Source of the DNA: Anaerolineae bacterium
GTDB taxonomy: Bacteria; Chloroflexota; Anaerolineae; Aggregatilineales; Phototrophicaceae
Direction: 5' to 3'
Assembly: GCA_034436915.1 (NCBI GenBank)
Contig: DAOTUR010000700.1
Span: 1-33,089 of the forward strand
DNA: 33,089 nucleotides
Made by a program: the position numbers and the translations under genes. Every line of letters starts with the position of its first letter. The stretch's first letter is position 1. Shown one piece after another: positions 1 to 33,089 of this stretch. Under the pieces are notes generated by a model. The model did not search any database and had not been told where the DNA came from. It saw only the letters and a program-made list of their open reading frames with translations.

Positions 1-190
1 CGACAGCGGACATGTCCGCCGCTTCCGAGGGGATGTAATGCAAATCCGTGCCTGCAACCGCTTGATCCGCATAGGTATTGGAAGAGGCAAAGACGAGTTT
101 CACCTGCGAATGTTTGGCAAGAATCTCAACCAGATCCAGCCCCGCATAGCCCGATGCGCCATAGACGCCGACGCGAATTTTTTCGACCAT
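1..190 (-). CDS. argC: N-acetyl-gamma-glutamyl-phosphate reductase (ArgC/LysY family); only the first ~63 codons, gene runs off the left edge
   Basis: Reverse-complement translation from CAT at 188-190 gives MVEKIRVGVYGASGYAGLDLVEILAKHSQVKLVFASSNTYADQ... The GASGYxG dinucleotide-binding motif just after the start is typical of ArgC/LysY. It is absent from the ORF track because it is truncated. Confidence 0.55.
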   Translation of the reverse strand, partial: MVEKIRVGVYGASGYAGLDLVEILAKHSQVKLVFASSNTYADQAVAGTDLHYIPSEAADMSAV

Positions 191-255
191 TGGGTGCCCC
201 TTTGTAGATGATCCCTGTGAGTCTCCTGCCGAGTGCTTGTCTGGCAAGAGGCATG

Positions 256-292
256 AAAAAACCCTGCTTCAATCTCGATTGAGGTCAGGGTT
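256..292 (-). terminator. Intrinsic-terminator-like hairpin plus U6 tract inside the argC leader (possible attenuator)
   Basis: The minus-strand RNA reads AACCCTGACCTCAATCGAGATTGAAGCAGGGTTTTTTCATG. Stems are CCCTG/CAGGG (262-266 with 286-290) and TCAATC/GATTGA (269-274 with 277-282), followed by six U (complement of A256-A261). It lies about 65 nt upstream of the argC ATG. Positions 353-361 are a perfect 9-nt complement of 281-289 and could form a competing helix. Confidence 0.35.
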
Positions 293-661
293 AGCCGTTT
301 GAATTGCAGTTGGCAGACACATCCTTAATTACAGGCAGCGCACAACCCCCGGCCTGACCTCATTCGTCAGCGGTTCACGGCGGGGCATCCTCGCACGCTT
401 GATCAACGGCATGTGTGATCGTTCCTTGTGTGTCGCACGCGACGAGTGTACGTCACTTTGCACAGGGCGTCAAGAAACCTATCTGGTACAAAACCCAAAG
501 TATTCTGGGAAGTCATTGTACAAAGTAGCCATCTGTATAGATTGCCTTTCTTTGCGTCCTTTGTGTCTTTGCGGTTCATTTGTATACGCCGTTGGAAAAA
601 TTGATTCCCTATCAAAACACAGACATTCCTTAACCAGGTGTAAAAACTTCTACACAGGTCG

Positions 662-690
662 TTGCATCACGGCCCAATGCCCTTTACGAT
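662..690 (+). promoter_or_regulatory. Candidate sigma-70-type promoter for the ABC-2 operon
   Basis: TTGCAT (662-667), a 17-nt spacer, then TACGAT (685-690), about 50 nt upstream of the ATG at 739. Motif match only. Confidence 0.25.
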
Positions 691-738
691 GAAGCCGAAC
701 AAAATGACCCATATATCATCCTAAAATTGAGATTGGTC

Positions 739-1659
739 ATGATTGAAGTTAAGCAGCTCGTCAAACGCTACGGGCCCGTCACGGCGCTGGACCAGATCTC
801 CTTCGAAGCCAAGTCCGGCGAGATTGTCGGCTTGCTCGGCGCGAACGGGGCAGGCAAAACGACCACCATGCGGATTCTTACGGGCTTCATGCCCCCCACC
901 GAAGGCACAGCCCGCATTGCAGGCTTCGATGTCATGACCGATTCGATGGAGGTGCGGCGGCGCGTAGGCTATCTGCCGGAGCGCGTGCCCGTCTATCTCG
1001 ATATGACCGTCGAAGGCTATGTAAAATTCTGGGCCAATCTGCGCGGCGTGAAGCACCCTAAAGACAGCGTGACCCGCGTCCTCCAGCGCTTTGATCTGCT
1101 GGATCGGCGCTATAAACTCGTTCGCAGCCTGTCAAAGGGCCTGCGCCAGCGGCTCGGCCTCGCGCAGGCGCTGGTGCATGATCCGCCCGTCATCATCCTC
1201 GATGAGCCGACCATCGGCATTGATGCCGAGCAGGTGATTGAGGTTCGGAACATCGTGCGGAGCCTGCGCGAACAGCATACCGTTCTGTTCAGCAGCCATA
1301 TCCTGACAGAAGTCGAGCAGGTGTGTGATCGCGTGGTGATTCTGCATCAGGGGCGCGTGATCGCCTCCGGCACAACCGATATTTTGAGCAAGCAAATCCA
1401 GCCCGGTACACATCTTTATGTGGCGTTGCAGGGCAAAAATAAAGGCGAAATTCGGGCGCTGCTGGAAAAACTGCCCGGTGTCACCAATGTGCGTGAGCAT
1501 GAGGCGGGCTTTATCCTCAGCAGCGCCCCCAACATTGATTTACGGGCGGCGGTCACGGATTTGATCGCCACACAGCGCCTGAGCCTGATGGAGATGCGCC
1601 CGATGGAAACCACCCTCGAAGACATTTTTCTCAATCTCGTGGGAAAGGGCAAGCGATGA
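739..1659 (+). CDS. ABC transporter ATP-binding protein, ABC-2/GldA-like
   Basis: Walker A GANGAGKTTT, signature LSKGLRQRLGLAQAL, Walker B VIILDEPT and H-loop SSHIL are all present. I prefer the ATG at 739 (MIEVKQLVKRYG, a classic ABC N-terminus) over the TTG at 727 in the ORF track. The stop overlaps the next start (ATGA at 1656-1659). Confidence 0.9.
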   Translation: MIEVKQLVKRYGPVTALDQISFEAKSGEIVGLLGANGAGKTTTMRILTGFMPPTEGTARIAGFDVMTDSMEVRRRVGYLPERVPVYLDMTVEGYVKFWANLRGVKHPKDSVTRVLQRFDLLDRRYKLVRSLSKGLRQRLGLAQALVHDPPVIILDEPTIGIDAEQVIEVRNIVRSLREQHTVLFSSHILTEVEQVCDRVVILHQGRVIASGTTDILSKQIQPGTHLYVALQGKNKGEIRALLEKLPGVTNVREHEAGFILSSAPNIDLRAAVTDLIATQRLSLMEMRPMETTLEDIFLNLVGKGKR

Positions 1660-2381
1660 GAGCGATTGGATTTATTGTGCGGCGTGAACTGGGGCAGTAT
1701 TTCGCCTCGCCGCTGGCTTATGTGATTGCCGCCGCCTTCCTCATTCTGACGGGCATTCAATTCAACAATGATCTCGCGTTGAGCATCACCAAGCGGCCCG
1801 TCAATCCCGCCCTGATTCCTGATCTGCTGGCCCAGATGCTGATCCTGCTTGCGCCGCTGCTCACCATGCGGCTGCTGGCCGAAGAAAGCCGCGAAGGGAC
1901 GATTGAACTGCTGCTCACGGCTCCTATCAGCGACACCAGCATTGTCATCGGCAAATTTCTGGGCGCATGGATTTACTACACCTTCCTGCTGCTGCTCACC
2001 CTTCCCTATCAATTCATCCTGGTCAACATCTCCTCGCCCGATATCTCGCACACGTTTGCCGCCTATCTGGGCATCTGGCTCTATGGCGGCGCAACGCTGG
2101 CGGTGGGCCTGATGTTCTCGGCCATGACGGAAAATCAGATTGTGGCAGCGTTTTTGAGCATGATTACGCTCATGACGCTGTATCTGGGCGAGAGCGTGGG
2201 CCAGATCGTCGCCAATACCGATCTCGCCGCGTTTATCTTCAATCTTGTGCTGCGCGGCCATTACGCCCCGTCATTCGCGGTGGGGGTTGTGCGGGCCGAA
2301 GACATCATCTATTTTGTGGGCATGATGACGATCATGCTGTTTATTGCTATTCGTTTGCTTGAATCGCGGAGGTGGCGCTAA
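1656..2381 (+). CDS. ABC-2 family permease (GldF-like)
   Basis: A 241-aa protein with about 6 hydrophobic helices, translationally coupled on both sides (ATGA upstream, TAATG downstream). It sits between the ATPase and the GldG-like gene, as in GldA/F/G-type operons. Confidence 0.8.
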   Translation: MRAIGFIVRRELGQYFASPLAYVIAAAFLILTGIQFNNDLALSITKRPVNPALIPDLLAQMLILLAPLLTMRLLAEESREGTIELLLTAPISDTSIVIGKFLGAWIYYTFLLLLTLPYQFILVNISSPDISHTFAAYLGIWLYGGATLAVGLMFSAMTENQIVAAFLSMITLMTLYLGESVGQIVANTDLAAFIFNLVLRGHYAPSFAVGVVRAEDIIYFVGMMTIMLFIAIRLLESRRWR

Positions 2382-4033
2382 TGCAGCGACGTAACGTCGC
2401 CCTCTCGCGGGGGCAAATCGGACAACTCGGCAGTATCGTCGGCGGACTGGGCCTGCTCATCGGGCTTCTGGGCGCAATCTGGCAGGGCGGCATCACACCG
2501 GCGGTCATCGGGCTGCTGGCACTGGGTATTGTAGGCTTGGCGCTCTGGTACAGCATGACGCCGCAGGATGTCAAAGCCTTTGTGCAGGGACGGCAAACGC
2601 GCTACAGCACGCTGGCCTTTTTCAGCACGCTCATCATGATTGGCATTGTGACGCTGGCCTATATCTTTGTGCGGCGCGAATCGATCATCGCTGATTCGAC
2701 GACTGATTATCGCTTCACGCTCAGTCCGCAGACGCATGACCTGCTCAGGCAGTTTGAGCGCACGCCCAATCGCGTTGAGATCACGGCCTTCTATTTTGCC
2801 ACAGACGTGGTGAATCGTGAGATCGACGATCAATACTATCAACTCTATGAATCAGCCTCAAATGGTCGTGTCTACCGCCACCTCGTCGATCCGGTGGCTG
2901 ATCCGGCCTTCACCGAGCGCTATAAAGACATCCTCAATCAAGGCATTCACGTCTTCGTCTCGTATGTCGATGAAACGGATAGCATCATCCCCGGCACGAC
3001 GATCCCCGTCGATCTCACAGATCGCCAGGAGTATGATCTTTCCCAGTCGCTGCGCCAGCTTCTGGCCGCTGGCCGCTTCAAAGTCTACTTTGATACGGGC
3101 GCAGATGAGCCTGATCCCACCTCGAACGCGCAGCAGGGATTTTCGCTCATTAACGGCTATCTCCGCACCAACGGCATCGTAACCGCGCCGCTGAATATCG
3201 CCAATATTGCGGCGTCACAGGGGCAGATTCCCACTGACACGGCGGCTCTCGTGATCGCCCAACCCCGCCGCGATTTTCAGCCCGCAGAGGTCGCGGTGCT
3301 GGATGCTTATCTCAAACGCGGCGGTGCGCTCTTCATTGCCGCCGATGCCTTCCTGAACAACACGCCATTTCTGGGCGCAGAGACCAGCCCGTTTAACGCC
3401 TATCTCTGGAATAACTTTGGGCTGCGGATGAGCAATGCCATCATCGCTGATCCCGCGTCGAGTCTGCAAACACCGCTGGATGTCATCGGGGCCGCCGCTT
3501 ATGCTGACAATGCGATTGGGCGCAATCTCAATATCGAAGGCGATCCCAACAGCCGCACACAGTTCCGTATTACTCGCGCCGTCGAGGTCGATTCAACGCC
3601 GCCCGTGACCAATGGCAGCGTCCTGATGACGACAGACAAAGCCTGGGGCGAAACCGATCTCGAAGCGCTCTTCAGCCGCAGCGAATACACCTTTGATCCA
3701 GCGAAAGATGTCCCTGGCCCGCTCACGCTGGTGGCCTGGGCGCACAATCAGCAAACCAATGCCAAAATTGTCATGGTGGGCGATGGGGATTTCATGACGA
3801 ATGGTATGGTTTCATCCCCCGGCGGCAATGCCCTGCTCGTGCTGGACAGCATCGGCTGGATGACAGGCTATACCGAGGCCGTTTCGTTCCAACCCAAAGC
3901 TTACCAGACTGTGCCGATGATCTTCGTCGGCGGTCAGATGCTGGATCAAATTGCCTTTTTCACGCTGATCATCATGCCCGGACTTATGTTCGCGCTGGCG
4001 ATTGGCGTGTATCTCCGCCGTACGCGGCGCTAG
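2381..4033 (+). CDS. GldG-like ABC-transporter auxiliary protein (ABC_transp_aux-type)
   Basis: N-terminal TM helices, a large extracytoplasmic domain, the VMVGDGDFMTNGM motif typical of GldG-family proteins, and a C-terminal TM helix followed by RRTRR. The start is ATG 2381 (1-nt overlap with the upstream TAA); GTG 2372 is an alternative. Confidence 0.75.
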   Translation: MQRRNVALSRGQIGQLGSIVGGLGLLIGLLGAIWQGGITPAVIGLLALGIVGLALWYSMTPQDVKAFVQGRQTRYSTLAFFSTLIMIGIVTLAYIFVRRESIIADSTTDYRFTLSPQTHDLLRQFERTPNRVEITAFYFATDVVNREIDDQYYQLYESASNGRVYRHLVDPVADPAFTERYKDILNQGIHVFVSYVDETDSIIPGTTIPVDLTDRQEYDLSQSLRQLLAAGRFKVYFDTGADEPDPTSNAQQGFSLINGYLRTNGIVTAPLNIANIAASQGQIPTDTAALVIAQPRRDFQPAEVAVLDAYLKRGGALFIAADAFLNNTPFLGAETSPFNAYLWNNFGLRMSNAIIADPASSLQTPLDVIGAAAYADNAIGRNLNIEGDPNSRTQFRITRAVEVDSTPPVTNGSVLMTTDKAWGETDLEALFSRSEYTFDPAKDVPGPLTLVAWAHNQQTNAKIVMVGDGDFMTNGMVSSPGGNALLVLDSIGWMTGYTEAVSFQPKAYQTVPMIFVGGQMLDQIAFFTLIIMPGLMFALAIGVYLRRTRR

Positions 4034-4061
4034 AGGCGCATCGCCTGATTGAGAGAGTCCG

Positions 4062-4667
4062 ATGACACAACGCAATTCGATGTTTGTTCTTCTTGGAGTG
4101 TTTATCGCGCTGCTGGGGCTGGTGGCATGGCAAACGAGCCGTACATCCACACCCCTTGTGCCTACCCCCATCAAGGATGTGCAGGATACGCCCAACCGCC
4201 TCTTTACATGGCGCACGGAGGAGATGCAAGCCTTCAGCATCCGTGATCCGTATACAGGGGCAACATTGAGCTTTCAGCGCGATAACAGCGGCCAGTGGCA
4301 GTTTCTTGAGATGCCGGATGCCATTCCTGATCAGCAGGGGGTTGATCGTATGGCCCTGACGGTCTCCATCCTGCCCTATCGGGAGCTGCTGGATAAGGTC
4401 AAAGCGGCGGATTACCCCACCTTTGGCCTCACCCAGACCAACGCCTTTCTCATCGTGATTGCGCTGCTCAAAAATGGCGAGCAGCACACGATCATTATTG
4501 GCGATGTGGCTCCCGGCGGTGCAGCGCATTATGCGCTGGTGGATGATCGCGCCGGGGTGTATACGATTGATGCCCGCCCGGTTGCCTTTCTGGTCTCGAT
4601 GCTCAAGCAGGTCTACGAGCCAACGCCTGTTCCCACGCAGGAGGCAACGGCAGCCGCCACCCCGTGA
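4062..4667 (+). CDS. DUF4340-like single-pass membrane protein
   Basis: Its N-terminal TM helix (MFVLLGVFIALLGLVAWQ), its size and its position right after a GldG-like gene match the usual GldG-DUF4340 pairing. No catalytic motifs seen. Confidence 0.55.
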   Translation: MTQRNSMFVLLGVFIALLGLVAWQTSRTSTPLVPTPIKDVQDTPNRLFTWRTEEMQAFSIRDPYTGATLSFQRDNSGQWQFLEMPDAIPDQQGVDRMALTVSILPYRELLDKVKAADYPTFGLTQTNAFLIVIALLKNGEQHTIIIGDVAPGGAAHYALVDDRAGVYTIDARPVAFLVSMLKQVYEPTPVPTQEATAAATP

Positions 4668-4701
4668 TGATTCGTAGCGCCTAAACCTGAATTTTTCTCT
4701 T

Positions 4702-4803
4702 GACCCTCACCCCAACCCCTCTCCCACTTCGCGGTAGAGGGGCTTTTGACTCCACTCCCCGCCTCGCCCCTTGTGGGGAGTGGATAGCCGGGTGGTGAGG
4801 GGT
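4702..4803. repeat. ~100-nt Y-shaped (three-helix) GC-rich structured repeat element
   Basis: The outer stem is CCCTCACC (4704-4711) with GGTGAGGG (4794-4801). Arm 1 is CCCCTCT (4716-4722) with AGAGGGG (4736-4742). Arm 2 is TCCACTCCCC (4751-4760) with GGGGAGTGGA (4775-4784). A shorter inverted homolog lies at 32841-32899. Confidence 0.6.
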
Positions 4804-4938
4804 AGAATCAGCAGACCAATCCAGAATTGAGGTCATAACAGATAATCATCCTTGTTTCCTAATATAAATAATCCCTGAGTTTTTGCCACACTCAGAGGTG
4901 AATCGCAGTACTATCCTATAAACAGCGATATTCTGACA

Positions 4939-4977
4939 AAAGAGGTCACACGGGGAGATGACTGCTGTGACCTCTTT
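4939..4977. other. Perfect 12-bp hairpin of unknown function in the rpoD upstream region
   Basis: AAAGAGGTCACA (4939-4950) pairs perfectly with TGTGACCTCTTT (4966-4977) around a 15-nt loop. On the minus strand it is followed by TTTTGT; on the plus strand there is no clear U tract. Confidence 0.4.
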
Positions 4978-5036
4978 GTGTCTCAGGCAGGATTAGGAGG
5001 CGGTTGGAAACCTATATGAGAAATGTGTTGCGCTGC

Positions 5037-5065
5037 TTGACAGAAGATAAGATTCGGGTTAAGGT
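5037..5065 (+). promoter_or_regulatory. Candidate promoter upstream of rpoD
   Basis: TTGACA (5037-5042), a 17-nt spacer, then TAAGGT (5060-5065). A second perfect TATAAT lies at 5131-5136 without a good -35. Motif match only. Confidence 0.25.
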
Positions 5066-5333
5066 GTATTTCTGCGTTTGGGATGACCCGTGCGACATCC
5101 CTGCAAGATCCACCTAACGATTTACGTGCATATAATATTTTAGATGTATCCTCAGAGAGACGTGGTGACACGCCTTGAGGATTGCAGCAGTGTCTCATAC
5201 GGCCAAAATTCGGCCCACGACTCGTATTTTGTACGCAGCGTGTCATACTATTGAGACTTTTAACCCTGTGATCAATCTTTCGCCCTCTTTAGCCAGGGCG
5301 TTCCTGTTGCAGCGAGTAAAGGTGTGTGGTGTC

Positions 5334-6593
5334 ATGAGCGTGGTGCAGATGACGATGCAGAAAGACCAGTTACGTCTCCAACTTACAGAAAAAGCGAACC
5401 GTAAAGGCTTCATCACCTATGATGATATCCTGGCGGCTCTGCCTGATGTCGAGCGGGATGTTGCCCTCCTCGACGAAATCATGGATGATTTGCTCGATGC
5501 TGGCATCCAGATTGTCTCTGGTTCCGGCAATATTCACGACGTCAGTGAAGAAGCTTTGACGGCTGAACCCGAAATCGGCCCGCGTGACGAAGACCTTGAG
5601 GAAGAAGACCTCAATTTCGATCTCGCGCAGTTGTCGGATCTCATCAACGATGCAGGGTATCAGCAGGCGCTTGATACCGATGATGTGGTCGGGCTGTATC
5701 TCAAAGAAGCCGGACGTGTTCCGCTGCTCACCGCCGAAGAAGAAGTCACATTGGCGAAGCGCATGGAAGCTAATGTCTGGGCGAAGGCGCGTCTGGCGCA
5801 GGCCGACGAAGACACCCTGCCCTGGTCAGAAGAGCAGTCTCTGCGCCAGTTGGTGGCCGATGGCGACGCGGCACAGGAACATCTCATTCGCGCCAATGCC
5901 CGTCTCGTCATCAGTGTGGCGAAGAAATACATTGGGCGCGGCGTCCCCTTCCTTGATCTGATCCAGGAAGGCAATATTGGCCTCATTCGCGCCACTAACA
6001 AATTTGAATATCAGCGTGGACACAAGTTCAGCACGTATGCGACATGGTGGATTCGCCAGGCCGTCAGCCGTGCCGTCGCCGATCAGGGCCGCACCATCCG
6101 CGTGCCTGTCCACATGGGCGACCAACTGAACCGGATGCGCCGCGTCCAGCTCCAACTGCTGCAAGAATTGGGCCGCGACCCCAAAATTGAAGAACTGGCT
6201 ATCGGCATGGAGACGACCCCCGACAAGGTGGAAAACCTGTTGGAGATCAGCCGCCGCCCGGTCAGCCTTGAGACGCCGATTGATGATGAAGGCGACTCGA
6301 CCTTTGGCGATTTCGTCGAAGATGCGTCCAGCCCCGCCCCGGCGGAAGAGGTCGCCAACCATCTGCTGCAAGAGCAAATTCAGCAGGCGCTGGACAAGCT
6401 GCCCTCGCGTGAAGCACAGATTCTGCGTTTGCGCTACGGTCTGGCCGATGGCCGCGTCTACACGCTGGAAGAAGTCGGGCAGACGATTGGTGTCACCCGC
6501 GAACGTGTGCGTCAATTAGAAGCTCAGGCCCTAAACCGCCTGCGTCAGTCCTCCGCGCATGTGATTTTGCGCGATTACCTGTTCGAGAGCTAA
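5334..6593 (+). CDS. rpoD: RNA polymerase primary sigma factor (group 1, RpoD/SigA)
   Basis: Region 1.1 is [14 protein letters not shown] and region 1.2 is [23 protein letters not shown]. Region 2 is [16 protein letters not shown]...[41 protein letters not shown]. Region 4 is [32 protein letters not shown] 5334 ([11 protein letters not shown]) is preferred; the ORF-track extension from 5175 has no sigma-like sequence. Confidence 0.9.
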
Positions 6594-6599
6594 CCGCCT

Positions 6600-7391
6600 G
6601 TGGCCCGTGTAACCCCGCGTGCAATAGGGCCGCTCCTCCTCCCCCTCATTCTTATAGGGATTGGGGGGGTGGCGCTTTTGCAAAATTTTCTCGTGCTGCC
6701 TGCCTTCAATCTCACGATCATCCTCCCCCTGCTGCTAATTGTGGCCGGGGGCGTTGTGTTGTGGCGCGGTGATCTCGTCCTGAACAGCGAATCGCGCCCG
6801 TTTGGGATTACACGCGGCAGCAGCGAAAATGCCTCGCTCGAAGTCAATGCGGCGGAAGTCGATGTGACGCTGCACTCCCTGGAGACGCCGGAGCGCCTCA
6901 TTGCGGGTCATTATGCTGTCAATACCCGCCCTGAACTGGTCGTGGATGGCAGGCGTGTACTGCTGCGCTTTGATCGCGCCCGCACGCCTTGGTATGCTCA
7001 ATCCGATTGGGAGCTGATCCTTGCGCCGCGTCTGCCCTGGCAGATCGTCATGAGCGCCTCATTGGGCCAGATTCGCGCCGATCTGAGTTCGCTCGTCATC
7101 GATAAAGCCCTCATCAGCACAGGCATCGGGCATATTCACCTCATCGCCCCACATGAGGCCGTGAGCGCGATTGCTCTCAAATCGACAGCGGGTGATATTC
7201 ATGTGGTCACGCCGCCCGAAGGACGAACGCGCATTACCGTTCTGGCAAGTCGACTCTTTGGCATCCATGTGGACGAATCGCGCTACGAGATCGAATCGCC
7301 CGGCGTGTATGTGGCCCGCAGCGCCGATCCGCAGCAACCTCTGGTCGAGATCGTCGTCAGCGGCACAACGGGCGATGCGTATCTCAGCTAA
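6600..7391 (+). CDS. LiaF-like / toast-rack (DUF4097-like) membrane protein
   Basis: Two N-terminal TM helices (LLLPLILIGIGGVALL and IILPLLLIVAGGVVLW) are followed by a beta-rich C-terminal domain with repeated short strands (VDVTLHS, VLLRFD, IRADLSS, GHIHLIA, GDIHVVT, ITVLAS, IVVSGTTGDAYLS). The GTG start is 6 nt after the rpoD stop. The family assignment is by resemblance only. Confidence 0.5.
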   Translation: MARVTPRAIGPLLLPLILIGIGGVALLQNFLVLPAFNLTIILPLLLIVAGGVVLWRGDLVLNSESRPFGITRGSSENASLEVNAAEVDVTLHSLETPERLIAGHYAVNTRPELVVDGRRVLLRFDRARTPWYAQSDWELILAPRLPWQIVMSASLGQIRADLSSLVIDKALISTGIGHIHLIAPHEAVSAIALKSTAGDIHVVTPPEGRTRITVLASRLFGIHVDESRYEIESPGVYVARSADPQQPLVEIVVSGTTGDAYLS

Positions 7392-7451
7392 TCCCCTGTA
7401 AAATAAATTGAGAAGACCTTAGTCATTGTCCCCCTGTGAGGCCGTTTTCTC

Positions 7452-8006
7452 ATGCCTGAACTCAGTTTGCTCATCCGCGATGGCATCGCCAGTGATGTCG
7501 AGGCGTGTCTGGCCCTGGATCACTCCTACGAGACAGATGCCGTCTGGCAAATGACGCTTCAGCCCGATCCCAGCGGCTGGCATATTACCTTTCGTGTGGA
7601 ACGGCTCCCACGCACAATTCCCGCCCAATACACCCCGCAGGCGGCCACGCTGGAACGTGCACTTGCGGCGGATCAATGCCTGCTGGTGGCGACCACACGC
7701 GGCGAGACGCCTGAGATCATCGGCTATCTGTCGCTGAATTACCAAGCGGTTGAGGGGATTGCCTTGATTCAGAATGTCGTCGTCGCCAAAGATTATCGAC
7801 GACTGGGCATCGGCAAACGGCTCGTCAATGTGGCGCGGCGCTGGGCCACCGAGCAAACGGCCCACACCTTGATGATGGAAGTCCAGACGCGCAATATGCC
7901 GGGAATCCAATTCTGTCAAAGTGTGGGCTTGACGTTTTGTGGCTTCAACGATCATTATTTCACACATCACGAGATCGCCGTCTTCTTTGCTCAAGCCTTG
8001 CGATAG
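7452..8006 (+). CDS. GNAT family N-acetyltransferase
   Basis: The acetyl-CoA binding motif VVVAKDYRRLGIGKRLV (R-x-x-G-x-G) is present. The ~184-aa size and the beta-alpha pattern are typical of GNAT. Confidence 0.85.
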   Translation: MPELSLLIRDGIASDVEACLALDHSYETDAVWQMTLQPDPSGWHITFRVERLPRTIPAQYTPQAATLERALAADQCLLVATTRGETPEIIGYLSLNYQAVEGIALIQNVVVAKDYRRLGIGKRLVNVARRWATEQTAHTLMMEVQTRNMPGIQFCQSVGLTFCGFNDHYFTHHEIAVFFAQALR

Positions 8007-8015
8007 CTCACACAC

Positions 8016-9932
8016 ATGAATGCAGATACCTTGTTTGCGACAATCCTTCAAACAGCCAATGAAATCCTCACGTCGGCGACGGTGATTATCGCTGTCTCGC
8101 TGCTGCTGTATAACCTCACGCGCAATCTCCGCAATCGAGTGGCACGGTCATCGGGGCTGGTGCTGGCCTTCGTCACATTTCCTTATGTGTGCGATTCCTT
8201 CCTGTCGCTGCAACCCTCTCCCGATGTCTATGCCGCTGCCCTGCGCTTGCAGTGGATCGGCATCGCCTATGTTCCGGCGGCGCTCTTTCACCTGTCTGAT
8301 GCCCTCCTCGCCACCACCGGACTGCCCTCGCGGGGGCGGCGGCGGCGCGTGGTACGGCTGCTCTATCTGATCAGTTCGGTGTTTCTGGCGGCGGCGGCAG
8401 GCACAAATCTCGTGATTGATCCGGTACGCCTGGGAGATCGCTACAGCAGTCGCAGCGGAGAGTTCTTCTGGCTGTATATCCTCTACTTCCTTATTATCAG
8501 CGCCGCTGTCTTCATCAATTTGCAGCGAGCACGCCGCCGCTGCCTGACGCGCAGTACCGCCCGCCGCATGGCCTATTTGCAACTGGCGATCCTCACGCCT
8601 TCGCTTGGCGTATTCCCCTTCTCGGCGCTGCTCAATCCAGGGGCTGAGTTTTCGATTCCGGCGCTGCTGCTGGTAAATATCGCCAATATCATCATCATCG
8701 TGATGCTGATCTTCCTGTCCTATCCGCTATCGTTCTTCGGCTCCAGCACGCCGGATCGCGTCGTCAAGATCAATTTGCTGCGCTTCCTGCTGCGCGGCCC
8801 CGGTACGGGCTTGCTGGCGCTGGCGACCATCATCCTCACCCAGGATGCGACCCGTATTCTGGGCCTGCTCGGACAGGATTTCATGCCCTTCGCCGTCGTC
8901 ACGATGGTGCTGCTGTGGCAGTGGACGATTGCGCTGGTCATGCCCTGGTTGGAGAAGGTGCTGGTTTATGGCCGCGAGACGGAAGAAGAGATCACGCGGC
9001 TGCAAGCCCTCACCGAACGCATCCAGACGCAAACCGATCTTGAGCAGCATCTTGAGGGGACACTCAGCGCTTGCTGTGATTTGCTCCGTACCGAGGTGGC
9101 CTATGTGCTGGCGATGCGCGAAGATGGCTTAGAAATCACGCAGACGGTTGGGGAACCACGCCTGACGCTCAATATGCTGCTGTCGCGTCGCGCCGAATTT
9201 GAGGCATTTCTCGCCCCCGTATTGCCAAGAGCGGAGCGGCCTACTTACATCTGGGAGGGCGCACCCGTCTTCCCGCTGTTCAACCGCCGCACAGGAAACG
9301 AAAGCAAGGCGATTGGTCTGCTCGTCATCGAAACAACGCCCAATCATCTGCGCCTGGAAAAAGAAGAGCGCGAGATGCTCCAGCAGTATCTGCTGCGGAT
9401 TGAGCAGACGCTGGATGATCTGACGCTGTATACAGAAATCTTGGCAGCGCTGGAAGGTCTTCTCCCCCAAATCAGCAAGTCAACACGCGATGGTGATGTG
9501 TATCGTCCCGGAACTGAGCGCAAACTCCCGCTGCATCTGCCCGACAAAGAAGAACTGTATGAACAGGTTCACGCCGCGCTCAAGGATTACTGGGGCGGCC
9601 CTGGCATGGCAAAGAGCCGCCTGATGGATTTGCAGATTGTTCAGGGAGCCATGCAAGTCACAGACAATCCTATCAATGCGCTGCGGAGCGTCCTACAGCA
9701 GGCGGTTGAAAGTCTGCGGCCTCTCAGTGAACGCGCTATGAGCAGCCCAGAGTGGACACAGTATAACATCGTTCAACTCCGCTATCTGGAGGGCCGTACT
9801 GTACGCGATGTTGCTCTGCGAATGAATATCAGCGAGGCCGATTTGTACCGCAAGCAAAAACGTGCGATTGAAACCATCCGAGACACGCTTCTGCGGATGG
9901 AATCGTCGCTCCAACAGCATCGGACACTATAA
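8016..9932 (+). CDS. Polytopic membrane protein (7TM sensor-like N-terminus) with a GAF-like middle domain and a C-terminal sigma-70 region-4/LuxR-like HTH
   Basis: The first ~330 aa contain about 7-9 hydrophobic helices. The middle segment (LSACCDLLRTEVAYVLAMREDG...AIGLLVIETTP) resembles GAF. The C-terminus (QYNIVQLRYLEGRTVRDVALRMNISEADLYRKQKRAIETIRDTL) resembles ECF-sigma region 4.2. Confidence 0.7.
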   Translation: MNADTLFATILQTANEILTSATVIIAVSLLLYNLTRNLRNRVARSSGLVLAFVTFPYVCDSFLSLQPSPDVYAAALRLQWIGIAYVPAALFHLSDALLATTGLPSRGRRRRVVRLLYLISSVFLAAAAGTNLVIDPVRLGDRYSSRSGEFFWLYILYFLIISAAVFINLQRARRRCLTRSTARRMAYLQLAILTPSLGVFPFSALLNPGAEFSIPALLLVNIANIIIIVMLIFLSYPLSFFGSSTPDRVVKINLLRFLLRGPGTGLLALATIILTQDATRILGLLGQDFMPFAVVTMVLLWQWTIALVMPWLEKVLVYGRETEEEITRLQALTERIQTQTDLEQHLEGTLSACCDLLRTEVAYVLAMREDGLEITQTVGEPRLTLNMLLSRRAEFEAFLAPVLPRAERPTYIWEGAPVFPLFNRRTGNESKAIGLLVIETTPNHLRLEKEEREMLQQYLLRIEQTLDDLTLYTEILAALEGLLPQISKSTRDGDVYRPGTERKLPLHLPDKEELYEQVHAALKDYWGGPGMAKSRLMDLQIVQGAMQVTDNPINALRSVLQQAVESLRPLSERAMSSPEWTQYNIVQLRYLEGRTVRDVALRMNISEADLYRKQKRAIETIRDTLLRMESSLQQHRTL

Positions 9933-9957
9933 GTGAACACCACTTTAGACACGATAT

Positions 9958-9987
9958 TTGACATCACCATTCAATCAGCCCTATAAT
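9958..9987 (+). promoter_or_regulatory. Near-consensus sigma-70 promoter for the S1-domain gene
   Basis: A perfect TTGACA (9958-9963), an 18-nt spacer, then a perfect TATAAT (9982-9987), about 88 nt upstream of the ATG at 10075. Confidence 0.55.
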
Positions 9988-10074
9988 TTTGACGTGCATT
10001 ACGAGAGATGTTGTGATGTTAATTTCTAATGTTGTGATAAACGCAAATGTTGTTAGGAACATAGGGGGATACGT

Positions 10075-11031
10075 ATGGCAGCCACGCTTAAACATGAAGA
10101 CTCACACCGAAACAATTCAGGGGCTATCGATGAAGGGTATTGGGCTGCGCTCCTCAATGAGGGCGAGTATGCTCACGCCCCTGATGCGCCATCCAAGCCC
10201 GCCGCAGCCACCTTTTCCTCTGAGATTACGGATACGACGCAAGAGGATTGGACGGCGATTGACGATCTGATGCAGCACGACGAAATTCTGGAACTTAAGG
10301 TGATTGGTTACAATCGGGGCGGTCTGCTGGTGGAATGGCGCTCGCTGCGTGGCTTTGTGCCTGCTAGTCAGCTCATGTCATTTATGCCAGACGGACGCGA
10401 TGAAGCCCGCCGCAACGCCCTCGTGGAGCGTGTTGGCACATGGCTGTCGCTGCGCGTGATCGAACTTGATGCCCCTAAGAATCGGCTTATTCTGTCGGAA
10501 CGCGCCGCAATGGTGCAGTCAGGCACGCGGGCTGAGATTTTACGCAGGCTTCAGCCGGGGACGCGCACACACGGCACAGTCACAAATCTGTGTGATTTTG
10601 GCGCGTTCATCGATCTGGGCGGTGTGGAGGGCTTGATCCATATCAGCGAATTGAGTTGGGGCCGCGTGGGACACCCTGTCGATTTGCTGGAACGCGGCCA
10701 GATGGTCGAAGTGTATGTGCTCGAAGTTGATCCCGATCAAGCGCGGGTCGCTCTCAGCCTCAAGCGCCTGCATCCTGATCCCTGGGCCACCGTGCAGGAA
10801 CGCTATCATGTGGGCGAAATCGTCCAGGGGCACATCACCAATGTGGTTGATTTTGGGGCGTTTGCCTGCATTGAACAAGGATTAGAGGGACTCATTCATT
10901 TCTCGGAGCTGGCGGAAGGGCATTTTTTGCATCCGCGCAACGTGGTGTCCGAAGGCGATGTGGTTCATGCCCGCATCCTCACGATTGATGGGCGAGCGCG
11001 GCGCTTGGGCCTCAGCTTGCGGACGCAGTAG
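10075..11031 (+). CDS. S1 RNA-binding domain protein (ribosomal protein S1-like, three S1 domains)
   Basis: Three S1/OB repeats are visible: ILELKVIGYNRGGLLVEWRSLRGFVPASQL, GTRTHGTVTNLCDFGAFIDLGGVEGLIHISELSW and GEIVQGHITNVVDFGAFACIEQGLEGLIHFSELAEG. The SD sequence AGGGGGA lies 5 nt before the ATG. Confidence 0.85.
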   Translation: MAATLKHEDSHRNNSGAIDEGYWAALLNEGEYAHAPDAPSKPAAATFSSEITDTTQEDWTAIDDLMQHDEILELKVIGYNRGGLLVEWRSLRGFVPASQLMSFMPDGRDEARRNALVERVGTWLSLRVIELDAPKNRLILSERAAMVQSGTRAEILRRLQPGTRTHGTVTNLCDFGAFIDLGGVEGLIHISELSWGRVGHPVDLLERGQMVEVYVLEVDPDQARVALSLKRLHPDPWATVQERYHVGEIVQGHITNVVDFGAFACIEQGLEGLIHFSELAEGHFLHPRNVVSEGDVVHARILTIDGRARRLGLSLRTQ

Positions 11032-11119
11032 ATCTTTTTGCTGGTGATGACACGGGAGGCTGCGTACTCATGACGCAAAGAGATGTTGGCTTGTCAAATC
11101 CGTCCCAAGATATTCCTTC

Positions 11120-11191
11120 GTAGGGGCGCAGCGTGCTGCGCCCAATTACGCCCGATGCCTACATCAAGGGCGCAGCGTGCTGCGCCCCTAC
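11120..11191. repeat. Pair of GTAGGG/CCCTAC-capped GC-rich palindromes (REP-like)
   Basis: GTAGGGGCGCAGCGTGCTGCGCCC (11120-11143) and AGGGCGCAGCGTGCTGCGCCCCTAC (11167-11191) share the identical self-complementary core GGGCGCAGCGTGCTGCGCCC. They lie downstream of the S1 gene stop. Confidence 0.7.
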
Positions 11192-11336
11192 GACAATCCC
11201 ACCTCTACGAGTACGCCGACATATCGTCACAAACCACCCTCCCACTTTGACCTTTCCCCAGACTTGACTATACTTGCCTGTGAGTGTGATACATTAAAAT
11301 AAGTACATATGTTCGATTTCTCTGTGAGAATTGACG

Positions 11337-13919
11337 ATGGCAGGCGAAACCACGAAAACCAATCAGAAAACGCCTTCCCTTGAGACGGCCACCCCCGCCC
11401 CTGCGCCAACTGCACAGGAGCCTGTGAAAAAAACGGCGACAGCCCCTAAAACGCTGCCACTGGTGGAGCTTCCGCCCGATGTGCCTGATCACACCGCCGG
11501 ATATTCCTTGCTGGATGACCTGCGTGACAGCCTCCCGCCCTGGCTGGATGAACTGGTAGCGATCTCGCTGCTGCTGTTTGGCGTACTGTCGTTTGTGGCG
11601 CTGCTGTTTCCGCCGGGCGCTGTCGTCGCACGGGCATGGGCCGAGATTCTCATGAGATTATTCGGCTGGGGCAGCGTGCTGGTGGCCGGGGGCATCTTTG
11701 CAATGGGCGTCGTCCTGCTGCTGCCGCGTGTGGGCGTCGTGATTCGCTTCTCTGCCGGGCGCATCCTGGCAATGGAAGCCACATTTTTGTGCCTGCTGGC
11801 GCTGATGCATGTGGCACAGATGGATATGGAACTGCGGGCGCTGGCACGGGCCGGTGCGGGTGGCGGCCTCATCGGGTGGGGCTTGACGGTGGGGCCTGCG
11901 ATGCTGCTTGGGCGCACGCTCACCATTTTCATTTATGGGACGCTACTGTTTTTCAGTCTGGCGGCAGTCCTGGGCATCAATCGCGCCTATCTCATTAATC
12001 TGCTGAGTCGCAATGGCCGCAAATTGCAGGCGTGGGGCCAGAAACTGCGTGGCTCCGCGCAGCCGATGGTCGTTCCGGTTGCGCCGCTGGCCCCACAGCG
12101 CACGTCATTGTTTCGCATTCGGCCTGATCATGCCCGCCTGCCGCCCTCACTGCGTCCGGGCGCTCCTGGCCCGCGCTCCACCAAAGAGGAGGAAGCCGCC
12201 ATCATCCGCCATCCCCTGTTCAATACGAAGGGGCACGAGATGAAGGTTGATATCAACCTCGTCGGAGAGCCAACGGGCAAGCGCGATTCGGGCGGCTATG
12301 CCATCGTGCGCCGCCCGGATGGACGCGAAAAACGCTACTTCGCCATGAATGAGTTGCAAGAGACGAAGAAGATCATCAAGCGCGAGAAGCCGCTGCCTGC
12401 GATGGATCTCTTGACCGATATTGCGCTCAATGCGCCGGATGAGGGTGAGATCAATCACACCGTCGTACTGATCGAAAACACGCTGCTGGAATTTGATGTC
12501 GATATTGATGTCATCGATGTGCAAGTCGGGCCGACTGTCACGCGCTATGCCTTGCAGCCCTTCCGCGCCAATGATGATGGCGTGGTGGATCGCACACGTT
12601 TGAGCAAAATCGCCTCCTATGTCAACGATCTGGCGCTGGCATTGTCGGCCAAGCGCCTGCGTATGGAACTGCCTGTCCCTGGCACAACCTATATGGGCAT
12701 CGAAGTGCCGAACAAGAACCCCAGCACAGTCGCGCTGCGCTCGGTGATGGAGAGCAAGGTGTATGCGGATCAACTGGCCAAGACCAATGCGCCGCTGCTC
12801 GTGCCGTTGGGCCGCGATGTGTCGGGGCAGCCAATTTACATGGATATCGCCAAGATGCCGCATATGCTGATCGCAGGCACAACTGGATCGGGCAAATCGG
12901 TATGCATCGCGGCACTGGCGGCGGCGCTACTGCTGAACAACGGCCCCGAACGCTTAAAGCTCGTGATGCTCGATCCGAAGATGGTGGAACTCAGTCGCTT
13001 CAACGGGCTGCCCCATCTCATCGGCCCGGTGGAGACGGATACCGAGCGCATCATCGGCGTGCTCAAGTGGTGTACGCAGGAGATGGATCGGCGCTACAAG
13101 CTGCTGGAAGAACATGCCGTCCGCAATATCGATAACTACAATGCCAAATTTGGTACACGGCGGCGCGGCAAGGATTACATGCCGCACATCGTCATCCTCA
13201 TCGATGAAATTGGTGATTTGATGATGAGCCGCCCCGAAGAGACCGAAACGGCGATCACTCGTCTGGCGCAGATGGCCCGCGCTGTCGGAATGCATCTGGT
13301 GGTGGCAACGCAGCGGCCCAGTGTCGATGTCATCACCGGGTTGATCAAAGCCAACTTCCCTGGCCGCATCGCTTTCTCTGTCGCCTCCAATATCGACTCC
13401 CGCGTCATCCTCGATTCGTCGGGGGCGGAGGCGCTGTTGGGTCACGGCGATATGTTGTATCTCGCGCCCGATGCAGGTGCGCCGCGCCGCGTGCAGGGCT
13501 GCTACGTCAGCGATGAAGAGGTGCGCTCTATCGTCAAGCACTGGATTGACTGGGCGCGTACTGCCCCACAGCCCGACACTGACCCCGCGCCCAATGCCCC
13601 CTGGGAGCGCGGCCTAACACGGCGCGAACTGCTGGCCGAAACCGATCCGATGCTGGAAGCGGCGATTGAATACGTCGTCGAATCGCAGGAGGCATCGGCC
13701 TCGCTGTTGCAGCGCAAGATGGGCCTGGGTTATCCGCGTGCGGCCCGCCTGATGGATCTGCTCGGTGAGTTGGGCGTTGTGGGCGAAATTGTCGGCGGCG
13801 GGCGGGCGCGGCGCGTGCTGATTGCGAAGGGTGAAGACCCCTTCAAACGCATCCTCGATAAAAGGCTGGACGCACAGAAATTTGTGCCGCCGCCCGACGA
13901 TGAGCCTGAAGAGGAATAG
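11337..13919 (+). CDS. ftsK: DNA translocase FtsK/SpoIIIE
   Basis: There are N-terminal TM helices and a Pro/Ala-rich linker. Walker A is GTTGSGKS, Walker B is IVILIDEIGDLM, and VATQRPSVDVITG is present. The gamma winged-helix domain is ASASLLQRKMGLGYPRAARLMDLLGELGVVG. ATG 11337 is preferred to TTG 11331. Confidence 0.92.
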   Translation: MAGETTKTNQKTPSLETATPAPAPTAQEPVKKTATAPKTLPLVELPPDVPDHTAGYSLLDDLRDSLPPWLDELVAISLLLFGVLSFVALLFPPGAVVARAWAEILMRLFGWGSVLVAGGIFAMGVVLLLPRVGVVIRFSAGRILAMEATFLCLLALMHVAQMDMELRALARAGAGGGLIGWGLTVGPAMLLGRTLTIFIYGTLLFFSLAAVLGINRAYLINLLSRNGRKLQAWGQKLRGSAQPMVVPVAPLAPQRTSLFRIRPDHARLPPSLRPGAPGPRSTKEEEAAIIRHPLFNTKGHEMKVDINLVGEPTGKRDSGGYAIVRRPDGREKRYFAMNELQETKKIIKREKPLPAMDLLTDIALNAPDEGEINHTVVLIENTLLEFDVDIDVIDVQVGPTVTRYALQPFRANDDGVVDRTRLSKIASYVNDLALALSAKRLRMELPVPGTTYMGIEVPNKNPSTVALRSVMESKVYADQLAKTNAPLLVPLGRDVSGQPIYMDIAKMPHMLIAGTTGSGKSVCIAALAAALLLNNGPERLKLVMLDPKMVELSRFNGLPHLIGPVETDTERIIGVLKWCTQEMDRRYKLLEEHAVRNIDNYNAKFGTRRRGKDYMPHIVILIDEIGDLMMSRPEETETAITRLAQMARAVGMHLVVATQRPSVDVITGLIKANFPGRIAFSVASNIDSRVILDSSGAEALLGHGDMLYLAPDAGAPRRVQGCYVSDEEVRSIVKHWIDWARTAPQPDTDPAPNAPWERGLTRRELLAETDPMLEAAIEYVVESQEASASLLQRKMGLGYPRAARLMDLLGELGVVGEIVGGGRARRVLIAKGEDPFKRILDKRLDAQKFVPPPDDEPEEE

Positions 13920-13932
13920 CTTTGGCGATTTT

Positions 13933-14000
13933 GTAGAGGCACGATATATCGTGCCCCCGCCTCTCTATAATTTGCAGTAGAAGCACGATGTATCGTTGCC
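13933..14000. repeat. Two tandem AT-core variants of the GTAG-capped palindrome
   Basis: GTAGAGGCACGATATATCGTGCCC (13933-13956) contains the stem GGCACGATAT/ATATCGTGCC. A degenerate copy, GTAGAAGCACGATGTATCGTTGCC, lies at 13977-14000. Both sit between the ftsK stop and the glycosyltransferase start. Confidence 0.55.
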
Positions 14001-14031
14001 CTGCCTTTCCACCTTTACACAGAAAGATTTT

Positions 14032-15018
14032 ATGCCCCCATCCGTCAATTTTTACCCGATTCTGGGCTTCAATCCGTATCAGGGTGCGGGACGGCTGGCC
14101 CTGGGCATCGTCAAAGGGCTGGAGTCCAACGGCATCAGTGTGCGAATATATCCTAACATCCATGCCCCGACGCTCGTGTTTGGCTATGCCCAGGCGTTTG
14201 ACGCCCCTCACATCGCCCATACGCGCCGCACTGCCTACACGCTGATGGAATCCAGCCAGCCCGCAAAAGCCCTGGTCGAGGCATTGAATCGCCATGTCGA
14301 GCGCGTATTCGTCCCCTGCCCGCCCACTGTCGAGAGCTATCAGGCGCATGGGGTGATCGTTCCTGTCCATGCTGTGCCTGTGGGGATCGATTTGTTTGGC
14401 GTGCCTGAGCCGAGTACACAGGTCGGCACGCACGAGATGTTTACGTTCATGACGTACAGCTATGGCGAGTTTCGCAAAGGGGCCGATGTCGTTGTCAAAG
14501 CCTTCATCCAGCATTTCGGCAATGACGAGCGCTTTCGCCTGCTAATTAAGGCGCGGGAGGGGCAAATTGGCTGGCTGGCGCTGGTCGATCATCCGCGTAT
14601 TCAATTCATCTCAGGCTATCAATCGGAAGACGATTGGTTCAATGTGCTGCGCCAGGCCGATTGCTTCGTCTTCCCGTCCCGCGCTGAGGGATGGGGGCTG
14701 CCGCCGCGTGAGGCCACCCTGCTCGGCATCCCCACAATTGCGACGCAGTGGTTGGGCATGTGGGATGTCGATCAATGGGGCATTCCGCTGCCTGTGACAG
14801 AAACACGGCAATGCGAGTTTCGGCTCAATCCCTATAACGCCGATGATGCCCTGTGGGTGGAACCGGATGTTGAGCAGGTGGCCGAGCGGATGCAGTGGGT
14901 TGTCGATCATCCGCTTGAGGCGCGGCAAATCGCGCAGGCGGGCCGCGAGTATCTGCTGAAAAATTTCACCTGGGCACAGGTGGGGGCGCAAATCGCAGAG
15001 TTGATGGGGATTTTTTAG
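14032..15018 (+). CDS. Glycosyltransferase, GT-B fold (GT1/GT4-like)
   Basis: The C-terminal donor-binding motif is FVFPSRAEGWGLPPREATLLGIPTIAT (E-x7-E). ATG 14032 (MPPSVNFYPILG) is preferred, because the ORF-track start at 13996 lies inside the palindromic repeat. Confidence 0.8.
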   Translation: MPPSVNFYPILGFNPYQGAGRLALGIVKGLESNGISVRIYPNIHAPTLVFGYAQAFDAPHIAHTRRTAYTLMESSQPAKALVEALNRHVERVFVPCPPTVESYQAHGVIVPVHAVPVGIDLFGVPEPSTQVGTHEMFTFMTYSYGEFRKGADVVVKAFIQHFGNDERFRLLIKAREGQIGWLALVDHPRIQFISGYQSEDDWFNVLRQADCFVFPSRAEGWGLPPREATLLGIPTIATQWLGMWDVDQWGIPLPVTETRQCEFRLNPYNADDALWVEPDVEQVAERMQWVVDHPLEARQIAQAGREYLLKNFTWAQVGAQIAELMGIF

Positions 15019-15080
15019 GGCAAGACGGGCGAGATATGCCTATGGTTAAAGATGAACGGTTGATTTTTGGATAAAACGGC

Positions 15081-15189
15081 GGACGAGGCGGGCCTCGTCC
15101 CTACTCTTTGTAACCCGTAGGGGCGGCAGCGTGCTGCGCCCTTGATATAGCGGCATAATTGTAGGGCATGGCGCTCCATGTCCCTACAA
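15081..15189. repeat. Cluster of three capped palindromes between convergent genes (likely bidirectional terminators)
   Basis: The three copies are GGACGAGGCGGGCCTCGTCCCTAC (15081-15104), GTAGGGGCGGCAGCGTGCTGCGCCC (15117-15141) and TTGTAGGGCATGGCGCTCCATGTCCCTACAA (15159-15189). The middle copy has the same core as 11120-11191 with one extra G. Confidence 0.6.
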
Positions 15190-15213
15190 TTTGTCAGGTT
15201 GTTTTAATACTTC

Positions 15214-15897
15214 TCACATCAGCAGGGTTTGCTGCGGGGGGCTGTTTGGTTCAAGCAGATTGGGCTGATCGACCCGCGCATTGTTCACCAGCGTCGACAC
15301 CTCATAAGTGTGCATGTGCTCTGGCGGATACGGCGTCAGCATATTCTTCAACACGGGCAGCGGCGTCTCGTCATCCAGCCAATCGCTGTATTGATCGGGC
15401 GGCAGAATCACGGCCATACGATGATGCATGGTCTTGATCAGGTCATTGGGTTCGCCCGTGATGATGGTACAGGAGAACACCATCTCACCAACGGGATTCT
15501 TCCAGGTCTCCCACAGTCCGGCAAAGGCGAAGACCTCGCGCTCATCCAGATAGATGTACTGAGGCCGCTTTTTATCGCCATCCTTGCGCCATTCATAAAA
15601 GCCATCCGCCGGAACCAGACAGCGGCGCTTCTTGAAGGCCGAGCGGAACGATGGTTTCTCTTCAATCGTCTCCGACCGCGCATTGATGAGCATACTCGCG
15701 CCCGATTCGTCCTTCGCCCACGAGGGAATCAGCCCCCACTTCACCCAGGTCAGGCTATCGCGGGCCTCTCCGGTGATGATCGGAACCATCTGCGTGGGCG
15801 CAATGTTATAACGCGGCGTCAAATTCGGCACGGCTTTGAGTTGAAACGCCATCTGGACAGCTTCGGGAGAAGCCGTGAGCGTATAACGTCCGCACAT
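15214..15897 (-). CDS. yedK: SOS response-associated peptidase (SRAP/DUF159, YedK/HMCES-like abasic-site processing protein)
   Basis: The protein starts MCGRY (catalytic Cys2). It also carries YNIAPTQ, LINARSETIEEKPSFRSAFKKRRCLVPADGFYEW and MHHRMAVIL, all hallmark SRAP motifs. Confidence 0.9.
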   Translation of the reverse strand: MCGRYTLTASPEAVQMAFQLKAVPNLTPRYNIAPTQMVPIITGEARDSLTWVKWGLIPSWAKDESGASMLINARSETIEEKPSFRSAFKKRRCLVPADGFYEWRKDGDKKRPQYIYLDEREVFAFAGLWETWKNPVGEMVFSCTIITGEPNDLIKTMHHRMAVILPPDQYSDWLDDETPLPVLKNMLTPYPPEHMHTYEVSTLVNNARVDQPNLLEPNSPPQQTLLM

Positions 15898-15899
15898 GG

Positions 15900-16139
15900 T
15901 TATTTCTTCCGGGGCCGATTGCTCTCCGCGATCTGACGAACTAACGTAATCGCAGACAAGGCGATGCCAATCATGGCCGGGGTCGAGATTTCCTGTTTTT
16001 CTCCATCATCAGCTTCATCCGCCGAACGATTGAACAGATAAGCACTGACCATGCCCATCAACCCGCCAAACAGCAGGCCCATCAAATAGTTACGGTTGCG
16101 CCACGAGTCATCCCCGCGGCGCGGAGTCACGTTGAACAT
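15900..16139 (-). CDS. Small membrane protein (79 aa), YtxH-like N-terminus
   Basis: A hydrophobic Gly-rich helix (YLMGLLFGGLMGMVSAYLF), an acidic linker and a second helix (PAMIGIALSAITLV). It sits 2-3 nt from both neighbours, which suggests an operon. Family resemblance is weak. Confidence 0.5.
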   Translation of the reverse strand: MFNVTPRRGDDSWRNRNYLMGLLFGGLMGMVSAYLFNRSADEADDGEKQEISTPAMIGIALSAITLVRQIAESNRPRKK

Positions 16140-16142
16140 GCG

Positions 16143-16616
16143 TTATGCCTCCGGATCACGATCAAAGATAGATAAAATACGCGAGAGAGGTGCAAGAGTT
16201 GCGCCAAAGGAAATTGCCGCATTGCTCAGGCGGCGCGATACCCCATCGATCTCGACAGCGAGGCGCTCTGACATGCGCTCCAGCCGTTCAAGCGGCGTGC
16301 CTGCCATGCGATGCAGCACCATCATGCCAAAAATGCCCAGCACAACCACAAAATATACAACGGCCATACACACCACCGCCGGACACAGCACAAACAGCGT
16401 CATGAGCAGATCGCCCACAAACGATACCCGCAGACGATACTGCGGATCATTGATGAGAATCGGCAAAATCGTGAGGCCTAGCACAATCAGAACGGCCCCA
16501 ATGAAGGGGAGCGCAATCTGAAGGCGCGTCTCACGGCGGTGGACAACCGTGCCCGATTCACGCACCGGAGCGGGCGCGTCAAGGGGTGATGCAACAGGAG
16601 GAACGGATTGGGCCAT
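16143..16616 (-). CDS. Membrane protein (157 aa), three TM helices plus an amphipathic C-terminal helix
   Basis: The TM helices are IALPFIGAVLIVLGLTILPILI, FVGDLLMTLFVLCPAVVCMAVVYFVVVLGIFGMMVL. The C-terminal segment is LERLERMSERLAVEIDGVSRRLSN (DUF948-like feel). It is the first gene of the minus-strand operon. Confidence 0.55.
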   Translation of the reverse strand: MAQSVPPVASPLDAPAPVRESGTVVHRRETRLQIALPFIGAVLIVLGLTILPILINDPQYRLRVSFVGDLLMTLFVLCPAVVCMAVVYFVVVLGIFGMMVLHRMAGTPLERLERMSERLAVEIDGVSRRLSNAAISFGATLAPLSRILSIFDRDPEA

Positions 16617-16712
16617 GCATGAGTCTCACAGTGTAGATACGGATTGGACAATTTTTACACTTTTTTACAAAACTCAGACGTAACCTTTTTCCTTTATTGA
16701 GCGGTAGTGTGG

Positions 16713-16742
16713 TTGAATATACGTATACCCTAGTGGTATTTT
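16713..16742 (+). promoter_or_regulatory. Candidate extended -10 promoter for the giant gene
   Basis: TTGAAT (16713-16718), an 18-nt spacer, then TATTTT (16737-16742) preceded by TGG (extended -10 TGn). An overlapping alternative is TTGACA (16741-16746), 17 nt, then GATAAA. Motif match only. Confidence 0.3.
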
Positions 16743-16857
16743 GACACACACGTTCTGTGAAGCGATAAAACATTCACTGAAGTCTCATCTGGTTTAGTCA
16801 CGCCAGTCGCTCTACAGCATTCACACAGCTCATCATTTTCATTTTGCGGAGGTTCTT

Positions 16858-19800
16858 ATGCAGCAACCCGCCCCACGCCGCGCTCTCATCTCGGTCAAAC
16901 GGATGTGTATGCTGGTTATGGCGTTGGCGCTTATGACGTTGATCATCCCACGATCCGCGTTATCAGCCCAGGATATCACTCCTGAACCAACGGCAGACGC
17001 CACCAGCGAATCGGTCATCAATACAGAAGCGCCCGTCATTTCAACGGACGTACCGACCCTGATCCCAACTGAGGCGGCTCCGGTTGCAACAGATGCCGCC
17101 GCGCTGCCAACAGAAGCGGCTCCCCTCCCCGTCGTAACGACAGAGGCCACGCTTGAGGCGACTGCTGCCGCCACTGTGGAACCGACGAGCGCTCTCCTGA
17201 CGAGCTTCGCCGACACCTTCACAGATTGGACGGGCGCAGGCTGGGATATCGTGGATTGGCTGGTGCAAACCACCGATGATGGCAGCGCCTTCCTCATCAC
17301 AGACAGCGCCACCGCCAGCGCCGTGATCCAGAATTTCCAACCCGCCGATTTCCAACTCACGACGCGGATGCGGATCACAGAAAATAATATTGCTGAAATT
17401 CTGGTGCGCTCCGGCCTGGAGAATGACCGTATTATCTTCAGCGCCCAGGGCGCAAGCCGCTTGTATCGCGGCGAGACGCTTCTGGCAGCCTCGGCCAGCG
17501 CCCCCCTGCCCCCGCCCATTGATGCGACAGCCGAACCGCAGTGGTTCACCGTCAGCATCACGGCAGCAGGCGGCACAATTGGCGTCAGCGTCAATGATGT
17601 GCCACAAATCGCCTACACCGATCCCCAGCCCCTCCCTGCGGGGATGATTGTGTTTAAGGCCAATGCCAATAACACGGGCGCGATTGCCCTCGACGACATT
17701 TCCGTCGTCACGATTGACCCGCTGACGGCTGTGATCGCCACACCCGCAGCCGCCCTGGATGTGAGCATCCCGACTGCCGAAGCCACTGCGGACGTTACGG
17801 CCCAGGCCACACTCGAAGCAACGGCAGACGCCACACTCGAAGCAACTGCCGAAGCTACGCTTGAGCCAACTGCCGAAGCTACATCGGAAGCGGCAGATCT
17901 GTCCACATCGATTGCAAAACTGCCCGAATCGCTGCACAGCGCCTTTGAGCTTTATGCAGCCGGCGATGTGGCGGGCGCAACGGCTATGCTGACAGAGCAA
18001 AGCGTTTATCCTGATGCCTACAGCCGTATTTACCTCATCGTGGCCTACGATGGGACTGAAAATATCGCGGGCCTCATCACCGATGATGGCGGTGAAATTA
18101 TCGCTCTTAACGGCACGACCATCAATGCCTATATCAAGCTTGAGACGGTGCTCAAACTGGCAAATAAAGCCTCTGTGACCAGTCTGTATCTGCCTGTAGC
18201 CGCCACCTCCACAGGCCCGATTGCCACAGGCAACGGTTCAGCGGATGGCAATGCCAATCTCGAATCCTTCGATGCGCTCGGCGCAACCGATTGGCACAAT
18301 GCCGGGGTTCAGGGATCAGGCATTGATATCGCCATCGTGGATACGGGCTTTGCGGCGAATGCAGCCCCTTACGCCAACCCGACCATCGGCGGCGATTTTG
18401 CCTGTTTGAAGCAGGCCACTGTGCTCTCGGGTCTGGACAACCAGCCCAATGCCAATCATGGTCGCAATGTTATCGAAGTCGTGTGCGATATTGCGCCGCA
18501 GTCGTCCGTCTATCTGTATCAGGCGATGGATTATGCCACCCTGGGCCGTGCGATTTACAAGGCGCGTACCAGAAGCCCCAAGCCCAGAATTATCCTGATC
18601 ACGATGGATCTGGGCGCAAGCGCCAGCCCCGGCGATGGCACGGGCAATGTCGCGTCTGACAGCCCGGCTGCGCCTGATCCTTACATTCAGATCCAGCAGG
18701 CCCACGATGAAGGCATCGTCGTCATCGCAGCAGCAGGCAACAGCGGCAACAATACGACTGACACACTTCAAACACGTTACATTGCCTATACCAACTCAGG
18801 CACAGGTACAGAAACTATTACGGTGCAGCCTTTGAGCGGCAAAGGGGCCGTGCATATAGGGATGCAATCAACCTCCTGGACAGGTATTCTCGCCGGAGAC
18901 TTACAGACAAGCATCCCTGCAATCTTTGCGGGAAGAGCCGCAGCAAGCGGTTTACCGACCACAACCGCCGGTGATTATTACACCTTTGATTGTACGAATC
19001 CCAATACCATCAACTGCCAGTTCCAGGTCACAGTGACGGCTATAATGGGCCGTGTCGTCCAGGTACAAGTCATCAATGGGACGTTGCCCGGCGCAAATCC
19101 AACAGGTCAAATTCCCACCGCAGGCAGTCTCGCCCGCCCTGCTGATTCGCCCTATGTCATCTCCGTCGGGGCTGTCTGCGCTGATTACAAGCAGAATTTC
19201 CCGGTGTATCCGCAGAGTGCTCGCGGCCCCGTTTATGGCCCCGATGGATCAGCGCCCTCTCTCCTGTCGCTGCCCGGTACGACAGCGCTGCCTCGCTCTC
19301 AGGTCAAGCCGGATGTGATGAGCTTCTCCAATGTTCGCACCTCCGCTGCCACCCCTGTTTTTGTGTTCAGTACACCCGGCTCCTGCACAGGCGGCTTCAG
19401 CGGCACATCGTCGGCGGCAGCGCATGTCGCGGGCATGGTCGCACTGATGGACTCCAACGCGGCCAATGAGAGCATGACGGCGGATACTTTTGTCAGCTTC
19501 AATCCCGATATTGTCCTGACGGGCAATCCGGCGGATGCTGTCGAAAATGTGCGCGATTACCTGCAAACGCACGCGGTGGAAATGCCGTATGGCACAGGCC
19601 CGGCAACCGCCCAGAGCGTTGACAATACCGACGAGAGTGACAGTAACAAGGCCAATTTCGTCGGGGCCAACGGCTATGATATGATCTATGGCGCGGGCCT
19701 GACGGTACTGGGTTCACCCAAATATGACCTCACCAAGTCTGTTAACTACACGGCGCTTCCCGATCACCTGCCGCAGACACAGGATGGCGATATCTGCCCC

Positions 19801-22800
19801 TCGCTGGTTTACGTCGGTCAGGAAAACCCCGGCGACAGCATCATGGATGGCACAATTCTCCATCCGTTCGTCAGTCTGGCCTACGCTTATAATCGTGCGC
19901 CTGCGGATGCCTGTATCATTGTGATGCCGGGCGAGTATGTGACATCACTGCTGCTCCAGCGCTACGGCATGGCTGATCCTGTTGGAAGCAATGCAACCGT
20001 CGTGACAGGCCGCAGCATCTACTCGTATGATGATGTGATGCTGGCCGATTATGCGCCCAGCATCTTCTGGATGAATACGCAGTATTTCAACCGTCACAAC
20101 AGCGCCATCTTTACGCCAGGTGGTCAGCAAACGTTCTTTGGAAGTTACTACGGGACAGCCCAAATCGTTATCGATGGACTGCCCCTCGCAAACTCCAATC
20201 GCACAGTCATCGGCGGCTTTACATTCCTCGCCACCCAGATGCTGGGGGCCATCAGTGCGGCAGGCAACACCAGCAATGCCTTCATTGATGAACCGCAGGG
20301 CATCATGCTGAGTGGGTCAAAGTCTGTAACGATCCGTAACAGCTCCTTCGGCGAAGCCGTCATTGATGGTGTGACCTACCCTGGCTACACCAATCTGCCC
20401 TTAATTGGCGTCAGCTCCACCATGATTCTGGCCCTCAATCAGAGCAACGGCCTGATCATGGATGGCAACCGCTTCGTCAACAATCACGTGGGCTATTCGT
20501 TCACGGGCGGCACGCGGCCTCCTGTCCTGTTTGTCGATAATTCCGGCATCAACAATGACCTGGGCTATGACACAGAGCGCGTGCGCTTCTCGCACAATCT
20601 GGTCCAGGCCAACGAGAATTTGAGCGACAGCACCAACACCTCGTGGGCACCGCTCATCAATGCCAATAGCAGCGCCATTGATATCACTGACAACATGTTC
20701 GTGCAGAACAGAGCGGAAACGCTCATCCGCACGGCCACCAGCAGCCCGACTGACGCGCTCGAAACCCGTATTCTGGGCAATATCTTCCTGAGCAACACCA
20801 TAGCGACTGTGGTGGGTGAAGGTGATTCGGGGCCGCTGATCAATCTGTTTTACGTCAAGTTTGTCAGCTTCATGAACAACACTGTCGTGAAGAATACCGT
20901 GACAAACGCCAAATACGGCACGCTGCTGCTGCGTGGCACGACCTCACCGGCCATTACAGGCACGGGCAGCATGATCAGCGACCTAGATCAAACCTGGAAC
21001 ATCCACAACAACATCATTTACAACAATCTGTTGGGTCGTGGCTTTGCCGATGATACGATCCGCAGCAAAGTGTCTACCTCGTATGAGTGCAAGAACACCA
21101 GCGGCGTCATTAACGCGGGCGCACAAAGAAACTGGGTCTTTGGCAACGGCCTCGATAACAGCGCCTGTGCCGGGGCGATTGCTCTTGCAGGCAATAATAA
21201 CAAGACCAATCTTGATCCCACGCCGTTCTTCCGGGGCACAACAACCTCAAATCCCGTGCTCGACCCGGTGGCAAATCCGGTCTACTATGCGCTGAACAGC
21301 CTTTGCCATGTCATCCCTGCTCCCACGACAGGGCCTTGTATCTCTGCCACATCTCTGGGCTTCGACGGTGTGGATGCGGGCGATACTACGCTCGGCGGCA
21401 CCGTTATCAATAGTCTTGATTTTAATCAGGATGTTGATGGCGGCGCTCGTGTCGTGGATGCCGACAATGGCGGCCTGACGCTTGACCTGGGAGCCTTCGA
21501 GTTTGAGACGTTGAAATTCGTCGCCGATCCCATGGTCATATCAGCTCCCGCAGGCCTGGAAGATACTGTCCTGGTCGTGAGCCTTGACACGCTGCGTTAT
21601 CTGGGTGGCCCGATTGTGACGGGTGGTTCGGGTTCGCTGTCGTTCGAGATTGTGACGTATCCCTCAGATTACGGCACACAGTGTACGGGCGGGACATTCA
21701 ATGATAGCAATCGTGGTGTCCAGATCATCGGCAAAATCCTCAAATACTGCCCGCCGCGTAACTTCTATACTGATCCGGCGGCTGGCTCTCTGGGCAATCC
21801 CAATGTCAGCGCCACCGATCCTGTCTCTCCCGCTGTCCCGCCCGTCGGTGTCCCCTATTGGCCGGATCAACTCAGCCTTACGTTCAAAGTGCGTGATGAG
21901 GCTGGACAGGTCACACAGGGATCACCTGCAACTCTCCAGATCAAAATTGATCCGGTTAATGATGCGCTGCTGAGTGGCAATTATAACTACGCCGTCACAA
22001 GCAGCCGTGCAACGATTGCTGTTCAACTCCGTCCCTACGTCAAGTTCACGCCTGCGGGCGCGACAATCAGCGCCTTCAATGTGGTGTATGCGCCCAAGAT
22101 CGGCAGCCAGTTCGCGGTTGATTTCCCGTACAACTACGTCAGCAGTGCGCCAACGATCATCAATGAGTCGGGTGATGCCCCCCTGTTCGATCAGACTGAA
22201 CTGACCAGTGCCTTCGGTCAGTTGCAGACGACCTTTACTGCTACGGGCAGAGCCGGGCTGATCTATCTCAGTGTCGTTCCAAATCAGACGGGGTACAAGA
22301 AATTCCAATACACCGTTGCTGATCGGAACGGCGGGACAGCCATCTACATTGTTACTATCCGTGTCGCCAGTACCATTCCCAACAACGGTTTGTATGACAA
22401 TACCAGCTTCGCCTTTGTCTACGACGATGCGGTTCTCAACGAGAACGATACGCCCGACAACACCAACATCACAATGGGCAAGTGGGAAAGATTAGGCGCG
22501 GCCAACGCGATCAACAATACGCTGCATCGCACCTCAACCCTCAATGATCAGTTCAGCGTTGAGTATAAAGGGACAGGCTTCGTGCTGTATATGCGTTCCA
22601 GCGGTTCGGGCAGCAGTGACTTCTCTATTGAGATTCTCAATAACGATGTTACTAAGGCGATGACACCCTGGACAACACTCGTCGGCGGCATCGCGGGCGT
22701 CACCACCGATGATCTGCGTAAATCAGATATCACAGGCGGCGGTCTGTGCTACACCCGTGCGCCGATTGCCGGCACAGTCGCTGTTCCACAGCCCACTCTC

Positions 22801-25800
22801 CTCAATGGGAACATCACCAACGGCGTCGATGTCAACTTCACGATCACATGCCAGGATATGCCTGTCTTACCCAACAGCTATACCGTGCGGGTGAAGAATA
22901 AGAAGGCGGGCTATTATCTCGTGGTGGATGCCATCAGCATTCTGAATCCGGCGTCTCTGTTGGGCAGCGTGCTGACCCCTGGCTACTATGATGTGGATGC
23001 CAAGCTGGTGCGTGATATCTTCGATGTGCCCGCCACATGGCAGCCCATCACCAATATGCCCGCCACACCCACAGTTCGCTATTCCAATCTTGTGGCGATG
23101 CAAACCACATCGCTCAATCCGGCTCCCATCACGTTTAAAGTGCATAACGCCACAGGCTTTGCGATTGAAACGACCTTAGAACCGAAATCGCCCTCCTACA
23201 ATATCTGTATCAATGAGGTGGGCCTGCCAACGCCGAAGCTGTGCCAGAAGTTCAATAACACCAGCACCCTGCTGGTAAACAATATCTTCCGCCCCTTCTA
23301 CGGATTGGATCTCAGCAAAGACTACGACGTCACCATCAGCATTGATGCACCAATGCCAGCAGGCGGACGCTTTGTCATCGACTCGATCACCGTGTTCGGT
23401 GACAACATCCTGCCGTCTGGCCCGCTGCCCCTGAGCAATATCGATGATCTGCGGATGGACTGGTTCGTCCTGGGCGGGGGTCGTGAAGATGCCTGGGCCT
23501 TGAGCGGTGTCGCTGCGGCGGCTACCTCTCTCGGCCAGACGCTCACGACATCTTCACCCGCAGGGACAGGCCGCTATGTCGGGCCGTTCCTGGGCTTCGA
23601 GATGCCGCAAGAGGCTGATGCCTTCATCCTGAAGTACACCTATGCCACGACCCTGAGTACCCAGTGGATGATCTGCGTGGATCGCACCCAACTGGCAACG
23701 GCCTATGGCAACTGCATCCAAGTCAATCCGCTTGCAACGGCCCTGCTGCCAACATATCAGATCAGCAGCACCACGACAGGAGCGCTTAAACCTGCAACCG
23801 TCTCCGTCATGACCAGCGGCCCCGTCAGCAATCAACCGCTGCAAGGCTCTCTGATCATCCGCAGCAACATGTTCGATGTTCCCTGGGGGACGGGCAGCAA
23901 TCACACCGTCGAAATTTACAGCCTGGCAAATGCGCCAATAAACTTCGACGTGATCACGCCGCTGGATACCACCGCCAGCCTCACACCCGGCGGCTATGAA
24001 GAAATTACACCCGGCCTGCATTACTTCACCAGCACGTTCACTGAGTCGCCGACTTTCTCCAAGCTGGTGACAGACCCCTGGACACTGCTGACGCTGGCAA
24101 GCTATTCCGGCAGTGGAGCCATGCAGACCAAGCAGCAAAATGCGAGCGTGGCCTTCAATATGGTGGGCGCGACAGGCTTTGCGCCGCGTCTCCAGCTCTC
24201 CACCTCAACTGATGTGCTGAAGGTGTGCTGGGCGGCCTCAGTGAATGCCGTCTTGATTAATACGGCGCGTGTTCAGGACGTGTTGAACAACACAGGCGGC
24301 GTCAACAGTCAGTGCCGCCTGATCGATACTGAATCACTGACTCCGGTCTACAAGGTGGATCGTCCGTTCTTTGGCTTTGATCCTAGCAAGAATTACACGG
24401 TTGTCGTGCAGACGATTGGCGATACGTTTACGCCTGCGCCTCGCGTGGCTCCCATCACACTCATATGGGATGGTCTGACGATCTTCGGCGCGGAGTATGA
24501 TCTAACAAATCTTCAGACTCTCGCGGCCAATGTCGTGAACGAGTTCAGCTTCAAGAATCGCGTGGCTGACAACAAGTTCCTCTACTTTGGCTCAACCTGG
24601 GCCACTCGTGAAGCTGGTCTCGCAGCGGGTCGCTCTGCCCTCAATTACGATACGGCAACGGGCATGGGATCAAGCGTGCTGTTCAAAGTCAGCAGCAGCA
24701 GTTCATCGGATGCGCTGGTCTTCCTGCGCGATACGGCGACCACATCCAGTGACCTGGAAGTGTGCGCGACAAAAGATGACTACAGCGTGCGAACCTGTGC
24801 CACGATTGAATCCAATACCATCGCAGGCGTCAAGGTTCCTGCGGTCTTCCATATGCCGGGGTCAGGTAACTACATCGTCAGCGTAACGGCCATGAGCAAT
24901 GCAGCAATCTCAATCGATACGGTGCAGTATGTTCCGGTCATCACGCCAGAACTGCCCGCAGGCCGCTTTGAAGATACCGATCCGCGTTTGGTCTATGATC
25001 AGAATGCGACCAATCTGGTCTTCAACGGCAGTATGGAAGGGATCTCACCGCTCACGCCGCTTGGATGGAGCACACAGGGAACGTCAACGCTGGCTGTAGG
25101 CGCAACGCCAATCTATGCAGGCACGAAGTCGCTGCGTATCTCTGGCTTTACCGCAGGCAGCGGTGTAAGAAGCTCAACCTTTAGTCTTCAGGCGAACACA
25201 AGCTACGCCGTTGTGGGGCGTGTCCTCACGACAGCCAAGTTCGGCGCAACCATCACGATGGAAGTGCGTCAGGGCGTAACGCTGTTGGCCTCAAAATCGC
25301 TGGATATCAGCACCGTCAATACCGCTCTCGCTGTCAACACCTGGCAACCGCTGCGAATTGACTACACACCCACCATCAGCACGCTGACAGGTGTTGACGT
25401 TCGCCTCGTCATCTCGCAGCCCAATCCGCTCCTCATCCCCCTAACCTATATCTATGTGGATGATGTCTCCGTGACCGAGGGAAGCGCCTGGGATGTCTAT
25501 CCTGGAATCACCTACAGCGGTGGCACGCTCACACGCAGCAATTCGCATGGCGCACAGATGACGTTCTCGTTCGATGGAACGGGCTTCAATCTGGCGACTG
25601 TCGCGGATACGTTGGGCGGCAAGTTTGAAATCTGCTACGGCGCAGGCTCAACACTGCCGGCCTCGCCCACCTGCATGACCTATGTCAATGAAGCGGCAAC
25701 CGCCTCGCGCACGCTCACACGCGGCGTCACGGGTTTGAGCAAGCAGATCTATACCGTGCGCGTGCGTGATATCGAAGAAGGCTATGTCGATACGGCGTCT

Positions 25801-28800
25801 GCCCTCACGAACGTCATCACACGGACAGCCATCTTACGGGTAGGACGGATTGGCATCGACTTCATCGAAGTCTATGATGCACTTCTGCCCTCCCCTATCA
25901 CCATCTCCACCAGCACAACCTCCACCACGATCAGCGATAATGCTGTCGATGGCGGCGGCGCACGTTACATTCAACTTCTGCCCTCTAACCGTTGGAACAC
26001 CCTGACGGGTACACTGGCCGTTGGGCGTAGCGGCGGAACCGTAGCGGCGCAGGTTGATCCTGTTACAAGCGCGATCACGACCCTCGATGGCGGCACTGTG
26101 GCGCAGTTCCGCATCAACGTAGCGGGGACGCAGGATGTCCATCTGGTCGTCTACACAGGCACAGGTGCGGGCTACAGCAGCACGATCCTGGCTTGCGTGG
26201 ACGCCGTGTCCGGCGACCTGAATTATGACAATGTGCTCAAGCGCCAGATCAGCGTAGGGTCAACATCTAACTGTACTGTTGTAACTCTCATCCCCAATCT
26301 GCCCTTCTTCGGCCTGAACAAGAACATGATCACCGCGTTGGGCAATGTGAGCGGGACACACACCATCACGCTGCGGACGCTGACGCCGGGCTACTTCTAT
26401 ATCGATCATGTCACCGTGTTGTATGGCAACAATCTCATCCCTGGCTACTACGAAAATAGCCAGGCTGTGACCGCTGCGGATCTGATGAGCGATACAACAC
26501 CCTTGACCGCAAACTGGACAGCGGAAGCCAATGTCGCCTACAGTGGCGGTTATGCGCTCACAACGACAGTTGTGACGCCTGCCGAAGTGCTTGCACTGCA
26601 TCTCAAGGCCAGCACGGGTCTTACAGTTTTCACGGCCAGCGGCGGGATCAATCGCGGCATCACGCTCAATGTGTATGCTGCTACGGACCTGACAACCATT
26701 CTGTACACCAAGAGCGTCCTCTTCCCGACTTCGCCTGCGGTCACTTACAAAGTGCCTGTCACGCTGGCGGGTCTGCCTCTGGCTGACTACATCGTGACCA
26801 TCGCCCTGAACATGCCGACGAATCCACCGCTGCCTGCACCACAAATCACCACAGGCAAGCTGACAGTGGATGCGGTTGAAGTCTATGGGGCATTGCAGCA
26901 GTTGGGCAGCCTCTATGATGATGCGTCGGTGACACCTGCTGGCGTACCCTATCTCACCTATACACCCAACACCAATGCCGCGTGGACAACCGTCAGCGGC
27001 GCAACAGCAGTGGGCTATCTCAACCTGACTTACCATCAGACGAATCTGCTGGATGCAGGTGTCGCCTTCGGCGTCGCCTCTCCCAACGCTCAAGGTTTGA
27101 TCCTGCGTTACGGTGCAACGACCAATACCAGCGTCAAAGTGTGTGTGACGGATGCCTCTGATGCCAGAACTTGCAGCACCGATATTGTGCTGCTGGGTAG
27201 CGCTGGCAAATCGAAGGTCATCAGCTTTACAAATCCGACGTTCGCAACCGCACCAGGGGTTGGGCCCTACAGCGTCTCTATCGTGAATGCCCTTCCAGCC
27301 AAGATTTTCACACTGGATGCGGTGCAGGTTCTCGAAGCTGGCGCGTTGGCGGAGGGCATTTATGATGCCATCTTCCTCAAGTCAGCCACAGCACCTACGA
27401 TCCTGAATGGCACATGGACAACGCCAACCGCTGCGGCGAACAGCAGCAGCGGTACGCCTAGCTCATATGTTGAATTCACGTTCACAGGTATTGGCTTCAG
27501 CCTCGTCTTGAACGAGACAACACTGACGGCCAGCACCTACACGCTGTGCGTGCAGGCCGGATCATTGCCCTGTACAACACCTGCGGCGTTCAATGAGCAC
27601 ACGGCAACCATCAATCGCGGGGCTGCCGGAGATTACGCGCTGACCGTGACGGGCTTGCACCTCAGCAGCACCGACGCTACATATACGGTGCGCGTCGTCA
27701 ATACGACCCCTCCTCCGGGCACAAGCAATCTCACTGTCAAGTCGCTGCATATCCTTGGCTCTCGTCCGGGGGTAATGCTCGACTCAACCAGTGGGCGTAT
27801 CGAAAATACCGATCCGCGTCTGCGCTATCTACCCTTCGGCTCGCTGACAGATACTGTCATCAAGGTCGCGCCGACTCCGTCAGGTTTCAGCCAGCACCAG
27901 GGCATTTTGCGTGGGGCAGGCGTGTACTTCGAGTTCCAGGGCGGCGGTTTTGAATATGGTCGTCAGACAGCCGCAACGGAAAGCGCCTATAACTACTGCT
28001 ACGGCGTCGTCACAACGAGCGGCACACCCAACTATACCTGTGTACCAACCGCGCCACAGCAAGCCAACCAGCTTAATACGGCCTTGCCCGGTATGCAGCG
28101 TATCAACGTGATCAATACGGGCGCAACCTGCCAGACCGTCACCTGTTGGGTGCGTCTTTACAGCACCGAAGCCAAGCTTCTCCCAGTGGACTTCATTCGT
28201 ATCGTCGATGATATCCCCCTGACAATGGGAACCTACGAAGAAGGCAATCCGGCCTTCCATACCGTGCGCGACTTTGGTGGCTCAAGTTACGTGTTTGATG
28301 ATGCTGCACTCAACACCTCGGTTGTAAACACGTTTACGCTGGCATCTGGTGGCTATGTGCGCCAGTTCTCAGGGATAGCTGCAAGCGGCAAAGTTTCGGC
28401 GCTGAACGGCGGTCTGGCCTTCACCTTCCGTGGGACGGGCTTTGGGATCAACTTTGTCCGCAACGCCTTCGCCGATGCTGTCCAGATCTGCTATCGGGCA
28501 CGCTCCACCAATGCCGCTATCGCAGAGGCTGATATCCCGATTATCATCAGCAGTGGAACGTGTGTTGTCTACGATAACTACTCTACAACTGTGCTCTACA
28601 ATCAGGTTCGTGCGATCCAGGGCCTGCCCGAAGGGAATTACGGCGTCTTTGTGCAGATGTTGGGAGACAACTACCGCCTGCCCAATACTGTGACGCCGCA
28701 AACACATAGCACGACACAGCTTCCCATCCAGATGGTGATTGATAATGTCACCGTGTTCAATGATCCCTGGTACAACGCCATCACCAACACCAGTTGGGAT

Positions 28801-31755
28801 ACCCCGACGGATGCGGCGCTCCAGGTTCTCAAGCCCGGCACCGTCTACGAGCCAAGCTACGTGAATCGCGTCGCCCAGAATCAGTTCCTGTATAACGGCC
28901 CCTGGTCAACACTGGCTGTTGTAGGCGGCTTTGCAGATCGTGTGGCGCTCACCGGATCAAGTATGCTGTTCCGCACGTCCGGCGCATCAGGCATGATCCT
29001 GTATGTGACGGCGGCGGCGGCAAATGGCCCGGTTCAGGTGTGTGCTCACCCGATCAACACCACCATCACGCCAGCCGTTCTGGAAGATCCGACGGTAGAA
29101 AACACTCACTGCCAGACGCTGCAAACACGCGGGACAGGCAATCGCTATGCCCTGCCCTTCCGCTTTGTTGATGGCGATAAAAGTGAGTATTCAGTGTCGA
29201 TTGTGACACTGGAAAATGCCCTCGTCCAAATCGATGCCATCGAACTGATCGATACAACAGTTGCCATGACAGCGGGGACGTATGAATCCACCTCACCGTT
29301 CATCAAGTACAGTGAGTTCACCCCGTCCGACACAGCTCTCGCCAACGGCGGCTTCTCCGGCACAACACCCTGTGCAGGTTGGGCGGCAGATGGATTGCCT
29401 CTGCCTGTTCCCACTCTCTATACGCTTTATGCCGATGCGCCGACGAGCTGCCTGCTCACAACGACAGTCCTGAATCAAGGGATCATCAGCCCGGCGTTCA
29501 CGCTCCAGGCAGGTACGAAATACACCCTTGTCGCCCGTGTTTACATCATTGCGAGTCGGGTCAGCGCGGGCATCCAGATGGAAGCCAATGGCAGTGTCGG
29601 TATCACCCCCCAAACGGAAACCCGTACAGGCGGTTGGTATACCTTGCGCCAGGAGTTCCTTGCGACCAGCAGTGCGCCCGTATCGTTACGCTTCAAGCGG
29701 ACTCTGCCTACCTCGGTTGGCACAGTCCAGTTTGCAATAGATGGATTGTGGCTCATCCCTGAAGGTCGTGGACAGTGGGATCAGATCTATGCAACGGCCT
29801 ACTCTGCGACCAGCGCCATGCGGAGCCAGACGCCGGGCGCACAGGTGACGTTCCGCTTCAATGGCACAGGCTTTGCAGTCAAGATGCCGACGGACGCAAA
29901 TTCCGGTGAAGTGGAAATCTGCTACGGCACAGCGCCCAACCCGACGGCCCCCTGCTTCACCTATCAGCAGGACAGCACCGCGCCGACCTACGATGTGAGC
30001 CGTGTCGTGGCAGGACTTCCGCTCGGCAACTACTATGTTCGCATCACCGAAAAAGACGATGGCATGTCTGGGGCAACCGCCCTGCCAACGCCGCGCATCC
30101 CGCTCGGCATCACCATCGACAGCGTGACAATCTTTGGCGCAGAATCAATCCCGGCTGATATCACACAGATCGGGCAGTACGAGCAGAATGCCAAGAATAA
30201 CTCTGGCACGCCGTATCTGGTGAAAGTGCCAACGCTCAACTGGCGCGACTTCGCCGCAGCGACTTGGACGGGCGGCACAGCCAGCCAAGTCACAACAACA
30301 GCAGGTGTGGCCTCAATCACCAATGCAGGCGCGACGGTGGTGATGAGACTGAGCAACAGCCTGACCAATCCGACGGTGATTCTGTACAACCGTGTGCCGA
30401 CGAACCAGAGCAGCACGCTGTTGATCTGCGCGGCCAGCGATCCGGCACCAAACCAATTGAAGCCGAATATCGTGGGCGGTGTTGTTTGGACAGGCACGGT
30501 CTTCCAATTGAATTCAGCTTCGACTGATAAATGTGTGATCCACAACCTGAAGTCAGGTAATCAGGTGATTCTGTCGGCCACATCGACGGCGGGCAGCCCG
30601 GAACTCAAGCTGACAGCTCTTGGCGATCTTGGCTACAAGATCATCACATTCACCACACTGACACCGGGTGGCTTTAACGTCGATGCCTTTGAAGTGATCG
30701 ATGGCGTGCTGCTACCTGCGGGTCTCCATGACCAGATCAAGCCGGACGCCCAACTGAACTTCAATAACTCAGGCAATAATCCGGCCAGTGCGCTGAGTAC
30801 AGATCCGAAGTGTAATCCACGCTATGGATGGTGTACCTTAAAATTAGCGTCCTACTACGGCGGCTCAACCGCCACAACGCGCCAACCGGGCGCGAATCTG
30901 AAATTCTCCTTCCAGGGATCAGGCTTCTCGATCCTGTCATCACTCAGTGTGTATGGATCTGACATGCGGATTTGTCTGGCTCCCAGCAATGTCGCAAATC
31001 CGTTCCCACCGGACAATCGTGTTTACTACGGCAACCCGACGGGTCTCTTCGAGACATGGTGTGATGTCGTCACAACCAAACTCAACGCTGTGGAATGGGA
31101 TGCCAAGAATCCGGATCGTATCTTTCCAGCGGTCTCGCCATCTGGTTATTACCAGTATGGGTTTGCCTATTATGGGTTGGTCGCTGGTAGCTATCAGGTT
31201 GAAGTGAAGCTCATTGATGTCTCAATGGGTCTGAACGACTCGCTGACCATCGATGCTGTGGCCGTGTTCGGGGGTGATCCCACGCTGCTTGAGGCGGATG
31301 GACGCACATCTAATCTGTTCGATGATCGGCAGTCGCAGATCGTCTATGAACCTGCCGTGAACTGGACAGCGCTCGCAGCGACAACGCAGCCGCCGTTCTT
31401 CAAAACCGAGATGAAAGCCAACAACGCAGGCAGTATTGTCCGTCTGAGAGTTGAGGGCAATGCCATCACGATTTATCAGACGATGGCCACGGATCGCGTG
31501 GTCGGTTTCGCCGTTGTCCCCAGTAACACCCGTGATGTGCGTGTGTGTTTGATGGTCGGCGATGGGCCAATCCCGTGTGAACCGGAAGCCGTAGAAATCG
31601 GCGAACGGACCACAACCAGCTATCGCCAGAGCAATTTCAATGGCGCAGGTATCCCGATCTTGATCTACGGTCTGGGGGTCGGTGAACATAATCTCATCAT
31701 TGAGAATCGTGATACTCGTGCGATGTCGATTGATGCCTTCCGTGTTCATCCGTAA
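16858..31755 (+). CDS. Giant secreted multidomain protein (4,965 aa): LamG-like + subtilase S8 + parallel beta-helix + cadherin-like x2 + 19 lectin/CBM-like modules
   Basis: A single ORF with no stop for 14,898 nt. GGAGG (16848-16852) lies 5 nt before the ATG. The Sec-type signal peptide is MQQPAPRRALISVKRMCMLVMALALMTLIIPRSALSA/QD. Domain motifs are listed in the sub-features. A strong intrinsic terminator lies 30 nt after the stop. Confidence 0.9.
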   Translation: MQQPAPRRALISVKRMCMLVMALALMTLIIPRSALSAQDITPEPTADATSESVINTEAPVISTDVPTLIPTEAAPVATDAAALPTEAAPLPVVTTEATLEATAAATVEPTSALLTSFADTFTDWTGAGWDIVDWLVQTTDDGSAFLITDSATASAVIQNFQPADFQLTTRMRITENNIAEILVRSGLENDRIIFSAQGASRLYRGETLLAASASAPLPPPIDATAEPQWFTVSITAAGGTIGVSVNDVPQIAYTDPQPLPAGMIVFKANANNTGAIALDDISVVTIDPLTAVIATPAAALDVSIPTAEATADVTAQATLEATADATLEATAEATLEPTAEATSEAADLSTSIAKLPESLHSAFELYAAGDVAGATAMLTEQSVYPDAYSRIYLIVAYDGTENIAGLITDDGGEIIALNGTTINAYIKLETVLKLANKASVTSLYLPVAATSTGPIATGNGSADGNANLESFDALGATDWHNAGVQGSGIDIAIVDTGFAANAAPYANPTIGGDFACLKQATVLSGLDNQPNANHGRNVIEVVCDIAPQSSVYLYQAMDYATLGRAIYKARTRSPKPRIILITMDLGASASPGDGTGNVASDSPAAPDPYIQIQQAHDEGIVVIAAAGNSGNNTTDTLQTRYIAYTNSGTGTETITVQPLSGKGAVHIGMQSTSWTGILAGDLQTSIPAIFAGRAAASGLPTTTAGDYYTFDCTNPNTINCQFQVTVTAIMGRVVQVQVINGTLPGANPTGQIPTAGSLARPADSPYVISVGAVCADYKQNFPVYPQSARGPVYGPDGSAPSLLSLPGTTALPRSQVKPDVMSFSNVRTSAATPVFVFSTPGSCTGGFSGTSSAAAHVAGMVALMDSNAANESMTADTFVSFNPDIVLTGNPADAVENVRDYLQTHAVEMPYGTGPATAQSVDNTDESDSNKANFVGANGYDMIYGAGLTVLGSPKYDLTKSVNYTALPDHLPQTQDGDICPSLVYVGQENPGDSIMDGTILHPFVSLAYAYNRAPADACIIVMPGEYVTSLLLQRYGMADPVGSNATVVTGRSIYSYDDVMLADYAPSIFWMNTQYFNRHNSAIFTPGGQQTFFGSYYGTAQIVIDGLPLANSNRTVIGGFTFLATQMLGAISAAGNTSNAFIDEPQGIMLSGSKSVTIRNSSFGEAVIDGVTYPGYTNLPLIGVSSTMILALNQSNGLIMDGNRFVNNHVGYSFTGGTRPPVLFVDNSGINNDLGYDTERVRFSHNLVQANENLSDSTNTSWAPLINANSSAIDITDNMFVQNRAETLIRTATSSPTDALETRILGNIFLSNTIATVVGEGDSGPLINLFYVKFVSFMNNTVVKNTVTNAKYGTLLLRGTTSPAITGTGSMISDLDQTWNIHNNIIYNNLLGRGFADDTIRSKVSTSYECKNTSGVINAGAQRNWVFGNGLDNSACAGAIALAGNNNKTNLDPTPFFRGTTTSNPVLDPVANPVYYALNSLCHVIPAPTTGPCISATSLGFDGVDAGDTTLGGTVINSLDFNQDVDGGARVVDADNGGLTLDLGAFEFETLKFVADPMVISAPAGLEDTVLVVSLDTLRYLGGPIVTGGSGSLSFEIVTYPSDYGTQCTGGTFNDSNRGVQIIGKILKYCPPRNFYTDPAAGSLGNPNVSATDPVSPAVPPVGVPYWPDQLSLTFKVRDEAGQVTQGSPATLQIKIDPVNDALLSGNYNYAVTSSRATIAVQLRPYVKFTPAGATISAFNVVYAPKIGSQFAVDFPYNYVSSAPTIINESGDAPLFDQTELTSAFGQLQTTFTATGRAGLIYLSVVPNQTGYKKFQYTVADRNGGTAIYIVTIRVASTIPNNGLYDNTSFAFVYDDAVLNENDTPDNTNITMGKWERLGAANAINNTLHRTSTLNDQFSVEYKGTGFVLYMRSSGSGSSDFSIEILNNDVTKAMTPWTTLVGGIAGVTTDDLRKSDITGGGLCYTRAPIAGTVAVPQPTLLNGNITNGVDVNFTITCQDMPVLPNSYTVRVKNKKAGYYLVVDAISILNPASLLGSVLTPGYYDVDAKLVRDIFDVPATWQPITNMPATPTVRYSNLVAMQTTSLNPAPITFKVHNATGFAIETTLEPKSPSYNICINEVGLPTPKLCQKFNNTSTLLVNNIFRPFYGLDLSKDYDVTISIDAPMPAGGRFVIDSITVFGDNILPSGPLPLSNIDDLRMDWFVLGGGREDAWALSGVAAAATSLGQTLTTSSPAGTGRYVGPFLGFEMPQEADAFILKYTYATTLSTQWMICVDRTQLATAYGNCIQVNPLATALLPTYQISSTTTGALKPATVSVMTSGPVSNQPLQGSLIIRSNMFDVPWGTGSNHTVEIYSLANAPINFDVITPLDTTASLTPGGYEEITPGLHYFTSTFTESPTFSKLVTDPWTLLTLASYSGSGAMQTKQQNASVAFNMVGATGFAPRLQLSTSTDVLKVCWAASVNAVLINTARVQDVLNNTGGVNSQCRLIDTESLTPVYKVDRPFFGFDPSKNYTVVVQTIGDTFTPAPRVAPITLIWDGLTIFGAEYDLTNLQTLAANVVNEFSFKNRVADNKFLYFGSTWATREAGLAAGRSALNYDTATGMGSSVLFKVSSSSSSDALVFLRDTATTSSDLEVCATKDDYSVRTCATIESNTIAGVKVPAVFHMPGSGNYIVSVTAMSNAAISIDTVQYVPVITPELPAGRFEDTDPRLVYDQNATNLVFNGSMEGISPLTPLGWSTQGTSTLAVGATPIYAGTKSLRISGFTAGSGVRSSTFSLQANTSYAVVGRVLTTAKFGATITMEVRQGVTLLASKSLDISTVNTALAVNTWQPLRIDYTPTISTLTGVDVRLVISQPNPLLIPLTYIYVDDVSVTEGSAWDVYPGITYSGGTLTRSNSHGAQMTFSFDGTGFNLATVADTLGGKFEICYGAGSTLPASPTCMTYVNEAATASRTLTRGVTGLSKQIYTVRVRDIEEGYVDTASALTNVITRTAILRVGRIGIDFIEVYDALLPSPITISTSTTSTTISDNAVDGGGARYIQLLPSNRWNTLTGTLAVGRSGGTVAAQVDPVTSAITTLDGGTVAQFRINVAGTQDVHLVVYTGTGAGYSSTILACVDAVSGDLNYDNVLKRQISVGSTSNCTVVTLIPNLPFFGLNKNMITALGNVSGTHTITLRTLTPGYFYIDHVTVLYGNNLIPGYYENSQAVTAADLMSDTTPLTANWTAEANVAYSGGYALTTTVVTPAEVLALHLKASTGLTVFTASGGINRGITLNVYAATDLTTILYTKSVLFPTSPAVTYKVPVTLAGLPLADYIVTIALNMPTNPPLPAPQITTGKLTVDAVEVYGALQQLGSLYDDASVTPAGVPYLTYTPNTNAAWTTVSGATAVGYLNLTYHQTNLLDAGVAFGVASPNAQGLILRYGATTNTSVKVCVTDASDARTCSTDIVLLGSAGKSKVISFTNPTFATAPGVGPYSVSIVNALPAKIFTLDAVQVLEAGALAEGIYDAIFLKSATAPTILNGTWTTPTAAANSSSGTPSSYVEFTFTGIGFSLVLNETTLTASTYTLCVQAGSLPCTTPAAFNEHTATINRGAAGDYALTVTGLHLSSTDATYTVRVVNTTPPPGTSNLTVKSLHILGSRPGVMLDSTSGRIENTDPRLRYLPFGSLTDTVIKVAPTPSGFSQHQGILRGAGVYFEFQGGGFEYGRQTAATESAYNYCYGVVTTSGTPNYTCVPTAPQQANQLNTALPGMQRINVINTGATCQTVTCWVRLYSTEAKLLPVDFIRIVDDIPLTMGTYEEGNPAFHTVRDFGGSSYVFDDAALNTSVVNTFTLASGGYVRQFSGIAASGKVSALNGGLAFTFRGTGFGINFVRNAFADAVQICYRARSTNAAIAEADIPIIISSGTCVVYDNYSTTVLYNQVRAIQGLPEGNYGVFVQMLGDNYRLPNTVTPQTHSTTQLPIQMVIDNVTVFNDPWYNAITNTSWDTPTDAALQVLKPGTVYEPSYVNRVAQNQFLYNGPWSTLAVVGGFADRVALTGSSMLFRTSGASGMILYVTAAAANGPVQVCAHPINTTITPAVLEDPTVENTHCQTLQTRGTGNRYALPFRFVDGDKSEYSVSIVTLENALVQIDAIELIDTTVAMTAGTYESTSPFIKYSEFTPSDTALANGGFSGTTPCAGWAADGLPLPVPTLYTLYADAPTSCLLTTTVLNQGIISPAFTLQAGTKYTLVARVYIIASRVSAGIQMEANGSVGITPQTETRTGGWYTLRQEFLATSSAPVSLRFKRTLPTSVGTVQFAIDGLWLIPEGRGQWDQIYATAYSATSAMRSQTPGAQVTFRFNGTGFAVKMPTDANSGEVEICYGTAPNPTAPCFTYQQDSTAPTYDVSRVVAGLPLGNYYVRITEKDDGMSGATALPTPRIPLGITIDSVTIFGAESIPADITQIGQYEQNAKNNSGTPYLVKVPTLNWRDFAAATWTGGTASQVTTTAGVASITNAGATVVMRLSNSLTNPTVILYNRVPTNQSSTLLICAASDPAPNQLKPNIVGGVVWTGTVFQLNSASTDKCVIHNLKSGNQVILSATSTAGSPELKLTALGDLGYKIITFTTLTPGGFNVDAFEVIDGVLLPAGLHDQIKPDAQLNFNNSGNNPASALSTDPKCNPRYGWCTLKLASYYGGSTATTRQPGANLKFSFQGSGFSILSSLSVYGSDMRICLAPSNVANPFPPDNRVYYGNPTGLFETWCDVVTTKLNAVEWDAKNPDRIFPAVSPSGYYQYGFAYYGLVAGSYQVEVKLIDVSMGLNDSLTIDAVAVFGGDPTLLEADGRTSNLFDDRQSQIVYEPAVNWTALAATTQPPFFKTEMKANNAGSIVRLRVEGNAITIYQTMATDRVVGFAVVPSNTRDVRVCLMVGDGPIPCEPEAVEIGERTTTSYRQSNFNGAGIPILIYGLGVGEHNLIIENRDTRAMSIDAFRVHP
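17191..17728 (+). other. Domain of giant protein: LamG/DUF1080-like concanavalin-type jelly roll (aa ~112-290)
   Basis: FADTFTDWTGAGWDIVDW...FQLTTRMRITENNIAEILVRSG...WFTVSITAAGGTIGVSVNDVPQIAY...GMIVFKANANNTGAIALDDISVV. The pattern resembles Laminin_G_3/DUF1080. It is flanked by T/A/E/P-rich linkers. Confidence 0.5.
17806..17901 (+). repeat. Four tandem 24-nt coding repeats (ATLEATAD/ATLEATAE/ATLEPTAE/ATSEAADL linker)
   Basis: The units are GCCACACTCGAAGCAACGGCAGAC (17806-17829), GCCACACTCGAAGCAACTGCCGAA (17830-17853), GCTACGCTTGAGCCAACTGCCGAA (17854-17877), and a degenerate fourth (17878-17901). A related partial unit lies just upstream from about 17773. Confidence 0.6.
17905..19715 (+). other. 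Domain of giant protein: subtilase prodomain-like segment plus peptidase S8 catalytic domain
   Basis: The prodomain-like segment is RIYLIVAYDGTENIAGLITDDGGEIIALNGTTINAYIKLETVLKLANKASV. Asp495 sits in IAIVDTGF (18340-18342) and His534 in NANHGRNV (18457-18459). Asn628 sits in AAAGNSGN (18739-18741) and Ser851 in FSGTSSAAAHVAGMVALM (19408-19410). The domain ends near MIYGAGLTVLG. Confidence 0.8.
19795..21507 (+). other. Domain of giant protein: right-handed parallel beta-helix (PbH1-type repeats)
   Basis: The N-terminal cap is DGTILHPFVSLAYAYNRAPADACIIVMPGEY. Successive coils include VTIRNSSFGEAVIDG, LIMDGNRFVNNHVGY, VRFSHNLVQANENL, IDITDNMFVQNRAE, RILGNIFLSNTIA, VSFMNNTVVKNTV and WNIHNNIIYNNLLG. 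The C-terminal cap is LDLGAFEFE. Confidence 0.75.
21508..22371 (+). other. Domain of giant protein: two cadherin-like/Ig-like domains
   Basis: The first domain reads LSLTFKVRDEAGQVTQGSPATLQIKIDPVNDA. The second reads GYKKFQYTVADRNGGTAIYIVTIRVAS. These are the usual bacterial cadherin-like end strands. Confidence 0.55.
22372..31752 (+). other. Domain array of giant protein: 19 contiguous ~125-190-aa beta-sandwich (CBM/lectin-like) modules, including two CBM4_9-like units (24937-25482 and 29254-29766)
   Basis: Each module opens with G-x-[YF]-[DE]-[DEN] and closes with a hydrophobic-D-x-hydrophobic-x-V strand (VVDAISILN, IDSITVFGD, IDFIEVYD, IDHVTVLYG, VDAVEVYG, LDAVQVLE, IDNVTVFND, IDAIELID, IDSVTIFGA, VDAFEVIDG, IDAVAVFGG, IDAFRVHP). 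Many carry F-x-F-x-G-x-G-F and a Cys pair. Boundaries are approximate, about +/-30 nt. Confidence 0.65.
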
Positions 31756-31784
31756 CAACTGCACCACAGATCGCTGAACAAATG

Positions 31785-31821
31785 CACAGCCGCCCCTCAA
31801 TTTGAGGGGCGGCTGTGTTTT
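31785..31821 (+). terminator. Rho-independent terminator of the giant gene
   Basis: CACAGCCGCCCCTC (31785-31798) pairs perfectly with GAGGGGCGGCTGTG (31804-31817), a 14-bp GC-rich stem with loop AATTT. It is followed by TTTT (31818-31821), 30 nt after the TAA stop. Confidence 0.85.
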
Positions 31822-31904
31822 ACGCTGTATTCGATGCTTGGTTCACACGAATTATCCCCTACAATAACTCGCCAAATTGCTCATTCTCTTTAAGAGGAGT
31901 TGTT

Positions 31905-32816
31905 ATGCCTGTCTCTCTCATTTACTCCGATGAAGTCGCTTATGCTCGCGCTCATGGGCAGCCGATTGTGGCTCTCGAATCGACCTTGATTACACACGGC
32001 CTGCCATATCCCGCCAATCGTGATACCGCCCTGGCGATGGAACAGGCCGTGCGCGATGCAGGCGCTGTCCCTGCCACAATTGCGCTTTTAAACGGACAGG
32101 TAAGGGTGGGTCTGACGACGGAACAGGTCGATATGCTGGCCCAAAAGCCCGCAGGCAGCGTCCGCAAGTGCAGCCGCCGCGATCTGCCCATCGCCATTGG
32201 CCTGGGGGAAGACGCCGCCACCACCGTCGCCGGAACCATGATCGTCGCACATTGGGCCGGAATTCCGATCTTTGCGACAGGCGGTATTGGCGGCGTACAT
32301 CGCGGCCACCCCTGGGATGTCTCTGCTGATCTCATCGAACTTGGACGCACCCCGGTGGCCGTCATCTGCGCCGGAGCAAAGTCAATTCTCGATCTGCCGC
32401 TCACGCTTGAGGTGCTGGAAACCCAAGGTGTGCCGATTATTGGCTTTCGCATGGACACCCTGCCAGCCTTTTACACGCGCAGCAGCGGCCTGCCTGTTGA
32501 TGCCTGCGTTCAGACGGAAGCGCAGGCGGCTCGGATTATCCATGCGGCCCATATGATTGAGGCCCAACATGGCCTTCTCATCACCGTGCCTGTGCCGGAG
32601 GCCGATGCCCTCAGCGCTGAGGTTGCAGAGGCCGCAATTGAGCAGGCCACTCAGGAAGCCGATGCACATGGCATTCATGGCAAAGCCCTGACACCCTATG
32701 TGTTGAGCCGCGTCGTTGAGCTGACGGGCGGGGCTTCGCTGCGAGCCAATCGCGCTTTACTGATCAACAACGCCGCGACTGCCGCCCGCATTGCGGTGGA
32801 ATTGGCGCATATGTAA
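31905..32816 (+). CDS. psuG: Pseudouridine-5'-phosphate glycosidase
   Basis: IVALESTLITHGLPYPAN, ATGGIGGVHRGHPWDVSADLIELGRTPVAVICAGAKSILD and GVPIIGF are hallmark PsuG motifs. AAGAGGAG (31892-31899) lies 5 nt before the ATG at 31905. The ORF-track start at 31815 overlaps the upstream terminator. Confidence 0.9.
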   Translation: MPVSLIYSDEVAYARAHGQPIVALESTLITHGLPYPANRDTALAMEQAVRDAGAVPATIALLNGQVRVGLTTEQVDMLAQKPAGSVRKCSRRDLPIAIGLGEDAATTVAGTMIVAHWAGIPIFATGGIGGVHRGHPWDVSADLIELGRTPVAVICAGAKSILDLPLTLEVLETQGVPIIGFRMDTLPAFYTRSSGLPVDACVQTEAQAARIIHAAHMIEAQHGLLITVPVPEADALSAEVAEAAIEQATQEADAHGIHGKALTPYVLSRVVELTGGASLRANRALLINNAATAARIAVELAHM

Positions 32817-32840
32817 TAAAGAGCGGTTTTGGAGGCTAAC

Positions 32841-32899
32841 TCCTCACCACACGGCCTCCTTTCACACAAGGGACGAGGAAGGGAGTTGGGGTGAGGGTG
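32841..32899. repeat. Truncated, inverted copy of the 4702-4803 structured element
   Basis: TCCTCACCACACGGCCTCCTTTCACACAAGGGACGAGGAAGGGAGTTGGGGTGAGGGTG aligns with the reverse complement of 4702-4803. Shared blocks are CCTCACCAC..GGC, CACAAGGG.CGAGG and GGGAG..TTGGGGTGAGGGT, but one arm is missing. Confidence 0.5.
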
Positions 32900-32920
32900 A
32901 AAAGCAAAACAGATGTTAAT

Positions 32921-32941
32921 AAGGCGCAGTTTTTGCGCCTT
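32921..32941 (+). terminator. Weak terminator-like hairpin downstream of psuG
   Basis: AAGGCGCA (32921-32928) pairs with TGCGCCTT (32934-32941) around loop GTTTT. It is followed by an interrupted T-rich run (TCCTATTTGTT). Confidence 0.4.
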
Positions 32942-33089
32942 TCCTATTTGTTAAAATTTTCACAATTACTGTTTTACCGAAAAAGCGCCGTAAAGCCCCT
33001 GCCTTCAGGCATGGGGATATAAGGCGTAGGAGCACAAACCACTTTTTCTGATAGACGCGTCTATGAGATGGGGCATCATCTCATACTGT

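Follow-up and report, generated by a model that had tools for sequence, protein, structure and literature searches.

Cell-envelope proteinases, such as lactocepin (PrtP/PrtS) and the C5a peptidase ScpA of MEROPS S8A, are proteins of 1,100-2,000 aa that possess a Sec signal, a prodomain and an S8 domain with a PA insert, followed by a long beta-sandwich run, Fn-type A/B domains and an LPXTG or S-layer-type anchor, and they are found in monoderm hosts. The carbohydrate-binding families CBM6, CBM35 and CBM36, together with the N-terminal jelly roll of CE2, adopt a galactose-binding-domain-like fold, and beta-helix lyases and hydrolases (RbmB, PL6, PL9, GH28), as well as phage tailspikes, display PbH1-like repeats and a DUF1565-type start. 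Among single giant polypeptides of the bacterial surface, GhpA, from the grappling hooks of Aureispira, comprises 5,898 aa, and GhlA, from Litorilinea aerophila (Chloroflexota), comprises 6,596 aa with 49 DUF11 domains (PMC13319060); with GhlA, structures of this kind are documented for filamentous Chloroflexota as well (PMC13319060). The RTX/T1SS adhesins LapA, MpIBP and SiiE and the T9SS gliding adhesin SprB likewise extend through repetitive beta-sandwich domains; they belong to diderm hosts and have dedicated secretion systems, repeats that are nearly identical, and RTX or CTD signals.

Of the filamentous bacteria that live in wastewater sludge, anaerobic digesters and sediments, Anaerolineae count among the most abundant. 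To our knowledge, few of them have been cultured, and almost nothing is known about the biology of their envelope and surface. Here, a gene for a giant protein is described from a contig of an Anaerolineae bacterium (GCA_034436915.1, DAOTUR010000700.1:1-33089), and this whole stretch of 33,089 nucleotides is referred to as the window.

The giant shares with cell-envelope proteinases the Sec signal, a candidate prodomain, the S8 domain with an insert, the long beta-sandwich run behind it and, probably, a monoderm host. It differs from them in its DUF1080 domain ahead of the prodomain, its 600-aa beta-helix, its 19 CBM-like jelly rolls and its 4,965 aa, and neither its insert (aa 636-755) nor its downstream segments have a Pfam match to PA, Fn or anchor domains. 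Its repeated module has the galactose-binding-domain-like fold in common with CBM6, CBM35, CBM36 and CE2, without sequence membership in these CBM families and with a signature of its own, and 19 modules in a row are far above what is usual in carbohydrate-active enzymes. The helix resembles the beta-helix lyases and tailspikes in predicted fold, repeats and start, whereas it is fused behind a protease, with sub-threshold sequence matches and no assignable catalytic residues. In size and predicted build the giant is reminiscent of GhpA and GhlA, each one surface-exposed polypeptide of tandem beta-sandwich domains of 5-6.6 thousand residues; those two consist of DUF11 Ig-like domains without a protease or beta-helix and are not homologous to it, and GhlA lacks a classical signal peptide whereas the giant has a Sec signal. 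With LapA, MpIBP, SiiE and SprB it shares the size class and the repetitive beta-sandwich extender, but all the other hallmarks of those adhesins are absent. The features of the locus are as follows.

16143..16616, - strand: divergent gene for a 157-aa membrane protein with two TM segments, a conserved neighbour
16617..16857, + strand: 5' intergenic region of 241 nt, 40% GC against 56% for the window
16858..16968, + strand: Sec signal peptide, aa 1-37, the sole hydrophobic segment of the protein, with predicted cleavage between ALSA and QD
16969..17202, + strand: T/A/E/P-rich linker, aa 38-115, from the translation
17203..17712, + strand: DUF1080 / 3-keto-disaccharide-hydrolase domain, a LamG-like jelly roll, aa ~116-285 (PF06439), kept in orthologs
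17713..17907, + strand: second linker, aa 286-350, with 8-aa tandem repeats of the TLEATAEA type
17908..18267, + strand: prodomain-like (I9-like) segment, aa ~351-470, from hhalign, conserved among orthologs
18268..19737, + strand: Peptidase S8 catalytic domain, aa ~471-960, PF00082 in two stretches
19738..21537, + strand: predicted right-handed parallel beta-helix, aa ~961-1560, from AF2, Foldseek and sub-threshold Pfam matches
21538..22368, + strand: two putative cadherin/Ig-like domains (tandem-95 / Big_9-like), aa ~1561-1837, from weak matches
22369..31752, + strand: 19 beta-jelly-roll modules, M1-M19, aa 1838-4965, from alignments, AF2 and Foldseek
24931-25473, + strand: module M6, CBM_4_9-like, PF02018 matching aa 2719-2852 at 32.9-37 bits (cut-off 25.9)
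29248-29754, + strand: module M15, CBM_4_9-like, PF02018 at just 16.6 bits, aligned over the full profile
31785..31817, + strand: terminator-like hairpin, GC-rich, 15-16 bp, followed by TTTT

The gene is a single ORF (16858..31755, + strand) of 14,898 nt, amounting to 45% of the window, which opens with ATG and encodes 4,965 aa with no in-frame stop. Given the base composition, the chance of so many stop-free codons is ~1e-79, and the longest stop-free run in shuffled sequence (n=50) was 324 codons. A Shine-Dalgarno sequence, GGAGG, lies at 16848-16852, 5 nt ahead of the ATG, while the 5' intergenic region gave no match to the sigma-70 consensus promoter, and the 75 nt that include the hairpin (31756-31830) have a folding energy of -37 kcal/mol. 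No Rfam families or tRNAs were found across the window. The sequence-only reading had proposed an uninterrupted 14.9-kb frame, a Shine-Dalgarno sequence of its own, an AT-richer upstream region of 241 bp and a GC-stem terminator, and had taken the gene for monocistronic; all of this agrees with the translation, the stop-free statistics, the 40% GC upstream region and the strong hairpin, whose stem measures slightly more than the 14 bp given at that time. It is largely shown that the gene is intact and independently transcribed in a member of the Anaerolineae (Chloroflexota). Since the sequence comes from one metagenomic contig of 33 kb, an assembly artefact, a chimera or a decaying pseudogene has to be considered, but the probability of this is negligible and the idea is effectively refuted by 14.9 kb without a stop or frameshift, by an end-to-end colinear alignment with 11 independent giants, by flanking synteny as in other genomes and by conserved N- and C-termini. 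In addition, the gene has no long internal repeats, the longest DNA repeat being 37 nt at ~75% identity, so assembly collapse or expansion has no substrate.

Word-indexed searching returned nothing with the C-terminal 1,183 aa and missed the giants with an N-terminal query, and the family was revealed by an exhaustive profile search. Dozens of relatives of 3,300-5,400 aa were found, ~30 MAG species of Anaerolineae/Aggregatilineales carry one, and intact family ORFs of 3,300-5,300 aa occur in ~25 independent MAG assemblies. Twelve giants can be aligned along their full length, module by module and colinearly, at 31-38% identity, and the closest match among GTDB representatives reaches 35%. Since the domain order is preserved across such divergence, the protein must fulfil a need of its hosts. 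One locus was found per genome, and in 10-16 of the ~30 species it occupies the same housekeeping neighbourhood, where the giant has diverged more quickly than the neighbouring genes. The exception is the two-TM membrane protein, which holds the same position in 16/30 related loci, evolves as fast as the giant (28-39% identity) and belongs to no Pfam or NCBIfam family. Since the closer members are colinear and share their surroundings, the family looks vertically inherited.

Homologs are named 'hypothetical protein' or, generically, 'S8 family serine peptidase', and no relative for which sources give a name carries a functional annotation. Nothing specific was found in the literature on an Anaerolineae giant protein, subtilase or sheath; the peptidases in PMC5460018 are from Chlorobi and do not belong to this family. 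Membership in an unnamed, conserved and largely syntenic Anaerolineae family is largely shown, so the protein is not an orphan. The earlier claim that no described family covers the whole architecture is supported by homolog names, models and literature, whereas its picture of a single-contig oddity gives way to dozens of relatives. The domain order proposed earlier was recovered almost item by item by Pfam and NCBIfam scans and by AF2 with Foldseek, and the architecture is an uncharacterised combination of well-known domain types.

At the N-terminus, the n-region, h-region and an A-to-QE cleavage pattern recur in 10/12 orthologs, suggesting a cleavable Sec signal conserved in the family, with the cleavage site itself predicted. 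When aa 100-300 are scanned alone, PF06439 (DUF1080/3keto-disac_hyd) scores 29.9 bits (cut-off 26.8), compared with 21.6 bits in the whole-protein scan, and the 24-nt tandem repeat of the second linker lies at 17797-17850 in 2.2 copies. A signal peptide, a LamG/DUF1080-like domain and a linker of 24-nt repeats, all proposed from the bare sequence, are thereby substantiated by hydrophobicity, by the score above cut-off and by the measured period of 24.

In the prodomain-like segment, aa 402-460 were matched by hhalign, which compared the family profile with the precursor of subtilisin BPN', to residues 55-107 in the C-terminal half of its propeptide; the Pfam I9 scan of the segment gave no match, and the subtilase prodomain-like segment named earlier is a candidate prodomain by this profile alignment. 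The S8 domain behind it scores 57.4 bits with PF00082 against a cut-off of 21.8, and the family profile finds subtilisin BPN' at E 1e-11. D495 (VDTG), H534 (NHG), N628 (AAGN) and S851 (GTS) correspond to subtilisin D32, H64, N155 and S221 and are invariant or nearly so in the alignment of 12 giants from which conservation was read, in line with the catalytically intact domain of the first reading. About 120 aa (aa 636-755, nt 18763-19122) are inserted within the domain, and its two halves are the best-conserved parts of the protein, at 46-50% identity. Judging by these residues, it is an active-looking protease of the subtilisin type, and because the giants keep their catalytic residues, proteolysis appears to be under selection. 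The catalytic His and Ser are gone from P0002-P0004, which are shorter paralogs, and this loss indicates that the scaffold can work without proteolysis, and the family thus offers a comparison between catalytically intact giants and shorter paralogs without these residues.

The beta-helix opens with a DUF1565-type ...PGEYV motif, contains PbH1-like N-x-F/N-N-T repeats and closes with a conserved D-x-G-A-[FY]-E, here LDLGAFEFE; its Asn ladder and cap are invariant across the family. Pfam scores for NosD, Beta_helix and DUF1565 are 15-17 bits, all sub-threshold, while the AF2 model of aa 940-1880 shows triplet-strand periodicity at a pLDDT of ~60-86 in the helix, falling below 50 over the C-terminal part of the helix and the Ig-like region. 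For the helix proposed earlier, the cap motif is conserved and the fold is predicted by the model, with Pfam scores below threshold. In Foldseek, the helix model matches RbmB lyase, rhamnogalacturonan lyase, PL6 chondroitinase B and GH28 enzymes best, with a probability of 1.0 but a TM of only 0.4-0.46 on the target for a medium-confidence model. These matches, which include a biofilm-matrix lyase (RbmB), invite the reading that the giant is mainly a polysaccharide-degrading enzyme, in which the helix would act as a lyase or hydrolase aimed by a CBM array, typical of carbohydrate-active enzymes, and the S8 domain would serve only self-processing. Invariant Asp and Arg residues in the helix speak for it. 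Nevertheless, this reading is quite improbable: most of the invariant helix residues form the structural Asn ladder, no active site is identifiable, and the helix has neither a Pfam match to a lyase or hydrolase family nor a sequence relative in the PDB, in addition to the low TM of its model.

For the Ig-like pair, NF012211 (tandem-95) reaches 34 bits in 2 stretches against a cut-off of 90 and Big_9 20.5 bits against 23.6, and cadherin matches in Foldseek are weak for a low-confidence model. The two putative domains hold the place in the order that was first given to them, and 'cadherin-like' is a fold-level, sub-threshold call.

The array reaches the C-terminus, which is where M19 ends, and every module closes with xIDxxxV, so that the 19 back-to-back beta-sandwich modules noted earlier are confirmed in count and extent. 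Seventeen belong to one unnamed jelly-roll family like CBM6/35/CE2, and two, M6 and its paralog M15, are CBM_4_9-like; an ancient block duplication relates M4-M8 to M13-M17. The main modules carry a signature of W..Y-S-G-G, F-x-F-x-G-T-G-F, a Cys pair and I-D-a-x-x-V, and one conserved pair in each of them contributes to the 52 Cys beyond the signal peptide. The residues conserved within modules make up the structural core (F-x-F-x-G-x-G-F, the Cys pair, G-L..Y-x-V and I-D), with no obvious sugar site among them. The AF2 model of M16 has a pLDDT of 80 and matches CBM6, CBM35, CBM36, CBM86, the CE2 N-terminal domain and Cry toxin chains in Foldseek (E 3e-5 to 5e-3, TM 0.5-0.65). Scans of the modules with Pfam CBM_6 and CBM_35 gave no match, CE2_N reaches a weak, sub-threshold 15-20 bits, neither Pfam nor NCBIfam offers a model for the main module, and a PDB sequence search with the 17-module profile found no relative. 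The same profile finds 799 representative proteins at E<=1e-3, and the main module also adjoins other extracellular enzymes, among them a trypsin-like protease and a metallophosphoesterase. At the level of fold, the modelled structure points to a newly defined jelly-roll module of a glycan-binding type; of the 'lectin' array suggested earlier, the CBM-like fold holds, and binding is likewise a fold-level call. Recent repeat expansion of the array is ruled out, as the modules are only 18-33% identical to M16 and long DNA repeats are absent.

In adhesins, the repeats of an array tend to be nearly the same in sequence and to vary in copy number. The modules here are old, divergent and fixed in position, which counts against the idea that the giant is an adhesin for aggregation or biofilm formation, whose array and beta-helix would attach the filament to cells, matrix polysaccharide or particles with the protease as an accessory. 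The CBM-like and cadherin/tandem-95-like folds and the acidic, Thr-rich composition of an extracellular protein would suit such a role, as would the enrichment of giant genes in Anaerolineae and the association of such genes with surface proteins and with growth as aggregates and biofilms (PMC10608941). An adhesin is all the same improbable, because no cell anchor of any kind was found, and without one the protein could not bridge cell surfaces unless it also bound its own envelope.

Regarding the anchor, the giant contains no LPXTG, GGXGXD or RGD motif, no SLH domain and no C-terminal hydrophobic segment, and the NCBIfam and Pfam models of sorting signals (PEP-CTERM, T9SS CTD, GlyGly-CTERM and others) gave no match. 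Its C-terminus, ...IIENRDTRAMSIDAFRVHP, is hydrophilic and kept family-wide as the last beta-strand, and nearly all giants with a complete 3' end stop 1-3 residues past the last strand of their last module. A lipoprotein anchor is ruled out by the missing lipobox, C17 being at the start of the h-region, and so is a dedicated secretion or anchoring operon, as the neighbours are housekeeping genes, no T1SS genes adjoin the giant gene and the paralog P0002 lies in an unrelated context. These scans uphold two statements of the sequence-only reading, that LPXTG, SLH, PEP-CTERM, T9SS-CTD and RTX signatures are missing and that the window holds no dedicated secretion gene. Its view of the absent secretion partner as a puzzle fares differently. 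Sutcliffe is said to have described Chloroflexota as monoderm in 2011. The phylum is regarded as monoderm in PMC13319060 too, so Sec export alone accounts for the absence, given the conserved Sec signal, and the envelope of this organism is probably of the same kind.

An extracellular, glycan-tethered subtilase is the best reading of the giant, although we hold it tentatively, at somewhat less than an even chance. The roles offered by the sequence-only reading (sheath, prey-binding protease, adhesin) are likewise candidates. According to this proposal, the signal peptide would be removed between A37 and Q38, and in a monoderm cell the protein would then be outside without further machinery. 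The I9-like prodomain would help fold the S8 domain and subsequently inhibit it, until autocleavage at the prodomain-S8 junction releases the DUF1080-linker-prodomain piece and activates the protease. The mature chain, consisting of S8, beta-helix, two Ig-like domains and 19 jelly rolls, would be a protease tethered to glycans, in which the beta-helix and the CBM6/35- and CBM4/9-like modules may bind polysaccharide, either of the cell's own envelope or sheath or of extracellular matrix and necromass. Non-covalent glycan binding would thereby replace a covalent anchor, and the array would form a rod of ~80-100 nm that keeps the protease on or near glycan-rich substrates, making the giant a putative functional analogue of the Gram-positive cell-envelope proteinases. 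DUF1080 and CBM_4_9 scores above their Pfam cut-offs, along with the CBM and lyase folds matched by modules and helix, favour the proposal, while binding and proteolysis themselves are predicted from domain types. If it is true, the giant would represent an extreme case of CBM-targeted proteolysis, relevant to the turnover of matrix and necromass. Against a digestive role in particular stand the 19 modules in fixed order and the syntenic locus in species that are ~30% identical, a constancy that fits a structural role better than a digestive enzyme.

Such a structural role is the core of another reading, a surface fibre or envelope component, which is unlikely yet deserves serious weight. The giant would form a fixed-length, bead-on-string rod of ~100 nm, composed of jelly rolls, Ig-like domains and beta-helix, in the filament's outer layer, sheath or appendages, possibly oligomerised via the beta-helix, while the main task of the S8 domain would be maturation or that of a catalytic tip. 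Module orthologs are 31-42% identical across closer species against ~20% for paralogous modules, so the order is fixed, and the single locus per genome with its conserved housekeeping neighbourhood in 10-16 species, the pace of evolution beyond that of the neighbours, as in surface proteins, and the scaffold retained by pseudoprotease paralogs all point in the same direction. GhpA and GhlA furnish the precedent of single giant polypeptides spanning surface filaments (PMC13319060), but protein scans gave no DUF11/PF01345 match and the giant has no sequence homology to either. The conserved catalytic residues of the giants and the varying length of the array, from ~3,300 to 5,400 aa across the family, also weigh against a fibre.

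A more specific form, clearly unlikely as a whole, is a previously unseen organelle of filamentous Anaerolineae, a protease-tipped surface structure with a fixed length of ~100 nm that would be analogous to the grappling hooks of GhpA and GhlA. A single giant polypeptide, or a small bundle joined via the beta-helix, would make up the fibre, with the 19 non-interchangeable modules as the shaft and a subtilase and beta-helix 'head' that autoprocessing would free from a DUF1080-prodomain cap. Given the vertical-looking inheritance and the fixed locus in many species, such a fibre would belong to the basic cell biology of the class, and it would serve envelope or sheath maintenance, filament cohesion or contact-dependent feeding. 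Were the fibre reading true, it would add a new type of bacterial surface appendage. In each genome, the giant gene occupies ~15 kb.

The giant gene is a single ATG-started reading frame of 4,965 stop-free codons, a length with a chance probability of about 1e-79 at the base composition of the window, where the longest stop-free run in 50 shuffles reached 324 codons. Its GC contents at codon positions 1, 2 and 3 are 0.55, 0.49 and 0.65. The uninterrupted 14.9-kb ORF described in the sequence-only reading is therefore real, and that description proved accurate overall. The longest direct DNA repeat within the gene measures 37 nt at about 75% identity, and the sole notable tandem repeat is the 24-nt unit at 17797-17850, recognized earlier as a repeat linker, so nothing is present to drive assembly collapse or expansion. 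That the gene is an artefact of assembly has a negligible probability, since intact family ORFs (3,300-5,300 aa) occur in about 25 independent assemblies, which removes any realistic explanation of this kind. The gene and its immediate surroundings are as follows.

16143-16616, minus strand: 157-aa protein with two predicted TM helices and a helical tail, divergent from the giant gene
16848-16852: GGAGG, 5 nt 5' of the giant-gene ATG
16858-31755, plus strand: giant gene
31785-31817: GC-rich hairpin of 15-16 bp followed by TTTT, 30 nt past the giant-gene stop
31815: GTG, mechanical ORF start of the next gene 3', a glycosidase homolog (Indigoidine_A family), inside the hairpin

The 241-nt gap from the upstream minus-strand ORF to the giant ATG has 40% GC, against 56% in gene and window alike, and the 75-nt stretch with the terminator-like hairpin has a folding energy of -37 kcal/mol; neither a sigma-70 consensus promoter nor an Rfam element was found upstream of the gene. 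The glycosidase homolog most likely starts at an ATG near 31905, behind AAGAGGAG, rather than at the GTG, and its product would then be about 300 aa long, like those of other loci. With its own GGAGG, an AT-richer 5' region, a terminator-like hairpin and a separate downstream start, the giant gene looks monocistronic, as had been proposed from its SD, upstream region and GC-stem terminator. Its product is organized as follows.

aa 1-37: classical Sec signal pattern, n-region RR..K.R, h-region MCMLVMALALMTLII, then ALSA/QD
aa 38-115: T/A/E/P linker
aa ~116-285: DUF1080/3-keto-disaccharide-hydrolase LamG-like domain, 29.9 bits in a scan of this part by itself (cut-off 26.8)
aa 286-350: repeat linker
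aa ~471-960: Peptidase_S8, 57.4 bits in two stretches, interrupted past the oxyanion Asn and ahead of the Ser half by an unassigned insertion of ~120 aa
aa ~961-1560: predicted beta-helix segment, DUF1565-type start ...HPFVSLAYAY...CIIVMPGEYV, N-x-F / N-N-T repeats throughout
aa ~1561-1837: putative cadherin/Ig-like region, where tandem-95 and Big_9 stay below threshold, cadherin is matched weakly and the model is of low confidence
aa 1838-4965: 19 modules of 126-191 aa each

The signal, linker and LamG/DUF1080-like domain were thus correctly recognized by eye. The signal is the only hydrophobic stretch of the protein, and A/QE occupies the matching position in 10 of 12 orthologs. By the profile scans, the predicted protein contains a DUF1080 domain and is a Peptidase S8 member, and its catalytic domain appears intact, as first described: D495, H534, N628 and S851 align with the subtilisin catalytic residues and are invariant or nearly so in the 12 aligned giants (the window protein and 11 related proteins). 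Conservation in the giant family is highest in the S8 halves, at 46-50% identity. In the segment proposed as a subtilase prodomain (aa ~351-470), the Pfam scan gives no match; profile comparison aligns aa 402-460, just before the catalytic domain, with residues 55-107 of the subtilisin BPN' propeptide.

The beta-helix segment closes with LDLGAFEFE, the cap noted earlier, in which D, G, A and E do not vary across the family. Pfam beta-helix models fall just under their thresholds here, and an AlphaFold model built from a 12-sequence alignment predicts, at pLDDT 60-86 over the helix, the triplet-strand periodicity of a right-handed beta-helix. The PDB structures that this model matches best are the RbmB lyase, a rhamnogalacturonan lyase, PL6 chondroitinase B and GH28-type enzymes. 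That a polysaccharidase in this helix is the main activity of the protein is improbable. The two cadherin-like domains claimed for the following region are plausible but not established, given sub-threshold signals and a low-confidence model.

Exactly 19 back-to-back modules (M1-M19) were counted, running to the last residues as reported, each closing with x-I-D-x-x-x-V, the last of these 2 residues before the stop. Seventeen of them follow G-x-Y-D/E ... W ... Y-S-G-G ... G-A-x-V-x-F-x-F-x-G-T-G-F ... C ... C ... G-L-x-x-G-x-Y-x-V-x-V ... I-D-A-x-x-V. M6 exceeds the CBM_4_9 cut-off, which assigns a CBM_4_9 domain to the predicted protein, and its paralog M15 is sub-threshold. A model of M16 derived from 17 paralogs (pLDDT 80) matches CBM6, CBM35, CBM36, CBM86, the N-terminal jelly roll of CE2 esterase and Cry toxin chains at TM 0.5-0.65, and no Pfam, NCBIfam or PDB family was matched by the main module at sequence level. 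Since it shares a predicted fold with CBM6/35 but falls outside them in sequence, the main module deserves a family of its own. A block of about 800 aa is duplicated within the array (aa 2423-3200, 24124-26457, M4-M8; aa 3845-4625, 28390-30732, M13-M17), one CBM_4_9-like module lying in each copy; the orthology of either copy to the one in the corresponding position dates this ancient duplication to before the orthologs diverged. The 52 Cys after the signal are paired, with a single pair in every module, and do not vary between orthologs, which fits an extracellular, disulfide-bonded protein.

Motif, Pfam and NCBIfam scans found no LPXTG, RTX, SLH, PEP-CTERM, T9SS-CTD or C-terminal membrane segment, in agreement with the sequence-only reading. 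Nearly all complete family members close with ...I-I-E-N-R-D-H-x-R-x-L-S-I-D-A-I-x-V plus 1-3 residues, a common last strand indicating that the missing sorting signal is a family property, not truncation. Members of the Chloroflexota have no BAM or LPS genes and count as monoderm (Sutcliffe 2011; summarised in PMC13319060). In a monoderm host, Sec export would put the giant protein, with its Sec-type N-terminus, outside the cell, and the apparent paradox of the missing secretion partner is thereby explained.

The protein is less singular than had been thought, as it belongs to a conserved colinear family. Word-indexed searches returned only 6-16 relatives, all of them partial or shorter proteins encoded in MAGs of Anaerolineae and Aggregatilineales, while an exhaustive profile search with a 17-module alignment retrieved 799 representative proteins at E<=1e-3 and 107 at E<=1e-30. 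About 45 representatives of 3,000-5,400 aa carry 13-18 detectable modules, almost all together with an N-terminus of DUF1080, prodomain and S8 and, in so far as phmmer was able to recognise them, with the beta-helix and Ig-like domains. With one genome scanned per GTDB species, long relatives occur in about 30 species, all Anaerolineae, Aggregatilineales or Chloroflexota MAGs, and matches beyond the class are limited to the prodomain-plus-S8 part (e.g. Lentzea, Amycolatopsis). All homologs are labelled in their sources as 'hypothetical protein' or, generically, as 'S8 family serine peptidase'. An alignment over the whole length joins twelve giants (4,394-5,217 aa), with 31-38% identity to the window protein; of the 11 other giants, 9-11 possess any given one of the 19 modules. 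Identity between orthologous modules is 31-42%, whereas M16 is 18-33% identical to the remaining modules of the window protein, and in the nearest relatives the colinear module is the best match by a clear margin. A subgroup of shorter giants (~3,300-3,900 aa, C-terminus ...IDRILVN) sits in other gene contexts, and forms of ~1,370 aa consist of S8 and beta-helix with no array. Three paralogs of 2,000-2,200 aa (P0002-P0004) retain the architecture of the N-terminal part, share the prodomain, S8, beta-helix and Ig-like core, and differ in their C-terminal array, where CBM_4_9-like units alternate with ~90-aa units; the P0002 gene (L001 10001-16630) lies among unrelated housekeeping genes. As the catalytic His is replaced by Arg and the catalytic Ser by Gln/Glu in their S8 domains, these paralogs are likely pseudoproteases.

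The window neighbours of the giant gene, as annotated, are housekeeping genes: an ABC-2 transporter with GldG-like auxiliary proteins, RpoD, GNAT acetyltransferase, a 638-aa protein with a sigma region-4 helix-turn-helix, S1-domain protein, FtsK, GT4 glycosyltransferase, SRAP and the pseudouridine-5'-phosphate glycosidase homolog; as already stated from the sequence, no sortase or secretion system is present in the window. The order region-4 protein, S1, FtsK, ..., SRAP (minus strand), small membrane protein (minus strand), giant, glycosidase homolog recurs at 10-16 related loci. The block from the S1-domain gene through FtsK, (GT4), SRAP, the small TM gene and the giant to the glycosidase homolog (window 10075-16616 and 31815-32816; L002-L030, loci of related giants) is syntenic in 10-16 Anaerolineae MAG species. 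Neighbours are 48-75% identical to those of the window, the giant 25-35% and the two-TM protein 28-39%, so the giant gene is an old resident of its chromosomal position, fast-evolving as surface proteins are. The two-TM protein, which matched no Pfam or NCBIfam family, is kept at the same position in 16 of 30 related loci and evolves as fast as the giant. No other gene of the window is a candidate specific partner; as the whole block is syntenic, adjacency alone is no proof of partnership.

Searches of Pfam, NCBIfam and the literature placed the whole architecture in no described family, as first suggested, and the only related literature statement found, general in scope, is that Anaerolineae have an excess of giant genes, the products of which are probably surface proteins (PMC10608941). 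Judged from its sequence, the protein is rated a giant modular extracellular subtilase or surface protein. It may work like cell-envelope proteinases, yet it is not one of them: their PA insert, Fn-type domains and LPXTG anchor were sought in it and not found.

Subtilase I9 prodomains are intramolecular chaperones and inhibitors that are removed autocatalytically. Signal-peptide cleavage and autoprocessing would detach a DUF1080-linker-prodomain piece, and the remaining chain of S8, beta-helix, Ig-like region and 19 modules would act as a protease that its CBM-like modules tether to polysaccharide, either on the filament's own envelope or sheath or on matrix or necromass. At ~4 nm per jelly roll, the array is estimated by us to be ~80 nm long. 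This tethered protease is the preferred reading, although it is held tentatively. The predicted folds are of a glycan-binding type. An adhesin is improbable. The main rival sees the protein as structural, either a surface fibre or an envelope element, with an enzyme as its head, and is possible though rather unlikely; it is favoured by modules that are orthologous and fixed in order, by a gene that keeps its place on the chromosome and by the pseudoprotease paralogs, and it has a precedent in the single-polypeptide giant filaments GhpA (Aureispira) and GhlA (6,596 aa, from the Chloroflexota member Litorilinea aerophila; PMC13319060), which, however, are not homologous to the giant protein. Deep conservation of so costly a gene is a reason why the giant merits experiment.

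Three further observations concern the surroundings of the gene. Four plus-strand genes at 727-4667, 12 kb upstream of it (ABC ATPase, ABC-2 permease, GldG-like ABC_transp_aux/DUF4350/DUF7088 and a DUF4340 protein), resemble GldA/F/G-type transporters. A 638-aa protein (8016-9932, plus strand), whose sole recognisable feature is a C-terminal sigma-70 region-4 helix-turn-helix, is kept in the synteny block at 10 loci. Additionally, nine loci (L005, L008, L012, L013, L020, L021, L024, L026 and L030), though not the window, carry an extra gene of ~220 aa that separates the small TM gene from the giant gene and lies ~110-260 nt ahead of the latter; its product resembles the DUF2344/TIGR03936 radical-SAM-associated family.

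Follow-up and report, generated by a model that had tools for sequence, protein, structure and literature searches.

Seventeen CE2_N-like jelly-roll modules with two apparently nested CBM4_9 domains in a giant, predicted secreted subtilase protein of Anaerolineae

Among the giant repeat adhesins (MpIBP, SiiE, LapA) are very long extracellular proteins that consist mostly of beta-sandwich modules in tandem and bear their functional domains at one end; their extender repeats are near-identical, Ig-like and variable in number, and their secretion is usually of type I. Several consecutive jelly rolls within a large secreted protein are also found in Cry1 protoxins and Vip3, i.e. in an insecticidal-crystal setting, as two to three C-terminal CBM-like domains; in the Cry1 protoxin tails these serve packing, not sugar binding. 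Another jelly roll, CBM4_9 (PF02018), is usually appended to an enzyme. CE2_N (PF17996), the N-terminal jelly roll of the CE2 acetyl esterases (PDB 2WAA, 2WAO and 6HFZ), can form head-to-tail arrays as well. The N-terminal domain of CE2 has been described as a jelly roll of 4 + 5 strands and is said to shape substrate binding (PMC9487903).

Here we analyse a 33,089-nucleotide stretch of DNA (the window) from an Anaerolineae bacterium, in which a single giant ORF encodes an array of such modules at aa 1839–4965, that is, over 3,127 of its 4,965 aa (Table 1). The protein resembles the giant adhesins in its length, its tandem beta-sandwich modules and the location of functional domains at one end. 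Conversely, its modules are jelly rolls of 12–25% pairwise identity, fixed in number and order, and it starts with a Sec signal peptide. No identical protein was on record when the window protein was looked up exactly. Anaerolineae MAGs contain about 20 orthologues that are full-length and collinear (~30% identity), all named "hypothetical protein". These ~20 sequences contain all modules in the same order and show no copy-number variation. A word-indexed protein search with M13–M16 returned only the orthologue fragment P0001 and P0002, a cohesin-bearing protein with tandem CE2_N repeats; the M16 orthologue alignment gave no match in this index. The flanking genes are housekeeping genes, and psuG alone is syntenic, in common with one relative. 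A functional operon with the neighbours was rejected on these grounds, and the nearby genes provided neither conserved partners nor a functional hint.

In nearly all of the 20 orthologues the N-terminus is hydrophobic and leads into a conserved A-Q-E-[AV]-T. The protein terminates at the last strand of M19 with no membrane or wall anchor, and the orthologues all end at ...sIDAi.Vq. Export appears likely because the signal peptide recurs in nearly all orthologues and a C-terminal anchor is absent. With 21.6 bits in this protein and 25.7 in orthologue P0012, the 3keto-disac_hyd domain stays slightly below the Pfam cutoff of 26.8. The catalytic triad of the subtilase is unchanged in 20/20 orthologues. 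A PDB sequence search with the subtilase region gave a single weak match, and aa 1001–1838 gave no useful match in the same type of search. Neither Pfam nor NCBIfam revealed an SGNH or GDSL domain anywhere in the protein, and no further jelly-roll modules were found upstream of aa 1839.

Table 1 Features of the giant ORF, with positions in the window
Feature	Position (nt)	Strand	Basis
Giant ORF, 4,965 aa, stop codon included in positions; predicted secreted multidomain protein	16858..31755	+	~20 orthologues
Sec-type signal peptide, aa 1–37 (...SALSA|QD), putative cleavage site	16858..16968	+	Hydrophobic N-terminus in orthologues
Weak 3keto-disac_hyd (DUF1080-like, ConA-type) domain, aa 120–279	17215..17694	+	Pfam, sub-cutoff
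Subtilase (Peptidase_S8), triad D495, H534, S851	18310..19617	+	Pfam PF00082, 37.4 bits (cutoff 21.8)
Super-repeat 1: units M01–M09 (8 modules, one with nested CBM4_9)	22372..26889	+	Offset-9 hhalign score, best-hit swaps
M01, GTGF type; Cys 1964/1998; best partners M19, M10	22372..22947	+	
M02, GTGF type; Cys 2117/2129	22948..23403	+	
M03, no GTGF; Cys 2273/2286; hhalign 94–95% to M08, M17	23404..23967	+	
M04, GTGF type; Cys 2457/2486; M13 paralogue	23968..24492	+	
M05, no GTGF; Cys 2636/2647; M14 paralogue	24493..24936	+	
Predicted N-terminal beta-hairpin (AGRFEDTDPRLVYDQ) of module M07	24937..24999	+	hhalign of hairpin–M07 chimera
CBM4_9, predicted nested in M07 (earlier M06 minus hairpin)	25000..25482	+	Pfam PF02018; hhalign 100% to M15
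M07 body, GTGF type; Cys 2926/2939; M16 paralogue	25483..25878	+	
M08, no GTGF; Cys 3113/3139; M17 paralogue	25879..26427	+	
M09, degenerate GTGF (ASTGL), no Cys; M18 paralogue	26428..26889	+	
Super-repeat 2: units M10–M18	26890..31275	+	Offset-9 hhalign score, best-hit swaps
M10, no GTGF; Cys 3429/3439; related to M01, M19	26890..27336	+	
M11, GTGF type (GIGF); Cys 3564/3572; end strand with K for D	27337..27762	+	
M12, GTGF type (GGGF); two invariant Cys pairs	27763..28212	+	
M13, GTGF type; Cys 3878/3902; part of AF2 four-module model	28213..28764	+	
M14, no GTGF; Cys 4062/4085	28765..29253	+	
Predicted N-terminal beta-hairpin (AGTYESTSPFIKYSE) of module M16	29254..29316	+	Orthologue P0022, chimera alignment
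CBM4_9, predicted nested in M16	29317..29766	+	Pfam PF02018, 16.5 bits; hhalign 100% to M06
M16 body, GTGF type; Cys 4355/4366; best-conserved module	29767..30141	+	AF2; weak Pfam CE2_N
M17, no GTGF; Cys 4524/4559	30142..30705	+	
M18, GTGF type; two invariant Cys pairs	30706..31275	+	
M19, no GTGF; Cys 4897/4907	31276..31752	+	

An earlier note on this DNA had divided the array into 19 units. The 19 unit ends all fall on codon boundaries, in frame and inside the single ORF 16858–31755, and the motifs used to delimit the units far exceed the expectation from 500 residue shuffles of the 3,127 aa. The start motif G.[YF][DE] occurs 12 times (1.5 ± 1.2 expected), the closing h-D-x-h-x-h strand 21 times (4.6 ± 2.1 expected), and the GTGF-type motif 10 times (0.14 expected); the N-terminal 1,838 aa contain no copy of the latter. 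Still, the start motif is less uniform than proposed: its strict form opens 10/19 units rather than nearly every one, the others showing degenerate variants. Similarly, the end strand, thought to close every unit, was found in 17/19, at 2–4 residues from the boundary, the exceptions being M03 (FDVITP) and M11. The presence of GTGF in about half of the units is confirmed (10 units, with every quoted string located); the motif is clear in M01, M02, M04, M07, M11, M12, M13, M16 and M18 and degenerate in M09. The stacking is approximately linker-free, with some modules opening with a low-confidence connector of 5–25 aa.

The units had further been sorted into a subtype with a Cys pair and one with a VxVC strand. 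This distinction did not survive profile comparison. In an all-vs-all phmmer search of the units the top pair scored 1.6e-18, and hhalign with per-module orthologue profiles placed 120 of 171 pairs above the best reversed-profile control (score 23.8, probability 11.4%), joining all units in one connected component. Profile–profile probabilities between GTGF-type and GTGF-less units amount to 93–100%, as compared to ≤11% for reversed controls, and cross-type alignments bring both Cys into homologous columns, e.g. the two Cys of M14 (no GTGF) align with those of M13 (GTGF type). The "VxVC" strand thus corresponds to the "EICY" strand, and the Cys pair is the same pair. Because of these probabilities and the homologous Cys columns, both types of unit are assigned, at the level of sequence, to one family. 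A Cys pair is present in 16/17 of the non-CBM4_9 units, with two pairs in M12 and M18 and none in M09, and the pairs are unchanged in 20/20 orthologues (18–19/20 for M11).

When units were compared as a function of their offset, the mean hhalign score was 172 at an offset of nine and 23–62 at all other offsets. Moreover, orthologue best hits swap between M04/M13, M05/M14, M06/M15, M07/M16 and M08/M17. The pattern indicates that the array originated by tandem duplication of a nine-unit block (M01–M09 and M10–M18), plus M19. A recent repeat expansion was rejected, as the modules are 12–25% identical and each is orthologously conserved.

Two units, M06 and M15, had been read as CBM4_9 members of the tandem series. 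This assignment is supported for M06 and probable for M15. M06 scores 32.9 bits against PF02018 alone and 37.1 bits in the whole protein (cutoff 25.9); M15 reaches 16.5 bits, i.e. below the cutoff, covers profile positions 6–127 and is related to M06 with an hhalign probability of 100%. A PDB sequence search gave no solved relative of M06. Their placement, however, had to be revised, as the first ~21 aa of both units are part of the modules M07 and M16. Joined to its hairpin, M07 aligns end to end with M13, M04, M09 and M02 (99.2–99.9%, hhalign) and matches a CE2_N repeat with 97.4%; the hairpin–M16 chimera likewise aligns end to end with other modules, and both chimeras reach 97.4–97.5% to the P0002 repeats. 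In orthologue P0022, the 21 aa of the M16 hairpin are joined straight to the GGGW... of M16, the CBM4_9 insert being absent. Since the chimeras align end to end with modules and P0022 lacks exactly the insert, each CBM4_9 is attributed to a nested position after the first beta-hairpin of the following module (M07, M16). Instead of 19 back-to-back units, the array then comprises 17 modules plus two nested CBM4_9 inserts, and the second CBM4_9 appears dispensable because one orthologue does without it. The M16 hairpin shows a pLDDT of 82–91 in a four-module AF2 model. Insertion within another jelly-roll module sets these domains apart from CBM4_9 in its usual, appended arrangement.

The suggested likeness to CBM6/35-type jelly rolls is supported by structure prediction. 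The AF2 model of M16 (pLDDT 90.2) is a jelly roll of nine strands, with the Cys on two consecutive strands (48–54 and 63–67). Foldseek with this model gave 3nqh (TM 0.69), the CE2 esterases 6hfz (0.66), 2waa (0.61) and 2wao (0.52), i.e. their N-terminal domains, and CBM6, CBM35 and CBM36 at TM 0.45–0.58, all with weak E-values of 5e-5 to 5e-3. The four-module model, which includes M13 (pLDDT 78.9, pTM 0.73), matched tandem CBM-like proteins, among them the CBM4 and CBM22 structures 3k4z, 2y64, 3jxs and 4xup. An Ig, fibronectin or cadherin identity of the modules was rejected, being unsupported by Pfam and Foldseek. With CBM6, CBM35 and CBM36 the modules share the beta-sandwich topology, the YE... 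first strand and the ...D-x-h-x-V last strand; they differ in that there is no significant sequence match and in that the calcium and ligand sites of these families are not identifiable in the modules. Pfam gave no CBM6 or CBM35 match among the modules at E ≤ 1, and of two PDB profile searches, each with one module profile, one was empty and the other returned only the CBM35 of CsxA (2vzp) at E = 2.9.

The sequence relation to CE2_N is closer. Using hhalign, M04, M07, M09, M13 and M16 match the CE2_N repeats of P0002 (133 bits with Pfam CE2_N) with 93, 96, 96, 95 and 96%, respectively, as compared to ≤11.4% for reversed controls. Further remote matches obtained with the module profile likewise belong to Pfam CE2_N, some sharing the Cys pair. 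Modules and CE2_N have the same order of motifs (G-x-Y-E hairpin, W, YSxG, FxFxGTGF, GL..G.Y.V.V and the final h-D-x-h-x-h strand), the nine-strand jelly roll and the head-to-tail arrays in common. In contrast, the "vyIDG" strand of CE2_N becomes "eICYg...C" in the array modules, and the invariant Cys pair there closes a variable loop; seven array modules have no GTGF, two host CBM4_9, and neither an SGNH esterase nor a cohesin partner is present. Against Pfam CE2_N, M16 scores 15.3 bits in the whole protein, E = 7e-4 alone and 19.4 bits with its hairpin. The hairpin fails to lift M16 over the cutoff of 27.9 bits because the Pfam profile begins after it; the remaining 16 modules have no CE2_N match, leaving all 17 below the cutoff. 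A comparison with NCBIfam yielded no family for the modules, and the literature searched on giant proteins of Anaerolineae, PF17996 and CE2 jelly rolls held no specific information. The proposal of an undescribed module family thus stands insofar as 17 modules are missed by Pfam, NCBIfam and PDB sequences, but they do have remote relatives in CE2_N (hhalign 93–97.5%). Within a known superfamily, the array makes up a new and divergent subfamily, without a new fold; its modules belong to the galactose-binding-domain-like group that also includes CBM6, CBM35 and CE2_N.

We consider it reasonably probable that aa 1839–4965 represent 17 diverged CE2_N-like jelly rolls, two of them hosting CBM4_9, which together form an extracellular scaffold for the subtilase and the CBM4_9 sites. 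Judging from the conserved pairs, the Cys of each module except M09 probably form a stabilising disulfide that closes a loop of variable length. The Sec signal peptide would export the giant protein, and outside the cell the modules would act as a disulfide-stabilised, position-specific scaffold. This scaffold would carry the N-terminal subtilase and a beta-helix-like head and display two CBM4_9 domains at equivalent positions, which would be the likeliest parts of the protein to bind glycans. Through these CBM4_9 sites the protease may then be held at or directed to a polysaccharide surface, which could be the envelope or sheath of the cell itself or material outside it.

For the modules themselves, the lectin-like binding suggested in the earlier note would be an analogy from the fold. 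A multivalent lectin, with most or all of the 17 modules acting as CBMs of an undescribed family that gain avidity on polysaccharide, seems unlikely to us. The shared fold with CBM6, CBM35, CBM36 and the CE2 N-terminal domain, given the role of the latter in substrate binding (PMC9487903), is in line with such a function, as is the conservation of W, YSGG and R/E/D positions among the modules and in CE2_N-type repeats. However, the positions conserved among orthologues are mostly Gly, Cys, hydrophobic or turn residues, and the Cys-closed loops, which vary in length, are the least conserved part of the modules (22% vs 34% identity), which argues against these loops as a conserved binding site. 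In addition, no CBM family model matches the modules, and in the Cry1 and Vip3 matches the fold serves purposes other than that of a lectin.

In the multi-domain structural comparison, the four-module model is matched best by the CBM-like domains at the C-terminus of Cry1 protoxins and Vip3 (E ~1e-12 to 1e-9), albeit at 8–11% identity and with two to three such domains instead of 17. Full-length Cry1 protoxins lead this Foldseek comparison and would fit a self-assembling structural protein, whose modules pack within or between molecules into the sheath, surface layer or fibre of a filamentous cell. The fixed number and order of modules, each position conserved at ~30% identity in 20 orthologues without copy-number variation, the high pTM of the four-module model and the absence of a membrane or wall anchor point in the same direction. 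Conversely, a conserved, active-looking subtilase and a beta-helix head are unexpected in a purely structural subunit, and no partner genes are conserved nearby, so that we rate this possibility no higher than that of a multivalent lectin. It is more speculative still, and a long shot, that filamentous Anaerolineae use the position-specific array as the building block of an as yet undescribed superstructure outside the cell, such as a sheath or surface fibre; each nine-unit super-repeat would then present one nested CBM4_9 at fixed spacing, with disulfide-closed hypervariable loops exposed and the subtilase processing or remodelling the assembly. That the modules are nothing distinct, i.e. ordinary members of CE2_N or of recent Pfam families such as PF27224 and PF27462, is very improbable: P0002 does carry precomputed PF27224 and PF27462 in addition to CE2_N, and P0060, with Cys-pair modules, totals 92.8 bits for CE2_N, but P0001 (58% identical, M14–M17) lacks any precomputed Pfam domain, all window modules remain under the CE2_N cutoff, NCBIfam is empty and the orthologues are named "hypothetical protein".

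Returning to the favoured reading of a module scaffold for subtilase and CBM4_9, the corrected domain map comprises a subtilase head, 17 probably Cys-stapled CE2_N-like jelly rolls, a duplicated nine-unit block and two CBM4_9 domains assigned to nested positions. A CBM nested in a jelly roll, together with a natural insert-free orthologue, would make a neat study system for domain insertion. About 3,000 residues per protein are missed by current Pfam and NCBIfam models, and hundreds of metagenomic proteins would gain an annotation from a model built for the family. For the Anaerolineae, filamentous bacteria that abound in sludge and sediments and are poorly cultured, a conserved, hitherto wholly unannotated family of giant, predicted secreted proteins is now defined.

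The module array under study occupies the C-terminal 3,127 aa of a 4,965-aa protein encoded by a single ORF of 14.9 kb, and all 19 unit boundaries proposed in the earlier note (units M01–M19) fall in frame within it. The start, end and GTGF-type (F-x-F-x-G-[TSIG]-G-F) motifs described there are real, their counts far exceeding the expectation from 500 residue shuffles of the array: 12 vs 1.5 for G.[YF][DE], 21 vs 4.6 for h-D-x-h-x-h, and 10 vs 0.14 for the GTGF type, which the N-terminal 1,838 aa lack altogether. In 17 of the 19 units, the end motif sits 2–4 residues from the proposed boundary. As module HMMs found no comparable module upstream of aa 1839, the array start was placed correctly. 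Each non-CBM4_9 unit but M09 carries a Cys pair, with two pairs in M12 and M18.

Alignment of the units with one another exceeds chance, and the modules are homologous. Many units were linked already by all-vs-all phmmer (M07–M16, 1.6e-18; M05–M14, 7e-12). For hhalign, per-module orthologue alignments were cut from a global alignment of 20 full-length proteins. Probabilities were mostly 94–100% among GTGF-type modules, 93–100% among GTGF-less modules and 93–98% between the groups (e.g. M01–M19 98%, M02–M10 96%, M13–M14 96%); reversed-profile controls reached at most 11.4% probability and a score of 23.8. This score was surpassed by 120 of 171 real unit pairs, and the links join all units into one connected component. 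In between-group alignments “qICY...C” falls on “vqVCa...C” with both Cys in register, and the two subtypes distinguished earlier therefore collapse into one module type, and in seven copies the GTGF turn has been lost.

M06 is a Pfam CBM_4_9 domain (PF02018; 32.9–37.1 bits, cutoff 25.9), and M15 is a clear M06 paralogue (hhalign 100%) although by itself it scores no more than 16.5 bits against the same cutoff. Both resemble the other modules solely across their first ~20 residues, a G-x-Y-E...p-x-h-x-Y hairpin, and the only GTGF-type modules without this hairpin, M07 and M16, directly follow M06 and M15, respectively. Chimeras of the first 24 aa of M15 with M16, and of M06 with M07, aligned end to end with M13, M04, M09 and M02 (hhalign 98.6–99.9%) and with a bona fide CE2_N repeat (97.4–97.5%), the hairpin being covered as well. 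The orthologue P0022 represents a natural experiment for such nesting: precisely the CBM4_9 portion of M15 is missing from it, and the 21 aa retained (...PLTSGTHQNTNPAITYHS) run straight into GGGWQTV... of M16. At the sequence level, the array thus comprises 17 modules, two of which hold a complete CBM4_9 domain inserted after the first hairpin, in place of the 19 tandem units originally read. In a four-module model, pLDDT is 82–91 for the hairpin vs 56–61 at the insert start. Neither Cys of M15 is conserved among the 20 orthologues.

The mean hhalign score at a module offset of nine is 172, vs 23–62 at every other offset. Individual scores are 247 (M04–M13), 260 (M05–M14), 271 (M06–M15), 287 (M08–M17), 288 (M07–M16), 114 (M09–M18) and 87 (M10–M19), with 78 for M01–M19 and 66 for M01–M10. 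Best-hit “swaps” in orthologues occur between exactly such partner units. The array arose anciently when a block of nine units (eight modules, one with a nested CBM4_9) was duplicated in tandem, and it contains one further module besides. The position of M03 and M12 in this super-repeat is uncertain, as the pair retains no residual similarity in hhalign.

Within the array, Pfam detected only CBM_4_9 and a sub-threshold match at M16 to CE2_N (PF17996, the N-terminal jelly roll of CE2 acetyl esterases). NCBIfam held no relevant family, and a PDB sequence search with both module profiles gave nothing but the CBM35 of CsxA (E = 2.9). P0001, a 58%-identical orthologue fragment covering M14–M17, has no precomputed Pfam domain. 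Still, remote homology to CE2_N is solid at the profile level: the seven ~130-aa repeats of P0002, a cohesin-containing protein (CE2_N, 133 bits in Pfam), match the module profiles at 93–97.5%, and CE2_N proteins also make up the weaker matches of the module profile. In CE2 esterases, the N-terminal domain is described as a 4 + 5-stranded jelly roll (PMC9487903). AlphaFold2 predicted nine strands for M16 with 16 orthologues (pLDDT 90.2, pTM 0.81). Among the listed Foldseek matches in the PDB (E 5e-5 to 5e-3, query-normalised TM-scores) were BT_2959 (3nqh, 0.69), the CE2 esterases 6hfz, 2waa and 2wao (0.52–0.66), CBM6 (0.45–0.57), Cry1 protoxin (0.54), CBM35 (0.52) and CBM36 (0.51). Confidence in the jelly-roll prediction is high, in line with the CBM6/35-type likeness noted earlier. 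The M13–M16 model (pLDDT 78.9, pTM 0.73) resembles proteins in which several CBM-like jelly rolls follow one another, among them Cry1 protoxins, GH101 EngBF, Vip3, tandem CBM22 and CBM4. The proposal of an undescribed family holds in part: fold and superfamily are known, and the modules are a divergent branch covered by no current model. Two unrelated giants, P0065 (5,149 aa; “fibronectin type 3 domain-containing protein” at JGI) and P0041 (2,733 aa), show 13–27 partial module-profile matches, so that modules of the CE2_N-like kind are also a feature of further giant proteins.

When the ten GTGF-type units were used in an exhaustive HMM search, 410 cluster representatives matched at E ≤ 1e-3. 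About 20 are full-length proteins of 4.7–5.4 kaa, collinear over 96–100% of the window protein at ~30% identity and named “hypothetical protein”; all relatives placed in genomes belong to Anaerolineae MAGs. All 19 units are found in 20/20 aligned proteins, the CBM4_9 missing from P0022 being the sole exception (per-unit occupancy ~0.9, identity 25–40%); module number and order are fixed. The Cys pairs are invariant (20/20 each; M11 18–19/20), and the loops they close are the least conserved parts (22% identity vs 34% elsewhere) and differ in length among orthologues. This divergence speaks more for a stabilising staple that encloses a free surface loop than for a conserved binding site. Modules of other, shorter proteins share the pair, e.g. 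8/9 in P0060 (CE2_N, 92.8 bits in total, Pfam); P0002-type repeats lack it. The M16-aligned region of the three most distant orthologues (P0035, P0044 and P0039) has additional short Cys-x(6-8)-Cys inserts within and ahead of the module, including CTGKGKKQVC and CTKIKKGNC, suggestive of extra small disulfide loops.

In nearly all 20 orthologues a signal peptide comes first, then A-Q-E-[AV]-T and a stretch rich in Pro, Thr, Glu and Ala; none has a C-terminal anchor, and each terminates precisely with the final strand of the array. The N-terminal half contains a subtilase with an invariant Asp-His-Ser triad and a marginal DUF1080-like domain. After the subtilase, at about aa 1100–1500, N-x-h-x-x-N-type repeats, typical of right-handed beta-helices, are read from the sequence as a putative helix of this kind, with no Pfam or PDB sequence match to this region. 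Cys residues of this half are mostly invariant across the 20 orthologues (516/543, 774, 980/1019, 1411/1437, 1609/1631) and even in number, as would be expected for an exported protein.

The neighbouring genes are housekeeping (ABC transporter set, rpoD, S1, ftsK, GT4, SRAP, psuG), and psuG is the sole neighbour shared with one relative's locus. This shows local synteny, a functional link not being obvious; at another locus (L001) the neighbours differ. The layout of the ABC set resembles gliding-associated GldA/F/G transporters, which could be interesting in a filamentous Chloroflexota genome.

Coordinates of the features discussed (window unless stated otherwise)
Feature	Position	Strand	Description
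Giant ORF	16858..31755	+	4,965 aa
N-terminal half	16858-22371	+	aa 1-1838
M16	29767-30141	+	Aligned region with Cys-x(6-8)-Cys inserts in distant orthologues
ABC set	727-4667	+	ABC ATPase, ABC-2 permease, ABC_transp_aux protein (GldG-like, DUF4350 + DUF7088), DUF4340 protein
rpoD	5175-6593	+	RpoD-type sigma-70, full-length, regions 1.1 to 4
638-aa protein gene	8016-9932	+	Two genes downstream of rpoD; only Pfam signal a weak C-terminal sigma-70 region 4
SRAP gene	15214-15897	-	SOS-response-associated peptidase
Overlapping ORF	15229-15936	+	Overlaps SRAP gene; no family match, probably spurious
psuG	31815-32816	+	Pseudouridine-5'-phosphate glycosidase type (Indigoidine_A), directly 3' of giant gene
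Relative's locus L005 (Anaerolineae MAG)	12077-13966		Same Indigoidine_A gene, then PfkB kinase

The sequences show invariant Cys pairs, a signal peptide and an intact protease triad. Outside the cell, the pairs would form disulfides, and the modules would provide a stable, position-specific scaffold as opposed to an interchangeable spacer. The likeliest sugar-binding sites would be the two CBM4_9 inserts, not the 17 modules. A multivalent lectin and a self-assembling surface structure are rival readings of the array, as is the view that the modules just belong to a family already described. In the scaffold reading, the whole protein may tether or target its subtilase/beta-helix head on a polysaccharide surface, and its interest lies in an unannotated giant family, a nested domain and a super-repeat.
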